Shown here: positions 1-64,000 of the stretch, piece after piece
How the letters are laid out: each line of letters starts with the position of its first letter
Numbering within the stretch: the first letter of the stretch is position 1
Origin: an uncultured Acidimicrobiia bacterium
GTDB lineage: Bacteria; Actinomycetota; Acidimicrobiia; Spongiisociales; UBA4744
Assembly (NCBI GenBank): GCA_964633745.1
Contig: CAZWHZ010000002.1
Span: 5,318 to 69,317 of the forward strand
Direction: 5' to 3'
Length of the DNA stretch: 64,000 nucleotides
The notes under the pieces: generated by a model
Seen by the model: only the letters and a program-made list of their open reading frames with translations
Databases searched by the model: none
What the model was told of the DNA's origin: nothing
Made by a program: the position numbers and the translations under genes

Positions 1-674
1 TCAAGCAGACACGCTCAACGAGGGCCATGCAGGAGATTCAGCCGGAGGTCAAGCGACTCCAGAAGCAGTACAAGGAAGAACCGGAGACCCTGAACAAGGA
101 GATGATGGCGCTCTACAAGCAGAAGGGCGTCAATCCCGCCGGGTGCCTGCTCCCTATGTTGGTGCAGATGCCGGTGTGGTTCGGTCTGTTCAGGCTGCTC
201 AGGAGCCCCGATGCATTCATGCCGGCGGGTTCGAACATCCTCGCCGCGCTGCAGGCGGGACTGCCCAAGTTCCTGGGAATGGACCTTGGCGTTACACCAA
301 AGGATGCGCTCAGTGCGGGGTGGGTGGGCGCTATCCCCTATTTCATCGTGGTATTCCTGGTGGTGGCATCGGGATGGATTCAGTCCAAGCAGGTGACGCC
401 ACAGACGAGTGACAGCGGAGGGCAGCAGGCGCAGCTCATGACGCGGATCATGCCGCTGCTGTTTGGCGTCTTCTCGTTCAGCTTCCCGGCGGGACTGAAC
501 CTGTACTTCGTGACCTCGAACATGTTCAGGGTGGGACAGCAGGCCATGATCTTCAAGATGGATGGCCGACCGGAGCCCCCACCGGTGGAGAAGAAGGACG
601 GAGGGGAGCCTCCGTCGGCGCCGAAGAACTCCCAGGGCTCCGCGAAGAAGAGGAAGCGTCGGAGGAGGAAGTAG
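1..674 (+). CDS. yidC: Membrane protein insertase YidC, C-terminal part (5' end upstream of window)
   Basis: Frame of ORF 27..674 stays open back to base 3. It carries a YidC/Oxa1-type segment (EMMALYKQKGVNPAGCLLPMLVQMPVWFGLF) and a basic KKRKRRRRK tail. It is followed by jag-rsmG-parA-parB. Confidence 0.9.
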   Translation, partial: KQTRSTRAMQEIQPEVKRLQKQYKEEPETLNKEMMALYKQKGVNPAGCLLPMLVQMPVWFGLFRLLRSPDAFMPAGSNILAALQAGLPKFLGMDLGVTPKDALSAGWVGAIPYFIVVFLVVASGWIQSKQVTPQTSDSGGQQAQLMTRIMPLLFGVFSFSFPAGLNLYFVTSNMFRVGQQAMIFKMDGRPEPPPVEKKDGGEPPSAPKNSQGSAKKRKRRRRK

Positions 675-676
675 CC

Positions 677-1471
677 GTGGAGTGGGTCGAGGTCAAGGGA
701 CCTACAGTCGAGCTCGCCGTTCAGGCAGCAGTTGAAGCGTTGGGGCTTGGCTCCCCCGACGAAGTTCGCGTAGAAGTGCTCCAAGAACCCGAGAAGGGCT
801 TCCTCGGCCTGGGGCGGAAGGACGCAGTCGTCAGGGTGCAGCCGAAACCCAAGAAGCGAAGACGCCCGAGAAAGAAGAAGCCAGAATCTGCCAATTCGGG
901 CCGGCGCCAGAAGCAACCGCAGCAAAATAGGCCCAAGCAGGAGTCGAGGCGGGAACAACGCGGCGACACGAAACGAGAAGAGAAGCCCAAGGCATCACGC
1001 GAGGAGGACAGCGCCGTGCGAGAAGAGCAAGCCGAGACCGTAGGAGCCTTCTTGCGCGGACTTCTGGAGGCCTTCGGACTCGAGGGAACCGTTGAAACCC
1101 GTGTTGAAGAGGACATCATCTATGCAGACGTGGTCGGCGGGCAGACCGAAGCCCTGATCGGAAAGCACGGAGCAGTCCTCGAGGCCATTCATGAGCTGTG
1201 CAAGACCGTGATCCAACGAAGGACCCGCGAATCAGCCCGCCTCCGCCTGGATATTGGAGGCTATCGGGAGCGCCGCCGCGAAGCGCTCAGGATCTATGCG
1301 AATCGTCTGGCCCAACAGGTCCTGGAGGAGCAGACGGAGATCATGCTCGAGCCGATGAATGCCGCGGACAGGAAGGTCATTCACGACGCGATTGCCGAGG
1401 TCGAAGATGTTCGGACGTACTCGGAAGGCGAGGAACCGCGCCGATCAGTGGTGATCTCACCCGAGGATTGA
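677..1471 (+). CDS. jag: Jag/KhpB-type RNA-binding protein (Jag_N, KH, R3H domains)
   Basis: GTG start 3 nt after the yidC stop. Has an N-terminal Jag_N-like segment, a Lys/Arg-rich linker and a C-terminal R3H-like segment (EPMNAADRKVIHDAIAEVEDVRTYSEGEEPRRSVVI). Conserved position after yidC. Confidence 0.85.
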   Translation: MEWVEVKGPTVELAVQAAVEALGLGSPDEVRVEVLQEPEKGFLGLGRKDAVVRVQPKPKKRRRPRKKKPESANSGRRQKQPQQNRPKQESRREQRGDTKREEKPKASREEDSAVREEQAETVGAFLRGLLEAFGLEGTVETRVEEDIIYADVVGGQTEALIGKHGAVLEAIHELCKTVIQRRTRESARLRLDIGGYRERRREALRIYANRLAQQVLEEQTEIMLEPMNAADRKVIHDAIAEVEDVRTYSEGEEPRRSVVISPED

Positions 1472-1487
1472 AGTTTCACGTGAAACC
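1472..1487. promoter_or_regulatory. parS centromere-like site
   Basis: aGTTTCACGTGAAACc: a perfect 14-bp palindrome matching the core of the canonical tGTTTCACGTGAAACa. Lies in the jag-rsmG junction upstream of parAB. Confidence 0.85.
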
Positions 1488-2118
1488 TGAGGTGCGGGGT
1501 TGGGTGTCCGCCCTCGGTGATGCCGGCGGCACGGGGGCGCAGGTCGGGCAGGTACTTGGGGGCCCTCGGGGAATGCTTCTTGCCACGTTTGCAGAGTGGC
1601 TCGTGGAAGAGGGCATTCCGGCGGGACTCCTCTCCCCCAGCGAGGGATACAGGATCAACAACAGGCACATCGAAGACAGCCTGAGCTTCCTCGTCGGCTG
1701 GCCGGCAGCTCCCCCCGAGACGCTGCTCGACGTCGGATCGGGAGGCGGGCTGCCCGGGATTCCCCTAGCGATCGTACTTGCACACACACAGGTGACGTTG
1801 CTCGAGCGATCGAAGAAACGGAGTGGCTTGCTGAGGAGGGCCGTCCGGGTGCTGAACCTCGGGAACGTCGAGGTGGTTGAAGGGGATCTAGAGGAGCTGA
1901 ACCAGCGTGAAGCAATCGTGATGCGGGGTGTGCTACCTCCTTCGCTTGGAGTACCTTGGATGAGGCAGACACTGATGCCGGGAGGGACGGGCGTGATCGC
2001 TCTCTCACGCCGCAAGGCCCCGGATCCAGCGTGGTCGGAACTCGAAGGGACCGTCGCGGAAGTGTCGGTCCTTGACCCGCCGGGCTGGCTGCTTATCATA
2101 CGAGAACGTGGACACTGA
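1480..2118 (+). CDS. rsmG: 16S rRNA (guanine527-N7)-methyltransferase RsmG/GidB
   Basis: SAM-methyltransferase motif LLDVGSGGGLPGIPLAI and conserved position. The listed ORF 1198..2118 overlaps jag, so I prefer GTG 1480, with ATG 1573 as an alternative. Confidence 0.8.
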   Translation: MKPEVRGWVSALGDAGGTGAQVGQVLGGPRGMLLATFAEWLVEEGIPAGLLSPSEGYRINNRHIEDSLSFLVGWPAAPPETLLDVGSGGGLPGIPLAIVLAHTQVTLLERSKKRSGLLRRAVRVLNLGNVEVVEGDLEELNQREAIVMRGVLPPSLGVPWMRQTLMPGGTGVIALSRRKAPDPAWSELEGTVAEVSVLDPPGWLLIIRERGH

Positions 2119-2902
2119 TCGACACACCGTCATCGTCGCGGTGACCAATCAGAAAGGCGGGGTCGGCAAGTCGACCACCGCGATCAACTTGGCAGCGACG
2201 CTCTCCTACCAGGGGAAACGTACCCTCGTGGTGGACCTTGATCCACAGGGGAATGCAACTTCGGGGTTCGGTATCGACCGCGGCGGGGTGTCGGCCTCGA
2301 TCTACGACGTCCTTCTTGGCGATACCCCCATCGAGGACGCCGTGGAAGCAACGAGCTTCCGGGACCTGTTCCTTGTTCCGGCGACGATCGACCTCGCGGG
2401 TGCGGAGATCGAACTCGTGTCGATGTTCTCCCGCGAGATGCGCCTCAGAAAGGCGTTGAGGGAACTCAGCGGAGAGTACGACGTGGTCCTCATCGATTGT
2501 CCCCCTTCGCTTGGGCTGCTTACGGTGAACGCGCTGGCGGCGGCGGACGAAGTACTCATTCCCATTCAGTGCGAGTACTACGCGTTGGAGGGCTTGAGCC
2601 AACTGATGCAGAACATCGAGCTCGTCAGTGGCAGTCTGAACCCAAGCCTTCGGATTGGCGGCGTTGTCCTCACGATGTTCGACGGCAGAACGAATCTGGC
2701 ATCCGATGTGGTGTCGCAGGTACGCGAGTTCTTTGGCGAGGTTGCCTATCGTACGGTGATTCCTCGATCGGTTCGGCTGTCGGAGGCTCCATCGTTCGGT
2801 CAACCGATCGAAGCCTTCGACCCGATGAGCCGGGGAGCAATCGCATACCGGCAACTCGGGCGGGAGTTCATTCAGCGGCATGGAGGTGCGAATGTCAACT
2901 AG
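2072..2902 (+). CDS. parA: Chromosome partitioning ATPase ParA/Soj
   Basis: Deviant Walker A motif NQKGGVGKSTTAINLA, with ParA-type motifs through the C-terminus. The start is uncertain and overlaps the rsmG end. Confidence 0.9.
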   Translation: MTRRAGCLSYENVDTDRHTVIVAVTNQKGGVGKSTTAINLAATLSYQGKRTLVVDLDPQGNATSGFGIDRGGVSASIYDVLLGDTPIEDAVEATSFRDLFLVPATIDLAGAEIELVSMFSREMRLRKALRELSGEYDVVLIDCPPSLGLLTVNALAAADEVLIPIQCEYYALEGLSQLMQNIELVSGSLNPSLRIGGVVLTMFDGRTNLASDVVSQVREFFGEVAYRTVIPRSVRLSEAPSFGQPIEAFDPMSRGAIAYRQLGREFIQRHGGANVN

Positions 2903-3734
2903 GAAGTCGGGTCTCGGCCGGGGTCTTGATGCGCTGATTCCCAAGTCGGATCGGACATTCCAGGTCGTCGCAACCGACCACATTCATCCGAATCCCCGGC
3001 AACCGAGAGAGCGATTCGACGAGGATGCCCTCGAGTCGCTGGCCGCGTCGATACGAGAGGTGGGGCTTCTCCAGCCGGTCATTGTGAATGAAGCCGAGGG
3101 CGGGGACTACGTGCTGGTGGCAGGGGAGCGTCGCTTGCGGGCCGCCCGAATGGTGGGGCTCTCCGAGATACCCGTGATCGTCAGAGAGGGACAGGACGAC
3201 CGTCTTCTCACGGAGGCACTCATCGAGAACCTCCAGCGTGAGGACCTGGGCGTCCTCGAGGAGGCCGCTGCATATCAACAGCTACTGGACGACTTCAACC
3301 TCACACATGAGGAGATCGGAGCTCGCGTCGGCAAGTCCAGATCCGCCGTAACGAACGTGCTGCGGCTCCTGCAGCTTCCGGCGTCTATCCAGGGCCTCGT
3401 CGAGAGAGGCACGCTCCGGGAAGGCCACGCGCGAGCACTGCTCGGTCTTGAAGACAGAGCGTACGCAGAACACCTGGCCAAGCGAGCCGCCGAAGAGGGT
3501 TGGTCGGTTCGACAGGTGGAGAAGGCAGTGCGTGCTCGGGTCGGTGTTCCACCGTCGACCATTCGTTCGAGATCGGGAGCGAGGCCGGCGGCGATCATCG
3601 CTCTGGAGGAACGGCTGCAGGACTCGCTGGGGACACAAGTTCACATAAGGTACGGACCCAAGCACTCTGGAAAGATTTCGATCGCGTTTGCATCGCTCGA
3701 CGATCTGGAACGCATCTTCAATGAGCTGATGTAG
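2892..3734 (+). CDS. parB: Chromosome partitioning protein ParB/Spo0J
   Basis: ParB N-terminal box GLGRGLDALI and the GERRLRAA arginine patch. An HTH region follows. ATG 2880 is an alternative start. Confidence 0.9.
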   Translation: MSTRKSGLGRGLDALIPKSDRTFQVVATDHIHPNPRQPRERFDEDALESLAASIREVGLLQPVIVNEAEGGDYVLVAGERRLRAARMVGLSEIPVIVREGQDDRLLTEALIENLQREDLGVLEEAAAYQQLLDDFNLTHEEIGARVGKSRSAVTNVLRLLQLPASIQGLVERGTLREGHARALLGLEDRAYAEHLAKRAAEEGWSVRQVEKAVRARVGVPPSTIRSRSGARPAAIIALEERLQDSLGTQVHIRYGPKHSGKISIAFASLDDLERIFNELM

Positions 3735-3756
3735 GGCCGCCCGGGGCCACACCTAC

Positions 3757-3774
3757 TATCGTCACGTGACGTTA
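3757..3774. promoter_or_regulatory. CACGTG-centred palindrome downstream of parB
   Basis: taTCGTCACGTGACGTta: 12-bp perfect palindrome (3760-3771), 18 bp with one mismatched pair. Lies 23 nt after the parB stop. Confidence 0.4.
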
Positions 3775-3790
3775 TCGGGAACGTCGCACC

Positions 3791-3822
3791 CGAGTTCTGA
3801 GGTATCAGTCATCGGTGGAAGG
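3791..3822 (+). repeat. Type-1 heptad array (TCRGTYY) 3' of parB
   Basis: CGAGTTC TGAGGTA TCAGTCA TCGGTGG AAGG. The TCAGTCATCGGTGG end resembles the arrays at 12453 and 48649 (minus strand). Confidence 0.6.
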
Positions 3823-3886
3823 CTCGGCCCCGGGGTGGGGGAGGAGGGAACGGCAACGGAGTCCCGAAGCGGGGTTCGTGGCTGTG

Positions 3887-3935
3887 AATACCGATACGAG
3901 GTACCAGGTACCAGGTATTGAGGTGCAGGTCCAGG
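3887..3935 (-). repeat. Type-2 heptad array (CTNGTAY) 3' of trxA
   Basis: Minus strand reads CCTGGAC CTGCACC TCAATAC CTGGTAC CTGGTAC CTCGTAT CGGTATT. Starts 7 nt after the trxA stop. Confidence 0.7.
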
Positions 3936-3942
3936 CAACCCC

Positions 3943-4260
3943 TTACAGGAACTGGGCCAGCTCGGCTTCCATCGCGTGCTTGGGGCGGGCACCGACGATC
4001 CTTCGCTGCTCCCTACCTTCGTGGAACAGGATCATCGTCGGAATGCTCATGACGTCGTGTTCCGCAGCGAGGGTGGGCTGCTCGTCGACGTTGAGTTTCC
4101 CGATACGGATCTTGTCGGGATGCTCGCCGGCGATCTCGTCGAGGACGGGAGCGACCATCCGGCAAGGGCCGCACCACTCAGCCCAGAAGTCCACGAGAAT
4201 GGGGAGGTCACCGTTGGTGACGTCTGCAAAGTTGTCGGTGGTGACGGTGATGTTGTCCAA
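3943..4260 (-). CDS. trxA: Thioredoxin
   Basis: 105 aa with the WCGPC active site (FWAEWCGPCRMVAP). Confidence 0.95.
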   Translation of the reverse strand: MDNITVTTDNFADVTNGDLPILVDFWAEWCGPCRMVAPVLDEIAGEHPDKIRIGKLNVDEQPTLAAEHDVMSIPTMILFHEGREQRRIVGARPKHAMEAELAQFL

Positions 4261-4271
4261 CTGGGGACCTC

Positions 4272-5192
4272 CTACTCGTTTGCTTCCAGCCAGCGACGGG
4301 CGTCGATTGCCGCGCGTGCACCTGTCCCGGCGGCCGTGATTGCCTGACGGTACACGGGGTCGGCGACGTCCCCGGCGGCGAACACGCCGTCAAGTGACGT
4401 AGCGGTCGAGCTAGATTCCAGTATAAGGTAACCGACATCGTTCATCTCGAGCGCTCCAGCGAAGAGTTCGGTGTTGGGCTTGTGCCCGATTGCGACAAAC
4501 ACACCACTGATCGGCATCTCCGACACCTCGTTGGTCTTGACGTTGCGCATACGAACGGCCGTGACCTCTTCGTCGCCGAGCACCTCCTCGAGGACGGTGT
4601 CCCATATGACATTGATCTTCGGATGCTCGACAGCCCGCTTGGCCATGATTGCCGAGGCTCGAAACGCATCCCTGCGATGAACGAGATGGACCTTCGACGC
4701 GAACGTGGTGAGAAACAGCGCCTCTTCCATTGCCGTATCGCCCCCACCGACGACGATGAGCTCCTGATTACGGAAGAAGAACCCGTCGCACGTAGCACAC
4801 GATGAGACCCCTCGACCCAGCAGACGCTCTTCCCCGGGGATGCCGAGCCACATCGCGGAGGCACCGGTGGAGATGATGATCGACTTGGCAGTGTACGAGT
4901 CGGCTCCCGTCCACACCGTGTATGGGTACGACGTCAGATCGACCTGGGAGACATCGACGGTGAAGAGGCGTGCTCCGAAGCGCTCGGCCTGTTTGCGCAT
5001 CCGCTCCATGAGTTCGGGACCGAGAAGCCCATCCGGAAACCCAGGGAAGTTCTCGACTTCCGTGGTGAGCATCAGTTGACCACCGGCCTGGCTTCCTTCC
5101 AGGACCAGAGGGTTGTTGCCACCACGGGCGGCGTAGAGCGCCGCGGTCAGGCCGGCAGGGCCTGACCCGATGATGATGATGTCTTCAGTCAT
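4272..5192 (-). CDS. trxB: Thioredoxin-disulfide reductase
   Basis: FAD motif GSGPAGLTAALYAAR and redox-active CATCDG. Lies 11 nt upstream of trxA. Confidence 0.95.
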   Translation of the reverse strand: MTEDIIIIGSGPAGLTAALYAARGGNNPLVLEGSQAGGQLMLTTEVENFPGFPDGLLGPELMERMRKQAERFGARLFTVDVSQVDLTSYPYTVWTGADSYTAKSIIISTGASAMWLGIPGEERLLGRGVSSCATCDGFFFRNQELIVVGGGDTAMEEALFLTTFASKVHLVHRRDAFRASAIMAKRAVEHPKINVIWDTVLEEVLGDEEVTAVRMRNVKTNEVSEMPISGVFVAIGHKPNTELFAGALEMNDVGYLILESSSTATSLDGVFAAGDVADPVYRQAITAAGTGARAAIDARRWLEANE

Positions 5193-5469
5193 TGCCGTCC
5201 TTGGGCTTCCGCTTCAACCAGACCAACACCCCGGCGAGGATGAATAATCCCCCGAATGCCGCGTAGGCGCCTTCCACGGTCAGTGGAACCGCAACAGCCC
5301 TGAACACCGAGACAATCAAGAACACGAGGGCGATCATCGCAAGCGCACCCGCGACCGTCCACGCAAGCGCGAGACGGATCCCACGAGCGAAGCGGTCGAC
5401 GGTGAGCGAGCGGACTTTCGTCGCGATGCCTTCGAGGAAATCAGCGAATCGTGTGGCCAAGTCATCCAT
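5185..5469 (-). CDS. Small two-TM membrane protein (possibly Holin-X-like family), function unknown
   Basis: 94 aa with two hydrophobic helices. Its stop overlaps the trxB start by 8 nt (ATGACTGA), which implies co-translation with trxB. Confidence 0.6.
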   Translation of the reverse strand: MDDLATRFADFLEGIATKVRSLTVDRFARGIRLALAWTVAGALAMIALVFLIVSVFRAVAVPLTVEGAYAAFGGLFILAGVLVWLKRKPKDGND

Positions 5470-5496
5470 TGAGGTTCCGAGGATAGCGAAGCTGGC

Positions 5497-6195
5497 TCAG
5501 GGAGTGTCCGCGGGGATCTCCACCAGGAGGTCGCACGTGTCGCGATCGAAGACGAGTGCGGTTTCCGGGTAGACGTACATGACCGCTGTGATGCCGTTGT
5601 AGTCGACCTCGCTTGTTGTGATCGAGTCTTCGTTCAGGCGATCGCGAGCCTCGACGGCGCACCGGGTGGTGGTTGCCTCGCCTGGAACGGAGGACCTGAG
5701 ATCTTCGGCCTGAGCTGCGAGAAGTCGTTTGTCTTGGTTCAGGGTCTGATCGGGGAGTGTGGTGGTTGCCGGAGCAGCAGTGCTCTCGAACGCTTCCGGT
5801 GCCCGACTTCCTGCGTCGTCCGCCGAGTCGGCGGCGCCTTGGAGACTCTCGGTGTTCTGTCCCAGCCGGAGTGTCGCGGTGCCGGCGCCTCTCGGGAGAA
5901 TCGCGCTCGCCACGACGACGACGAGGGCGGCTGCCGCGGCGAAGGCCGGTGCCAGCCGCATCCACCGGGACCGGGACGGAGCTTGACGGATCGCCCGATG
6001 CAGTCTGGCACGCTCGATCGAAGTCATTGCGACGGGCGGAGCCTGCTTGAGGAGCGAGATCGCGGTGTGCTGTTCTTCCAGGCGGCGGCTGCACTCCCCA
6101 CACGCGTCGATCTCTGCCTTTGCGGCCGCGAGTTCCTGCCCGGACAGGCGGTGCTCTGCCACAGCGGCGATGCGATCGATGTCGTGTTCATGCAT
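5497..6195 (-). CDS. Anti-sigma factor (single TM, CxxC zinc-finger-like N-terminus)
   Basis: MHEHDIDR...IDACGECSRRLEE, then a TM helix (LAPAFAAAAALVVVVASAIL) and an extracytoplasmic domain. ATG 6195 overlaps the sigma-factor stop (ATGCATGA). Confidence 0.75.
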   Translation of the reverse strand: MHEHDIDRIAAVAEHRLSGQELAAAKAEIDACGECSRRLEEQHTAISLLKQAPPVAMTSIERARLHRAIRQAPSRSRWMRLAPAFAAAAALVVVVASAILPRGAGTATLRLGQNTESLQGAADSADDAGSRAPEAFESTAAPATTTLPDQTLNQDKRLLAAQAEDLRSSVPGEATTTRCAVEARDRLNEDSITTSEVDYNGITAVMYVYPETALVFDRDTCDLLVEIPADTP

Positions 6196-6769
6196 GGTCT
6201 TCGTCCTTTTGATGCTCCGAGGAGCCTCGGAAGTTCCCGAGGTATTCGGCAAGGAGTCGCCTACCTCGATAGGTGCGCGATTTCACGGTCCCGAGGGGGA
6301 GGGTGAGGATCTCTGCAACTTCCTCGAGGGCAAGACCGTCGATGTCGACGAGCATGACGACGCCCCGGAACTCCTCCGGTATCGAGGCGAGCGCATGGAG
6401 GATGTCGGGGCGGAGTTCAACGGAGTCGAGTTGGTCGTCGACGGAGGAGTCGGGGAGATCCGATCCCTCCGGTATTGGAACGACCTGGTGTCGCTTGCGC
6501 TTCCGGAGATGGTCATGGCAGGTGTTGACCGCAACCCGATAGAGCCAAGTGGAGAACTTCGAGCGACCCGAGTACTGGCCACCCTTTCGGTAGACCGTCA
6601 AGAAGGTGTCCTGTGTGGCATCGAGCGCGTCTTCGCGGCTGCCCATCATCCGGAGGCAGAGCCCGAAGATATGGTCCTCGTGGCGTGCCATCAGCTCATC
6701 GAACGCGGCGCCATCTCCACCAAGGAAGTCTGAGAGGAGCTCTTCGTCACGGAGCAAAGCGCACCTCAC
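6188..6769 (-). CDS. ECF (group 4) RNA polymerase sigma factor, SigM-like by context
   Basis: Region 2 (FDELMARHEDHIFGLCLRMMGSREDALDATQDTFLTVY) and region 4 (IPEEFRGVVMLVDIDGLALEEVAEILTLPLGTVKSRTYRGR). The start is uncertain: GTG 6769 is chosen, and the listed ORF runs to 6886 inside the upstream gene. Confidence 0.85.
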   Translation of the reverse strand: MRCALLRDEELLSDFLGGDGAAFDELMARHEDHIFGLCLRMMGSREDALDATQDTFLTVYRKGGQYSGRSKFSTWLYRVAVNTCHDHLRKRKRHQVVPIPEGSDLPDSSVDDQLDSVELRPDILHALASIPEEFRGVVMLVDIDGLALEEVAEILTLPLGTVKSRTYRGRRLLAEYLGNFRGSSEHQKDEDHA

Positions 6770-8045
6770 CGATGGACGTGTAGTAGCTGTCGTCTTGCTG
6801 GGGAAGTTCCGTGAGCCACAAGAGCCAGTAGCCGCCATCGCGTGATGGGAGTTGCAGCGTGATACTCCCGCCGGAGACGGTGCCACCCGAGATTCTTGAC
6901 CATCCTTCGATGTCGGGCTCGAAGGACGCCGCCCACATCAAGCTGTATGTCGTGCCATCCGAGGTGGATCGGGCTTCGAACGCTCTTGGTGTGCCCGCGA
7001 CGGAAAACACCACACCGACACCCTTCTTGATGAGTGGGAGCCGCGCCGAGTAGTGCTCCGTTCCCCACATGGTGGTCGGGTCACCATCGGTGAGCTTCTG
7101 CAGGTCCTCGTCGTGCTCGACGCCGTCCCCATAGGGGTCGAAGACTCGAACCTCCAGCAGAGAGAAGTCGGACGAGGGCGGCGCCGTGGTCGTGGTCGTT
7201 GTGGTCGTTTCAATCGCCGGGACTGTCGTGGACGTCGGAGGCCGAGCCGGGAACAGCGCCGGTGACTCGGATCCCGCGGTGAACAACGCGCCGAGGCCGA
7301 TGATGCCACCGGCGAGCACGAGAAGGATGACTGCCGGCGTCAACCACCGCCAGGTCCAGCCGGGTTCATGCTCTGACTCCGTGACGCTCGGCGCGCCCTG
7401 AAGGGCCGAGGCGAGCCTGCGCGCGTCGAGCACCCCTGCTCGCGCGTCGAGCAAAGCCCGATCGACCGTCGGAGAGACGCCATCGACGATTTGCGAGGGC
7501 GGGGCTGACAGTGTCGTGCTCCCGGTGAGGCACGCGTCCAGCGTCTCTGCCAAAGCCGCGACATCCTCGGAGGAACCCGCAACGACAGGCAGGCGTCCGA
7601 AGCTTCCCAGCTTCGCCGGGTGTGCAGATGAGAAGTAGATGGCTGAGGGGTCGATCGCACCGTGGATCACCGATGACGCGTGGAGGGCCTCGAGCGCCCC
7701 GGCGAGTCCGGCGGCGTTCGTAATGAACTCGTTGGCTGTCATCGGTTCGCCGGCGTCGAGCCGGTCCCGCATGGTGACCCCGCCCGTCCATTCGGTTACC
7801 GAGTAGGCGCCGTCGGGTACCTCGGCAGCTGCATAGACGCTCGCCAGGTGGATGTGCGACACCGCAGCGACCGCACGCATTGCGTCGAGAAACTGACCAC
7901 GCCGCTCGGTGCCGGTCTCCGGTCCGAGTACCCGGATGAGTACAGGGCGATCGAGCGAGGTATCGGTGGCGAGCCACTGCTCGATGTCGCCGTCGCGACC
8001 GAGCCGCTGTTCGAGGCGGTAGCGGGTTGGAAGCGGCGGCGGCAA
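6747..8045 (-). CDS. Stand-alone MviN-type pseudokinase: TM helix plus extracellular beta-rich domain
   Basis: Kinase-like fold with the catalytic residues replaced: VLIRVL for VAIK, HGAIDPSAI for HRDxKxxN, LGSFG for DFG. Followed by one TM helix (WLTPAVILLVLAGGIIGLGALF), a Thr-rich linker and a C-terminal domain. Confidence 0.75.
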   Translation of the reverse strand: MPPPLPTRYRLEQRLGRDGDIEQWLATDTSLDRPVLIRVLGPETGTERRGQFLDAMRAVAAVSHIHLASVYAAAEVPDGAYSVTEWTGGVTMRDRLDAGEPMTANEFITNAAGLAGALEALHASSVIHGAIDPSAIYFSSAHPAKLGSFGRLPVVAGSSEDVAALAETLDACLTGSTTLSAPPSQIVDGVSPTVDRALLDARAGVLDARRLASALQGAPSVTESEHEPGWTWRWLTPAVILLVLAGGIIGLGALFTAGSESPALFPARPPTSTTVPAIETTTTTTTTAPPSSDFSLLEVRVFDPYGDGVEHDEDLQKLTDGDPTTMWGTEHYSARLPLIKKGVGVVFSVAGTPRAFEARSTSDGTTYSLMWAASFEPDIEGWSRISGGTVSGGSITLQLPSRDGGYWLLWLTELPQQDDSYYTSIGEVRFAP

Positions 8046-8083
8046 GGCGCGTCCTCTCGGCGGATCTCAGAACACTACAAGCG

Positions 8084-8857
8084 TCATGTACTGCCGCCGC
8101 GCAGTATGGCGAGCCGGTCGTCGAGGTGGGTGAACCCCTCGGTGAGATAGAGGTTGGAGGCAGCGTCATTGTTGCCGAGGGTGTTGAGCAGCATCTGGCG
8201 CGCTCCGTGTTGCCGGGCCCAGCGGAGGGATGCGCGCACCAGCGCCCGTCCGATACCTCGATGTTGAACGGAGGGTGCGACGGCGATCCGCTGGAGGTAC
8301 CCCGCACCTGCACCTGCACCGACGATCGAGAAGCCGAGCAGGTCGCTGTCGCGTGCGGTGAGCACAACCGCGGAGGGAGTGGCAGTGGCCGCCTCCTTGA
8401 GCCCTTGGGCATCGAGACGCCAGAACGGTGCGAACGCCTGGCGGTCGACCTCCTGCACCTCGTTCCAATCCACTTGGTGTTCCTCGACGATGGACATCTC
8501 AGGATCGGGAACCGCGGTTGCCAGATCTCTCCCATACACATCGAGCCACTCGAACATCTCGAATCCCGCGTCGCTCCACATCCGCATCGATGAAGTCGGG
8601 AGCGGCGGAGAGAGCACCGACGAGACTCCAAGTGTGTTCAGATGGGCAACGCTCAACTCCAAGAAGGCCGAGGAACCCCGGACAATCGTGAGGTGCGCGT
8701 CAGGGACGTCTGCGTTCCACGGTCGGGCCACTGCTTTCGAGAGCCCGTGCCGGAGAACGACGACGCCCGGCCAGTTGCCTGTGTGTCGCACGATGGTCCC
8801 CCTCGCCACCCTGCAATCGTACCTTGGGCCGTGTCCGGTATGCCAAAGTAGGGGCAT
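8084..8857 (-). CDS. GNAT family N-acetyltransferase
   Basis: Acetyl-CoA motif LQRIAVAPSVQHRGIGRALV in the C-terminal half. The start is uncertain; the listed ATG abuts the divergent deacetylase ATG. Confidence 0.75.
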   Translation of the reverse strand: MPLLWHTGHGPRYDCRVARGTIVRHTGNWPGVVVLRHGLSKAVARPWNADVPDAHLTIVRGSSAFLELSVAHLNTLGVSSVLSPPLPTSSMRMWSDAGFEMFEWLDVYGRDLATAVPDPEMSIVEEHQVDWNEVQEVDRQAFAPFWRLDAQGLKEAATATPSAVVLTARDSDLLGFSIVGAGAGAGYLQRIAVAPSVQHRGIGRALVRASLRWARQHGARQMLLNTLGNNDAASNLYLTEGFTHLDDRLAILRGGST

Positions 8858-9863
8858 GCGTGCGCTGCTGGTTACTCACGAGGCGATGCTTCGCCATGAG
8901 ACCGGCCCCTGGCATCCAGAGCGCTCCGAGCGGCTGGCAGCGGCGATTCGAGGTGTTCGCAGGGCGGATGTCGACGTGATCGACGTCGAGGCTCCGATGA
9001 TCGACACGGTACTCCTCCAGACGGTTCATCAACCCGAATACATCGAGAGGGTGAGGCAGCGAACGAGGGATCACCGCGTCGATCTCGACCCAGACACACC
9101 GGCCGGTCCGGGAAGCTGGGAGGCGGCGCTGCGCGCAGCGGGTGCGGGAATCGCCGCAGTTGAGCACCTGAGGGCCGGCAGTGCCGAGCTGGCGTTCCTC
9201 GCGATTCGACCACCCGGTCATCACGCGCTGGCTGATCGAGCGATGGGGTTCTGTCTGTTCAACAACATCGCGATCACAGCCCGTGTGCTCGCTGATGAGG
9301 GCGCACGGGTTGCGATCGTCGACTGGGACGTCCATCACGGGAACGCGACACAGGACACGTTCCTCATGGACCCCGACGTTCTGTACGTCTCCCTCCATCA
9401 GTTCCCGTTCTATCCCGGGACGGGGTGGGTGGAAGAAGTCGGTGTCGGACCGGGTTCCGGCATGACCGTCAACCTATCGGTGCCGGTACACACGGCCGGC
9501 GACCTATATGCGGAAGCGTTTGAGCGGGCCGTGAACCCGATCCTCTCGCAGTTCGACCCCGATTGGGTACTGGTGAGTGCGGGCTACGACGGGCATGCGC
9601 AGGATCCCCTTGCGGACGCCTCGTTGGTCGAGGCCGACTATCAGATGATGGGCGCTGCCGTTCGGACAGCGGCTCCCGACAGGCGTCTCATTCTCTTCTT
9701 GGAGGGCGGCTACAACCTCGGTGCGATGGAACGGTCGATCGTCGCGACACTGGCCGGCATCAGCGGAGAGAGAACAATTCCGACGTCCTCGACCTCCCCG
9801 AAGGGAGCCTGGCGGATCCTCGATCTGCTGCTCGAGACCCAGGGACGGTTCTGGAAACTCTGA
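8856..9863 (+). CDS. Histone deacetylase-family (AcuC/Hda-like) deacetylase
   Basis: The true start is within the longer ORF 8358..9863 at MRALLVTHEAM. Class-specific motifs RPPGHHA, DWDVHHGNATQ and GYDGH are present. Confidence 0.85.
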   Translation: MRALLVTHEAMLRHETGPWHPERSERLAAAIRGVRRADVDVIDVEAPMIDTVLLQTVHQPEYIERVRQRTRDHRVDLDPDTPAGPGSWEAALRAAGAGIAAVEHLRAGSAELAFLAIRPPGHHALADRAMGFCLFNNIAITARVLADEGARVAIVDWDVHHGNATQDTFLMDPDVLYVSLHQFPFYPGTGWVEEVGVGPGSGMTVNLSVPVHTAGDLYAEAFERAVNPILSQFDPDWVLVSAGYDGHAQDPLADASLVEADYQMMGAAVRTAAPDRRLILFLEGGYNLGAMERSIVATLAGISGERTIPTSSTSPKGAWRILDLLLETQGRFWKL

Positions 9864-9916
9864 CATCAAGAAGTCGTTCGTGTGGCCGATACCTCTTGTA
9901 TCAATAGGAAGAGAGC

Positions 9917-10999
9917 ATGGCCGTACCCATTGACGAACTCCTCGCCAAGATGCGGGAAGTGGATGCATCCGACCTCCACCTGAAGGTCGGATCGCCCCCG
10001 GTGATGCGCATCGACGGCGAGCTACACCCCACCAGCCTTTCCAATCTGACCCCCGCCGACACGGACTCTTTCGCGAACTCCATCTTCAGTGAGAAAGCCG
10101 CAGACGAGTTCCGTTCGAAGGGTGAAGCGGACTTCGCCTACGGTCGATCACAGCTGGGGAGATTCCGCGTCAACGTGTACCGCCAACGCGGGTCGGTGTC
10201 GATCGTCATTCGGCGCGTCCTCTCCGAAAGCCCCGGCTTCAGCGAGCTCGGGCTTCCTCCCATCCTCGAGAAGCTCTCGCAGGAACCACGAGGACTCGTA
10301 CTCGTCACGGGTCCCACAGGATCCGGCAAGACGACCACCCTCGCTGCGATGGTCGACCACATCAACTCCACAAGGAAAGTCAACATCCTGACCATCGAAG
10401 ACCCCATCGAAGTGTTGCACTCCGACAAACTCGGCATCGTCTCCCAACGGGAGATCGGCGTCGACACCGAGGACTTCGCGGAAGCGCTGAAACGTGTTCT
10501 TCGTCAGGACCCGGACATCATCATGATCGGCGAGATGCGGGATGCGGAGACCGTCAGAGCCGCTCTGAAAGCGGCCGAGACCGGGCACCTCGTCCTCTCG
10601 TCTTTGCACACGATCGATGCGACCGAGACAGTCAGTCGAATCGTCGACTTCTTTCCCCCGTATCAGCAGAAGCAGATACGCCTCCTTCTCGCCGGCATGC
10701 TGAGGGGTATTGTCAGCATGCGTCTGATCGACAGGATCGATGGGCACGGTCGGATCCCCGCAGTGGAAGTGCTCACCATGAACGCTCGAGTCTTCGATCG
10801 GATCATTGACGAGACGAAGACGCACACCCTTGCCGACGTGATCCGTGAGGGTGAGTTCTACGGGATGCAGTCGTTCGACCAGGCGATTCTCGGACTCTTC
10901 AAAGACGGGACAGTCAGCTATGAAGCTGCGCTCGGCGCTGCGAGCAACACCCATGACTTCAAGGTCAAGATCGAACAGCTCGGTCTTGTGAGGACGTGA
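9917..10999 (+). CDS. pilT: Type IV pilus retraction ATPase PilT-like (twitching motility protein)
   Basis: N-terminal ASDLHL motif, Walker A GPTGSGKTTT, Asp box, Walker B IIMIGEMRD and His box of the PilT/PilU family. Confidence 0.85.
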   Translation: MAVPIDELLAKMREVDASDLHLKVGSPPVMRIDGELHPTSLSNLTPADTDSFANSIFSEKAADEFRSKGEADFAYGRSQLGRFRVNVYRQRGSVSIVIRRVLSESPGFSELGLPPILEKLSQEPRGLVLVTGPTGSGKTTTLAAMVDHINSTRKVNILTIEDPIEVLHSDKLGIVSQREIGVDTEDFAEALKRVLRQDPDIIMIGEMRDAETVRAALKAAETGHLVLSSLHTIDATETVSRIVDFFPPYQQKQIRLLLAGMLRGIVSMRLIDRIDGHGRIPAVEVLTMNARVFDRIIDETKTHTLADVIREGEFYGMQSFDQAILGLFKDGTVSYEAALGAASNTHDFKVKIEQLGLVRT

Positions 11000-11061
11000 C
11001 GGTGGAGTAGGGAGCGAGGCCGGGGACAGGCGCCAGCCGTCCCCGGCCTATCCTGACGCCG

Positions 11062-12438
11062 ATGATTCCTGAACGGCTCGGGTGGCTCCTCGACCCTGAC
11101 CGCACTCCATACCAGGCATCGCGGCTGTTCGTCGAAGCCGGATTCCACCTGTACCTCGTCGGAGGGTCGGTTCGTGATCTGCTGCTCGGGCGCGAACACT
11201 CCGATCTGGACTTCACGACAGAAGCCCGACCCGAGCAGATCCTCGAGGTGGTGGACGGATGGGCAGACACGACATTCACCGTCGGAGCCCAGTTCGGCAC
11301 GATCGGAGTGGTGAAACGAGGGGTTGTGCACGAGATCACCACGTTCCGTCAGGAGGTCTATCGGGATGAGAGTCGGAAACCGACCGTCCGGTTCTCCGAC
11401 GATCTGGAGACCGATCTCTCCCGGCGAGACTTCACTGTGAACGCTGCCGCACTCGAGTTGCTGCCCGAGCCACGGATGATCGATCCACACGGTGCCCTCG
11501 CGGATCTACACGCGCACATCCTGAGGACACCGATCGGTCCGGAGATCTCCTTTTCCGACGACCCGCTCAGGATGTTGCGGCTGTTCCGTTTCATGGCGAC
11601 CCTTCAATTCGACGCGTCCACTGACGCGCTGGCCGCCGTGAGGGTCATGCACGACCGCATGAGTGTGGTTTCCGCTGAGCGAATCCGCGACGAGTTGTCC
11701 CGGTTGCTCATCGCGCCCGCTCCGAGCGAGTCCCTTGCAGCAATGGTGGACAGCGGCCTGGCGGGTGAGTTTCTCCCTGAACTGGAGGCGATCGAGGAAG
11801 CAAGAGACCCCTTTCACCGACACAAAGACGTACTCGCCCACACGCTGGCGGTTGTCGACAAGTGTCAGCCGAGGCTCCGGCTGCGTCTCGCCGCACTCCT
11901 TCACGACATCGGCAAGCCGGAGACGAGACAGTTCACTGAGGGAGGCGTGTCGTTTCACCACCACGAGGTTGTGGGCGCTCGGATGGCTCGCGCTCGCCTG
12001 CGCGCTCTCCGATTCCCGAAGAACGAGGTCGAGGACGTATCCCGGTTGGTGTTCCTTCACCTGCGGCCCCACACCTTCAAGATGGGGTGGACCGACTCCG
12101 CTGTTCGACGATATGTCCGCGACGCCGGACCGCTGCTCGAGGATCTGAATCAACTGGTCCGGTGCGACGTCACAACGAAGAATGAGGCACGGGCGAAGGC
12201 CATCCAGGAGCGGATCGACGAACTCGAGGAACGGATCACCGACTTGCGACAGAAGGAGGCAATTGACGCGCTCAGGCCGCCCATCGACGGAAACGACGTC
12301 ATGTCTTTCCTGGGAGTCGAACCGGGACCAATCGTTGGTGAAGCAATGAGGATGTTGACCGAGCACAGGATCGACCATGGCCCCTACACCGAGGAAGAGG
12401 CGTATGAACTGCTCCGACAGTGGAGAACTTCGCAGTAG
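11062..12438 (+). CDS. cca: CCA-adding enzyme / poly(A) polymerase family tRNA nucleotidyltransferase with HD domain
   Basis: LVGGSVRDLLLGR...DLDFTT nucleotidyltransferase motif plus an HD domain (HHKDVLAHT...LLHDIGKP). Same neighbourhood as mycobacterial pcnA. Confidence 0.85.
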   Translation: MIPERLGWLLDPDRTPYQASRLFVEAGFHLYLVGGSVRDLLLGREHSDLDFTTEARPEQILEVVDGWADTTFTVGAQFGTIGVVKRGVVHEITTFRQEVYRDESRKPTVRFSDDLETDLSRRDFTVNAAALELLPEPRMIDPHGALADLHAHILRTPIGPEISFSDDPLRMLRLFRFMATLQFDASTDALAAVRVMHDRMSVVSAERIRDELSRLLIAPAPSESLAAMVDSGLAGEFLPELEAIEEARDPFHRHKDVLAHTLAVVDKCQPRLRLRLAALLHDIGKPETRQFTEGGVSFHHHEVVGARMARARLRALRFPKNEVEDVSRLVFLHLRPHTFKMGWTDSAVRRYVRDAGPLLEDLNQLVRCDVTTKNEARAKAIQERIDELEERITDLRQKEAIDALRPPIDGNDVMSFLGVEPGPIVGEAMRMLTEHRIDHGPYTEEEAYELLRQWRTSQ

Positions 12439-12470
12439 TCGGTCATCGGTTCTCAGTCATCGGTAGGAAC
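12439..12470 (+). repeat. Type-1 heptad array directly after the cca stop
   Basis: TAG|TCGGTCA TCGGTTC TCAGTCA TCGGTAG GAAC. Confidence 0.8.
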
Positions 12471-12513
12471 AGCGCGGGGACCACGAGGCCGTAGGGCGCG
12501 CCTCGTCGACAGC

Positions 12514-12541
12514 CGATCGTCGGAAACCGCGAACCGCCAAC
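12514..12541 (-). repeat. Inverted partner array (CGGTT subtype)
   Basis: Plus strand CGATCGT CGGAAAC CGCGAAC CGCCAAC, which on the minus strand is GTTGGCG GTTCGCG GTTTCCG ACGATCG. Tail to tail with the array at 12439. Confidence 0.6.
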
Positions 12542-12552
12542 ACAGCAAGCCC

Positions 12553-12586
12553 TTGCATAGTCATGCAGCTATACGTATAGTCACCT
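12553..12586. promoter_or_regulatory. ArgR operator (tandem ARG boxes) overlapping the argC promoter
   Basis: TTGCATAGTCATGCAGCTATACGTATAGTCACCT has TGCAT/ATGCA half-sites. By hand count, 25 of 34 positions match the site upstream of argR. TATAGT (12576-81) ends 10 nt before the ATG and no SD is visible. Confidence 0.75.
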
Positions 12587-12590
12587 GCTC

Positions 12591-13616
12591 ATGGCGGTAT
12601 CTGTCGCGATCTTGGGTGCATCGGGCTACGCAGGTGGTGAACTCGTCCGTCTCGTCGACGCGCATCCGTCACTCGAGGCAACGTACCTCGGCGCCTACTC
12701 AGCCGCCGGACAGCGACTTGAAGCGGTGCATCCCCAGCTCGCCGGAGGCGAACGCGTCCTCGGCGGGATCGACCCGGACTCGATTCCTGATGTCGATCTC
12801 GTCCTGATAGCCCTTCCTCATGGAAGCTCTGTGCTTCCCGGAATGGCCCTCGCCGACAGGGGAGGGAAGATCATCGACCTTGGGAGTGACTTTCGCATGG
12901 ACACCGCCGGCCGGTACATGGAGGCATACGGGGTTCCTCACCCGGCTCATCTCGCTCTGTCCGAATGGACATATGGTCTTCCGGAGCTGTTCGACGTGGC
13001 GGACTCACGGCTCGTGGCGTCACCTGGCTGCTACCCGACAGCGGCGTTGCTTGGACTCGTTCCCCTCGTGCAGGCGGGTCTCGTCGATCCGGCGCGGATC
13101 ATCATTGACGCGATGTCAGGGGCTTCAGGTGCCGGGCGATCGCTGAGAGAGGATCTGCTGTTCGGATCCATTGCGGATGGTGTCCGAGCCTACGGTGTCA
13201 CGGCGCACCGGCACCGTCCCGAGATAGAGATGGGGATCGAGACGGCGACCGGCATAGAGGCGGCGATCGTGTTCACTCCACATCTGGTTCCGATGCTGCG
13301 GGGCATGCTCGTGACCAGCACCGTTCCACTTACACGTCCCTCATCGCGCGCAGATCTACTCGAGGTTCTCACCGATGCCTACCAGGGGGCTCCGTTCGTT
13401 GACATCATCGGCGAGCCGCCGCAGACGCGCTGGGTCGTCGGATCCAACAGAGCCCTCGTCACGGCGTATGCCGACTCCAGGACCGGAAACGCGATCGTGA
13501 TCTCGGCGATCGACAACTTGCTCAAGGGAGCGGCAGGTCAGGCGATCCAATCGGCGAATCTGATGTTCGGTCTTCCGGAAACGATGGGGTTGCCTGCCGC
13601 GGGGCTGATGCCATGA
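12591..13616 (+). CDS. argC: N-acetyl-gamma-glutamyl-phosphate reductase
   Basis: GASGYAGGELVRL NAD motif and active-site region SPGCYPTA. First gene of the arg cluster. Confidence 0.95.
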   Translation: MAVSVAILGASGYAGGELVRLVDAHPSLEATYLGAYSAAGQRLEAVHPQLAGGERVLGGIDPDSIPDVDLVLIALPHGSSVLPGMALADRGGKIIDLGSDFRMDTAGRYMEAYGVPHPAHLALSEWTYGLPELFDVADSRLVASPGCYPTAALLGLVPLVQAGLVDPARIIIDAMSGASGAGRSLREDLLFGSIADGVRAYGVTAHRHRPEIEMGIETATGIEAAIVFTPHLVPMLRGMLVTSTVPLTRPSSRADLLEVLTDAYQGAPFVDIIGEPPQTRWVVGSNRALVTAYADSRTGNAIVISAIDNLLKGAAGQAIQSANLMFGLPETMGLPAAGLMP

Positions 13617-14752
13617 GAGGAGTGACCGCAGCGAGAGGGTTCACCGCCGGCGGCGTCGCCGCCGGCATCAAGGAGGAGGGAATGCTCGACCTGGCTCTCG
13701 TCGATGCCGGCGCCTCGGTGTCTTCGGCTGCAGTGTTCACGACGTCCCGCGCTCCGGCGGCACCGGTGGTCATAGCGAGGCAGCGGGCGCAACGAGGCAG
13801 GCTTCGTGCGGTGCTCCTGAATTCTGGGTGTGCCAACGCGGCGACCGGCGACGAGGGGCTCTCGGCCACCAAGACGACAACGGCAGAGCTGGCGGCTCGC
13901 CTTGGATGTGGCGCGGACGAAGTCCTGCCGTGCTCAACAGGACCGATCGGACCGCAGCTTCCGGTCGATGCCGTCGTCGCGTCTCTCGATCGCCTTGTCG
14001 CGTCGAGCGACGATCGAGGAGGCGACTTGGCCGCGACGGCGATCATGACCACCGACACCGTGCCCAAGCAGGCGCACAGAACAGGCGACGGATTCACGAT
14101 CGGTGGGATGGCGAAAGGAGCGGGCATGCTTCGCCCGGGCATGGCCACCATGCTTTCGGTCATCACGACCGACGCCGATATCGGACACGGCGTTCTTGCC
14201 GCAGCACTCCATGATTCTGTCGACGTGTCGTTCAACTCGATGAACATCGATGGGTGCATGTCAACCAACGACACCGTCGTCGTGTTGGCATCGGGCGCTT
14301 CGGGGGTTCGACCGTCCAGCGGTGTCTTCGAGAAGCTTCTCACAGAGGTCTGCGCCGACCTCGCGCTGCAGATGGCCCGGGATGCAGAAGGGGCCTCTCG
14401 TGTCGTGACGATGCTGGTCGACGGAGCACGGGACGACTCGACCGCTCGGGAGGCCGGCAAAGCCATTGCCGACAGCGCCCTCGTCCGATCGTCGTTCTAC
14501 GGCGGCGATCCGAACTGGGGGAGGATCATCGCTGCGCTGGGTGCATCGGACGTGATCTTCGATCCCAACGAAATCGAGATTCGGTATGGGGGAAAGCCCG
14601 TGGCTTCCGGTGGCGTGGCTGTAAGCACGATGGAACCGTTCCCAGGGGACTTCGAACTCGTGGTCACGATTGGCCGAGGAGCGGGCTCGGCGCGCATCGT
14701 CACCACAGATCTGACTCCCGAGTACGTCCTGTTCAACGGGGCGCCGTCCTGA
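13613..14752 (+). CDS. argJ: Bifunctional ornithine acetyltransferase / N-acetylglutamate synthase
   Basis: ArgJ signature (GFTAGGVAAGIK...MATMLSVITTD autoprocessing site). ATGA overlap with argC. Confidence 0.95.
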   Translation: MRGVTAARGFTAGGVAAGIKEEGMLDLALVDAGASVSSAAVFTTSRAPAAPVVIARQRAQRGRLRAVLLNSGCANAATGDEGLSATKTTTAELAARLGCGADEVLPCSTGPIGPQLPVDAVVASLDRLVASSDDRGGDLAATAIMTTDTVPKQAHRTGDGFTIGGMAKGAGMLRPGMATMLSVITTDADIGHGVLAAALHDSVDVSFNSMNIDGCMSTNDTVVVLASGASGVRPSSGVFEKLLTEVCADLALQMARDAEGASRVVTMLVDGARDDSTAREAGKAIADSALVRSSFYGGDPNWGRIIAALGASDVIFDPNEIEIRYGGKPVASGGVAVSTMEPFPGDFELVVTIGRGAGSARIVTTDLTPEYVLFNGAPS

Positions 14753-15660
14753 TGGCGACCGGACACGTCGCTCCCGATCCCGTACGGCCGAAGATCGCGG
14801 TCACAATGGCCAAGGCGAAGATCCTCATGGAAGCCTTGCCGTATCTTCAGGAGTATCGGGGCAAGACCGTCGTCATCAAGTACGGGGGCTCGGCCATGAA
14901 CGACGAGCACCTCAGAACCAGTTTCGCCGGCGATGTCACGCTGCTCTCACTCGTGGGCATTCGGCCGGTGGTCGTCCACGGGGGAGGCCCGAAGATCACC
15001 TCGACGCTCGAGAAGATGGGGGTCGAATCGTCGTGGGTCGACGGACTCAGAGTGACCGACGCGGCCGCCATGGAGGTGGTGCAGTCGGTTCTCGCCGGCA
15101 TCGTGAACCCCGACATCGTGCGGTTGCTCGTCGGACACGACGCGAAGGCGTTCGGTGTGACCGGCGTGGACGGCGGGCTTCTGTCGGTACGTCGGAAGAG
15201 CGACCGGCTCGGGTTTGTCGGCGAGGTAGAGCGCGTTGACACCGGTGTCCTCGATCACATCCTGGACGCTGGATTCGTGCCGGTGATCGCCCCACTTGGC
15301 CTCGGAGCCCATGATGGGAAGGTGTACAACATCAACGCGGATACTGCGGCCGGTGCCATCGCCGCTGCGCTTCGGGCTGAGAAACTCGTCTACCTGACCG
15401 ATGTCGAAGGGGTGTACGGCAATCACCAAGAACAATCGGAACTGCTCCAACGACTGACGCTCGCCGAGCTGAAAGAGTTGCTCGGGTCTGGGAAGGTGAA
15501 GGGGGGGATGCTGCCGAAGCTGGACTCGTGTGTGACGGCGATGGAGGCAGGCGTCCACCGGGCTCACATCCTCGACGGCAGGATTCAGCACGCCGTGCTG
15601 CTGGAGATCTTCACACCGGAGGGCATCGGCACCATGATCCATCGCTCTGACGATGTCTGA
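14752..15660 (+). CDS. argB: Acetylglutamate kinase
   Basis: The true start is ATG 14752 (TGATG overlap with argJ) inside the listed ORF 14254..15660. Motifs VVIKYGGSAM and VVVHGGGP are present. Confidence 0.95.
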   Translation: MATGHVAPDPVRPKIAVTMAKAKILMEALPYLQEYRGKTVVIKYGGSAMNDEHLRTSFAGDVTLLSLVGIRPVVVHGGGPKITSTLEKMGVESSWVDGLRVTDAAAMEVVQSVLAGIVNPDIVRLLVGHDAKAFGVTGVDGGLLSVRRKSDRLGFVGEVERVDTGVLDHILDAGFVPVIAPLGLGAHDGKVYNINADTAAGAIAAALRAEKLVYLTDVEGVYGNHQEQSELLQRLTLAELKELLGSGKVKGGMLPKLDSCVTAMEAGVHRAHILDGRIQHAVLLEIFTPEGIGTMIHRSDDV

Positions 15661-16825
15661 GACGACCACCGATCGCGAGCGACGGGTCGTCATGCAAACG
15701 TACCGTCGGCACCCGGTTGAGTTCGTTCGTGGTGAAGACGTGTGGCTGTTCGACCGGGACGGGAAGCGGTATCTGGATTTCCTGGCCGGGATCGCCGTTG
15801 TCGGTGTTGGACACTCCAACCCGAAAGTGCGGGAGGCGGTCGCAGCCCAAATGGGAGAACTCGTGCATGTCTCGAATCTCTTCTACACGGAGCCACAGGT
15901 GCGTCTTGCGGAACGTCTCGTGGAGCTGTCTGGACTGGACCGGGTGTTCTTCGCCAATGACGGAGCGACCGCCAACGAGTGCGCGATCAAGCTCGCTCGC
16001 CGATCAGCGCAACGGCGAAAAGGTCCCGACGCGTTCGAGATCATCTCGCTCGACGGCTCGTTTCACGGCAGAACCCTCGCGACGCTCGCCGCCACCGGTC
16101 AACCAGCGAAGCAGGCGGTCTTTCCTCCGCTGCCACCGGGCTTCCGGCAGGTCCCTCCTGGTGATGTCGAAGCGTTGCGGACAGTGATCGGGCCGGCCAC
16201 GGCAGCGGTGATGGTGGAGACGACCCAGGGAGAGGGTGGTGTGCGGCCACTGGACGAGCGATATCTTCGCCAGGTGCGGGAACTCTGCGACGCGTCGGAC
16301 TCGCTACTCATCGTCGACGACGTACAGGCAGGGATGGGACGGACGGGTACCTGGCTCTCGTGGCAGTCGCTGGGGTTCGAGCCCGACATCGCCACGGTCG
16401 CCAAGAGTCTCGCCAACGGATTGCCGATCGGAGCGTGCATGGCTCGTGACGACGTTGCCAGTGCGTTCGCGTATGGCGACCATGCAACCACATTCGGAGG
16501 CGGGCCTGTGGTGTGTGCGGCTGCGCTGGCCGTCTTGGAGGAGATCGAGTCGCGCGGTCTGTTGGAGAACGCCGTGGCGCGATCGGTGCAGCTCCGGACG
16601 GGTCTGTCCTCGATCGACGGCGTGGAAGAAGTGCGTGGAAGAGGATTGCTACTCGCCGCGACAGTCGACCACCCCGGAGCGGTGGTGGATGCGGCGCTGC
16701 AGGGTGGCCTGGTGTTGAACGCCCTCCACGATGCCGTCCGCTTCACTCCGCCGCTGACCGTCACCGTCGAACACGTCGATCTCGCCGTCGAACGATTCCG
16801 GGCTGCCGTCTACGCCACCCGCTAG
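15653..16825 (+). CDS. argD: Acetylornithine aminotransferase
   Basis: Class-III aminotransferase (LIVDDVQAGMGRTG, TVAKSLANGLPIGA with the PLP lysine). 8-nt overlap with argB. Confidence 0.9.
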   Translation: MSETTTDRERRVVMQTYRRHPVEFVRGEDVWLFDRDGKRYLDFLAGIAVVGVGHSNPKVREAVAAQMGELVHVSNLFYTEPQVRLAERLVELSGLDRVFFANDGATANECAIKLARRSAQRRKGPDAFEIISLDGSFHGRTLATLAATGQPAKQAVFPPLPPGFRQVPPGDVEALRTVIGPATAAVMVETTQGEGGVRPLDERYLRQVRELCDASDSLLIVDDVQAGMGRTGTWLSWQSLGFEPDIATVAKSLANGLPIGACMARDDVASAFAYGDHATTFGGGPVVCAAALAVLEEIESRGLLENAVARSVQLRTGLSSIDGVEEVRGRGLLLAATVDHPGAVVDAALQGGLVLNALHDAVRFTPPLTVTVEHVDLAVERFRAAVYATR

Positions 16826-16852
16826 CTGCGGGTTCAGCCGTACTGTGAGGAC

Positions 16853-17068
16853 ATGGAGTACGTCGACGTCGGGCCAGACAGATTCAATGCGCTGCTGATC
16901 ACGGAAGCATGCAGGGCCGACGGCCTGGAGGTGGAACTCCTCACGGCTGACGACAGCGGCGTCGATCTGTGGTGGGGAGTGGTTCAGCACCACCGGCTGT
17001 TGATCCACTCGGAAGACAAACAAGCGGTGACACGGATCGTCGAACGGACCGCTCCCGGTGAAAGGTAG
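16853..17068 (+). CDS. Hypothetical small protein (71 aa)
   Basis: ORF only. It occupies the position after argD. I recognise no motifs with confidence. Confidence 0.35.
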   Translation: MEYVDVGPDRFNALLITEACRADGLEVELLTADDSGVDLWWGVVQHHRLLIHSEDKQAVTRIVERTAPGER

Positions 17069-17074
17069 GTCCAC

Positions 17075-36442: not shown

Positions 36443-36970
36443 TCAGGCTTCTGTCGGGGTGCCGCCACTGCCCAGTGGGAACGACGTGTGCGCCGTCCAC
36501 GAGGCGCCGTCGGTCGCCCAGAGAGCGATCTCCTCCGCCCGCGCCGCGATTGGGAGGTGAGTGAGCAGGTCGTCGGTGATCGTTGCTGCGAGATGCTCAT
36601 CGTCCACATTCTCGGCGACCGTCAGGTGAGGAACGATGTCGTTGAACTTGCCCTCGTAGGGACGGAGACCGCTCCAGTGTTTCATCACCCGTTTGGTCAA
36701 CTCCCGAAACGAATCGGTGGGAGTCGGTGCCAGGTACACCACGCCGGGCCACTTGGCCACCGAATCGAGTGTGAACGAGAAGGAAGGCACCGACGAGGCG
36801 ACTTCCCGGACAGCCCGCAAGGTGTGCTCGGTCACGTGGTTCAAGAACGGATAGAGAATCGTGATGTGAGCGGGAATGCCCATCACGGACACCGGATCGA
36901 GCAGGGACCGCCATCGCCCGACGGCCTCTTCGGCCTCGGGCACCTCCACGAGCAGCGCAGACTCAAACAT
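36443..36970 (-). CDS. 2H phosphoesterase superfamily protein (LigT/2'-5' RNA ligase-like)
   Basis: Two H-x-T-x motifs (AHITIL and PHLTVA) at the typical spacing. Confidence 0.7.
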   Translation of the reverse strand: MFESALLVEVPEAEEAVGRWRSLLDPVSVMGIPAHITILYPFLNHVTEHTLRAVREVASSVPSFSFTLDSVAKWPGVVYLAPTPTDSFRELTKRVMKHWSGLRPYEGKFNDIVPHLTVAENVDDEHLAATITDDLLTHLPIAARAEEIALWATDGASWTAHTSFPLGSGGTPTEA

Positions 36971-37079
36971 CCTTCACCCATCGCAACCCTACCGTCCCGT
37001 GACCGGCACGGAACGGTAGGCTGTGTGGCGGCCACGAGCATTCCCCCAACCCGTCGCGGTGGGGAGAGAGGAGCCAACC

Positions 37080-37916
37080 ATGGCCAACAAGATCACCGTT
37101 CCGAGAATCATCGAGAGAAAAGGCGGCGAGCGTCTCGCGATGGTCACCGCCTACGACACTCCGGGCGCCAGAATCGCCGATGCAGCCGGCGTGGACATCA
37201 TCCTCGTCGGAGACTCGCTCGCGAACACCGTCCTCGGGTTCGACGACACGCTCCGGGTCGATATCGACGTCATGGTGCACCACACGGCAGCGGTCAGCAG
37301 AGCCAAGCCCAACGCCCTGGTCGTCGGCGACATGCCGTGGATGAGCTACCACGTGTCGAGAGAAGCCACCGTGGTCAACGCCGGCCGCCTGATCCGAGAA
37401 GGCGGGGCAGAGGCGGTCAAACTCGAAGGGGGCCGCAAGAGGGTACCGGTCATCGAGGCGATCATCGACGCCGAAATCCCCGTCATGGGTCACCTTGGGC
37501 TCACACCTCAGTCGGTCCACACAATGGGCGGCTACAAGGTCCAGGGCAAGCTCGGACCCGCGGCCAGGGAACTCATCGCCGACGCCGTGGCGCTCACCGA
37601 GGCAGGCGTGTTCTCGATCGTCCTCGAAGGCATCCCCGACCTGCTCGCCGGGATGGTCACGAAGGAGGTACCGGTTCCCACGATTGGCATCGGAGCGGGA
37701 GCCGACACGGACGGGCAAGTGCTCGTGTTTCACGACCTCCTTGGCCTCAACACCGGCCATGTCGCCAAGTTCGTTCGCCAGTACGCCGACCTCTACGGGA
37801 CCGCGGTCGAAGCGATGCAGCGCTACGTCGAGGATGTGCGAACGGGAGCGTTCCCGAGCGACGAGGAGAGCTACCACATGGGCAGCGAAGCGGCGGCCGA
37901 ACTGCTGGGCGGATGA
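37080..37916 (+). CDS. panB: 3-methyl-2-oxobutanoate hydroxymethyltransferase
   Basis: RBS GGAGAGAGGAG plus ATG 37080. Motifs MVTAYD, VGDSLANTVLG and VKLEGG are present. Confidence 0.9.
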   Translation: MANKITVPRIIERKGGERLAMVTAYDTPGARIADAAGVDIILVGDSLANTVLGFDDTLRVDIDVMVHHTAAVSRAKPNALVVGDMPWMSYHVSREATVVNAGRLIREGGAEAVKLEGGRKRVPVIEAIIDAEIPVMGHLGLTPQSVHTMGGYKVQGKLGPAARELIADAVALTEAGVFSIVLEGIPDLLAGMVTKEVPVPTIGIGAGADTDGQVLVFHDLLGLNTGHVAKFVRQYADLYGTAVEAMQRYVEDVRTGAFPSDEESYHMGSEAAAELLGG

Positions 37917-38338
37917 GAGCACTCCTCGTTGCGCTGCTCATCGCAGCAGGATGCACGTCGTCGGCGGCCGGCTGGCACGGATTCCCCGTGCGACAGATCG
38001 AGGTGGCCGGTCGGACCCTGACGGTCGCTGTCGCATCCACCACCGCTCAACGGTCCCAGGGGCTCGGTGGCGTTTCGGCACTCGAAGGGATCGAAGGGAT
38101 GCTGTTCGAGTTCCCGGACATCACAACGACGCGCTTTTGGATGAAGGACACGTTGATTTCCCTCGACATAGCGTTCTTCGCCAACGACGGGACCCTCATC
38201 GAGGCGCGCACCATGCCCCTCTGTGAAACCGACCCGTGTCCAACCTATGGGCCACCGGACCCGTACCGGTGGGCGGTCGAAGCGCCCGCAGGCGGGCCAC
38301 TCTCCGCCATTCCAGTCGGGTCGGTGCTGCTCCCTTGA
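37913..38338 (+). CDS. DUF192 domain protein with lipoprotein-type signal
   Basis: ATGA overlap with panB. The sequence is MRALLVALLIAAGCTS, then DUF192 motifs (GMLFEF...FWMKDTLISLDIAFF). It is the only credible part of the 616-aa ORF 36488..38338. Confidence 0.75.
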   Translation: MRALLVALLIAAGCTSSAAGWHGFPVRQIEVAGRTLTVAVASTTAQRSQGLGGVSALEGIEGMLFEFPDITTTRFWMKDTLISLDIAFFANDGTLIEARTMPLCETDPCPTYGPPDPYRWAVEAPAGGPLSAIPVGSVLLP

Positions 38339-38357
38339 CTAGATCGGGAAATCCAAG

Positions 38358-38379
38358 CCGGGTTCCCGCTTTCGGAGAC
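38358..38379 (+). repeat. Degenerate type-1 (CGGTT subtype) array 3' of the DUF192 gene
   Basis: CCGGGTT CCCGCTT TCGGAGA C. Compare CCGGGTT CTCGGTA AGAC at 48589. Confidence 0.35.
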
Positions 38380-38486
38380 GCCGCACGCCTGGCTACACTC
38401 CGACCGCTTCCCTCGGCGTATCGCCGAACCCTGCTCCGTCGAACGGCGGGGCCTTCCGCGAGGAGCGGATGTCCAAAGGAGGTGGA

Positions 38487-38774
38487 ATGCGAAGCTATGA
38501 GTTGATGACTATTCATCGGCCCGAACTGGCCGAGAGCGACTACCAGAAGCTCGTCGAGCAGACGGAGGAGTTCCTTCTGAGCCGGGGCGGGATGGTCGAG
38601 AAGCGGGACTTGTGGGGCAAGCGGCGTTTTGCCTACGAGATCAATCATCTTCACGAGGGTTACTACTCGGTACTGAACTTCCAGGCCGAGCCCGACGTGG
38701 TCGACGATCTCGACAGGGTTCTGTCGCTGGCGGACCTGGTGGTACGCCACAAGATCATCCGACCCGACGAGTAA
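38487..38774 (+). CDS. rpsF: 30S ribosomal protein S6
   Basis: AAGGAGGTGG RBS plus ATG 38487. The sequence MRSYELMTI...WGKRRFAYEI is S6-like. Confidence 0.95.
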   Translation: MRSYELMTIHRPELAESDYQKLVEQTEEFLLSRGGMVEKRDLWGKRRFAYEINHLHEGYYSVLNFQAEPDVVDDLDRVLSLADLVVRHKIIRPDE

Positions 38775-38840
38775 CCGTCGTTCTTGTCCCACCCGCGTGC
38801 CACGATGCAGGTGGGATGAACGGCAAGGAGAGAGATTTCA

Positions 38841-39284
38841 ATGGCGACCAACAACGTGACCCTCATCGGCAACCTCGTCGAGGACCCTGAACTTCGCTTC
38901 ACCCCATCCGGCGTCGCGATGGCCAAGATTCGGATTGCAGTCAACCGGAGATGGCGTGATCAGGGCGGCGAGTGGCAGGAGCAAACGAGCTTCTTCGGTG
39001 GCACCCTGTGGCGTGAGGCTGCAGAGAACGCCGCCGAATCTCTGCAGAAGGGCACGAGGGTGATCGTCGCCGGCAGTCTCGAACAGCGACAGTGGGAGAC
39101 CCAGGACGGAGACAAGCGGTCCGTCGTCGAACTTCGTATCGACGAGATCGGCCCATCACTCCGTTGGGCAACCGCATCGGTCACCAAGACCGCACGTGAC
39201 GGCGGAGACTGGGGCGGCTCGAAGCCGGCACCCGCCGCGCCGGTCGCTCGGGACGACTACGGCCCTGACGAGGCGCCGTTCTAG
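38841..39284 (+). CDS. ssb: Single-stranded DNA-binding protein
   Basis: OB-fold N-terminus ([34 protein letters not shown]), Gly/Pro-rich linker and acidic tail DEAPF. Confidence 0.95.
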
Positions 39285-39295
39285 AGAGGACACAT

Positions 39296-39562
39296 ATGGC
39301 ACAGAAAGCGAAGTCGTCGTCACGGCGCAGAGGGCAGCAGACGAACCTGCGGCAACGCAAGCCGAAGCCCTGCTACTTCTGTAAAGAGAAGATCGACTAC
39401 ATCGACTACAAGGATGTAGCGGTGCTCAGGAACTACATGTCCGACCGCGCCAAGATCAGGGCACGGCGAGTGACGGGGAACTGCGCTCAGCACCAGCGCA
39501 AGGTCGCCCGCGCGATCCGCAACGCCCGTGAAATGGCCATTCTCCCCTACATCAAGCGATGA
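39296..39562 (+). CDS. rpsR: 30S ribosomal protein S18
   Basis: [29 protein letters not shown] signature. Confidence 0.95.
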
Positions 39563-40005
39563 AGCTCATACTCATCGCCGATGTGCCCCAGTTGGGCGGA
39601 AAGGGAGACGTCGTCGACGTCTCGGAGGGTTACGGACGCAACTACCTGCTTCCGAAGAACCTCGCCGTGAAAGCCACTTCGGGCGCGCTGAAGAATGCCG
39701 AGGCATCGCTGCGTGTTCGAAGGGAGACGGACCGGCGGGAGTTCGAGGCAGCCGAGTCGATTGCCAAGACGCTCGTCGGGACACGAGTCGTCGTCGCTGC
39801 ACGCGCGGGCGACGAAGGAAGGCTGTTCGGTTCTGTGACACAGAATGACATCGCCGAAGGTGTCAAGAAGTTCACCGGCGTCGAACTGGACAAGAGCCGG
39901 ATCCAACTGACCGAACCGATCAAGAGCATCGGGCTCTACGAGATTCGAGTGAAGCTTCACCCCGACGTGGAGTTCCCACTCTCCCTGGATGTGATCCCCG
40001 CATAG
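39559..40005 (+). CDS. rplI: 50S ribosomal protein L9
   Basis: [32 protein letters not shown] signature. ATGA overlap with rpsR. Confidence 0.95.
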
Positions 40006-40006
40006 C

Positions 40007-41371
40007 ATGACCGACCGCGCCACTTCGTCCGCTCCAAGCGGCTCAGTCCGCAGGATGCGGGTCGCCCCCCACAACCGGGAGGCGGAGGAGTCGGTCCTGG
40101 GCGCGATCATGCTGTCCGCCGAGGCTGCCAACCTCGTCATGGACAAGCTGGAGTCGGACGACTTCTACGTTCCGGCACACCAGGCGATCTTCGAAGCGAT
40201 CATCGATCTGTACAACGCCAACCAGCCGATCGACGCCCTGACGGTCTCCGACGCACTGCATCGCAAGGGTGAGCTGGATCGTATTGGCGGTGCCGGCTAC
40301 CTGTCGGATGTGATGGACGCCGTTCCTACGACATCCAACATCGAGTACTACGCCGGCATCGTCGAGGAGCATGGTCTGCGTCGCCGACTCATCCATGCGG
40401 GCGGAGTGCTCGGGGACCTCGCCATCATGACCGATCAGGAGATCTCGATCGTTCTAGACCAGGCGGAGCAAACGGTGCTGCGCGTCGCCGAGCATCGCGT
40501 CGGCGAAGGTCTCGTGCCCATGAGCCCATTGCTTCACGGTGCCTTGGAGACCATCGAAGAGATGGAGGCCCGTGGTTCCGAACTGACCGGACTCCCGACC
40601 GGTTTCAGAGACCTGGACAAGAAACTCGGCGGTCTCCAGCCGGCCAACCTCGTCGTCGTCGCCTCACGACCATCGATGGGCAAGAGCACCCTCGTGTCCA
40701 ATATCGCCACGAACGTAGCGATAGGCGGCGGTACCGTCGCGATCTTCTCCCTCGAGATGAGCAGGGAAGAGATCGTCCAGCGCCTGTTGTGCTCAACAGG
40801 TCGAGTCGACTCGATGAAGCTGCGCACAGGGCAGCTGGGGCCGCAGTTGTGGCAAAAAGTCGTCCACGCCGCGTCGAAGATGTATCAGATCCCGGTATAC
40901 ATCGATGATTCGCCGCAGCTCACCGTGACCGACATCCGCGCGAAGAGCCGGCGGCTGCGGCGAGCCCACGGCCTCCAATTGATCATCATCGACTATCTCC
41001 AGCTCATGCAGGGTTCGGCACGGGAGAACCGTCAGCAGGAGATCGCAGAGATCTCGCGATCGTTGAAGAACCTCGCTCGAGAACTCGACGTTCCGATCCT
41101 TGCCGTCTCGCAGCTGAACCGCAGCCTGGAATCTCGGGAAGACAAGCGTCCCCGCCTCGGCGACCTGCGGGAATCCGGTGCTATCGAGCAGGACGCGGAC
41201 ATCGTCATGTTCATCTACCGGCACGAGTACTACCACCCGGAAGCCCAAGATACGAAGGGGCTGGCCGAGGTGATCGTCGCGAAGCACCGGAGTGGTTCCA
41301 CGGGCATGGTGCAGATGACGTTCCTGCCCGAGTTCACCCTCTTCTCCGACCTCGGCCGGGATGTGGTGTAG
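40007..41371 (+). CDS. dnaB: Replicative DNA helicase DnaB (no intein)
   Basis: PHNREAEESVLGA N-terminus, Walker A SRPSMGKST and Walker B LIIIDYLQLM. Length is 454 aa. Confidence 0.95.
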   Translation: MTDRATSSAPSGSVRRMRVAPHNREAEESVLGAIMLSAEAANLVMDKLESDDFYVPAHQAIFEAIIDLYNANQPIDALTVSDALHRKGELDRIGGAGYLSDVMDAVPTTSNIEYYAGIVEEHGLRRRLIHAGGVLGDLAIMTDQEISIVLDQAEQTVLRVAEHRVGEGLVPMSPLLHGALETIEEMEARGSELTGLPTGFRDLDKKLGGLQPANLVVVASRPSMGKSTLVSNIATNVAIGGGTVAIFSLEMSREEIVQRLLCSTGRVDSMKLRTGQLGPQLWQKVVHAASKMYQIPVYIDDSPQLTVTDIRAKSRRLRRAHGLQLIIIDYLQLMQGSARENRQQEIAEISRSLKNLARELDVPILAVSQLNRSLESREDKRPRLGDLRESGAIEQDADIVMFIYRHEYYHPEAQDTKGLAEVIVAKHRSGSTGMVQMTFLPEFTLFSDLGRDVV

Positions 41372-41388
41372 GCCCGCTTTTGCGGGCC
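41371..41388 (+). terminator. Hairpin immediately after the dnaB stop
   Basis: GGCCCGC-TTTT-GCGGGCC, 7-bp GC stem, overlapping the last base of the TAG. Confidence 0.6.
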
Positions 41389-41391
41389 GTC

Positions 41392-41416
41392 TTGGTCATG
41401 GGTTGTCGGTAAGACC
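41392..41416 (+). repeat. Degenerate type-1 array after the dnaB terminator hairpin
   Basis: TTGGTCA TGGGTTG TCGGTAA GACC. Confidence 0.5.
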
Positions 41417-41653
41417 GTTGTCCTGGTGTCCCGTGTTGTTCGAGGTCGCGTAGGCCGGTCACAGCCTGCTGGAGGCCATCGGTACCGACCGACACCGAAA
41501 CAGGCTCCTCGTTGCACGGGCCTGTTGGCCTCTTCGTGAGTGCAGCGTAGGGGGGCTCTCGTTGCGGTAGGAGGCTGTGTGCGGCAGCTGGTCGGCTGCC
41601 GGCTGAGAGAGGCTCGCCTGGCCCTGCGGTCTGGTGTGGTTCCAGGCTGCTTG

Positions 41654-41670
41654 CTGAAGACTGAAGACTG
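41654..41670 (-). repeat. Type-1 array, inverted orientation
   Basis: Plus strand CTGAAGA CTGAAGA CTG, which on the minus strand is CAG TCTTCAG TCTTCAG. Confidence 0.65.
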
Positions 41671-41692
41671 GCGGTTCGCTTGGCGAACCGCC
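41670..41692 (+). other. Perfect 10-bp stem-loop abutting a heptad array
   Basis: GGCGGTTCGC-TTG-GCGAACCGCC directly after CTGAAGACTGAAGACTG. Confidence 0.55.
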
Positions 41693-41763
41693 GCTCGCTT
41701 GCTGTCGCGAACGGAATGGTCCGCGTATCCGATAGTGTTGAGGCATCTGATCATGGAGGACCG

Positions 41764-44151
41764 ATGGGCATCAGCCGAGTGGCAGTACTGGGATCGGGAG
41801 TCATGGGACAGGGCATCGCTGCGCAGCTCGCAAACGCGGGCATTCCCTCCTACTTGTTCGACATCGCTCCGACAGAGCTGACCGACGCCGAGAAGGCACG
41901 AGGTCTCACGCTCGCCGACGTACACAACCGCATATCGGCTGCCGGGCTGGAAGCGATGCAGCGCGCGAAGCCGGCGCTGCTGTACCGCAAGGACTTCGCG
42001 TCATTCGTGACGGCCTGCAACTACGAGGACGATCTCGACAAGCTGGGAGAGGTCGACTGGATCGTCGAAGTGGTCGTCGAACGGCTCGATATCAAACAGA
42101 AGGTGTTCGCCATGGTTGACGAACATCGAGTGCCCGGGACGGTCGTTTCGTCCAATACCTCCGGGCTGTCGGTCGCTGCCATGGCGGAAGCGAGAAGCGA
42201 CGACTTCCGGAGGAACTTCCTCGTCACCCACTTCTTCAACCCCGTGCGCTACCTGCATCTACTCGAACTGGTGCCGTGCGTCGACACGGACCCCGCCGTC
42301 CTGGCGGCGATGGCCGACTTTGGATCGAGAGTTCTCGGCAAGGGCATCGTCTACGGCAAGGACACCCCGAACTTCGTCGGCAACCGTATCGGCACGTTCG
42401 CCATGACCTCGGTGTTTCACTGGATGACCGAGCTCGGGGTCGGCATCACCGAAGTCGACAAGATCTTTGGACCGGCAACCGGCCGCCCCAAGTCGGCCAT
42501 CTTCCGGACCGCAGACGTCGTCGGCCTCGACACGATGGTCCATGTACTGCGCACCATCGCGGACGGATCTGACGACGACCCGTGGCGCGAACGCTTCGTT
42601 CCCCCAGCCGCCCTGGTGACGCTCGTCGAGAGGGGTGATCTCGGTGAGAAGACGGGCACGGGTTTCTACAAGAAGACGCGCGACGCCGAAGGAAATCGAG
42701 AGATCCTCGTCCTCAACCTCGACACGATGAAGTACGAGACGCAGCCGAAGGTCCGGTTCGACTCGATCGGAGCTGCGCGAAACCTCGAGGATGTGCGTGA
42801 TCGGGTGCGCGAGATCGTCTGGTATGAAGACGTTGCAGGGCAGCTCGCCTGGAAGACGACCGCCGAAACCTGCATCTACTCGGCCGGCCTGCTTGGTGTC
42901 ATCTCCGATGACCCCGTCAATATCGACAGAGCGATCCGCTGGGGGTTCAACTACGAACTCGGACCGTTCGAGACGTGGGACGCGATCGGTGTCGAGGCCT
43001 CAGTCAAGCGGATGCGTGAAGAAGGCATGACGATCCCACCAGTTGTCGACACGATGCTCTCGGAGTCGGACGGCACGTGGTACGTGCGACGCAGCGGCGC
43101 CCTCCACTATTGGGATGTCAACGCGAACGAGTACCTGCCTGTCCCCGGGATGGGCGACATCATCTCGATCGCGGACCTCGGCATCATCGAAGAGAACGAC
43201 GGCGCGACGCTCTACGACATGGGAGATGGTGTAGGACTCGTCGAGTTCCACACCAAGATGAACTCGATCGACGCGCAGATCATCGAGATACTCGACAAGG
43301 CCGTGGAGAAGGTGGACGGCGGAGAGCTGGTCGGGCTGGTGGTCGGGAGCGAAGCCGCCAACTTCTCCGTCGGGGCCAACATCGGCCTGGTTGGCATGCT
43401 GGTCATGTCCAACATGTGGGACGAGCTCGGTGGAGCTATCGCGGGTATCCAGAACGCCTACATGAGGATGAAGTACTGCAAGGGGCCGGTTGTCGTGGCG
43501 CCGCGAGGGATGGCACTCGGCGGCGGCTGCGAGGCGGTGCTGCACGGTGATCGTGTTCGAGCGTCTGCAGAGACATACATGGGGCTGGTCGAGCTGGGCG
43601 TCGGACTGATTCCGGCCGGTGGCGGATGCAAAGAGATGGCGTTTCGTCACTACGGCAGCGTGCCGGCCGGCGTCAACGCCAATCTGTTCCCGTTCATGGA
43701 GAAGATCTTCAGGACAATCGGACTGGGAACCGTGTCGACGAGCGCAGAAGAAGCCAGGGATCTCGGGTACCTGCGACCAACCGACATGGTCCACCTCAAC
43801 CCGGATACCCTTCTGGCGGCCGCCAAGAAAGACGTGCTCGCCCTCGTCGAAGGCGGGTACAAACCGCCGAGGCCAGGCTCGGTGAAGGTGCCTGGGAGGG
43901 ACGGCGCCGCGGCGGTCAAGATCGCGGCGCACGGCATGCGGGGCGGCGGGTACATCAGTGAGTACGACCAGCACCTCGCCAACAAGCTCGGGTATGTGAT
44001 CTGTGGAGGCGACGTTGCTCAGGGCACCGAACGGACCGAGCAAGAGATGCTCGACCTGGAGCGTGAGGTGTTCCTCGAGCTATGTCACGAGGAGAAGACG
44101 ATCGAACGAATCCAGCACATGCTGGCAACCGGCAAACCGTTGAGGAACTGA
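41764..44151 (+). CDS. Bifunctional 3-hydroxyacyl-CoA dehydrogenase / enoyl-CoA hydratase (FadN-type, dehydrogenase domain N-terminal)
   Basis: GGAGGA RBS plus ATG 41764. NAD motif VAVLGSGVMGQGIA, with a crotonase domain in the C-terminal third. I do not consider the listed 41680 extension to be coding. Confidence 0.85.
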   Translation: MGISRVAVLGSGVMGQGIAAQLANAGIPSYLFDIAPTELTDAEKARGLTLADVHNRISAAGLEAMQRAKPALLYRKDFASFVTACNYEDDLDKLGEVDWIVEVVVERLDIKQKVFAMVDEHRVPGTVVSSNTSGLSVAAMAEARSDDFRRNFLVTHFFNPVRYLHLLELVPCVDTDPAVLAAMADFGSRVLGKGIVYGKDTPNFVGNRIGTFAMTSVFHWMTELGVGITEVDKIFGPATGRPKSAIFRTADVVGLDTMVHVLRTIADGSDDDPWRERFVPPAALVTLVERGDLGEKTGTGFYKKTRDAEGNREILVLNLDTMKYETQPKVRFDSIGAARNLEDVRDRVREIVWYEDVAGQLAWKTTAETCIYSAGLLGVISDDPVNIDRAIRWGFNYELGPFETWDAIGVEASVKRMREEGMTIPPVVDTMLSESDGTWYVRRSGALHYWDVNANEYLPVPGMGDIISIADLGIIEENDGATLYDMGDGVGLVEFHTKMNSIDAQIIEILDKAVEKVDGGELVGLVVGSEAANFSVGANIGLVGMLVMSNMWDELGGAIAGIQNAYMRMKYCKGPVVVAPRGMALGGGCEAVLHGDRVRASAETYMGLVELGVGLIPAGGGCKEMAFRHYGSVPAGVNANLFPFMEKIFRTIGLGTVSTSAEEARDLGYLRPTDMVHLNPDTLLAAAKKDVLALVEGGYKPPRPGSVKVPGRDGAAAVKIAAHGMRGGGYISEYDQHLANKLGYVICGGDVAQGTERTEQEMLDLEREVFLELCHEEKTIERIQHMLATGKPLRN

Positions 44152-44166
44152 GGAAGCGAGAAGCAC

Positions 44167-45312
44167 ATGAGCGTTGTCGTCACCCATGCCTACCGGACAG
44201 CGGTCGGCAAAGCGTACAAGGGATCCCTACGAGAGACTCGACCCGATGAGCTTCTTGCGCTGTTGATCCAGGGGTTCCTGGAGCGGACCCCTGAACTCGA
44301 CCCGGCGTCGATCGACGACGTCATCATCGGCTGTGCAATGCCGGAAGGCGAGCAAGGAATGAACGTTGGCCGGATCTCCGCCCTACGAGCAGGCCTCCCA
44401 CTCGAGACGCCGGCGATGACGATGAACCGCTTCTGCAGCTCCGGGCTGCAGACCCTCGCAACGGGTGCCGCGCACATCTCAGCCGGCTTCTCCGACATCA
44501 TCCTGACGGGCGGGGTCGAGTCGATGACGATGATTCCCATGGGCGGTAGCAAGCCGGCGCCGAACCCGTGGCTTGCTGAGCACATGCCCACAGCGTACGA
44601 GTCGATGGGGATGACGAGCGAGAACGTGGCCGAACGCTTCGGGGTCGACCGCGGAGAACAGGATCGTTTCGCGCTCGAATCGCAACGACGAGCGGTTGCG
44701 GCGCAGAGAGCAGGCAAGTTCGCCGACGAGATCATTCCCGTCGCCGTAAGCGCCGACGGCAAGGGGTTCACGTTCGACACCGACGATGGGCCCCGGGAGA
44801 GCACCCTCGAAGGACTTGCCAAGCTGAGGCCGGCGTTCAAGATCAACGGAACTTCGACCGCCGGCAACTCGTCGCAGATGTCCGACGGAGCCGCTGTCGA
44901 GCTGCTCATGACAAAGGAGCGCGCTGCGGATCTGGGCTTCGAGCCACTCGCCGAACTCGTCACCTATCAGGTAGCGGGTGTCGATCCGGCGATTATGGGC
45001 ATCGGACCGTCGGTCGCCATCCCGAAAGCTTTGAAGGCCGCAGGTTTGAGCCTTGATGACATCGGCTTGATCGAGTTGAACGAGGCGTTCGCGAGCCAGG
45101 CGGTCTACTGCGTGCGCGAGCTTGGCATCGATCCGGAGAAGGTGAACGTCAACGGCGGCGCGATCGCACTTGGCCATCCGCTGGGGTGCACCGGCGCCAA
45201 GCTCACGGCGACACTGTTGCACGAGATGAAGCGCCGTGACGTCGGGTACGGCATCGTGAGTATGTGCATCGGTGGCGGTATGGGAGCCGCAGCGATCTTC
45301 AAGAAGAGCTGA
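44167..45312 (+). CDS. fadA: Acetyl-CoA C-acyltransferase (thiolase)
   Basis: Active-site Cys region NRFCSSGLQ and C-terminal motifs [18 protein letters not shown] and MCIGGGMG. Confidence 0.9.
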
Positions 45313-45319
45313 CAGCGGA

Positions 45320-45343
45320 GTGGTTGGCCCATGGACCAACCAC
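45320..45343 (+). terminator. Hairpin after the fadA stop
   Basis: GTGGTTGG-(8 nt)-CCAACCAC, 8 nt after the TGA. No U-tract. Confidence 0.45.
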
Positions 45344-45354
45344 GTAAGGGGCAT

Positions 45355-45368
45355 CTAGTACCTCGTAT
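45355..45368 (+). repeat. Type-2 heptads 3' of fadA
   Basis: CTAGTAC CTCGTAT. GTACCTCGTA (45358-67) is the exact reverse complement of 45412-45421. Confidence 0.6.
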
Positions 45369-45411
45369 GGGCCCGGCCGCCCCGCGGTCGAAGAGCGGGT
45401 CGCGAATGTGG

Positions 45412-45424
45412 TACGAGGTACGGC
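45412..45424 (-). repeat. Type-2 heptads directly 3' of the EamA transporter gene
   Basis: Minus strand after the stop reads GCC GTACCTC GTACCAC. Confidence 0.55.
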
Positions 45425-46276
45425 TCACAACGTGAGCCTGTCGCCTCTTCCTGCCGAGATGCCTGCGGCGATCACCAACGCCACACCCACCCACGACCAC
45501 ACGTCGCCAGGCTCGGAGAGGAACACCGCGGCCCATATCACCGCGGAGGCCGGCTCGATGTAGGAGGCGATCGCGATGGTCGTGACGGGCAGGATGCTGA
45601 TCAGCGACCAGTAGATGGTCAGGCCTAATCCGGTGAGGCCGATCCCGAGGAGGGAGATCTGCCACCAGTGGGCCGGTATCTCATGAAGGGCGGACACCGC
45701 CCAGGGGGTCGAGACAACCGCGGCGACCGCCATTTGCAGTCCTGCCAGCTTCAACCCGCCCACGGCCTGAGCCGCCGGCTTGCCTATCAGAACCATCACC
45801 GCGAACGTCGCAGCAGCGATCAGGGCTGCGACGACTCCTTCGACAGTTGCTCCCCCGTGTGGGCGGGCCACCAAGATCACGCCACCGAGAGCGACGGCCA
45901 GACTCACGACCGAGCCGGCACTGAGGGGCTCTCCGAGGATCCTCGGAGAGAGGGTGGCGATCGCCACCGGACCCAGATAGACGACAACGATGGCGACGGC
46001 GACGGTGGTCGTGTCGATCGCCCAGAAGAAAGCCGCCCAATGGATCGCCAAGAGCACACCCAGGCCGGCGATGCGCGCGAGGGGGTCGGTGCGGCGCAGC
46101 CGCAGGCCCCCGCGGATGGCGAGAACGCCCAGCACCGTTAGCGCACCGAACCAGAGGCGAAGCGCTGCGAGTTGCTGAGAGGAGAGGGGTACGGATCGGA
46201 CGATCAGAGGGATGGTTCCCCATGCTGCGGCCAGAGCCGCCATGACGGCGACCAGCACAGGGCGGGATCGGTTCAT
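45425..46276 (-). CDS. EamA/DMT family transporter
   Basis: Ten hydrophobic helices in two EamA-like halves. Confidence 0.75.
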
Positions 46277-46280
46277 CCGG

Positions 46281-47231
46281 TCAGCAGATTCGATCTGCTG
46301 GCAGGCTCGGCCTGTTGCGGATGTGGTCGTTCTCCGGGGCGAACGCGAACTCCCAGAACGCGGCCTGCGATCGCGTCGCCGGCCGGTCGGTGTCGCGTGC
46401 CAGATACAACGTGGTGGTCAGCTCCATGTCCTCGACAGACACGGGAACGACCGTACCCACCTTGGCCGCCTCACACGCGACAGAGGTCGAGACGAACGCA
46501 ACGCCGATCTTCTCCTGTACCGCTGCACAGATCGCCTCCGAGTTGCCGAGCACCATGACGCGTTCGAGGTCGTCCAGGGACATGTCGTGCCACGACAGAC
46601 CTTCCGCTACGGCCGATCGGGTTCCCGACATGGACTCACGGAGGATGAACTGACCCGACAGCAGTTCCTTCGGTTTCAGCGGTCGGTCGAGCGCTGCCCA
46701 CGGATGATCCGGAGGGACGATCAGCACGATGCGGTCGGTCAGGAAGGGCCGGTACTCGATACCCTTGTATGGCTCCCGCAGGCTCGTCATCGCGAGGAGC
46801 ACATCTCCATCGCGCAGCGATTGGAGTGCCTCGCGTCGACCCGTGACATCACACACCAACCCAACCTTCGGGTAGCGGGTGTGAAAGCCCGCCATCAATC
46901 GAGGAACCACGTACTTGCCGGCCGCCGTGCTGCAACCGAGCTTGAGGATCCCGACCACATCGCCTTGGAGTGATGCCATGGCCTCTTCCAGCCGGATCGT
47001 GTGGTCGATGACGTCACGTGCCATGGGCACCAGCACCCGACCGGAGTCGGTCAGGCTGACCTGCCTGCCCGTTCGGGTGAAGAGGGGGAGGTTCAGCTTC
47101 TCCTCGAGCGATCTGATCTGCATCGAGATGGCCGGTTGGGAGATGTTGAGTCGACGTGCAGCCTCCGAGAAGTTCTCGGTTTCTGCGGCGGCAAGGAATA
47201 TCTGGAGTTCTCTCGGGTTGAGCATAACCAA
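46281..47231 (-). CDS. LysR family transcriptional regulator
   Basis: N-terminal HTH (LQIFLAAAETENFSEAARRLNISQPAISMQIRSLEEKL) plus a substrate-binding domain. Confidence 0.9.
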   Translation of the reverse strand: MVMLNPRELQIFLAAAETENFSEAARRLNISQPAISMQIRSLEEKLNLPLFTRTGRQVSLTDSGRVLVPMARDVIDHTIRLEEAMASLQGDVVGILKLGCSTAAGKYVVPRLMAGFHTRYPKVGLVCDVTGRREALQSLRDGDVLLAMTSLREPYKGIEYRPFLTDRIVLIVPPDHPWAALDRPLKPKELLSGQFILRESMSGTRSAVAEGLSWHDMSLDDLERVMVLGNSEAICAAVQEKIGVAFVSTSVACEAAKVGTVVPVSVEDMELTTTLYLARDTDRPATRSQAAFWEFAFAPENDHIRNRPSLPADRIC

Positions 47232-47526
47232 ACTGTATCAGAACGTTCCATGATGGCGCCACTCACTTCTGAGAGAGAGAGGGATTCGCAGGCATAAGTA
47301 TCTGCTCGGTCAGAAGCATTGTCGTAATAAGCCCGTCGTGATAAAGTTGAAGCATCTCCGGATAACCCCGGCGAGTTCGAACGCAAGCACCCTCGGCCAC
47401 TCCCTCCCGGCTGGGGGTGCTTCGTATACGCCTCAAGTTGTGGCGATTCCCTGCCGATATGAACGACGGCAGCGTCCTCGAAGAGAGCACTACGGAGTCC
47501 CCCTTCCTCCAACTCGCCGAGGACTG

Positions 47527-47556
47527 CAGGAACCCCCGGGATACCGGGGGTTCCTG
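47527..47556 (+). other. Perfect 13-bp stem-loop 25 nt upstream of surE
   Basis: CAGGAACCCCCGG-GATA-CCGGGGGTTCCTG. Confidence 0.6.
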
Positions 47557-47580
47557 CCGTTCCGGGTACCCTCTCCGGCG

Positions 47581-48345
47581 ATGGGGTACCTCCTGGTGAC
47601 CAACGACGATGGTGTCGACTCTCCCGCGCTGCTTCCGTTTGTCCGGGCGTTGCAGGACATCGAGGAGGTGAAAGTGGTGGTGCCCGACCGGGAACGAAGC
47701 TGGATCGGGAAGGCCATTACCCGTTTCGGGGAGATCAACGTTACGAGGATCGTGCGTGACGGGGTCGAGATAGCGGTCGCCGATGGGTTCCCTGCCGACT
47801 GCACCCAGCTCGGTGTGCACTCCCTGTTCGGGGAGCCGCCGGAGATGGTCGTCTCGGGAATCAACATCGGTCTCAACGACAGCCTTGCCTTCTTCCTTTC
47901 GAGCGGGACCGCGGGGGCTGCTGCTGAGGGTTGGATCGCCGGTATTCCTGCGATTGCCTTTTCTACAGGCGTGGCACATGATCATCGGAGTTGGGCGAAG
48001 CGCGTGTGGGCGGGCGAGGAGCCTGAGCAATGGGTTCGCGCAGCCGCGGTGAGCGCGGATATCGTTGCGACAACTCGGCGAGATGGCTTCCCTGGAGCGG
48101 ATCTCTTGAACGTGAACTTCGACACGAACGCCACGATCGACACGCCCCGGGTGTTCACCGACCTCGCCAAAGTCGGATACGACCGGATCTTCAGGGAGGT
48201 GCGGCCCGGCGTCTTCATCCACGACTTCTCGACCGGATTACGGGTGCAAGGTGACCTGTCGGGAACGGATGTCGAGGCCGTCGGAAACGGGCTCGTGTCG
48301 ATCACACCGGTTCGCCTCGCCCACGCGGTGAGGCTCACTCCGTGA
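47581..48345 (+). CDS. surE: 5'/3'-nucleotidase SurE
   Basis: MGYLLVTNDDGVDSPAL N-terminus (the DD metal site) and GINIGLN. Start at ATG 47581 inside the listed ORF 47338..48345. Confidence 0.85.
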   Translation: MGYLLVTNDDGVDSPALLPFVRALQDIEEVKVVVPDRERSWIGKAITRFGEINVTRIVRDGVEIAVADGFPADCTQLGVHSLFGEPPEMVVSGINIGLNDSLAFFLSSGTAGAAAEGWIAGIPAIAFSTGVAHDHRSWAKRVWAGEEPEQWVRAAAVSADIVATTRRDGFPGADLLNVNFDTNATIDTPRVFTDLAKVGYDRIFREVRPGVFIHDFSTGLRVQGDLSGTDVEAVGNGLVSITPVRLAHAVRLTP

Positions 48346-48346
48346 G

Positions 48347-48377
48347 CCGGTTTTCGGTTCTCAGTTTCCGGTAGGAC
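48347..48377 (+). repeat. Type-1 heptad array 1 nt after the surE stop
   Basis: CCGGTTT TCGGTTC TCAGTTT CCGGTAG GAC. Confidence 0.8.
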
Positions 48378-48493
48378 GCCCATTCTGCTTGTTCCCCGGC
48401 CGCGTGCTCACCGAAGACCGATGACTGACAAGAACCGCGAGCGAAGCAAGCACTCGCCCCGCGGTCTTGCGTTGTTCTGCGTCGCGTTCCACC

Positions 48494-48521
48494 TGATGAC
48501 TGAAGATTGAGGGCTTGAGGC
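48494..48521 (-). repeat. Degenerate type-1 array, inverted
   Basis: Plus strand TGATGAC TGAAGAT TGAGGGC TTGAGGC. Confidence 0.55.
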
Positions 48522-48553
48522 TCTCAGAGCGAGTCGGGCCATTCCGCGAGACC

Positions 48554-48606
48554 TTCGGCTCCCGGTTCGCCGTTCTCGGTTGCCGGTTCCGGGTTCTCGG
48601 TAAGAC
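48554..48606 (+). repeat. Type-1 (CGGTT subtype) array, seven units
   Basis: TTCGGCT CCCGGTT CGCCGTT CTCGGTT GCCGGTT CCGGGTT CTCGGTA AGAC. Confidence 0.8.
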
Positions 48607-48648
48607 ACTCGCCCTACGGTCTCGTGTTCTTCTGCGTCGCGTTCTCAC

Positions 48649-48682
48649 CGATGACTGAAGACTGAGGACTGAAGACTGTTCT
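48649..48682 (-). repeat. Type-1 heptad array abutting the dcd stop
   Basis: Minus strand after the TGA reads AGAACAG TCTTCAG TCCTCAG TCTTCAG TCATCGG TGAGAAC. Confidence 0.85.
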
Positions 48683-49264
48683 TCAGAAATCCAGATGGAT
48701 TCTGCTGGGGGTTGGTCCTCGCTGGCCCTGGTACTTGCCGACGTCCCCGTAAGGGTGTTCGGCCGGTGTTGTCAGCTCGTAGAACGAGATCTGCCCGATC
48801 TTCATGCCCGGATAGATCGCGATCGGCAGCTTGGCGACGTTCGACAGCTCGAGGGTGAGGTAGCCGTCGAAGCCAGGATCGACGAACCCGGCGGTCGAGT
48901 GGATCAGCAGGCCCAACCTGCCGAGACTCGACTTGCCTTCAAGGCGTGCCACGACATCGTTGCCCAGGCGAACGCGTTCGAGGGTCGATCCGAGTACGAA
49001 CTCGCCTGGATGGAGGATGAACGGCTCGTTCTCCGAAGTCTCCACCAACGTGGTCAGATCGTCCTGCAGCTGTTTGGGATCGATCTGGGGGTATCGGTGA
49101 TTCTCGAAGACGCGAAAGAAACGGTCGACTCGGAGGTCAACGCTCGACGGTTGTACGAAAGACTCGTCGAAGGGATCGATGAGAATCCGGCCGGCCTTGA
49201 GTGCTTCCTTGATGGTTCGGTCCGAGAAAATCACGTGGCCCTCCTCCGTAGGATGGTAGATCAC
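48683..49264 (-). CDS. dcd: dCTP deaminase
   Basis: [25 protein letters not shown] and GQISF motifs. GTG 49234 is an alternative start. Confidence 0.9.
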
Positions 49265-49332
49265 CGGCAGGACGGGCGCATCGGCGGCTGCGGTCGGCGC
49301 GGTAGGGTTGTCTGTCGTCGAATCGGGAGGAT

Positions 49333-50115
49333 GTGGTGGACTTCGATGCGGTTTCAGTCGAGATCGGCGAAGATGCCGTCGGGGTCGTGACGCTCAACCG
49401 TCCTGACAAGCTCAACACCTTCAACACACCGCTCGCTACGCAGTTCGACGCTGCCCTGAGACGCCTCGACGAGGACGGGCGCGTGCATGTGATCATCCTT
49501 CGGGGAGCCGGCAGGGTGTTCTGCGCCGGTATCGATCTCAACGAGTTCCCGGGCAAGTCGGAGCAGGAATACAGGGCTTGGACCGATCTGATGGAGCGCC
49601 CGCTCGCCACGATGATGGACATCTCCAAGCCGATCATCGCCCAGGTGCATGGCGTAGCGGTCGCCAATGGGGCAGGCACGGTTGCAGCTGCCGATCTGGC
49701 GATCGCAGCGGAAAGCGCCCGTTTCGGCCTGACGGCGATCAACGTCGGACTCAACTGCGTGGGTCCGGTCATTCCGGTCTCCAGATCGGTTGGACGCAAG
49801 AAGGCGCTCGAGTTGCTCTATTTCGGCGAGCTGATCTCTTCGGCTACCGCTGCCGAGATCGGGTTGATCAACCGGGTCGTTCCTGATGACGCTCTCGAAG
49901 AAGAGACCCGATCATGGGCGAGGAAGCTCGCCGAGAAGAGCCCTCTCGCGCTGCGATCCGCAAAGACGTCCTTCTATGCGTCGGCCGATCTCGCCTTCGG
50001 AAGGGCGATGTCGTACATGAACGGCGCGTTCGCCGCCCTCTGCAGCACCGACGACGCGGCTGAGGGCATCGCCGCTTTCAAAGAGAAGCGACCGCCGGTG
50101 TGGCAAGGTTCCTAG
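49333..50115 (+). CDS. Enoyl-CoA hydratase (crotonase family)
   Basis: [12 protein letters not shown] and [10 protein letters not shown] oxyanion-hole motifs. Confidence 0.85.
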
Positions 50116-50147
50116 CGGACCGAAACCGGCTCCGCTGGAAACCGTAT

Positions 50148-50168
50148 CTCGTACCTTGTACCTCGTAT
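50148..50168 (+). repeat. Type-2 heptad array 3' of the enoyl-CoA hydratase gene
   Basis: CTCGTAC CTTGTAC CTCGTAT. TACCTCGTATGG is shared with 45359-45370. Confidence 0.7.
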
Positions 50169-50234
50169 GGTTGGCGGCAGTGGGGGAACGCGCACGATGG
50201 CGCGTGCGGGAAGCCGTCAGCTGTGCATTGACGG

Positions 50235-51977
50235 CTATCCAGGCGGGAACAGGACCTGTGCGGAGGTGTCGACCATCCACTGATCTCCGGTCTGGGTATC
50301 GACGACGAAACGGCGACCTATGTCCGGGTTCTGCACGTAGGGCTCATCGTCCACCGGCACCATGAGATCGGCGACGACGTAGCGGCCATCGAACGAGAGC
50401 GCAGAGTGGGTTGGCGACCCTATGCGGGCATCCGCGAGGATGGACCACCGATCGATCTCGCTCCCGTCGGCGGCCGACGCCAGGACGACGGTCTGCGGGC
50501 TGTGGAGTGAGACTTCCGCCGAGTAGACGAACACCGACCCGTCCGGGGCGAGTACCCCGCAACCGGAGGCCTTGTCGGGCTCGAACTGAGCGATCCGCGT
50601 GCCGTCGGCGAACGAGTAGAGGTCGTAGAACGTCGAGTCGCCGATGCCGCTCGTCACCAGGATCGAATCACCACCTACCGATGAGCAGTAGATGGTTGTC
50701 TCTTGGTCACTCGCATCGACGATCGTACGAAGGGTCTGATCGGAGATGCGGTAGGCGACGAGACGCGCTCCGTCTGTCACGACACCGACGGGTTCGCCCT
50801 GATCGAGCAGGACGCCCGCCACCGTCCATGGGGCTGCACCGATGACCGCCTGCACATCGACTGTCCCGTCGCCGAGTGTCGCCAGTTCGGCTCCTGCTGT
50901 CCCATCGAACAGCACGGCATCACCAACGATCTCGACGTTGCGGGCAGAGCGGACTGCCGGCCACGCGTACCAACTGTCGCTCTGAAGCGAGCCGTATCGA
51001 AGAAGCGCAACAGGCCCATCGTGGCCGTCGGGGAACAGGAGATCCTCCAGGGAGGGCGACTGCTCAGCCGGCGTTCCATCAGGCGGAAGCGCCTGAACGG
51101 TGAGCCGAGCATCGAACATGGAGACCGGCATGTCAACAGTGACGGGCCCGACACTGCTCGCGAAGCGCACTGTGTAGGTTCGTGCGGACTCCGAACTGGG
51201 CACGCTATCGAGGATCTCGTAGGAAGCGCCACAGAGTGCGGTCTGACAGAACAGGCCCAGAACATCGCTCGCGGAAGAGTCATGCAGATCCGGCAGGCGC
51301 TGCTCGACCTCGTCGGTGGTACCTCCGTTGATCAGGAGGCTCTTGGCGACGTCCCAGGCTCCGTCAGCGAGTGCGTCGAGGAAGTCGGCGAGCGTCTGGC
51401 GACCGGTGACCTCATCGACAGAGGATATAGGTTCGACAGTCACAGCACCGATCAGCACGTGGCGTTGATCGCCGGGTCCTCTGACGGTCTGTACGGTGTA
51501 GACCTCGCGCATCGTCTCGCGCAGCGTTTCTCCGATCTGATACTCCACCAGAACCTCTCTAACGGGGCCGAGGGCGGTTTCCCCTCCAGAAGAGATCACC
51601 GGCCCATCGGGTAGCTCGAGAACGGCCAGGTCGGTGCAGGTGTACAGGCACGTCGGGAAGGTGGGTGAAGCGTACGTTTGGGCCGCTTCATCGGTCAGAC
51701 AGCCCTCCGCTCCTTCGCCGGAGCGTCGGTCTGCAATGAAACGGTTGACGATTTCGTCAGCGAGCTGAGTGCTGGGGATGCGCTCATCGGTGAGCATTGG
51801 CTGGCCGCACTCACCGGGCCCGGCAGGCAGCGTGATTGTGGTCGTGGTGACGGGAGGCGGTAGGGAGCTCGTCGTATCTATCGGAGCGGACGTGCATGCC
51901 GCAGCGAAAAGGAGGATTGCGAGAGTCGTCCGCCGCATGACCATGACACTAGGCGAGAACCAACCAGTCCGGGCCAC
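50235..51977 (-). CDS. Large secreted lipoprotein, C-terminal half beta-propeller-like, function unknown
   Basis: Signal peptide and lipobox (RRTTLAILLFAAACTS), Thr/Pro linker, and repeated DG-S/T-containing strands in the C-terminal half. The start is uncertain (GTG 51977, ATG 51944 or 51938). Confidence 0.6.
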   Translation of the reverse strand: MARTGWFSPSVMVMRRTTLAILLFAAACTSAPIDTTSSLPPPVTTTTITLPAGPGECGQPMLTDERIPSTQLADEIVNRFIADRRSGEGAEGCLTDEAAQTYASPTFPTCLYTCTDLAVLELPDGPVISSGGETALGPVREVLVEYQIGETLRETMREVYTVQTVRGPGDQRHVLIGAVTVEPISSVDEVTGRQTLADFLDALADGAWDVAKSLLINGGTTDEVEQRLPDLHDSSASDVLGLFCQTALCGASYEILDSVPSSESARTYTVRFASSVGPVTVDMPVSMFDARLTVQALPPDGTPAEQSPSLEDLLFPDGHDGPVALLRYGSLQSDSWYAWPAVRSARNVEIVGDAVLFDGTAGAELATLGDGTVDVQAVIGAAPWTVAGVLLDQGEPVGVVTDGARLVAYRISDQTLRTIVDASDQETTIYCSSVGGDSILVTSGIGDSTFYDLYSFADGTRIAQFEPDKASGCGVLAPDGSVFVYSAEVSLHSPQTVVLASAADGSEIDRWSILADARIGSPTHSALSFDGRYVVADLMVPVDDEPYVQNPDIGRRFVVDTQTGDQWMVDTSAQVLFPPG

Positions 51978-51999
51978 AGCTAGGAGGACCAGGGAACGG

Positions 52000-52070
52000 A
52001 GCGGGTGAGGGGAATCGAACCCCCGCTACAAGCTTGGGAAGCTCGTGTTCTACCACTGAACCACACCCGC
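52000..52070 (-). tRNA. tRNA-Gly (anticodon CCC)
   Basis: Hand-folded cloverleaf. Acceptor GCGGGTG/CACCCGC, D arm GTTC-AGTGGTA-GAAC, anticodon arm CGAGC-TTCCCAA-GCTTG, T arm GGGGG-TTCGATT-CCCCT. CCA is not encoded. TAGAAT lies about 10 nt upstream of the 5' end. Confidence 0.9.
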
Positions 52071-52271
52071 ATGATTGACATTCTACCTGGGACGGTGGAT
52101 CAGCTTCGATGCTTGCGTCGCAGTTTCGTCAGTGGTTTTCGGACGAGATCGTCGCAATCGAAATGTGGCTGAAGATCTGGCCGGGTTCCTGGCGACCAAG
52201 AGCCCTCTGCGATGCAGGGGCATGTTCCTGTAGCCTGAGTTGCAGGTCCGACTTCTGTACAGGGAGGCGCG

Positions 52272-53078
52272 GTGAGTGTTGAAGGCCTCGACACATTCTC
52301 TGGGGTGGTGGAGTCCGAAGGCGGGTCTCCGATCGACAGCGCTGCCGAGATTTCTGGGATGTCGATTCCGCGTCTGATTCTCCTGCATCTCGTTCCGGGG
52401 GCACTGGCGACGATCCTGTTCGTGTTCATCGCTCCACCACTGGAGACCGCCGGCTATCCACCGGCGCTGGCGTTCTTCATTGCAGTGGCGCTGGTCATCA
52501 TCCCATGGGAACTCGGGTTCATACTGTGGGCAGGACGCCGAGCAGGAGGTGGCCTGCTCGCCGCGATCGGTTTCCGCCAACCGCTTGCAAGACGCTCATG
52601 GGTGACCGTGTTCCCGGCTGTGTTCGCGGTCTCTTTGATCGGTTTTCTGACTTTCTCGTTGCTCGAGCCCACCATCCTGGACACAATCTTCGGTTGGCTG
52701 CCCTCCTGGTTCGTCAACCTCGTCCCCACCGACGCCGTGGCCGCCTACTCCCCCGGTGCGTGGACGATCACCTTGGTTGTCTACGCACTCATGAACATTT
52801 TCGTTGGGCCAGGTGTGGAAGAGCTCTACTTCCGGGGATACCTCCTGCCCCGCATGTCACAGATGGGAAAATGGGCACCCTTCGTCAACTCTGTGCTCTT
52901 CTCCCTCTACCATTTCTGGAGCCCCTGGAGCTTGCTGACGCGAATCGTTGGCGTGACACCCTTCGCCTACGCGGTCTGGTGGAAGCGCAACATATACCTC
53001 GGAATGGCAGTGCACATGCTGCTCAACGGCCTCAGCACGACGTTCCTCATTGTGACCGTCGTGGGGAAACTCGCCTAG
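52272..53078 (+). CDS. CPBP family intramembrane glutamic endopeptidase (CAAX protease/Abi family)
   Basis: EELYFRGYL and FSLYHF motifs plus a later H (MAVHMLLN). Multiple TM helices. Confidence 0.8.
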   Translation: MSVEGLDTFSGVVESEGGSPIDSAAEISGMSIPRLILLHLVPGALATILFVFIAPPLETAGYPPALAFFIAVALVIIPWELGFILWAGRRAGGGLLAAIGFRQPLARRSWVTVFPAVFAVSLIGFLTFSLLEPTILDTIFGWLPSWFVNLVPTDAVAAYSPGAWTITLVVYALMNIFVGPGVEELYFRGYLLPRMSQMGKWAPFVNSVLFSLYHFWSPWSLLTRIVGVTPFAYAVWWKRNIYLGMAVHMLLNGLSTTFLIVTVVGKLA

Positions 53079-53344
53079 CGCGGAGCGAAACCGGCTGCGA
53101 ACAGAACCGAGAGCGTGAAACGTCTGCTCGATCCTCCGTCGTGAGGCCGGCCAGCGCCGGCTGGGAAGAAGTCCGATCCCGTGACCGTCGTCGACAACTC
53201 TGACGGCTCGTACACGGCGGCGGCGCAAGATGCGCCTCGGTCAACGGAAGATGGGCATTTCGCTCGGCGGAGTGATAGCATCTGGTACTGCTACGTGGGC
53301 TACCGCCTGCGCAGCGAGCATCCAGGGTGTTGCTCCAGGGACGA

Positions 53345-53380
53345 GGGACACGACTCGCGAGGGCCGTGTCCCTTTCTTTA
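53345..53380 (+). terminator. Intrinsic terminator-like hairpin with T-tract
   Basis: GGGACACG-(12 nt)-CGTGTCCC followed by TTTCTTTA on the plus strand. It abuts the stop of the minus-strand 66-aa ORF. Confidence 0.55.
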
Positions 53381-53578
53381 CCGGGACAGGCTGACGATCG
53401 ACCACGCAGTGATGACGATCCCGGTGAGCATGAGGAACCATGCTCTCCCCACATAGAGGTGCTCCGGCTCATGGCGCCTACCGCGTACGAGTGCGACCAG
53501 GTTTCCAAGGATCATCGCTGTGCCAATGGCGAGTACCAGAAGCGCGACGGTCTCATTGAGGCTGAGTAGTCCCTCCAT
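53378..53578 (-). CDS. Small two-TM membrane protein (66 aa)
   Basis: ORF with two clear hydrophobic helices. It competes with an overlapping plus-strand ORF, 53181..53456. Confidence 0.45.
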   Translation of the reverse strand: MEGLLSLNETVALLVLAIGTAMILGNLVALVRGRRHEPEHLYVGRAWFLMLTGIVITAWSIVSLSR

Positions 53579-53651
53579 GTCGGCGCCACGCTACTACCCG
53601 GGCCACTCGATGATCGGACCGTGTGAGAACCTGCGGCCGTACAATGCCGGC

Positions 53652-54551
53652 ATGGCTGACTCACGATCGGCGGTCATCGCCGCGCTGCTCGGCAACACGG
53701 CGATCGCCGTTGCGAAGTTCGCCGCGGCGTTGATCACGGGCAGCGCCGGGATGCTCGCGGAGGCGTTCCACTCCGTTGCCGACACCGGCAACCAGCTGCT
53801 GCTCATGCGAGGGATGGCCGTCGCCAGAAGGGGACGATCGGTACAGCACCCGTTCGGCAGAGGCAAAGAGGTGTACTTCTGGGGCTTCATGGTCGCGGTC
53901 ATGCTGTTTGTCGGTGGTGGCGTTCTTGCCGTGCAGCGAGGGATCGACGCATTACATCATCCGCACGAGGTCACCGACTTCGGCGTGAACTTCGTGGTCT
54001 TGGGTGTCGCCGTCGTGATCGAGTCGTTGTCGTTTCGAGTTGCGAGGCGTGAGTTCAATCGAGAGCGCGGGTCGAGGAGACTGTGGCGTTCCCTCCGTGC
54101 CACGAAGGACACCTCAGTTCTGGTCGTCTTGCTCGAAGACAGCGCGGCAATCGTCGGCCTTGTCATCGCCGCCACCGGCTTGGCGCTGACGATCGTCACG
54201 GGCTCGGCGGTGTGGGACGGCGTGGCATCGATCTTCATTGGAGCGCTCCTTTGCCTCGTCGCCGTGCTGCTGGCATCGGAGACCAAGGAGTTGTTGGTCG
54301 GTGAAGCGGCAACCCGGGCCGACCGAGCGGCAATCCGTGCTGCGGTGCTCTCGGTCGGCGATGTCGAGTCGGTCGGACGACTCCTGACGATGCACCTGGG
54401 ACCGGATGAGGTGCTGGTCAACGTCGAGGTAAGTCTGCAGGACGGCTTCACCGGTGACGGGGCCGCGTCCGTCGTCCGGAAGATCGAAGAGGCGATCAGG
54501 GGCGTGCTTCCCGGGGCCGGCGACATCTTCGTGGAGTCGGTGAATGTCTGA
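53652..54551 (+). CDS. Cation diffusion facilitator (CDF) family metal efflux transporter
   Basis: AFHSVADTGNQ (helix II metal site), six TM helices and a C-terminal cytoplasmic domain. Start at ATG 53652 inside the listed ORF. Confidence 0.85.
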   Translation: MADSRSAVIAALLGNTAIAVAKFAAALITGSAGMLAEAFHSVADTGNQLLLMRGMAVARRGRSVQHPFGRGKEVYFWGFMVAVMLFVGGGVLAVQRGIDALHHPHEVTDFGVNFVVLGVAVVIESLSFRVARREFNRERGSRRLWRSLRATKDTSVLVVLLEDSAAIVGLVIAATGLALTIVTGSAVWDGVASIFIGALLCLVAVLLASETKELLVGEAATRADRAAIRAAVLSVGDVESVGRLLTMHLGPDEVLVNVEVSLQDGFTGDGAASVVRKIEEAIRGVLPGAGDIFVESVNV

Positions 54552-55386
54552 AGCATCCGCTCCCGCGTCGTCGGCCAATCTGGGCCCCGGGTTCGATACG
54601 CTTGCGATGGCACTCGACCTTCGATGTAGCGTCACAGCGGTTCGTTCCGAAGAGTGGGCTGTGCGCCATGTCGGACCTGAGATTCCCGAAGGGGCGGACG
54701 CCGTACTCGCGGCTGCGATGGCCGCTACCGATGAGCCGCTCTCACTCACAGTTCGCAACGACATCCCCATCGGCCGCGGGCTGGGATCGTCTGCCGCGGC
54801 AACGGCTGCGGGGGCCGCCGCGGCGATGCTGGCCGTGGGGAGTGCTGTCACACGAGCTCGTATCTTCGAGATCGTTACGAACGCAGAGGGTCACCCCGAC
54901 AACGCTGCAGCCACCGTGTTCGGCGGTCTCGTATCGGTCACAACGGGTGGCGAGGTGGTTTCGCTCGACCTCTCTTCGGACATAGAGGTCGTGATCGCCG
55001 TTCCGGACCAGAAGCTCTCGACGGAGCTCGCTCGGAGGGTTCTCCCGGACAGGATCGATCGAGGGGTTGCCGTCCGCACGCTTCAGCGGTTGGCGGTCCT
55101 GATCGAAGGCTTGAGGACAGGAGACGCACGGATTCTCGAATCTGCGGGTGGTGACGAACTCCATGAAGCTCCCCGGGCGCATCTCAATTCGTATGCCGAG
55201 CCGCTGATGACGGCTGCTCGCGCAGCGGGAGCGCTTCACGTCTGCTGGAGCGGCGCGGGTCCATCCATCCTTGCCTTGACGGATTCGGCAACCAGGGAGT
55301 CGGTCGCCACGGCGATGGGCAGCGCGCTTGGCGGCATGGGCGTCGTCTCGAGGCCACGCGTCGACCTGCAAGGGCTGGTCCTTTGA
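54544..55386 (+). CDS. thrB: Homoserine kinase
   Basis: SSANLGPGFD and GHMP motif PIGRGLGSSAAA. 8-nt overlap with the CDF gene. Confidence 0.9.
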   Translation: MSEASAPASSANLGPGFDTLAMALDLRCSVTAVRSEEWAVRHVGPEIPEGADAVLAAAMAATDEPLSLTVRNDIPIGRGLGSSAAATAAGAAAAMLAVGSAVTRARIFEIVTNAEGHPDNAAATVFGGLVSVTTGGEVVSLDLSSDIEVVIAVPDQKLSTELARRVLPDRIDRGVAVRTLQRLAVLIEGLRTGDARILESAGGDELHEAPRAHLNSYAEPLMTAARAAGALHVCWSGAGPSILALTDSATRESVATAMGSALGGMGVVSRPRVDLQGLVL

Positions 55387-55456
55387 ACGTTTTCGGCTTG
55401 CGAACCGGGGCCCGACCGGGCAAGCTGGTGACCTCAACCCCGAAGTAGAGGTGTGG

Positions 55457-55546
55457 ATGGGTTCCCTCATCAAGAAGCGACGCAAGAAGATGTCCAAGCA
55501 CAAGTACCGCAAGCGTCGCAAGGCCAACCGCCATAAGAAGAAGTAG
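55457..55546 (+). CDS. Ribosomal protein bS22-like (29 aa)
   Basis: MGSLIKKRRKKMSKHKYRKRRKANRHKKK is hidden inside the listed ORF 55328..55546. It matches the MGS.IKKRRK.MSK.KHRK pattern of actinobacterial bS22. A strong hairpin terminator follows. Confidence 0.8.
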   Translation: MGSLIKKRRKKMSKHKYRKRRKANRHKKK

Positions 55547-55561
55547 GACCCGGAGGTCTCG

Positions 55562-55589
55562 GGAGGTCCGGCTTGGCCGGACCTCCTTT
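55562..55589. terminator. Bidirectional hairpin terminator between bS22 and the DUF5362-like gene
   Basis: GGAGGTCCGGC-TTG-GCCGGACCTCC (11-bp stem) followed by TTT. Lies between convergent genes. Confidence 0.7.
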
Positions 55590-55597
55590 GCGTTGTG

Positions 55598-56008
55598 CTA
55601 CTCGAAGGTGGCCCCGTTGCGGAAGGCGGAAACGAGGGCGGCTCCGAAGAACAGGATCCCGATGACCGCCAGAATGATACCGATCAGTGAGACGATGCCG
55701 GTGATCAGGAAGTAGGTCTTCAGCTTGTCTTGTGACTTCAGGAAGCTGGCAGCGTCGCCGGTCTCGTGTGCCGACTCAACGGCGTTGCCCGATTGCCACA
55801 GGAGGACGCCGAGCCAGATCGGAAGCCATGCGAAGACGATTCCCACGATCGAAATGGCGGCCAGTGCGCCGCTCACGATCGAGACCACTCCGAGAAGCTT
55901 TATCCAGGTCTTCGACTCGTACAGCGGACGCGCCGCCTGGCCTACGGATATCGAGTCGGTCGGCGCGCTCGGTGGCGGGCCAAATCCTTCCGGATAGCTC
56001 ATGATCAC
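55598..56008 (-). CDS. Hypothetical membrane protein (DUF5362-like)
   Basis: Pro-rich N-terminus and three TM helices. Its start overlaps the copA stop (4 nt). Confidence 0.55.
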
Positions 56009-58191
56009 TCCCTCTCTCGCGCCGACACGCCCATTACCTGGAAGTTCCGCAGTCGTAACGAGTTGGTGACCACCGACACGCTGGACGTGGCCATGGCCGC
56101 TGCGGCGAGCATCGGGCTGATGATCCCGAGCGCGGCGAGAGGAATCATCGCCGCGTTGTAGGCGAACGCCCAGAACAGGTTCTGCTTGATCGTTCGGAAC
56201 GTTGCCCTTGCGAGTTTCAACGCAACAGTCACGAGAGCAGGGTCGCCGGACATCAAGATCACGTCTCCGGCCTCGATCGCTACGTCCGTCCCCGTACCGA
56301 TCGCGATTCCCAAGTCTGCCTGCGTCAGAGCGGGAGCATCATTGATGCCATCACCGACGAACGCGACCACCGTACCGTCTCCTTGAAACCGTCGAACCTG
56401 CTGGGCCTTCTCACCGGGAAGCACGTTCGCAACGACATCGTCGATGTTGAGAACAGACGCGATGGCCTTGGCGGTCTCCTCGTTGTCTCCGGTGATCATG
56501 CCGACGCGGACCCCCATTGCCACGAGGTCAGAAACTGCACCGATGGCGTGGCTGCGGAGCGTGTCGGCAACGGCGATCACGCCCTGCGCCCGACCGTCCC
56601 AGCCGACCAGGAACGCCGTCTTGCCAGACTGCTCGAACCGCGATGCAGCGTCCGCGCACTCGGGTGGGATGATGAGGCCGGCACGCTCGAAGAGGGTTGC
56701 TCGGCCAACATACACCTCCCGGCCGTCAACCACCCCATGGACACCTGATCCGGAGAGACTCTCGAACGACGTGGGACGGACAACGTCGAGATCCCGCGTC
56801 TCCGCGGCGAGCACCACCGCGCGCCCGATCGGGTGCTCCGATGACGATTCGACGGACCCGGCAAGCTGAAGAAGCATCGACTCGTCCCCGACCGCCGCTA
56901 CATCGGTGACCTGCATGAGGCCGTTTGTCAGGGTGCCGGTCTTGTCGAAGAGAACCATTCCAACTGCTCGTGATCGCTCGAACAGCTCGGCGCCCTTGAA
57001 AACCACCCCGAGGCGGGCTCCCCGTCCGCTCCCGACCATGATCGCGGTCGGCGTAGCAAGGCCAAGCGCACAAGGGCATGCGACCACGAGTACCGCGACA
57101 CCGGTGGTCAGCGCGCGGGCGAGGTCTCCGCTCGACACGAAGTACCACACGACGGACGTCAGCACAGCGATACCGATCACGATCGGGACGAAGATGCCCG
57201 CGACCCTGTCGGCGAGTTTCTGCACCGGTGCCTTCGTCGCCTGTGCCTCCTCGACCAGGTGCACGATCTGCGCGAGCGCAGTCTCGTTGCCGATTCGGGT
57301 TGTCCTGATGAGGAGGTTGCCCTGCTGGTTGATCGTTGCCCCGAACACACCGTCGCCGGCGCCCTTGTCGACCGGCACGGACTCGCCAGTCAGCATGCTC
57401 TCGTCCAGGGAGGAGGATCCTTCGATGATCGTCCCATCGGTCGGGACCTTCTCTCCGGGGCGAACGATCATCAGATCTCCCCGGCGCAGCTCCGCTATCG
57501 GGAGCATCACCTCTGCACCGTCCCGCTGGACCCTTGCCTCTTTCGCTCCGAGCTCCATGAGCGTGCTGATCGCCTGAGAAGCGCGACCCTTCGCTCTGGC
57601 CTCGAAGAACCTGCCGAGGAGGATGAACGTGACGATTGCCCCCGCCGTGTCGAAGAACAGCGGCTTGCCGTCGAAGAACGCCCAGACCGAGTAGCCGTAC
57701 GCGGCGAGGGTGCCCACCGAAACGAGCGTGTCCATGGTCGCGTCGAACGAGCGGAGCCGTTTGAAGGTGATGCGGTGGAACTGGAAACCGAACAGGAACT
57801 CGACGGGGGTGACGAGGATCCACTGAAGCACCCTGGACGTGTTGCCCTTCGCCGCCATCGCGAGAATCACGACGGGAATCGTGAACAATGCCGCACCGAT
57901 GAAGTTGCGGAGTTGGGTCCGTTCCTCCTCGTTGAAGCGTTCGGTGACGTCGATGCGTTCTTGGTCGGGCAGGACCTCGTGCATGTCGTAGCCGATCTTC
58001 CGCACGGCGTCGATCAGGTGGTCCACGTCGATCTCCGGTGCAGCGACGACGCGCGCCTCCGAGCCGGCGAAATTGACGATTGCCTGGTCGACTCCGTCCT
58101 GCTTCGAGAGGATGCGTTCGATGCGGATCGCGCACGACGCGCAGGTCATCCCCTCGACGTCGAACGTTCGGTCGAGTGTGTCAGTGTCCAT
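56005..58191 (-). CDS. copA: Copper-translocating P1B-type ATPase
   Basis: N-terminal GMTCASC metal-binding domain, TGES, CPC ([11 protein letters not shown]), DKTGTLT and GDGINDAP. Start at ATG 58191 (or 58200), overlapping the copZ stop. Confidence 0.95.
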
Positions 58192-58393
58192 CGACCTCAT
58201 AGCCCTGGTCCTCGATCGCGTCCACAATCGCAGCCAGTTCGAGTGACGCGTCGTCCCAGGTGACGTCGACGGTCTTTGCTTCAATATGAACTTCCACGGA
58301 GTCGACACCTTCGAGCGGCCGAACCGCGCCTTCGATGGACATCTTGCAGTGAGCGCAGGAGATGTCGGGAATGGAGAGGGTCATGGTGCTCAT
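58181..58393 (-). CDS. copZ: Copper chaperone CopZ (HMA domain)
   Basis: [22 protein letters not shown] (CxxC). ATGA overlap with the csoR stop. Confidence 0.9.
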
Positions 58394-58695
58394 TCGACCT
58401 CCAAGTCGATCCTTGGCGCCGGTCCCGTGACCGCCGCCGTGTACTTCATCGTTTCCATCAGCTCGTCGACGATCTCTGCCGCCCGGTTGTCGTGGATGGC
58501 TTCGGCGACGCACGTTTCGAGGTGGTTCTGCAGCACGATCCTGTTCACCCGTTCGAGGGAGGCCTGCAGTGCCGATACCTGCTTCATCACGTCAGGGCAG
58601 TATCGGTCGGCCTCGACCATGGAGATCACTCCATCGAGATGGCCTCGAATCGTCTTGAGGCGGATCAGTGCGCGTTGTTTGTGCTCATCCTTCAT
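58390..58695 (-). CDS. csoR: Copper-sensing transcriptional repressor CsoR
   Basis: RLKTIRGHLDGV..YCPDV...NHLETC, carrying the C-H-C copper ligands. Confidence 0.9.
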   Translation of the reverse strand: MKDEHKQRALIRLKTIRGHLDGVISMVEADRYCPDVMKQVSALQASLERVNRIVLQNHLETCVAEAIHDNRAAEIVDELMETMKYTAAVTGPAPRIDLEVE

Positions 58696-58710
58696 GAGGT
58701 TCTACAGCTT

Positions 58711-58729
58711 ACCCCACCCGGGGTGGGGT
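58711..58729. promoter_or_regulatory. Probable CsoR operator
   Basis: ACCCCAC-CCGGG-GTGGGGT, a G/C-tract inverted repeat 16 nt upstream of the csoR ATG. Resembles the known CsoR box style (TACCC-N-GGGTA). Confidence 0.65.
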
Positions 58730-58833
58730 GGGGAAAACGACCATGAGTGAGGCCCCGGAGGAGGGGACTTCCGGGGCCTCGAACCGGCGCCTGGGTGGAG
58801 GGGGGAACTGGGGCGCCGAGATGTGGTCTTGTC

Positions 58834-59028
58834 TCACGTGCCTTCGGGGACGACCCTGCCGCGCACACGAGGAAAACGAACTGGAGCGTGGGTGTAGCAG
58901 TACTCACGCCGGTTGTACATCGAGAGACGGGTGTCGCAACCCTTCTCGGCACACACTCTGTCTTCACCGTACTTGCGGGACGGCCGTAGACCGCCTTTGA
59001 GTCGTGCGCCTTTCAGTGTGTCAGCCAT
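58834..59028 (-). CDS. Small basic protein with a putative zinc-ribbon (64 aa)
   Basis: ORF with CAEKGC...YCYTH (C-x4-C ... C-x2-H). Lies upstream of and co-oriented with csoR. Family not recognised. Confidence 0.45.
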   Translation of the reverse strand: MADTLKGARLKGGLRPSRKYGEDRVCAEKGCDTRLSMYNRREYCYTHAPVRFPRVRGRVVPEGT

Positions 59029-59218
59029 GTTGCCCTCTGTCTCGTGGGAGGAGTGCCGGATACGCTACCCGACCCTCTTTGGGATTGCACCTATATCGAC
59101 GTTCTGAATGGTGTTTTTATTCCGCGATCACGATTCTGTCAAGCAAAGTGTGCGCGATGAAGGTGAACAGGGCGTGAACGCCCCCTAAAGAAATCGTGAG
59201 AATTGGCGGGCTCCGCCC

Positions 59219-59250
59219 GCAGTCTTCAGTCTTCAGTCCTCAGTAGGGAG
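59219..59250 (+). repeat. Type-1 heptad array with no upstream plus-strand gene
   Basis: GCAGTCT TCAGTCT TCAGTCC TCAGTAG GGAGC, preceded by the small hairpin GGCGG-GCT-CCGCC. Confidence 0.85.
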
Positions 59251-59341
59251 CACGACCTGGAGCAACGCGAGATTGAGGGGCGTTCCTCTTCGGATAGCTG
59301 ACAGCCGAGAACTCACGACCAGCTCACGAAGCGAGCCTCCC

Positions 59342-59376
59342 ACCGAAAACCGAGAACCGAAAACCGAGAACCCCCG
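59342..59376 (-). repeat. Inverted CGGTT-subtype array ending 20 nt upstream of the SDR start
   Basis: Plus strand ACCGAAA ACCGAGA ACCGAAA ACCGAGA ACCCCCG. This is a perfect 14-nt unit repeated twice. Confidence 0.85.
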
Positions 59377-59395
59377 AGCCGCTACCGTGCGGCCC

Positions 59396-60163
59396 ATGGA
59401 AACAGGGCTTCGAGGGCATGGTGTGCTGGTGACCGGTGGTGCCGGGGGCATCGGAACGGCGGTCGTGAGAGCGTTTGCGGATGAGGGAGCGAGGGTGGCG
59501 ATTCACTACCTGTCCTCCGAGATGCCGGCGAGGCAACTCGCCGATGAGGTGAGCGGAGTCGCGCTACGGGCCGATCTGACGGTCGAGGAAGAAGCCGACG
59601 GGCTGATCCCGGAGGCAGCGCGGGAGTTGGGCCGACTCGACGTGTGCGTCGCCAACGCGGGGGCATGGCCGTCAGAGGATCTGCCAATGTGGGATCTTCC
59701 GCTCGATCGATGGAACCGGACGCTCGGCGCGAACCTCACTGCGACGTTTCTCACGATGCGAGGGTTCCTCCGTCATGCGGCAACAACGGGGTCGGGGAGT
59801 CTCGTCCTGGTCGGATCAACGGCAGGGGTGTTCGGTGAGGCCGGACATGCCGACTACGCAGCGGCGAAGGGCGGGATCCTCACGGGGCTGTTGCTGAGTG
59901 CCAAGAACGAGGCGGCGAGGATCGGCGTCAGGGTCAACGCCGTCGCTCCAGGATGGACGGTGACGCCGATGACAACCGACGCCAGGAAGGATCCGTCGCT
60001 GGAACGGCGCGTCACCGCCACGATGGCGTTGAAGAAGCTCGGGAGTCCTGAGGATGTCGCACGACAGATCGTGACGCTCTCCTCGGATCGCCTGTCCGGT
60101 CACGTGACGGGCCAGGTGGTGGTGGTTGCCGGCGGCATGGAGGGGCGCCTCCTTCAGGAGTGA
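59396..60163 (+). CDS. Short-chain dehydrogenase/reductase (SDR)
   Basis: TGGAGGIG cofactor motif, NAG, and YAAAK catalytic Tyr/Lys. ATG 59396 lies inside the listed ORF 59273..60163. Confidence 0.85.
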   Translation: METGLRGHGVLVTGGAGGIGTAVVRAFADEGARVAIHYLSSEMPARQLADEVSGVALRADLTVEEEADGLIPEAARELGRLDVCVANAGAWPSEDLPMWDLPLDRWNRTLGANLTATFLTMRGFLRHAATTGSGSLVLVGSTAGVFGEAGHADYAAAKGGILTGLLLSAKNEAARIGVRVNAVAPGWTVTPMTTDARKDPSLERRVTATMALKKLGSPEDVARQIVTLSSDRLSGHVTGQVVVVAGGMEGRLLQE

Positions 60164-61629
60164 TAGACCTCCTGTCCGGCAACCCACGTGGACATCACGC
60201 GCGTACCGCGAAGCGACTCTGGTGATGCGATCACAGGGTCACGATCGACAACGGCGAAATCGGCAGGCGAGCCGGCCGAGAGGGGCGACGGCTCGCCGAG
60301 GGACTCGGCCGCGTTCGAGGTGAACAGGGCGAAGGCCTGCTCGGCCGAAAGCGACTCAGGTTGAACGTCCGCCCGGTCGCGCGCCGCTGCCATGCCTGCG
60401 AATGGGTCGGGGGATTCCACCGGGGCATCGGAGCCACCACACATCGGGATGCCGGCAGCGTGCATCGTCGCGAATCGATAGGTGTGTGCGGCCCGAGCGG
60501 GTCCGAGCCTCCACGGGAGCCATGGGCTATCGGAAGGCACGAAGGAGGGCTGCACACAGGCCGTGACGCCGAGGTCGGCCATTCGGCGGACCTGGTTGTC
60601 ATGAGTGAGCGATGCGTGCTCGACGCGAAGGAGGTGTGGGGGCGCCCCCTTCTCAATGAGTGCCTCGAAGCAGTCCAGCACTTCGTCGACTGCGAGATCT
60701 CCAATGGCGTGCACGGCGACCAGCCCGCCGGCGTCCAATGCCACTCGGGCTCGGGACATGACATCGGCACGGTTCAAGCGAAGCAGGCCCGCAGTAGTGG
60801 GATCGTCGCTGTATGGCTCTCGGAGCGCCGCCGTCCTTCCGCCAAGGCTGCCGTCTGCGAATGCCTTGACACCTCCGAATGTCAAGAGGGGGTAGTCGAG
60901 CGCTCGGATCGTGGGCCGATCGAGTGCCTCGACAATGGCGTGGACTCGGAGAGGAAGGATTTCCGCGAGATCGATGAGTGGCTCGATTTGTTCCGACCAG
61001 ACCGACGTGATCACGGCACCAATCGACGTGATCCCCAGCCGGACGAGGCCGTGAAGCGTTGCGAGGAGCTGCTGAGGTGTCACCGGGGTCGTCTCGAGTC
61101 GGGAAGCAACCAGCGAGACGGCAGTCTCTCGCAGAATGCCAGTGGGGACACCGTCGGGGTCTCGGTCCAGGGCGCCCCCCACAGGATCGGGAGTGGCCGG
61201 GCCCACTCCTGCCGTGTCGAGCGCGGCGGTGTTGGCGATGGCGATGTGCCCACAGACCCGGTACAGCAGGACAGGCCACTCGATGGCGTCGAGATCGTGC
61301 CGAGTCGGAAGTCGACCTTCGGATAGGGCGTGTTCGTCGAGGCCACCTCCGACGACGGATCTTTCGCTCTGAGCGATCATTCCCAGGAGTTCGCCGATGT
61401 TCGTGGCACGACTGAGATCCAACCCTGAAGTCAGGCCCATGGGGTGGAGGTGCGCGTCACGAAGTCCCGGGATGACAACCGCGCCGGGGAAGTGGACTTC
61501 CGGCGTCCCGTGTGATCGAAGGGTGCCGGCGTCGTCAACCGCAATCACATGTTCACCGTCGATGAGCAGTCCGGTGGCTGAGGATTCCGACGGTGTACGA
61601 ATCGAGTCGGCGACGATCAGTCGTCTCAA
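60154..61629 (-). CDS. Metal-dependent amidohydrolase (Amidohydro_3-like)
   Basis: PGLRDAHLHP metal motif near the N-terminus, with later AVHAIGD and GSDAPV motifs. Start guessed at TTG 61629 (TTGA overlap with the nitroreductase stop). Its 3' end overlaps the convergent SDR by 10 nt. Confidence 0.75.
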   Translation of the reverse strand: MRRLIVADSIRTPSESSATGLLIDGEHVIAVDDAGTLRSHGTPEVHFPGAVVIPGLRDAHLHPMGLTSGLDLSRATNIGELLGMIAQSERSVVGGGLDEHALSEGRLPTRHDLDAIEWPVLLYRVCGHIAIANTAALDTAGVGPATPDPVGGALDRDPDGVPTGILRETAVSLVASRLETTPVTPQQLLATLHGLVRLGITSIGAVITSVWSEQIEPLIDLAEILPLRVHAIVEALDRPTIRALDYPLLTFGGVKAFADGSLGGRTAALREPYSDDPTTAGLLRLNRADVMSRARVALDAGGLVAVHAIGDLAVDEVLDCFEALIEKGAPPHLLRVEHASLTHDNQVRRMADLGVTACVQPSFVPSDSPWLPWRLGPARAAHTYRFATMHAAGIPMCGGSDAPVESPDPFAGMAAARDRADVQPESLSAEQAFALFTSNAAESLGEPSPLSAGSPADFAVVDRDPVIASPESLRGTRVMSTWVAGQEVYHS

Positions 61630-62132
61630 CCGGGAAACTCCCAGATGAGCTCGTCGAGGGGCTTGCGCCCTCCGTACGGGCGCTGCGTGCGAGCTGCTTC
61701 CTCCGCTTCGACGTCTGGGTAGCCGAACGCGATCGCATAGCGACACGTGTGACCATCCGGGAGGCGAAGCGTTTGGCGTGCGCACTCGCTGTCGTGGAGC
61801 GTGACGGGGCACGAACCGATCCCGAGTGCCGATGCGGCGAGCATCATGTTCTGGGCAACGCGACCGATGTCGAATTCATAGCCGTCCGGAAGTCGCACGA
61901 GCGCAACCCCGAGTGTGGCTTTTCGCATCGGCAGGGTGAAGGACCCACACGTGGCGAGCGCCGCTCTCGATGCTGGATCACGGAGCGGGATGAACGCCCA
62001 GCGCTGGGTGTTCTTTGAGCTGCCTGTCCATCGCCCGGCCTCGAGGATACGAGTGACGTCCTCGTCGAGAAGGGGCTCTGGTGTGAAGTTTCGGGTGACG
62101 CGCAGGCCTTTGATGAGTTCGTAGGGTTCCAT
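61626..62132 (-). CDS. Nitroreductase family protein
   Basis: Typical N-terminus (RVTRNFTPEPLLDEDVTRILEAGRWTGSSKNTQRW) and AAQNMMLAA-like segment. Confidence 0.8.
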   Translation of the reverse strand: MEPYELIKGLRVTRNFTPEPLLDEDVTRILEAGRWTGSSKNTQRWAFIPLRDPASRAALATCGSFTLPMRKATLGVALVRLPDGYEFDIGRVAQNMMLAASALGIGSCPVTLHDSECARQTLRLPDGHTCRYAIAFGYPDVEAEEAARTQRPYGGRKPLDELIWEFPG

Positions 62133-62139
62133 AGGCCTC

Positions 62140-62907
62140 TCAGATCATAGAAGGGGCTACAAGGGTGCGGAATGCCTCGTGAGCGACGCCGTTTGACACG
62201 ACGAAGTCCGAGTCGAAAGGCGTAGCCGGCGATCCATCCGGGCACGAGACGACCCCCCCTGCCTCCCGAACCAGCAGGATGCCGGCGGCGACATCCCATG
62301 GGCACAGCTCGACTTCCCAGTACACGTCGAAGCGACCGGCGGCCACCCACGCGAGATCGAGCGACGCGGTGCCCATCCTTCGAAGTCCTTGAACTCGAGA
62401 TAGAACATTGCCGACGGTCGCACCAAGTGCTCCGGCCCGTTCACGACGATCGTACGGAAACCCGGTAGCGGAGAGGGACGAATCCAGATCCAAGCTCGAA
62501 ACTCGGAGCTGTCGACCGGCGAGCCATGCTCCAAAGCCAGCGACCGCGAGGAACTCTTCCTCACGAAACACATCGATCACGACACCGACCAGAGGATTGC
62601 TGTCTTCGTACAGGGCGATCGACACGCCAACATGGGGTATCCCGTGGACGAAGTTGACGGTTCCGTCGAGGGGATCGACCAGCCACAAGCGTCCGTCGGT
62701 TCTTGCGCCACCGGCCTGCTCTTCCGCCAGGATGGCGTCATCGGGGCGGTGCTCCGACAAGACGGCAAGGATCTGTTCCTGAGACGCCGTGTCGATGTCT
62801 GTGACCGGGTTCACCGACCCTTTGAAGGACACGGTCTGCAGAGGCAACGAACGGACGACTTGGGCCCCCCGGCGCGCTGCCTCACGTGCGAGATCCAGAT
62901 CGTTCAC
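62140..62907 (-). CDS. Inositol monophosphatase family protein (SuhB/ImpA/HisN-like)
   Basis: WLVDPLDGTVNF and WDVAAG motifs. GTG 62907 is chosen inside the listed ORF 62140..63117. Confidence 0.85.
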   Translation of the reverse strand: MNDLDLAREAARRGAQVVRSLPLQTVSFKGSVNPVTDIDTASQEQILAVLSEHRPDDAILAEEQAGGARTDGRLWLVDPLDGTVNFVHGIPHVGVSIALYEDSNPLVGVVIDVFREEEFLAVAGFGAWLAGRQLRVSSLDLDSSLSATGFPYDRRERAGALGATVGNVLSRVQGLRRMGTASLDLAWVAAGRFDVYWEVELCPWDVAAGILLVREAGGVVSCPDGSPATPFDSDFVVSNGVAHEAFRTLVAPSMI

Positions 62908-63007
62908 GTTGGATGACTCTAGGTCATCTTCTACAAAGGGAGGAGGCCACCCGTAGGGTGACCTCCTCGGCCGGCCCGGAGACGAGTCTCCGCCAGGGAC
63001 GGCCGGC

Positions 63008-64000
63008 CTACTTGCGGCTTTCGTACGCCTCGAGTCCAACCTCGATTGTATCGATCGCCGAATCCAGTTCCACGAGGCTCGTGATGAGCGGCGGGATGAA
63101 TCGGATGATGTTCCCATCAGGACCGCAGGAGATGATGATCAGTTCGTGCTTCAATCCAAAATCGGCGAGGAACTGCATTGCATGGGGATCAGGCGCTCTC
63201 GTCGCTAGATCCTGTACCAACTCTACACCGATCATCAATCCGAGGCCCCGAACGTCGCCGACTGTCGGGTGGTCGATCTGGAGTTTCCGGAATCGTTCGA
63301 ACGCGTGGGCGGACAGCTCCCGAGCGTGGGGAAGGAGCCCCTCCATGACGCCGAGTCCGGCCACAGCTGCGGCGCAGGCGACCGGATTCCCGCCGTAGGT
63401 CGTTCCATGGGAGCCGACCGGCCACGCCCCCATGACCTCTGACGATGCCCCATACGCCGAAAGGGGCATACCGTTGGCGATCCCCTTGCCGAGCACGATG
63501 ATGTCGGGATCGACACCGTAGTGGTCGGACGCGAACCACTCGGCTGTTCTGCCGAAGCCCGTCTGTACCTCGTCGAATACGAGCATGATGCCGTGCTCAT
63601 CGGCGATCTCGCGGAGGGCCTCGAGGAATGGCGCAGGTGCCGGGTAGTAGCCACCCTCACCTTGAACCGGCTCGATCAGGAACGCCGCGACGGTCTTCGG
63701 GAGTACCTCGTGCTTGAAGATGCGGCGGAGCCCGTCCAGCGCGAATTGTGTGGCATCCTCGTCACTCATGCCCCAGCGATAGGGGTGAGGGAACGGTGCC
63801 ACCCACACGGAGCCGAGGATAGGGTGGTAGCCATCCCGGTACTTGGCGTTCGAAGTGGTGTAGGAGACCGATCCCATGGTCCTGCCATGGAAGCCGCCTC
63901 GGAACACGACGACTCCCTGTCGCTTCGTCGTGTACTTGGCGAGCTTGACGCCCGCCTCAACGGCCTCCGCTCCGGAGTTCGCAAACCCGAACATGTCGAT
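63008..64000 (-). CDS. Class-III (GabT-like) aminotransferase, 5' end beyond window
   Basis: The ORF is open to the window edge. Motifs FANSGAEAVE, LVFDEVQTGFGRT and VLGKGIANGMP (PLP lysine) are present. Confidence 0.85.
   Translation of the reverse strand: MDMFGFANSGAEAVEAGVKLAKYTTKRQGVVVFRGGFHGRTMGSVSYTTSNAKYRDGYHPILGSVWVAPFPHPYRWGMSDEDATQFALDGLRRIFKHEVLPKTVAAFLIEPVQGEGGYYPAPAPFLEALREIADEHGIMLVFDEVQTGFGRTAEWFASDHYGVDPDIIVLGKGIANGMPLSAYGASSEVMGAWPVGSHGTTYGGNPVACAAAVAGLGVMEGLLPHARELSAHAFERFRKLQIDHPTVGDVRGLGLMIGVELVQDLATRAPDPHAMQFLADFGLKHELIIISCGPDGNIIRFIPPLITSLVELDSAIDTIEVGLEAYESRK

Follow-up and report, generated by a model that had tools for sequence, protein, structure and literature searches.

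Short tandem arrays of heptanucleotide units lie between the genes of this 64-kb window (the whole stretch of DNA that was analysed), many of them just past stop codons. This arrangement raises the question of what kind of element the arrays are and whether their position reflects a role at the 3´ ends of transcripts or the way in which such repeats arise.

Results

Heptanucleotide arrays are confined to non-coding DNA

The window contains 18 clear arrays and 2 weak arrays (at 53079 and 55387), degenerate copies included, all of which are non-coding; a previous reading of the sequence alone (the sequence-only reading) had counted about 19. The arrays are 17–52 nt long with a period of 7 and belong to two unit families, TCRGTYY (type 1; 13 clear arrays) and CTNGTAY (type 2; 5 clear arrays). 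Exact runs of two or more units occur at 6 sites for type 1 and 4 sites for type 2, compared with 0.08 and 0.01 expected from first-order Markov shuffles. All 10 exact sites fall within the non-coding DNA, which is 9.6% of the window according to gene calls that match the JGI gene calls wherever both overlap. Tandem Repeats Finder lists 9 arrays with a period of 7, every one between genes. At equal stringency, the period-6 arrays of the window are all coding, and no arrays with a period of 8–12 are found in it. Independent assemblies from JGI, Logan and ENA contain every one of the arrays, which argues against an assembly artefact. The picture of a dispersed family at transcription-unit ends is borne out in the window. 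The features are listed in Table 1.

Table 1. Arrays, stem-loops and module copies in the window
Position	Strand	Feature	Remark
3803..3822	+	weak type-1 array after parB (TATCAGTCATCGGTGGAAGG)	68 nt past stop
3891..3914	-	type-2 array after trxA (CTGGTAC CTGGTAC CTCGTAT CGG)	copy number differs between strains
12439..12470	+	type-1 array, end TCGGTAGGAAC	from first base past cca stop
12457..12503	+	~45-nt module copy (..GGTAGGAAC..ACGAGGCCGTAGGGCG)	blastn; nhmmer E=3.7e-5
26425..26455	+	type-1 array, end TCAGTAAGAGC	4 nt past DUF4388 gene stop
31289..31322	+	type-1 array (CAGTCCT x4.4)	15 nt past AP-endonuclease-2 gene stop
31359..31380	-	type-2 array after ino1	6 nt past stem-loop
31387..31405	-	GC-rich stem-loop GGGCGGGCTTCGCCCGCCC	immediately past ino1 stop; -19.6 kcal/mol
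41372..41387	+	stem-loop GCCCGCTTTTGCGGGC	immediately past dnaB stop; -19.9 kcal/mol
41388..41415	+	degenerate type-1 array, end TCGGTAAGAC	adjoins dnaB stem-loop
41413..41452	-	module copy	inverted relative to dnaB array; blastn E=3e-5; nhmmer E=6.7e-5
41653..41671	-	type-1 array (CCAGTCTTCAGTCTTCAGC)	~90 nt upstream of fadB-like gene; adjoins stem-loop
41670..41692	-	stem-loop GGCGGTTCGCCAAGCGAACCGCC	precedes array 41653-41671; -20.7 kcal/mol
45320..45343	+	stem-loop GTGGTTGGCCCATGGACCAACCAC	past thiolase stop
45353..45370	+	type-2 array after thiolase gene (CTAGTAC CTCGTAT GG)	inverted pair with 45408-45424
45408..45424	-	type-2 array	from first base past EamA stop
48332..48348	+	stem-loop GGCTCACTCCGTGAGCC	overlaps surE stop
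48349..48377	+	type-1 array, end CCGGTAGGAC	adjoins surE stem-loop
48404..48436	-	type-1 array	opposite 48349-48377; adjoins stem-loop 48437-48457
48437..48457	-	stem-loop GCGAGTGCTTGCTTCGCTCGC
48450..48499	-	module copy	inside first copy of 155-nt tandem duplication; E=7e-9
48486..48509	-	short type-1 array	before module copy 48450..48499
48555..48606	+	longest array, TCGGYTC-type units, period 7/14/21, end TCGGTAAGAC	faces 48641-48678
48604..48654	-	module reference copy (GGTGAGAACGCGACGCAGAAGAACACGAGACCGTAGGGCGAGTG)	E=2.7e-11
48641..48678	-	type-1 array, end TCGGTGAGAAC	4 nt past dcd stop
50114..50136	+	stem-loop AGCGGACCGAAACCGGCTCCGCT	overlaps enoyl-CoA hydratase gene stop; -23.6 kcal/mol
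50143..50170	+	type-2 array (CGTATCT CGTACCT TGTACCT CGTATGG)	6 nt past hydratase stem-loop
53079..53125	-	weak, degenerate array-like stretch	just past Rce1-like stop; only antisense case
59205..59220	+	stem-loop GGCGGGCTCCGCCCGC
59219..59251	+	type-1 array, end TCAGTAGGGAGC	adjoins stem-loop 59205..59220
59241..59285	+	diverged module copy, left out of search profile	nhmmer E=0.018; blastn
59335..59372	-	type-1 array (TCGGTTY units)	opposite 59219-59251
59376..59395	-	stem-loop (GAGCCGC..GCGGC, + strand)	between array 59335..59372 and ATG

Each family ends in a conserved last unit, ..YCRGT-RRG-RRC in type 1, where it closes most arrays of the window, and ..CTCGTAT-GG in type 2. The terminal motif that had been claimed for type 1 holds in this genome (10 matches versus 2.7 expected) but is not general; of 146 arrays in other phyla, 12 carry it. 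Type-1 arrays are followed by a semi-conserved module of ~45 nt, detected by blastn and nhmmer, and an orthologous copy is present in the related species L135 (E=6.6e-9). This common flanking module lends limited support to the alternative of a miniature mobile element; no insertion polymorphism is seen among the JGI, Logan and ENA assemblies compared. A frequent layout consists of a stem-loop, a T-rich array, a centre, an A-rich array and a second stem-loop, with the two arrays face to face; it is symmetric at 48332-48457 and 59205-59395. The long surE-dcd spacer, which carries a 155-nt tandem duplication, has several arrays in its interior.

Arrays are oriented relative to the preceding gene

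Pfam supports the proposed identities of the genes that precede arrays (parB, trxA, cca, DUF4388, ino1, dnaB, thiolase, EamA, surE, dcd and the enoyl-CoA hydratase gene, earlier called echA). The gene earlier named nfo belongs to the AP-endonuclease-2 family by Pfam. The distance from stop codon to array, given earlier as 0–57 nt, is 0–68 nt, the parB array lying at 68 and not 57 nt.

Fourteen arrays read in the sense direction of the gene next upstream, 12 of them in the window and 2 in additional sequence from this genome (L215); a single, weak one runs antisense (two-sided binomial p ~0.001, from ~82 kb of one genome). When face-to-face pairs are counted as single events, the ratio is 9 to 1 (p ~0.02). 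The proposed polarity is thus confirmed in this genome. The placement after stop codons holds for the 14 sense cases but not for the arrays at 59335-59372 and 41653-41671, which sit upstream of genes. The sense strand of the arrays contains 34% U and 13.5% A, compared with 18–19% each in other intergenic DNA; the U-rich, A-poor strand is the transcript strand. The arrays are tolerated nowhere but in untranslated DNA, at transcription-unit ends apart from the two cases upstream of genes.

The array at 59219..59251 sits between divergent genes with no called stop codon before it. The array opposite is purine-rich on the + strand, which is the mRNA sense of the downstream short-chain-dehydrogenase gene, and lies 23 nt upstream of the ATG at 59396. 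An A/G transition SNP distinguishes strains inside this array.

About half of the arrays follow a GC-rich stem-loop

About half of the arrays are located directly 3´ of a GC-rich stem-loop, the edge of which is 0–11 nt from the array. The 38 nt upstream of the arrays fold with a mean of -13.7 kcal/mol, compared with -8.9 kcal/mol for the downstream flank (Wilcoxon p=0.005) and -9.0 kcal/mol for random intergenic segments (Mann-Whitney p=0.0005). Folds at or below -12 kcal/mol occur in 8 of the 16 upstream flanks, versus 21% of controls. Six sense arrays are without an upstream stem-loop, namely those of cca, DUF4388, AP endonuclease, EamA, trxA and parB.

Canonical hairpin-plus-U-tract terminators are no more frequent than in shuffles, whichever third of the window is taken, in line with the earlier statement that most operon ends are without them. 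Only 3 stem-loop-plus-array sites contain 5 T in 8 bases, and the array tails fall far short of working U-tracts in U content. The U-rich tails of actinobacterial 3´-end stem-loops are usually missing, and trimming can bring 3´ ends back to a stem-loop (PMC13613805).

Rho remains a candidate to act at the arrays because they are U-rich, contain more YC dinucleotides and are often just 3´ of a stem-loop. The geometry fits poorly, however. E. coli Rho binds 10 nt of RNA per protomer and 58–61 nt in total, and dC15 does not suffice for it (bioRxiv 10.1101/2022.08.29.505764), whereas the arrays have a 7-nt period and span 17–52 nt; the idea that the units match Rho spacing is not sustained. Furthermore, C barely exceeds G in the arrays (28% versus 25%), and the arrays are predicted to be no less structured than other intergenic RNA (unpaired 0.35 versus 0.39).

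Arrays gain and lose whole units

The sole indel in 16 kb between assemblies that are 99.9% identical is the loss of one GGTACCA unit, which is missing from the trxA array in L122 and L125. This was the one array with copy-number variation between strains, and the difference is exactly one 7-nt unit; therefore, the arrays slip. Whole units are gained and lost by slipped-strand mispairing. In related species, the heptamers after dcd are TAGTCCN, CCGGTTA, TAGCCAG and AGTCATC, and CCTCGGT replaces CGTAYCT after the hydratase gene. The arrays turn over fast between species while the 7-nt period remains constant. The sequence-only reading, which had set a function in the transcript against simple microsatellite slippage, is not supported on this point.

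Similar arrays are known from other bacteria

Intergenic heptanucleotide repeats, including those of Xanthomonas and Nostoc, are already published (PMC4692102), contrary to the earlier view that no described class matches. The Xanthomonas and Nostoc heptamers lie near the upstream ORF with coding-strand polarity and convergent inverted pairs, in arrays of about 4 units that vary between species (PMC4692102). The GGGAATC repeats of Xanthomonas and the GGGGAYT repeats of Nostoc share their position, polarity and convergent pairs with the present arrays (PMC4692102), and the cyanobacterial STRR repeats and the TAACTGA repeats of Beggiatoa are the same kind of element. The present arrays are heptanucleotide simple-sequence-repeat elements, a new example of a reported class and not a new kind of element.

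TCAGTYY arrays are present in many phyla, usually as inverted pairs with the T-rich arm before the A-rich arm (25 versus 7 in the reverse order); the T-rich arm begins 2–22 nt past a stop codon in 15 of the 25. No stem-loop association of the arrays was found in other phyla, where single arrays are also not clearly biased towards the 3´ sense placement (24 versus 16 among those no more than 20 nt from a gene end).

Discussion

Every functional step for the arrays is one that we infer. Our best reading, held tentatively and with somewhat less than even confidence, is that slippage-generated repeats occupy the pyrimidine-rich "tail" position of 3´-end modules. A purely neutral origin plus filtering by position accounts for much of what is observed here. 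On our reading, the arrays would fill the place, and probably do the work, of the pyrimidine-rich single-stranded "tail" in the 3´-end-forming modules of an organism that would be without canonical U-tracts. Either the stem-loop and the tail would together cause termination, or the stem-loop would protect the 3´ end and termination or exonuclease trimming would start in the zone beyond it. The face-to-face layout would represent two 3´-end modules back to back, and the heptad period would be the mutational signature of slippage rather than a ruler that is read by a protein.

Heptanucleotide arrays are confined to non-coding DNA

Two families of short tandem arrays recur in the window: type 1, built of TCRGTYY units, and type 2, built of CTNGTAY units. 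Two or more exact type-1 units in tandem occur at 6 sites and two or more exact type-2 units at 4, compared with 0.08 and 0.01, respectively, in first-order Markov shuffles (10 sites together against 0.09 expected). Tandem Repeats Finder detects 9 period-7 arrays in the window and a lag-7 autocorrelation scan detects 7; when degenerate copies are included, there are 13 type-1, 5 type-2 and 2 weak arrays, which makes about 20 arrays spread over 12 loci in 64 kb. All 10 exact arrays and all four strict arrays fall inside the non-coding DNA, which is 9.6% of the window. At equal stringency, the period-6 arrays of the window are entirely coding, and arrays of period 8–12 are absent from it. The G+C content is 63% all along. 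The arrays thus share with heptanucleotide simple sequence repeats (SSRs) the head-to-tail 7-nt units in at least 2–3 copies, the non-coding bias and the many dispersed loci. The counts far above the shuffles and the non-coding position of every exact site confirm the dispersed family described by the sequence-only reading.

Genes of the window were called with a self-trained codon model, with which the JGI calls agree where they overlap, and the JGI Pfam labels together with our own Pfam scans confirm the gene names used in the sequence-only reading; genes in the fetched loci are our own calls. At gathering thresholds, Rfam 15 matches a single tRNA-Gly in the window and none of the arrays. 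A search of the literature for the exact repeat strings found no bacterial paper. The positions of the arrays and of the neighbouring features are collected in the table.

Positions of the arrays, the elements associated with them and neighbouring features (in the window unless a locus is named)
Feature	Position	Strand	Detail
Face-to-face array pair	45353/45408
Face-to-face array pair	48349/48404
Face-to-face array pair	48555/48641
Face-to-face array pair	59219/59335
Array upstream of a gene	59335-59372		23 nt 5' of dehydrogenase ATG; purine-rich strand is the mRNA sense
Array upstream of a gene	41653-41671		about 90 nt 5' of fadB-like gene
Weak array	53079		sole antisense array
Stem-loop, then array, after dnaB			GCCCGCTTTTGCGGGC, then CGTCTTGG
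Stem-loop, then array, after surE			GGCTCACTCCGTGAGCC, then GGTTTTCGG
Stem-loop, then array	59205		GGCGGGCTCCGCCCGC, then AGTCTTCAG
Module copy	12457-12503		blastn and nhmmer profile
Module copy	41413-41452		blastn and nhmmer profile
Module copy	48450-48499		blastn and nhmmer profile
Module copy	48604-48654		blastn and nhmmer profile
Module copy	59241-59285		blastn and nhmmer profile; outside the training set, nhmmer E=0.018
Symmetric layout	48332-48457
Symmetric layout	59205-59395
Tandem duplication, surE-dcd spacer	48451-48522/48606-48677		155 nt; 72 nt aligned at 81%
tRNA-Gly	52000-52070		Rfam 15
Convergent array pair, further sequence of the same genome	L215 1-164		sense
Sequence upstream of the window start	L219 1-9400		no clear heptamer arrays in 9.4 kb
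Gap-bridging pair, another phylum	L017 5694-5785
Gap-bridging pair, another phylum	L087 3321-3402
Gap-bridging pair, another phylum	L026 7518-7610
Double substitution between strains	45331-45332		AT to GG, loop of the post-thiolase stem-loop
Double substitution between strains	45347-45348		AG to CC, just 3' of the same stem
ORF	55457-55546	+	29 residues, lysine/arginine-rich, MGSLIKKRRKKMSKHKYRKRRKANRHKKK; JGI label PF08213 (COX24_C)
ORF	58834-59028	-	64 residues, cysteine-containing (..CAEKGCDTRLSMYNRREYCYTH..); no Pfam match; also called by JGI
Gap	26456-26988		568 nt, 3' of the DUF4388 gene
ORF	26616-27104	-	C-terminal third alone matches DUF4870
AT-rich stretch	~12540-12590		TTGCATAGTCATGCAGCTATACGTATAGTCACC, 5' of argC
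AT-rich stretch	~19090-19125		TTGCATGACTATGCAGCCATGCGTATGATTACC, 5' of the Arg-repressor gene

The window contains the gene orders yidC-jag-rsmG-parA-parB, trxB-trxA and rpsF-ssb-rpsR-rplI-dnaB, as well as ino1. Together with the dnaA to gyrA cluster just upstream and a bS22-like small ORF, these point to Actinomycetota. In L219, an additional sequence of the same genome, dnaA-dnaN-recF-DciA-gyrB-gyrA lies on the other strand and rnpA-yidD-yidC runs into the window, whose start is about 1 kb from the dnaA promoter/oriC region. The short ORF at 55457-55546 resembles, as we presume, the actinobacterial small ribosomal protein bS22, and a stem-loop, GGAGGTCCGGCTTGGCCGGACCTCC plus TTTGCGTTGTG, is located 3' of it. 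The minus-strand ORF in the gap behind the DUF4388 gene may be miscalled or damaged. The AT-rich stretches 5' of argC and of the Arg-repressor gene are similar to each other and look like ArgR operator boxes.

Arrays follow stop codons in the sense of the upstream gene

The arrays of the window are polar relative to the gene upstream of them, besides being confined to non-coding DNA. Read on the coding strand, an array starts 0–68 nt 3' of the stop codon at 12 genes: parB, trxA, cca, the DUF4388 gene, the AP-endonuclease-2 gene, ino1, dnaB, thiolase, EamA, surE, dcd and enoyl-CoA hydratase. The sequence-only reading had listed the same genes, but with a range of 0–57 nt. The sense orientation that it had claimed holds: across the sample of about 82 kb of this one genome, 14 arrays are sense and 1, a weak one, is antisense (p ~0.001), and when face-to-face pairs are counted once the ratio is 9 to 1 (p ~0.02). 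The placement after stop codons applies to most arrays, but two are located upstream of genes instead. One of these belongs to the pair that separates the dehydrogenase gene from a divergent ORF of 64 residues. Outside the window, a convergent pair in L215, about 8 kb of further sequence of the same genome, is sense as well. An extra 17.7 kb of the same genome yielded just one new array locus.

Arrays abut stem-loops and have a U-rich sense strand

About half of the arrays abut a GC-rich stem-loop on its 3' side. The 38 nt 5' of the arrays fold with a mean of -13.7 kcal/mol, compared with -8.9 kcal/mol for the downstream flank (Wilcoxon p=0.005) and -9.0 kcal/mol for random intergenic segments (Mann-Whitney p=0.0005). 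The upstream flank reaches -12 kcal/mol or lower in 8/16 cases, and 6 sense arrays have no upstream stem-loop. A U run directly 3' of the stem, as in an intrinsic terminator, is largely lacking at the array sites; only three stem-loop-plus-array sites pass a threshold of 5 T in 8 bases. Nowhere in the window do canonical hairpin-plus-U-tract sites exceed the shuffles, which bears out the lack of U-tract terminators noted earlier.

The sense strand of the arrays contains 34% U and 13.5% A, compared with 18–19% each elsewhere between genes, together with 28% C and 25% G. Such a composition invites comparison with Rho-loading (rut) sites, in which regularly spaced YC dinucleotides would fit the primary sites of the Rho hexamer, as the sequence-only reading had proposed. 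YC dinucleotides are more frequent in the sense arrays (0.227 vs 0.165 per nt), which also contain more U than G; the Rut peaks of E. coli are likewise U- and YC-enriched and G-poor (PMC9499579), and a U>G bias is the best discriminator for the Rho of M. tuberculosis (PMC13650167). Actinobacteria are top-scoring for Rho dependence, for which a stem-loop is expected to precede the termination zone (PMC13613805), and the non-enrichment of canonical terminators in the window points in the same direction. However, E. coli Rho requires 10 nt per protomer and 58–61 nt in total, and dC15 gives no termination (bioRxiv 10.1101/2022.08.29.505764), whereas the arrays have a period of 7 and a length of 17–52 nt. 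C is barely above G overall and equal to it in the TCGGTTC and CTGGTAC units. The idea that the arrays are unusually unstructured RNA was rejected, as their predicted unpaired probability is 0.35 vs 0.39 in other intergenic segments. Between convergent genes, the purine-rich partner is located within 30–40 nt of the array and there is no long pyrimidine tract, and the same repeats occur in the opposite sense just before start codons in the window and in other phyla. The arrays therefore lack the roughly 60–80 nt of C-rich, G-poor and weakly structured RNA, at 10 nt per protomer, that characterizes a rut site, and the proposed YC spacing fits Rho poorly. We regard rut function as rather doubtful; a looser involvement of Rho, through the U>G bias and the YC enrichment, may exist.

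A module recurs downstream of type-1 arrays

In the window, most type-1 arrays end in YCRGT-RRG-RRC and type-2 arrays share the ending CTCGTAT-GG. The type-1 ending singled out by the sequence-only reading is thus real here, but it is carried by only 12/146 arrays in other phyla. On the same count, a stop-like terminal unit (TAA/TAG/TGA), which holds in the window, was rejected as a general rule; by reading of the sequence, it keeps no constant frame with the real stop codon. Downstream of the type-1 arrays lies a module, GCGAC..ACGAGACCGTAGGGCG, which is semi-conserved over about 45 nt and recurs 5–6 times, while type-2 arrays and pairs have no shared module. The nhmmer profile of the module also matches the orthologous dcd tail of L135, a syntenic related species. 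A conserved RNA fold for array plus module was considered and found no support (consensus energy -4.6 kcal/mol, negligible covariation).

The layout is frequently symmetric, in the order stem-loop, T-rich array, centre, A-rich array and stem-loop. One long stable hairpin formed by convergent arrays is not supported in this genome: the Z-scores of seven pairs range from -1.95 to +0.71, and those of the surE-dcd spacer are -1.1 and 0.0 on the two strands. The same spacer contains a tandem duplication of the element, each copy comprising an array and a module, which is single in L135.

Several of these features resemble the REP/BIME elements of enterobacteria, which likewise occupy operon ends and convergent gaps and become part of 3' transcript regions; their inverted arms about conserved linkers have a partial counterpart here, as the module adjoins type-1 arrays but no type-2 pairs. 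The arrays could form inverted arms on either side of a conserved centre, in a miniature mobile element or a REP/BIME-like mosaic that is spread by a transposase or a RAYT-like enzyme, a reading favored by the repeated module, the conserved last unit, the inverted pairing of arms, the location and the tandem duplication. In contrast to the conserved palindromes that form REP arms, the arms here are tandem heptads; the stem-loops that adjoin them all differ in sequence, and the module has no supported fold. There is no presence/absence polymorphism or empty site among the strains sampled, and L135 has an orthologue of the element after dcd, which was hence vertically inherited. An unsystematic look revealed no obvious target-site duplications, and the arms are inverted but variable in length. 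The genes of the window and its flanks that carry a Pfam annotation include no transposase or RAYT gene, no conserved palindrome or sign of mobility was found for the window arrays, and the type-2 arrays do not share the module. A mobile origin is very unlikely on this evidence.

Arrays slip between strains and turn over between species

The same organism is represented in JGI, Logan and ENA assemblies at 99.4–99.98% identity, and every array is present in these independent assemblies. Over about 16 kb compared in five assemblies, there is one indel only: in two of them, the trxA array is shorter by exactly one GGTACCA unit; assemblies that differ by this indel are 99.9% identical. An A/G transition segregates within the array that precedes the dehydrogenase gene. 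Taken together, the independent assemblies, the one-unit indel and the A/G polymorphism indicate that the arrays are not artefacts and that they do slip. The unit loss supplies the copy-number variation between strains for which the sequence-only reading had called, and it leaves unsupported the part of that reading that sets simple microsatellite slippage aside in favor of a transcript function. As a separate observation, two adjacent double substitutions distinguish strains beside the stem-loop after the thiolase gene, and several assemblies show no other intergenic difference there.

Searching metagenome contigs with Dcd gave at least 80 loci. In L135, whose Dcd is 92% identical and whose DNA is 68–86% identical to the window, only remnants of the dcd array are left and the module is kept; the element is orthologous, which indicates vertical inheritance. 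At the end of the hydratase gene, CCTCGGT CCTCGGC stands in L135 in place of the CGTAYCT units of the window. Directly 3' of the dcd stop codon, the heptamers of four other close relatives are TAGTCCN (L140), CCGGTTA (L145), TAGCCAG (L148) and AGTCATC (L154). Among the matches listed, heptamer arrays are almost confined to the 20 loci with the closest Dcd. Across the relatives, the period and the position persist and the unit sequence does not. As in SSRs, both unit number and unit sequence vary among strains and close species; the arrays of the window slip and turn over between species.

This diversity bears on binding at the DNA level. For the omega repressor of plasmid pSM19035, the DNA target consists of contiguous 7-bp repeats arrayed in direct or inverted orientation, a precedent for double-stranded heptad iterons bound by a ribbon-helix-helix or nucleoid-associated protein. 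However, the units are too diverse within the genome and its close relatives for one sequence-specific protein, and a polarity tied to transcription would be unexpected, which makes iterons extremely improbable.

Arrays form polar inverted pairs in other phyla

When one genome per species was scanned with a 3.5-unit type-1 pattern, at least 120 loci were obtained; those listed are mostly from Acidobacteriota and also from Planctomycetota, Chloroflexota, Bacteroidota, Cyanobacteriota and others. TCAGTYY as a unique heptamer was rejected. The reversed control unit reaches at least 120 loci in viral contigs, as does the degenerate type-1 pattern (exact four-unit patterns give 19 loci for type 1 vs 7 for the reversed control), and the genomes that bear type-1 arrays hold many other heptamer units. 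In the IMG/VR viral contigs (L223-L464), TCAGTYY-type and reversed-control arrays are both common, with up to 10 per contig (L365).

Where arrays on opposite strands lie within 150 nt of each other, the T-rich array precedes the A-rich one in 25 cases and follows it in 7 among the matches listed (two-sided p ~0.002), or in roughly 22 vs 3 when the matches listed are split per genome. The T-rich arm begins 2–22 nt past a stop codon in 15/25 pairs, and 13 pairs lie between co-directional genes, with the A-rich arm often ending 1–5 nt before the next start codon. Inverted pairs in Acidobacteriota and other phyla form near-perfect hairpins of -30 to -90 kcal/mol. Such pairs often bridge the gap between two co-directional genes, with the first arm starting 2–8 nt past the stop codon and the second ending 1–5 nt short of the next start codon, a layout that would suit translational coupling or intercistronic processing. 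In the 125 arrays listed from other phyla, the T-rich strand is found within 50 nt 5' of a same-strand start codon in 2 cases and its complement in about 26. Single arrays in other phyla are divided 39 vs 46 by their pyrimidine-rich strand, and a 3' sense bias of these arrays is not significant (24 vs 16 when gene ends up to 20 nt away are counted). Stem-loop association was rejected as a general rule, since it is not seen in other phyla.

These results allow a purely neutral origin to be weighed, in which the arrays are neutral or selfish microsatellites without function, produced by a replication slippage that favors 7-nt units in many bacteria and kept wherever they are harmless. Their 3' location and orientation would then result from selection against arrays in coding DNA, promoters and ribosome-binding regions. 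Consistent with this, copy number varies between strains, orthologous sites lack conserved units, many heptamer units coexist in the same genomes, the reversed control unit is common as well, and no conserved RNA fold was found; slippage and an excess of heptamers are already in print (Mrazek 2007, as summarised in PMC4679880 and PMC4692102). However, a neutral model does not predict the strand polarity to the upstream gene (14 to 1), nor the 25 to 7 excess of T-rich-first pairs among the matches listed. Nor does it predict a start only a few bases past the stop codon even between convergent genes, where promoters impose no limit on placement, or the tight stem-loop abutment, the conserved last unit and the module. 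We consider neutral slippage possible but improbable.

The window arrays belong to a described class of heptanucleotide repeats

The arrays of the window are a new member of a described heptanucleotide-repeat class, to which they add details of layout. The sequence-only reading had not recognised them as any described class; intergenic heptanucleotide repeats have, in fact, already been described in Xanthomonas and Nostoc (PMC4692102). Heptanucleotides are the commonest long SSR unit in many prokaryotes, for which polymerase slippage is offered, and an excess of 7-nt repeats occurs in the non-coding DNA of particular lineages, some Actinobacteria included (Mrazek 2007, as summarised in PMC4679880 and PMC4692102). 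The window shares this non-coding excess with the LSSR surveys and with the cyanobacterial STRR heptamers; those surveys, as summarised in the same sources, describe no gene-relative polarity, stem-loop abutment or shared flanking modules.

The closest match in layout is in Xanthomonas. Each genome contains about 185 GGGAATC arrays, typically of four units, of which 89–93% are intergenic (Rehm et al. 2015, PMC4692102). Dispersed through the genome, these arrays have a mean distance of 28 nt to the upstream ORF vs 160 nt to the downstream ORF and are preferentially placed 3' of an ORF on its coding strand or 5' of one on its non-coding strand, with 70–75 convergent inverted pairs per genome and with length and sequence that vary between close species; the study found no function for the repeats (PMC4692102). 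The window arrays show the same closeness to the upstream ORF, coding-strand preference and convergent pairs, and share with GGGAATC and the Nostoc GGGGA(C/T)T repeats the number of about four units, the polarity and the variability. They come from a different lineage, probably Actinomycetota, and combine two families of units with a conserved last unit, a flanking module and a position right against GC stem-loops. In contrast to the repeats of that study, which focused on G-quadruplexes, the window units are not G-rich and have no capacity to form G-quadruplexes. The same layout with such units indicates that the layout is independent of G-quadruplex formation.

A near relative in sequence is TAACTGA, which forms arrays in marine Beggiatoaceae, cyanobacteria and Bacteroidetes, in Beggiatoa mostly just 5' of start codons (MacGregor 2015, PMC4679880). 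These arrays are intergenic, of 2–6 copies and phylogenetically scattered, with only one inverted pair reported in Beggiatoa (PMC4679880). The reverse complement of TAACTGA is TCAGTTA, compared with TCAGTYY in the window, where the units on that strand are AGACTGA, GGACTGA and GAACCGA and none is TAACTGA itself. The ACTGA strand is in mRNA sense before start codons in Beggiatoa, in the window array preceding the dehydrogenase gene, the only one close upstream of a start codon, and in many arrays of other phyla, whose complement-strand placement is the Beggiatoa pattern. Whereas the Beggiatoa arrays mostly precede start codons, the window arrays mostly follow stop codons, with the complementary strand transcribed.

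A candidate tail of 3'-end modules

The arrays would occupy the tail position of 3'-end modules, taking the place of a U-tract in a host whose hairpin-plus-U-tract sites are no commoner than in shuffles, and we regard the 7-nt period as a mutational signature. Actinobacterial 3' stem-loops are usually without U-rich tails, and 3' ends may be trimmed to the stem-loop (PMC13613805), with which such a tail position is consistent.

The period might instead match the 7-nt footprint of a protein that binds single strands, one per unit, for which a cold-shock-domain protein is the most plausible candidate. The pyrimidine arm would be bound while emerging from the polymerase, which would gate its pairing with the other arm or the stem-loop and tune read-through or downstream translation. 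The CspB of B. subtilis has a heptanucleotide consensus, GTCTTTG/T, with a preference for C at position 3 and for T at 2, 4 and 6 (PMC1904285), and type-1 units read from GT are GTCTTCA, GTCCTCA, GTTCTCG and GTTTTCA. Under such binding, the pyrimidine arm should be the first to be transcribed, as in the T-rich-first majority of listed pairs, and Csp proteins had been put forward independently by MacGregor for TAACTGA, the related repeat (PMC4679880). However, the likeness is to one protein of another phylum, the type-2 unit GTACCTG and the relatives' TAGCCAG and GGTAACC fit the CspB consensus poorly, the unit sequence at orthologous sites is not conserved, and the window contains no csp gene. 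Cold-shock-protein platforms are therefore an unlikely reading.

Extended across phyla, the arrays would be a slippage-tunable device after stop codons, with one 7-nt-footprint protein per GTYYTCR heptad, an analogy that we put forward as quite speculative. The bound protein would decide the pairing of the purine-rich arm or the adjacent stem-loop, and thereby read-through, 3'-end stability or translation of the next gene. Such a device would explain the T-rich-first order, the start of the first arm close behind the stop codon and, in Acidobacteriota and other phyla, an A-rich arm that often stops just short of the following start codon.

The position, polarity and paired layout of the G-rich Xanthomonas and Nostoc repeats thus recur with units that form no G-quadruplex. 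In this organism, the arrays sit where the U-tract of a terminator would be, in a host whose U-tract sites are not above shuffles, and in many phyla TCAGTYY-type arrays are polar inverted pairs just past stop codons. A vague microsatellite excess now becomes a set of testable hypotheses, and for annotation the arrays are markers of transcription-unit ends and of sites at which copy number varies between strains.

Follow-up and report, generated by a model that had tools for sequence, protein, structure and literature searches.

Heptad-armed units in head-to-tail tandem between the convergent genes surE and dcd of an uncultured Acidimicrobiia bacterium

The 337-bp gap between the convergent genes surE (plus strand) and dcd (minus strand), at 48346-48682 of the 64,000-nt stretch of DNA analysed here (the window), is composed of three head-to-tail tandem copies of a heptad-armed unit. 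The unit comprises a pyrimidine-rich left arm, (GGTTYTC)3-6, closing in GGTARGA, a core of 45-60 nt that carries the motif CGCCCNNCGGTCT, and a purine-rich right arm, (GACTGAR)2-4, which is the inverse of the left arm save for two transitions per heptad. Unit 1 of the gap is degenerate and unit 2 is without a left arm. The explanation that we favour, with a confidence somewhat short of even, is that RNA hairpin units, clustered in the manner of a BIME, occupy the 3' ends of genes in this gap, where they would serve to block read-through or to protect those ends.

Results

Repeat structure of the surE/dcd gap

The flanking genes are surE (5'/3'-nucleotidase; 47581-48345, plus; Pfam PF01975, E 7e-43, and translation), which ends in the TGA at 48343-48345 and whose product is 100% identical to protein P0001 of a public collection, and dcd (dCTP deaminase; 48683-49264, minus; PF22769, E 3.5e-50), with its stop at 48683-48685. 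Within the gap, identity at a lag of 7 is 0.424 against 0.263 +/- 0.024 in 1000 shuffles (maximum 0.355), with harmonics at lags 14 and 21 and the other lags flat; among periods 4-14 in the whole window, only period 7 gives several strong non-coding arrays. The four heptad arrays named in a preliminary description (48347-77, 48494-521, 48554-606 and 48649-82) are all periodic, with lag-7 identities of 0.54, 0.62, 0.61 and 0.70, respectively; Tandem Repeats Finder called only the last two, with period 7/14/21 at 48555-48601 and 48653-48678. The outermost arrays do adjoin the two stops, one starting at 48347 just past the surE TGA and the other ending at 48682, next to the dcd stop. The 62-bp direct repeat (48451-48512 and 48606-48667) is identical at exactly 52 of 62 positions, as had been counted by hand, and the self-alignment suggested as a check finds this internal repeat to be significant: when the gap was shuffled 300 times, no direct match over 62 nt exceeded 35 (mean 29.7). 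Ungapped extension lengthens it to 72 nt at 81% identity (48451-48522 and 48606-48677).

Other parts of that description need revision. The gap was said to be built almost entirely from the four arrays and the direct repeat, which together cover about 69% of it; coverage is nearly complete once the degenerate unit 1 is added. The arrays do form opposed arms, but one is not the same heptad inverted, as GGTTCTC is two transitions per unit away from CTCAGTC (in register AGTCCTC), which is GACTGAG reverse-complemented. Tandem duplication of a composite unit of array, spacer and inverted array holds, most clearly in the gap of a relative (L001, below), although three units are found where two had been proposed.

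Read from the surE side, the region opens with a small GC hairpin, GGCTCAC-TCC-GTGAGCC (48332-48348, plus), which spans the surE stop, is followed by GGTTTTCGGT and looks terminator-like; it was found by pattern scan and is present in the whole-gap fold. The pyrimidine-rich arm of unit 1 (48347-48377, plus; GGTTTTC GGTTCTC AGTTTCC GGTAGGA), which is predicted to pair with 48646-48684 as plus-strand RNA, leads into a degenerate core and a short purine-rich arm (CCGATGACTGACAAG; 48378-48436, plus), read on the minus strand as GGTTCTT GTCAGTC ATCGGTC TTCGGTG. The previously unassigned stretch 48378-48450 is given to unit 1 on the basis of the D1 repeat family, in which 48401-48428 has 86% identity with 48638-48665, an CCGATGACTGA motif at 48418, and a match to the unit HMM at 48356-48428. 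In place of a left arm of unit 2 stands a second terminator-like hairpin, found by pattern scan and folding on the minus strand (48437-48457; GCGAGTG-CTTGCTT-CGCTCGC followed by GGTTCTTGTC). Copy A of the direct repeat (48451-48522, plus) then supplies the core of unit 2 (CACTCGCCCCGCGGTCT...TTCTGCGTCGCGTTC) and its purine-rich arm at 48494-48521 (GACTGAA GATTGAG GGCTTGAG). A linker without assigned strand (48523-48553), collinear with L001 and a further relative, L002, joins units 2 and 3, the palindrome GCTCTCAGAGC (48519-48529) lying over its left edge. Unit 3 consists of a pyrimidine-rich arm of six GGTTC-type heptads whose last part is CGGTAAGAC (48554-48606, plus), copy B of the direct repeat with the core (CACTCGCCCTACGGTCT...TTCTGCGTCGCGTTC) and the start of the right arm (48606-48677, plus), and the full purine-rich arm GATGACT GAAGACT GAGGACT GAAGACT G (48649-48682, plus), read on the minus strand, immediately past the dcd stop, as AGTCTTC AGTCCTC AGTCTTC AGTCATC. 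The dcd stop codon is itself inside a small hairpin, CTGAAGA-ACAG-TCTTCAG (48669-48686, minus; inverted repeat I2), which appears in the folds and is kept in the L001 and L002 sequences. Arm order across the gap, tested as for BIME-type clusters, is alternating (+,-,(lost),-,+,-). The small hairpin at 48332-48348 with its GGTTTTCGGT and that at 48457-48437 on the minus strand show the compact GC stem-loop and U tract of intrinsic terminators; a U tract is lacking from the units proper, whose cores measure 45-85 nt.

The gap is not coding, since each of its open reading frames (47 aa on the plus strand, 95 and 66 aa on the minus) is broken by indels of 1, 7 or 14 nt in L001 and L002; small proteins were accordingly rejected as its content. 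A pattern scan of 47900-49200 for sigma-70-like promoters found none on either strand, and Rfam searches returned no match, whether for the gap (gathering score, and E <= 10) or for any unit in the window (E <= 1).

A family of units in the window

About eight heptad-armed units lie within the 64 kb, mostly in convergent gaps, and period-7 arrays occur at 3.9, 12.4, 26.4, 31.3, 41.4-41.7, 45.4, 48.3-48.7, 50.1 and 59.2-59.4 kb. The window holds 15 matches to GACTGAR (1.07 expected), 13 to CGGTTCT-type heptads (1.66 expected), 4 to the core motif (0.27 expected) and 4 to CGGTARGAS (1.08 expected), with arms ending in GGTAGGA, GGTAAGA or GGTGGGA. When compared with the GT[AG]G head of REP that a RAYT recognises, this GGTARGA-type motif sits at the inner end of the arm and not at the outer. 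The consensus of 50 heptads is G-T-(C/T)-Y-T-C-R, in a register set to start with GT, which biases positions 1-2.

The copy near 59 kb (59202-59385, minus), which separates csoR-copZ-copA from a divergent SDR gene, reads (GGTTYTC)4-GGTGGGAGG, an 85-nt core and (GACTGAR)3, followed by the GC hairpin GCGGGCGGAGCCCGC. Two further units occupy the gap between dnaB and a fadB-like gene (41372-41700, plus); the second has GCCCTGCGGTCT as its core, and a GC hairpin comes after its (CTGAAGA)2 arm. A diverged copy with CGCCCTACGGCCT and CCGATGACTGA in its core lies between cca and asd (12425-12550, minus), and a partial one (26421-26500, minus) places an (AGTCTTC)2 AGTCCTC arm directly past the stop of a plus-strand DUF4388 gene. 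The convergent thiolase/eamA gap holds a unit of a second, GTAC-type subtype (45345-45425, plus), with arms GTACCTCGTA and TACGAGGTAC and the core GGCCGCCCCGCGGTC. Neither these 64 kb nor the roughly 250 kb compared from relatives contained near-identical dispersed copies, and only tandem or orthologous copies there exceed 70% identity; copies outside the tandem cluster have the arm type and a 13-nt motif in common, and nothing more.

Position relative to genes

On a rough gene map with Pfam-verified flanking genes, strong arrays are found in 5-6 of about 11 convergent gaps versus 2 of about 29 other gaps. Wherever an array lies within about 30 nt of a stop, the sense strand of that gene shows an excess of pyrimidines in the array, or at the least no excess of purines (10 of 10 genes). 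Convergent gaps without units carry plain compact GC hairpins and, as surE and dcd also have small hairpins of their own, the units do not seem to be needed for termination as such. In metagenome contigs, hairpins of array, loop and inverted array occur over a GC range of 0.28-0.72, often directly past stop codons, and those of the form (GACTGAG)n-loop-(CTCAGTC)n are seen across phyla directly past both stops of convergent pairs. Array position relative to ORF ends is confounded in these contigs, as (GACTGAG)n has TGA in all three frames and CTCAGTC has no stops, which biases stop-to-stop ORF calls; we therefore used only the arm-order count, which is 14 versus 2.

Strand-specific pairing of the arms

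Duplex calculations predict pairing of the arms, by way of G.U pairs, in RNA alone and there solely on the GGTTYTC->GACTGAR strand. On this favoured strand, CGGUUCU/AGGACUG and CGGUUUU/AAGACUG each pair at 7/7 positions with two G.U pairs, and the complementary strand has C.A mismatches in their place. For the outermost arms of the gap (48347-48377 with 48646-48684), the plus-strand RNA duplex has -34.2 kcal/mol (z -4.2, reached by 0/500 shuffles) and the minus-strand duplex -16.5 (z -0.5); for the arms of unit 3 the values are -32.0 kcal/mol (z -2.2) and -19.9 (z 0.06). The asymmetry recurs in the 59-kb copy (minus -46.0, z -4.3; plus -19.1), where the RNA fold of the whole copy also differs between strands (-82 vs -51 kcal/mol), and in unit 1 of L001 (-29.0 vs -8.6 on the other strand). 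The difference between left and right arms is confined to transitions at independent loci, consistently, and arm complementarity is retained even with other heptad types: UCGUACC/GGUACGA in L202, where arm pairs are perfect, as at many metagenome loci, and GUACUUC/GAAGUAC in L204.

This strand-specific, G.U-dependent complementarity points to RNA over DNA and indicates the strand. Single-stranded DNA or a cruciform was not supported, as DNA folds of the 59-kb copy are no better than shuffles (z -0.1 and +1.7). The minimum free energies of whole units and of the whole gap are weakly better than those of dinucleotide shuffles (z -0.2 to -2.2; whole gap, plus -1.1, minus +0.3), for which reason the duplex test of arm against arm, being more specific, was given the greater weight. 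In the minimum-energy fold of unit 3 with its flank the arrays are not paired, and RNAalifold on 10 copies, a small and heterogeneous set, gives a weak consensus of -5 kcal/mol with arm-closing pairs only; real covariation statistics would need more orthologues, and less similar ones. In the 12.5-kb copy, where the strand asymmetry is not significant, both flanking genes are encoded opposite the favoured strand, and that of the 59-kb copy is downstream of no gene.

Conservation in related genomes

In the relative L001 (SurE 86% identical), the surE/dcd gap contains two whole units in head-to-tail order, (GGTTYTC)n-GGTAAGAC-core-(GATGACTGA...)n, with the same 37-nt linker between them; L002 has the two units of L001 with an 848-bp segment inserted between them. 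The condition set beforehand against the units, that orthologous gaps carry unrelated sequence with no heptads, is therefore contradicted by these two genomes and partly borne out by the others, which differ in sequence, all except L005 still having heptad arrays. Among these relatives of similar distance, L003, L004 and L201 have unrelated units in this gap, L202 has the GTAC-type unit with the core GGCCGCCCCGCGGTC, L204 has that subtype inverted, and L005 has no surE/dcd gap at all. The GTAC-type subtype stands in the thiolase/eamA gap of the window, L002 and L202, and at the 45.3-kb locus the unit of L001 is unrelated to that of the window. Gaps are filled, replaced or empty (L005) among relatives, whose divergence is too great to define boundaries or duplications.

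Where units are shared, they are conserved at 93-95% identity beside four-fold degenerate sites at 44-67%. The block of unit 3 (48517-48682) matches L001 at 142/152 positions (0.93), and the dnaB-fadB units match their L001 counterparts at 0.94-0.95, compared with 0.64 at four-fold degenerate sites overall (1762 sites), 0.44-0.52 at those of surE and dcd, and 0.54-0.82 in intergenic DNA without conserved units. Judged by unit 3 against the four-fold sites of its flanking genes, the heptad-armed unit looks to be under selection. Orthologous units are more alike (0.93) than paralogous ones (0.70-0.86), which favours descent with constraint over recent transposition, and the absence of the units from L201 (SurE 89%) makes this constraint lineage-specific. 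The arrays vary in length, with 2-3 copies in the window, 5 in L001 and 4 in L002 at the 41.6-kb locus, and with 4 heptads in the right arm of unit 3 against 2 in L001; the surE-proximal half of the gap differs from L001 mostly by indels.

Discussion

The surE/dcd arrays belong to a recurrent class. Mazel et al. reportedly described the cyanobacterial STRR heptanucleotide repeats CCCCAGT, TTGGTCA and CAACAGT in 1990, and ours are of the STRR type: a 7-nt unit repeated head to tail in at least three copies, intergenic, recurrent and variable in copy number. TAACTGA repeats are known from Beggiatoaceae, cyanobacteria and Bacteroidetes, with cold-shock proteins, S1 and CsrA suggested as readers (MacGregor 2015, PMC4679880). 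All of these are intergenic head-to-tail heptamers of related sequence; CCCCAGT can be read as GTCCCCA and TAACTGA, inverted, as GTTATCA, beside GTCCTCA and GTCTTCA here. The arrays of Beggiatoa form 169 direct sets and one indirect set, just upstream of start codons (PMC4679880), whereas the present ones are paired, at 3' ends and placed round a conserved core. A closer parallel in pairing is offered by the GGGAATC repeats of Xanthomonas, which with the GGGGAYT repeats of Nostoc are tandem intergenic heptamers of 2-26 units scattered genome-wide, and of which 70-75 cases per genome are nearby opposite-strand arrays that form an inverted repeat (Rehm et al. 2015, PMC4692102). Position and type are mostly kept among related species while length varies, and most are transcribed, with function unknown (PMC4692102). 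The surE/dcd arms are of this paired type, one being the inverse of the other with two transitions in each unit, although the Xanthomonas and Nostoc heptads are G-rich, were studied as G-quadruplex formers and come from other phyla. Rehm et al. 2015 describes neither a conserved non-repetitive core nor a transition-only (G.U) asymmetry of the arms nor whole pairs duplicated in tandem, all three of which are present here. A literature search on the exact heptad strings, or on heptamer repeats in Actinobacteria, found nothing relevant.

REP, BIME and REPIN elements of Enterobacteria and Pseudomonas are extragenic imperfect palindromes at gene 3' ends and between convergent genes. BIMEs are clusters in which the palindromes alternate in orientation, are joined by conserved linkers and multiply through tandem duplication; REP and BIME sequences stabilise upstream mRNA and attenuate transcription, and the family is conserved while its sites turn over. 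The present units resemble them in lying outside genes, with a preference for 3' ends and convergent gaps, and in being arranged in alternating clusters with a conserved linker (48523-48553, collinear in L001 and L002). REP arms, however, are unique sequences of 20-40 nt, present in hundreds of near-identical copies and tied to the RAYT transposase, whereas the arms here are heptamer arrays, the spacer is 45-85 nt with a motif of its own, and the limited DNA compared contains no near-identical dispersed copies. The inverted arms recall a MITE, but unlike MITE terminal repeats they are arrays. Bidirectional intrinsic terminators are hairpins between convergent genes, and the units likewise place hairpin-forming sequence directly past both stops of a convergent pair; they differ in their long cores, imperfect arms and lack of flanking A/U tracts, each gene having its own compact stop hairpin.

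As a plausible mechanism, the unit would act as RNA on the strand that reads GGUUYUC...GACUGAR, where G.U pairing, opposed to the C.A mismatches of the other strand, suggests that the arms close a long imperfect hairpin round the core; the outermost arms of the cluster could close the whole 337-nt gap. Located between the stop-codon hairpins, the units would most likely provide 3'-end structure against convergent read-through or a shield against exonucleases, as REP and BIME do in E. coli. Complementarity that depends on G.U would also avert a long perfect palindrome in the DNA. Strand-specific pairing, conservation, location in convergent gaps and array orientation speak for this reading; against it stand the weak whole-fold energies and consensus, the strand placement of the 12.5-kb and 59-kb copies, the compact hairpins of surE, dcd and gaps without units, and the lack of these units in L201. 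Arm length was presumably altered by heptamer slippage, and the cluster may have arisen by tandem duplication of whole units before the lineage of the window split from that of L001 and L002.

The units could instead be selfish, a REPIN- or MITE-like mobile or duplicative family copied between convergent terminators, with polarity and core recognised by a transposase or recombinase and with no host function. We regard this as possible though unlikely. The GTAC subtype does occur in two different gaps (thiolase/eamA and surE/dcd), sister lineages hold unrelated units in one and the same gap (L001 and the window at 45.3 kb; L003, L004 and L201 at surE/dcd), and clustering, alternating orientation, location between gene-proximal hairpins and the enriched core motif (4 vs 0.27) would all fit. 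Yet copies outside the tandem cluster share only arm type and the 13-nt motif, orthologous units are closer than paralogous ones, no target-site duplication was seen (in relatives too diverged to define boundaries), the single-stranded DNA hairpin is no more stable than shuffles, and the core has no exact match in viral contigs, the result on which a phage origin was likewise rejected. Under a neutral origin, slippage microsatellites with arms homogenised by quasi-palindrome template switching would be tolerated at low constraint and have no function. Variable copy number in close relatives and the indels of the surE-proximal half agree with it, as does the general excess of intergenic heptamers in prokaryotes, ascribed to slippage (PMC4692102; bioRxiv 10.1101/309039); the 93-95% identity of unit 3 and the dnaB-fadB units beside four-fold sites at 44-67%, the recurrence of transition-only arm differences at independent loci, and a conserved core motif that is not repetitive make it improbable. 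Conservation, non-coding content and strand-specific pairing could also be the marks of one or more discrete small RNA genes on the plus strand, with the arms as terminal stem, and the 59-kb copy, which follows no gene in its divergent gap and has a GC hairpin at its end, would suit such a gene. We give this little credence, as no promoter-like site is found in 47900-49200 on either strand, Rfam has no match even at E <= 10, unit orientation relative to the flanking genes differs by lineage (L202 vs L204), and arms that begin 2 nt past the surE stop make a separate transcription start hard to place.

The period of 7 itself would be accounted for if the heptads were tandem sites at which a single-strand-binding protein meets nascent RNA, be it a cold-shock-domain protein bound once per heptad or Rho loading on UC-rich RNA, with the purine-rich arm competing by pairing. 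B. subtilis CspB binds a heptanucleotide with the consensus GTCTTTG/T, preferring C at position 3 and T at 2, 4 and 6 (PMC1904285), and has been crystallised with GUCUUUA (PMC7825780); the window consensus G-T-(C/T)-Y-T-C-R resembles this site, in 10 of 10 genes the array first met past the stop is rich in pyrimidines or, at the least, not rich in purines, and Csp proteins were earlier proposed to read TAACTGA heptamer repeats (PMC4679880). The resemblance is a literature lead and not a test, with positions 1-2 biased by the GT-first register, and such binding leaves the conserved core and matched purine-rich arms unaccounted for; heptads of other phyla (GGGAATC, TTTTGAA) are off the motif. 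When E. coli CspA was used as a tblastn query, neither the window nor the loci compared yielded a csp gene, which is uninformative either way. On balance this reading seems quite unlikely. Its broadest form, to which we attach very little probability, is that these are widespread selected RNA elements read per heptad by cold-shock-domain proteins with a 7-nt footprint, GUCUUCA and GGUUCUC lying near the CspB optimum GUCUUUG/U, so that competition between binding and hairpin closure would make read-through or 3'-end stability dependent on Csp or temperature.

That 7-base repeats are over-represented between bacterial genes has long been noticed and still lacks an explanation; the locus is a well-preserved local case of this, and paired heptamer arrays were already known, without a mechanism, from Xanthomonas, cyanobacteria and Beggiatoaceae. 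To these it adds three things by which the question becomes testable: a unit of defined anatomy, two arms and a conserved core; evidence for purifying selection (93-95% identity against 44-67% at synonymous sites); and a strand-specific, G.U-dependent complementarity. Should the units prove selfish and BIME-like instead, theirs would be the first family of that kind with microsatellites for arms; if Csp proteins do read them per heptad, there would be a physical reason for the prime-number period of the commonest prokaryotic intergenic tandem repeat, unexplained since STRR were described. As hairpins of array, loop and inverted array span GC contents of 0.28-0.72, a mechanism found here would probably generalise.

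Results

The gap between the convergent surE (47581-48345, plus strand) and dCTP deaminase genes (dcd, 48683-49264, minus strand), both confirmed as real genes, bears the repeats reported in the preliminary description, which are real and exact to the base. The 62-nt direct repeat shows the claimed identity at 52 of 62 positions (shuffle maximum 35) and can be extended to 72 nt at 81% identity, and the claimed heptad periodicity is seen in a lag-7 identity of 0.424 (shuffles, 0.263 +/- 0.024); harmonics appear at lags 14 and 21. When periods 4 to 14 were compared across the 64-kb window, several strong arrays were found for period 7 only. The further proposal, a duplicated composite of array, spacer and inverted array, is right in outline; the gap holds three units, and the orthologous gap of a related genome, L001, is made of two clean tandem ones. 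The SurE of the window shares 86% identity with those of MAGs assigned to uncultured Acidimicrobiia, and a protein identical to it is recorded from a JGI metagenome.

By aligning both halves of the gap and comparing them with relatives, we defined the unit as a pyrimidine-rich left arm, (GGTTYTC)n, terminating in GGTARGA; a core in which CGCCCNNCGG(T/C)CT, present 4 times in the window vs 0.27 expected, is the single stretch shared widely; and a purine-rich right arm that begins CCGATGACTGA and continues as (GACTGAR)n. Of the three, unit 3 (48554-48682) is complete and unit 1 (48347-48436) degenerate, while a hairpin (48437-48457) occupies the left-arm position of unit 2 (48451-48522). Compact hairpins lie over the stop codons of both flanking genes (surE, 48332-48348; dcd, 48669-48686).

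The two arms are not exact inverses: the left-arm heptad GGTTCTC differs from AGTCCTC, the in-register reverse complement of GACTGAG, and thus two transitions per heptad separate the arms. As RNA, the strand running from GGUUYUC to GACUGAR allows 7/7 pairing per heptad, two of the pairs being G.U (CGGUUCU with AGGACUG; CGGUUUU with AAGACUG), whereas the opposite strand has two C.A mismatches per heptad at the same positions. The computed duplex of the outermost gap arms reaches -34.2 kcal/mol on the plus strand (z -4.2, 0/500 shuffles) and -16.5 on the minus strand (z -0.5). The favoured and other strands give -32.0 (z -2.2) and -19.9 (z 0.06) for the arms of unit 3, -29.0 and -8.6 for those of L001 unit 1, and -46.0 (minus, z -4.3) and -19.1 (plus) for an independent copy at 59.2-59.4 kb. 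This copy folds as one long RNA hairpin (-82 kcal/mol vs -51 on the other strand), but with DNA parameters it is not better than shuffles (z -0.1), a modelled difference which argues for RNA, and against a cruciform or single-stranded DNA, as the form in which units would pair. An important caveat is that the free energies of whole units and of the whole gap surpass dinucleotide shuffles only weakly (z -0.2 to -2.2), and when unit 3 is folded together with the flank preceding it, the MFE structure places the left arm inside a different stem.

Ten copies served to build an HMM, which matches eight units of the window, along with their orthologues, and has no match in 120 listed metagenome loci of other taxa. 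In the window, strong arrays are present in 5-6 of ~11 convergent gaps vs 2 of ~29 other gaps, counts that rest on a rough gene map with Pfam-verified key flanking genes. All units run from pyrimidine arm through core to purine arm, an order that is identical read from either strand; in 10/10 genes whose stop lies within ~30 nt of an array, that array is pyrimidine-rich, or at least not purine-rich, on the sense strand. Two unit-free convergent gaps (55562-55586 and 62940-62968) hold compact, perfect or near-perfect GC hairpins of 11 and 13 bp, which presumably serve this genome as its ordinary terminators. The 59-kb unit lies with a GC hairpin (59202-59385, minus strand) in a 700-nt divergent gap (58696-59394) between csoR-copZ-copA (minus strand) and an SDR gene (start 59395), and is followed by a promoter-like TTGACA...TAAAAA near 59140-59115. 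Located downstream of no gene, this unit is at odds with a simple role at 3' ends. Just 5' of csoR, 58702-58824 (minus strand) weakly matches ar14, an alphaproteobacterial sRNA, in Rfam (33 bits, gathering 58.8, E 0.019), probably by chance.

Between the window and L001, identity is 0.64 at four-fold degenerate sites of all genes (1762 sites), 0.52 at those of surE and 0.44 at those of dcd. Unit 3 with its linker (48517-48682) reaches 142/152 = 0.93 and the dnaB-fadB gap, with two units, 0.94-0.95; the lysR-surE and dcd-ECH divergent gaps stand at 0.82 and 0.68, and the thiolase/eamA gap, whose unit is replaced, at 0.54. The half of the surE/dcd gap nearest surE is not conserved, consisting for the most part of indels. 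Because units resemble their orthologues (0.92-0.93) more closely than their paralogues (0.70-0.86) and the adjoining coding ends show ordinary divergence, recent recombination or transposition appears a poorer explanation of unit conservation than constraint. The (GGCTGTG/GGCTGCC)n array of the dnaB-fadB gap has 2-3 units in the window (41560-41640), 5 in L001 (4032-4073) and 4 in another relative, L002 (3998-4033), with 95% identical flanking non-repeat sequence, and is a clean case of changed heptamer copy number within a conserved element. The ~240 nt 5' of the real surE start (47339-47580) are 0.86-0.91 identical to L001, against 0.52 at surE four-fold sites. An ORF through them (GTG at 47338) is Arg/Pro-rich and non-coding by appearance; the segment, which has no match among Rfam families, may be a conserved leader or regulatory RNA.

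Comparison with relatives, proposed in the preliminary description, bears out shared units in L001 and L002 but not elsewhere: the other relatives have unrelated sequence, a unit of another subtype in either orientation, a short array only, or no gap. L001 (SurE 86%) keeps the linker of the window, and L002 (86%) has L001's two units separated by an 848-bp segment. The gap of L201 (89%) is 85 nt with a short GATGACT array only, L003 and L004 (85% and 83%) carry unrelated sequence with other heptads, and in L005 (75%) no gap is left, the stops being 5 nt apart. L202 (86%) has another unit subtype, of GTAC type (arms GTACCTCGTA/TACGAGGTAC, core GGCCGCCCCGCGGTC), which L204 (84%) carries in inverted orientation. 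This subtype also occupies the thiolase/eamA gap in the window (45345-45425), L002 and L202; in L001 a (ACAGCAA)n/(GCTGTCR)n hairpin takes its place. The differences at both gaps show that whole units undergo gain, loss, replacement and inversion. The 848-bp segment (L002:10890-11737), absent in the window and L001, sits within the GATGACTG arm between both units, and has 23-nt inverted ends (87% complementary). Its ORF of 243 aa carries a signal peptide resembling those of lipoproteins (…LVLVASC…); the segment holds no transposase. Heptad arrays overlap the surE 3' end and supply its stop codon at L004:10036-10065 (GACGACTGACGACTGA) and L202:3760-3775 (GGTACCTAG).

A metagenome scan for GACTGARGACTGARGACT returned at least 120 contigs, and the matches listed span GC contents of 0.28 to 0.72. 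Many of these, on unrelated contigs, are (GACTGAG)n-loop-(CTCAGTC)n hairpins immediately 3' of stop codons; the (GACTGAG)n-first order prevails over the reverse by 14 to 2 among the matches listed, contrary to the Acidimicrobiia clade. Dozens of other heptads also form inverted pairs, and taken together these findings make heptad-armed hairpins a general phenomenon. The other pairs include telomere-like GGGTTAG/CTAACCC, CGGTCTA/GACCGAA, GAGATAC/CTCGCAA and GAAGTAC/GTACTTC (L107:4289-4397, L107:6248-6344, L098:1-155, L059:11085-11277, L196:9202-9300), and the RNA duplex energy of some is strongly strand-asymmetric (L059, -69 vs -37; L088, -71 vs -37). The (GACTGAG)n repeat has TGA in all three frames and GAGG every 7 nt; the array provides the stop codon in contigs L193 and L101, and directly precedes a start codon in L098 and L163.

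Discussion

Paired intergenic heptamer arrays are already known, and the surE/dcd element is one of them. Many bacteria carry more heptamer repeats between their genes than expected (bioRxiv 10.1101/309039; PMC4692102), and Xanthomonas genomes each hold 70-75 convergent GGGAATC array pairs, mostly transcribed, whose position is kept across species while length varies (PMC4692102). For TAACTGA repeats of Beggiatoaceae, cyanobacteria and Bacteroidetes, cold-shock proteins, S1 and CsrA have been suggested as readers (PMC4679880), and Nostoc heptamer repeats altered reporter expression. Our literature search turned up nothing on such repeats in Acidimicrobiia, nor on GACTGAR/GGTTYTC arrays. In cluster architecture, the nearest match to the gap is the well-established BIMEs of E. 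coli, although many near-identical copies, which along with a RAYT gene define REPs, were not found in the window or in about 250 kb of relatives' DNA.

Our preferred reading, held tentatively, takes the gap for a BIME-like cluster in which RNA hairpin units sit at the 3' ends of convergent genes. Heptamer slippage would build and resize units, and tandem duplication at unit level would multiply them. Units would be kept by selection because plus-strand RNA, folded with its arms paired, would block read-through or 3' exonucleases; complementarity through G.U only would retain the RNA hairpin yet avert a long perfect DNA palindrome. A selfish REPIN-like family is unlikely. Somewhat less credible is that the heptads serve as binding sites for a protein, Csp or Rho, where the resemblance of the window consensus G-T-(C/T)-Y-T-C-R to the CspB heptanucleotide optimum GTCTTTG/T (PMC1904285) may offer a lead. 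We consider a discrete sRNA improbable, and equally so neutral slippage, against which the conservation of units speaks. With the surE/dcd element, paired heptamer arrays gain a core that is conserved, a G.U design specific to one strand, duplication of whole units in tandem and a clear signal of constraint. For experiments, the element offers a good way into an old, small puzzle.

Follow-up and report, generated by a model that had tools for sequence, protein, structure and literature searches.

A diverged copy of a polar heptad-repeat family in a divergent gene gap of an uncultured Acidimicrobiia bacterium

The element at positions 59206-59376 of the DNA analysed here is one unit, with a partial second, of a structured intergenic repeat family that is abundant in the genus; the copy is composite and diverged, and of its two strands it is the minus strand that folds. 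The whole stretch analysed, 64,000 nt in length and referred to as the window, corresponds to C2:5318-69317 of the MAG G000 (1.84 Mb in 157 contigs, 63% G+C, 77% complete). The usual position of a family unit is at the 3' end of a gene. This copy lies elsewhere, in the divergent gap between a 64-aa zinc-ribbon-like gene and an SDR gene, as the sequence-only reading of the window had proposed. We place at about 0.55 the probability that the copy is a passive or weakly functional resident of this gap and not a transcript end.

Read along the plus strand, the element opens with an outer GC box, GCGGGCTCCGCCCGC (59206-59220, assigned to neither strand), a palindrome with a 6-bp stem and a 3-nt loop that is the usual flank of arrays in the family; the sequence that follows it is only moderately U-rich on both strands. 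The left array, GCAGTCT TCAGTCT TCAGTCC TCAGTAG GGAGC, was confirmed at 59219-59250, and TRF places it at 59220-59244 with a period of 7, 3.6 copies and 94% matches. In the register of the family it is an A/C-type heptad array on the plus strand (CAGTCTT CAGTCTT CAGTCCT, 59220-59249) with the family's array terminus CAGTAGGGA, and it forms the 3' arm of the unit when read on the minus strand. Next come a diverged conserved core (59251-59288, minus-strand reading GAGGAACGCCCCTCAATCTCGCGTTGCTCCAGGTCGTG, iterated nhmmer E = 1.3e-3) and degenerate minus-strand heptads of the G/U type (GGTCGT GAGTTCT CGGCTGT CAGCTAT CCGAA, 59289-59320), which serve as the 5' arm in the alignment to the covariance model R1. 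An inner GC box, GGCTCGCTTCGTGAGCT (59321-59337, minus), could form a hairpin with one G.U pair and lies at the junction of the partial extra unit. The element is closed by an outer G/U-type array on the minus strand (CGGTTTT CGGTTCT CGGTTTT CGGTGGGA, 59338-59376), whose TCRGTYN heptads lie at 59338-59366, with CGGGGGTTCT preceding the array. This is the right array that had been described as a perfect 14-mer in two copies, (ACCGAAAACCGAGA)x2, and TRF agrees (59342-59372, period 14, 2.2 copies, 100% matches); the claimed distance of its end from the SDR start codon (ATG at 59396) is likewise correct at 19-20 nt. The proposed layout of array, 95-nt spacer and inverted array therefore holds for the two arrays but not for the spacer, which contains the core, the degenerate second array and the inner GC box. 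The same composite order (array, GGTAGGA, GC box, array, core) is found at C66:3932, C57:8922 and C31:3380. The focal unit is palindromic from end to end; a TAG (CTA on the plus strand, 59382-59384) bounds it on the SDR side, and the zinc-ribbon side has none.

Family membership was assessed with the covariance model A1/R1, built from 23 complete units. Arms and core together match R1 at 59228-59314 on the minus strand with 36.0 bits (E = 5e-12, R1 E-values being rough), compared to 16.9 bits on the plus strand and to 80-92 bits for the top copies of the family, so that the focal copy is clearly a diverged one. The proposal that it mirrors a dcd-proximal unit on the opposite strand is borne out by the R1 match of the latter at 48584-48663 (plus, 81.8 bits).

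A typical unit of the family opens with a stop codon, often TAG, and a GC box (GGCGAGC-TTC-GCTCGCC-like), and continues with approximately 3-4 G/U-rich heptads (TCGGTTN), GGTAGGA, a core of about 36 nt (CTCGCCCYRCGGTCTC...GGTCGCG), TCCTACY, approximately 3-4 inverted heptads of the A/C type and a GC box. The family consensus for the heptads is TCRGTYN, and a GGCGAGCTTCGCTCGCC-like GC box precedes most arrays in the genome. Tandem arrays of period 7 are found 34 times between genes and 7 times in coding sequence; no other period between 4 and 12 gives more than one intergenic array. Chains of at least three units matching C[AG]G[TC][CT] number 168 in the genome, 130 of them intergenic, compared to about 32 in shuffled sequence. 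Iterated nhmmer searches recovered 68 core copies and R1 gave 88 matches in G000, for a family size of at least 68-88 copies in a 1.8-Mb genome. Four congeners carry at least 88, 93, 52 and 15 R1 matches, respectively; among the matches listed, other genera of the taxonomic family have 0-19 and the rest of the order almost none. The copies have diverged from one another (mean column identity of 77%, with a variable core), which argues against a recent burst. The literature searches yielded no account of this family and none of heptamer repeats in Acidimicrobiia.

The units are polar, with arms that pair through G.U when one strand is read; on the other strand the same positions carry C.A mismatches. 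The focal copy behaves accordingly, its minus strand folding at -79.3 kcal/mol (z = -3.18, none of 200 shuffles as good) and its plus strand at -50.7 kcal/mol (z = 0.0); in the minimum-free-energy fold the outer G/U-type array pairs with the A/C-type array through G.U. Across the 23 aligned units, oriented according to the core, the R/Y positions hold 77 G.U pairs and 13 A.C-type cells, and 91% of arm and core cells pair, compared to 26-48% when the partner columns are slid. Compensatory covariation was not found in these units: the pairing statistics equal those of shuffles and only one pair is doubly changed. We considered the G.U excess as a sign of selection for pairing and rejected it, the excess being equal to the product of the G/U compositions of the arms and hence showing polarity only. 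Arm lengths are not matched within units (rho = 0.11). The data describe a polar repeat and are not proof of selection for an RNA structure, and with no covariation an RNA-structure reading of the family rests upon polarity together with position.

The position of units in the genome is strongly biased. Genes were called with a custom codon-usage caller, which is crude. Of 61 units, 48 have their folding strand in the same sense as the gene upstream (p = 8e-6). When 53 units were classified by gap, 22 fell into convergent gaps, 25 into co-directional gaps and 6 (about 11%) into divergent gaps, the last count including the focal copy, which was reassigned by hand as the gene caller had over-extended the SDR start. 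By this measure convergent gaps are approximately two-fold enriched in units and divergent gaps approximately two-fold depleted, and convergent array pairs outnumber divergent pairs by 23 to 2. Sense-oriented arrays 3' of a gene account for 79 of 124 intergenic arrays, and 65 of those 79 lie within 25 nt of the stop codon. The stop codon itself is TAG in 60% of array-associated genes, compared to 33.5% genome-wide (p = 1e-5). Copies at 3' ends hold their position even where the type of heptad has been swapped. Taken together, position, orientation and polarity suggest that the family most plausibly acts as a polar 3'-end RNA hairpin, either a terminator or a stabiliser, a role that the retention of position by 3'-end copies supports. 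The focal copy departs from this position, which is typical rather than universal: its upstream neighbour in the minus-strand direction is the start of the plus-strand SDR gene. The term "orphan" that had been applied to it is not appropriate, as five other units among the 53 classified are also found in divergent gaps.

The SDR gene (59396-60163, plus) matches Pfam adh_short_C2 with E = 1.6e-47. The 64-aa zinc-ribbon-like gene (58834-59028, minus; C-x4-C ... C-x2-H, no internal stops) is present in 41 of 41 related genomes, with an identity of 97-98% in three of four congeners and 89% in G002, and is thus a real and conserved gene; its protein found no match in a Pfam search. Upstream of it lies a conserved region (59029-59205, minus) that is 83% identical to that of the congener G003, and within this region are a promoter-like TTGACA-17-TAAAAA site (59110-59142), a block conserved across genera (59084-59123) and the direct repeat GTTCAC-N5-GTTCAC (59163-59179). 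The statement that no plus-strand gene precedes the left array stands, for the only open reading frames there are of 26-64 aa and none is credible as a plus-strand gene. Two of them, of 26 and 57 aa, were considered as genes and rejected, as both lack conservation and overlap with the sequence upstream of the zinc-ribbon gene.

The right array had been assigned to the promoter or the 5' UTR of the SDR gene, and the sequence ahead of this gene favors the first. The focal unit abuts CTACCGT (59382-59388, plus), in which TACCGT (59383-59388) is a -10-like hexamer of the form TAnnnT located 7 nt before the SDR ATG. All eight genomes read, which represent three genera, have a TAnnnT hexamer at a distance of 7-8 nt ahead of the SDR start codon; it is TACCGT except in G003, where it is TAGCGT, and no Shine-Dalgarno sequence precedes the start in any of the eight. 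A -10-like hexamer just ahead of a start codon that has no Shine-Dalgarno sequence is the arrangement of actinobacterial leaderless genes, and on this basis the SDR mRNA is probably leaderless. If so, the arrays would be upstream promoter DNA rather than 5' UTR. The placement in the promoter region is thus retained, the array adjoining a conserved -10-like box, and the placement in a 5' UTR is not. The C ahead of the hexamer creates CTA, the reverse complement of the TAG that usually bounds units.

The sequence-only reading had also drawn attention to a 25-nt block, AGTCTTCAGTCTTCAGTCCTCAGTA, at 59221-59245, which is identical to 26426-26450. The identity is real, and the sequence occurs at these two places only in the genome. 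Beyond these 25 nt the match continues for 0 nt in either direction, and exact 25-mers are common to 41 array pairs because arrays are built from few unit variants. As a specific link to the locus at 26426 it is therefore a low-complexity coincidence. Recent copying between the two sites was rejected on the same grounds and because the orthologous 26426 site in G003 and in G001 carries heptads of a different type (CAGCTGA-type, behind a TGA stop).

Information on the age of the focal copy was obtained from the same gap in relatives. G003 and G004, of the same genus, carry a shorter canonical unit in the zinc-ribbon sense, as in G000 (46 and 61 bits, respectively), with an A/C array that is one heptad shorter. 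In the congener G002 the unit is in the SDR sense (R1 33 bits), and in the congener G001 the gap holds another repeat, with no R1 match. Units with heptad arms are found at the same spot in genus g3, in the SDR sense in G011 (35 bits) and in an ambiguous orientation in G009 and G006. Each family-carrying relative that was read and that shares the SDR/zinc-ribbon gap thus has a repeat there, in two genera. G005, of genus g2, has no unit in the gap and no R1 match genome-wide among the matches listed; almost nothing separates its SDR -10 region from the zinc-ribbon upstream block. The G005 gap also lacks 16 nt of flank that are conserved in genera g1 and g3, so that insertion is inseparable from deletion. 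As this is the sole unit-free orthologous gap, neither a clean empty site nor a recognisable target-site duplication was seen.

Comparison with G003 shows how unevenly this region has changed. The focal unit is 54% identical, compared to 83% for the zinc-ribbon upstream region and 80-89% for the flanking coding sequences; in contrast, the unit at the 3' end of cca is 88% identical and its coding sequence 80%. Based on the occupancy in relatives and these identities, the focal copy is old and persistent in position, with an orientation that has not been kept and an interior that drifts. The suggestion that the family can move is supported as to turnover, the content of the gap in relatives ranging from units that differ in length and orientation to another repeat or no repeat at all, but recent insertion is not supported, the gap being occupied in three of four congeners and in a second genus.

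These comparisons underlie the passive-resident reading, which follows from the lack of a 3'-end context, the non-conserved orientation and the weakly constrained interior. According to this reading, the focal copy would fill the only free slot in the gap, between the zinc-ribbon upstream block on one side and the CTACCGT box of the SDR gene on the other, and no gene would read into it as a 3' UTR. It would be an old resident that relatives have retained or acquired anew, in one orientation or the other; heptads are gained and lost in its arrays, its interior drifts, and it may act at most as a spacer upstream of the SDR promoter. The divergent-gap copy can be viewed as a natural control, in that the anatomy of the unit is kept and its orientation and interior sequence are not, which argues that the property selected at 3' ends is absent here. 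One observation against the lack of function that we infer for this site is a run of 33 nt, GGCGGGCTCCGCCCGCAGTCTTCAGTCTTCAGT, that is identical in G000 and G003 and exceeds what a background of approximately 85% identity predicts. Persistent occupancy of the gap could, moreover, reflect selection for an orientation-independent role at the level of DNA, which would argue against neutrality.

Such a role, in which the unit tunes or insulates both promoters regardless of its orientation, is an unlikely explanation. It could operate through a protein bound by the heptads or GC boxes or through a cruciform extruded under the negative supercoiling of divergent promoters, and the SDR -10 box may include the CTA end of the unit. 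In its favor, both family-bearing genera have the gap occupied, in one orientation or the other. CTAnnnT -10-like boxes of probably leaderless genes also adjoin the ends of units more frequently than they occur in the genome as a whole; the arrangement CTAnnnT, 5-9 nt and a start codon was found for 7 of 20 genes with an inverted array no more than 70 nt upstream and for 85 of 1600 genes genome-wide (p = 4e-5). Similarly, a TAG lies no more than 28 nt upstream of the array in 45% of arrays beside divergent gene starts, compared to a background of 16%. Arms cluster at 3-4 heptads, and a similar preference for four units was reported for other heptamer arrays (Rehm et al. 2015, PMC4692102). However, no candidate binding protein is known, and the one-strand G.U polarity is not explained by a role in duplex DNA. 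G005, furthermore, has both the gene pair and the TACCGT box with no unit between them, indicating that the promoter does not need the unit.

A second alternative retains the RNA hairpin. The minus-strand transcript of the unit would act as a terminator or insulator against antisense transcripts that pass through the SDR gene, for example by keeping read-through from the amidohydrolase gene away from the zinc-ribbon promoter and the csoR-copZ-copA operon. We consider this doubtful. In its favor, the amidohydrolase gene (60154-61812, minus) overlaps the convergent SDR gene by 10 nt, an overlap repeated in G004, which leaves no room for a terminator between the two genes. The minus strand alone folds beyond shuffles, a GC box and next the U-rich AAUUCUCACGAUUUCUUUA come after its long hairpin, and the orientation is retained in G003 and G004. 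The orientation is opposite in G002 and G011, however, and G001 has no unit at all, and the interior of the unit diverges faster than its flanks. A consensus terminator scan gave one weak minus-strand site only (59377-59364), no more than chance (0.8 in shuffles). In addition, Rho would be expected to stop such an antisense RNA, untranslated and about 780 nt long, before the unit was reached.

A more speculative proposal, which we put forward tentatively and think improbable, is that the ends of units are portable punctuation, that the focal unit is a working part of the SDR promoter and that the family spreads by insertion targeted to TAG. The TAG, GC box and U-rich heptads of a unit would then supply an inbound gene with a stop codon and a 3' hairpin, and the same end facing outward (CTAnnnT) would supply a leaderless outbound gene with its -10 box. 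As no Y1 transposase is present, the insertion enzyme would have to be of an unrecognised kind. If the TAG/CTA boundary rule holds, it would point either to insertion by a targeted mechanism or to repeats acting as donors of stop codons and promoter elements.

Very improbable is the remaining possibility, that an unannotated plus-strand gene for a small RNA or small protein ends at about 59205-59250 and turns this into a regular 3'-end copy. In its favor, the GC box with CAGUCUUCAGUCUU after it on the plus strand resembles the order in which stop codon, GC box and array usually come in the family, G000 and G003 do not differ in this GC box and array, and a 26-aa open reading frame (59108-59188) ends 17 nt before the GC box. 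Against it, this frame is not conserved as a protein in G003 (by hand translation it diverges out of frame there to 22 aa, with a different C-terminal half), it lies within the conserved sequence upstream of the zinc-ribbon gene on the minus strand, neither a conserved TAnnnT nor another promoter-like site was found on the plus strand, the plus strand folds no better than shuffles, and Rfam 15 gave nothing in 58700-59700 at gathering or E-value thresholds, its sole match in the whole window being a tRNA at 52000-52070. The earlier suggestion that an unannotated transcript ends here is accordingly unsupported, neither a gene nor a conserved promoter having been seen on the plus strand.

Several classes of bacterial repeat resemble the family in part. 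The REP/BIME sequences of Gammaproteobacteria, which are associated with RAYT transposases, are short, imperfectly palindromic extragenic repeats found mostly at the 3' ends of genes. Their stems contain G.T mismatches, which make them polar; copy numbers run from tens to hundreds, often in clusters, and the transcribed hairpins stabilise mRNA. The family described here is REP-like in position and polarity, but its arms are tandem heptads of variable number, whereas a REP is a fixed palindrome. A search for a Y1 transposase (RAYT/IS200-type, PF01797) found none in 20 genomes of the taxonomic family, G000 included (13 of the 20 are at least 90% complete and G000 is 77% complete), and the same search recovered PF01797 in six control genomes. 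Mobilisation by a RAYT/IS200 enzyme, and with it identity to the REP/RAYT system, was rejected on the basis of this result for G000 and its 19 relatives. MITEs, such as the Correia elements of Neisseria, are dispersed palindromic intergenic units of about 100-150 nt whose ends can create promoters or terminators for neighboring genes. The family here is likewise composed of dispersed palindromic intergenic units whose occupancy differs among related genomes; it differs from MITEs in that no target-site duplication, clean empty site or recent burst was seen, and no partner transposase was identified.

Closer in their building blocks are the heptamer repeats. Among long simple repeats, heptamers show the strongest over-representation between bacterial genes according to Mrazek et al. 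(2007), as cited in PMC4679880 and PMC4692102, and such intergenic repeats are still without an accepted function. The present lineage is useful in this respect, since its arrays come with a core, GC boxes and a built-in polarity and are fixed relative to stop codons and to the -10 boxes of probably leaderless genes. The GGGAATC heptamers of Xanthomonas and the GGGGAYT heptamers of Nostoc are tandem 7-nt units strongly over-represented between genes (Rehm et al. 2015, PMC4692102). As here, they often form two convergent arrays able to make a stem-loop, the preferred array has about four units, and the number of units varies among related genomes while the type of site is kept (PMC4692102); convergent GGGAATC pairs near stop codons in Xanthomonas are among the closest phenomena described (PMC4692102). 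The units here differ in being CAGTCTT/CGGTTYT (TCRGTYN) and lack G3 tracts, so that they cannot form a G-quadruplex. The arms are separated by a conserved core of about 36 nt and bear GC boxes, and they differ systematically in type (G/U and A/C), with the result that only one strand pairs; the host also belongs to a different phylum, the Actinomycetota.

The TAACTGA direct repeats of marine Beggiatoaceae, Cyanobacteria and Bacteroidetes, for which a role in translation has been proposed (MacGregor 2015, PMC4679880), are also intergenic heptamer arrays, of 2-6 units, and unlike the family here they have no conserved core (PMC4679880). The reverse complement of TAACTGA, TCAGTTA, fits the consensus TCRGTYN, and NAACTGA units occur in the 3' arms of the family described here.

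Comparison of orthologous gene 3' ends between the genome containing the window (G000) and its congeners G001 and G003 revealed that heptad arrays persist at these positions while the heptad type is replaced. The array at window positions 26426-26450 consists of CAGTCTT units, compared with CAGCTGA/CAGCCAG at G003:C4 ~579480 and G001:C3 ~34070, and the array at 45355-45424 consists of GTACCTC units, compared with ACAGCAA at G003:C4 ~599950. The arrays at these 3' ends are conserved in position but turn over in sequence. A concerted change was found in the array at 31289-31323, which reads (CAGTCCT)x4 in G000 and CAGTCTT GAGTCTT GAGTCTT CAGTCCT in G003 (C4 ~585920), with one substitution recurring in several units, as slippage or gene conversion would predict.

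We also compared non-coding regions of the window with G003. The unit 3' of cca (12439-12541) is 88% identical, compared with 80% for the cca coding sequence, and the long dnaB-fadN non-coding region (41372-41679) is 87% identical. In both regions, conservation equals or exceeds that of the neighboring coding sequence, which is not the case for the focal unit (59206-59376).

Genome-wide in G000, the lengths of both unit arms cluster at 3-4 heptads, but the lengths of the two arms of a unit are uncorrelated (rho = 0.11). A similar preference, for four units, has been reported for the heptamer repeats of Xanthomonas (Rehm et al. 2015, PMC4692102). The heptad motif read backwards, which served as the control pattern, was abundant in some related genomes without TCRGTYN arrays (G008, G016, G014, G012, and G027), and the heptad motif from which arrays are built seems to vary among lineages of the order. 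A second type of dispersed repeat, characterized by a CCTCCCCCAACG...GGGGGAGG hairpin, fills the focal gap in G001 (L004 1900-2020) and was found again in G000 beside heptad units (C130 ~3050 and C98 ~5150).

Unit ends throughout G000 recurrently adjoin the sequence CTAnnnT, located 5-9 nt before a start codon (for example, C5:14924, C22:16859, C21:7340, C17:15873, C86:6063, and window 59382-59396). This arrangement, which corresponds to the layout of a leaderless-type -10 box, precedes 7 of 20 array-adjacent genes, compared with 5.3% genome-wide. Leaderless genes may be common in this organism, because TAnnnT lies 5-9 nt 5' of 203 of the 1600 called starts in G000.

On the minus strand 5' of the zinc-ribbon gene, the block GGAATAAAAACACCATTCAGAACGTCGATATAGGTGCAAT (59084-59123) is kept across three genera, based on G005, G006, G009, and the congeners, and may function as the site of a regulator or as a leader-RNA motif. 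A direct repeat, GTTCAC-N5-GTTCAC, lies nearby at 59163-59179. A weak Rfam match to the alphaproteobacterial sRNA ar14 (58702-58824, minus strand; 33 bits, below the gathering score of 58.8; E = 3e-4) covers the C/G-tract operator region in the gap separating csoR from the zinc-ribbon gene and is probably due to chance. On the other side of the focal gap, the plus-strand SDR gene and the convergent minus-strand gene for a 552-aa amidohydrolase overlap by 10 nt at 60154-60163, therefore leaving no space for a terminator between them; the congener G004 has the identical overlap (L003:417-426).
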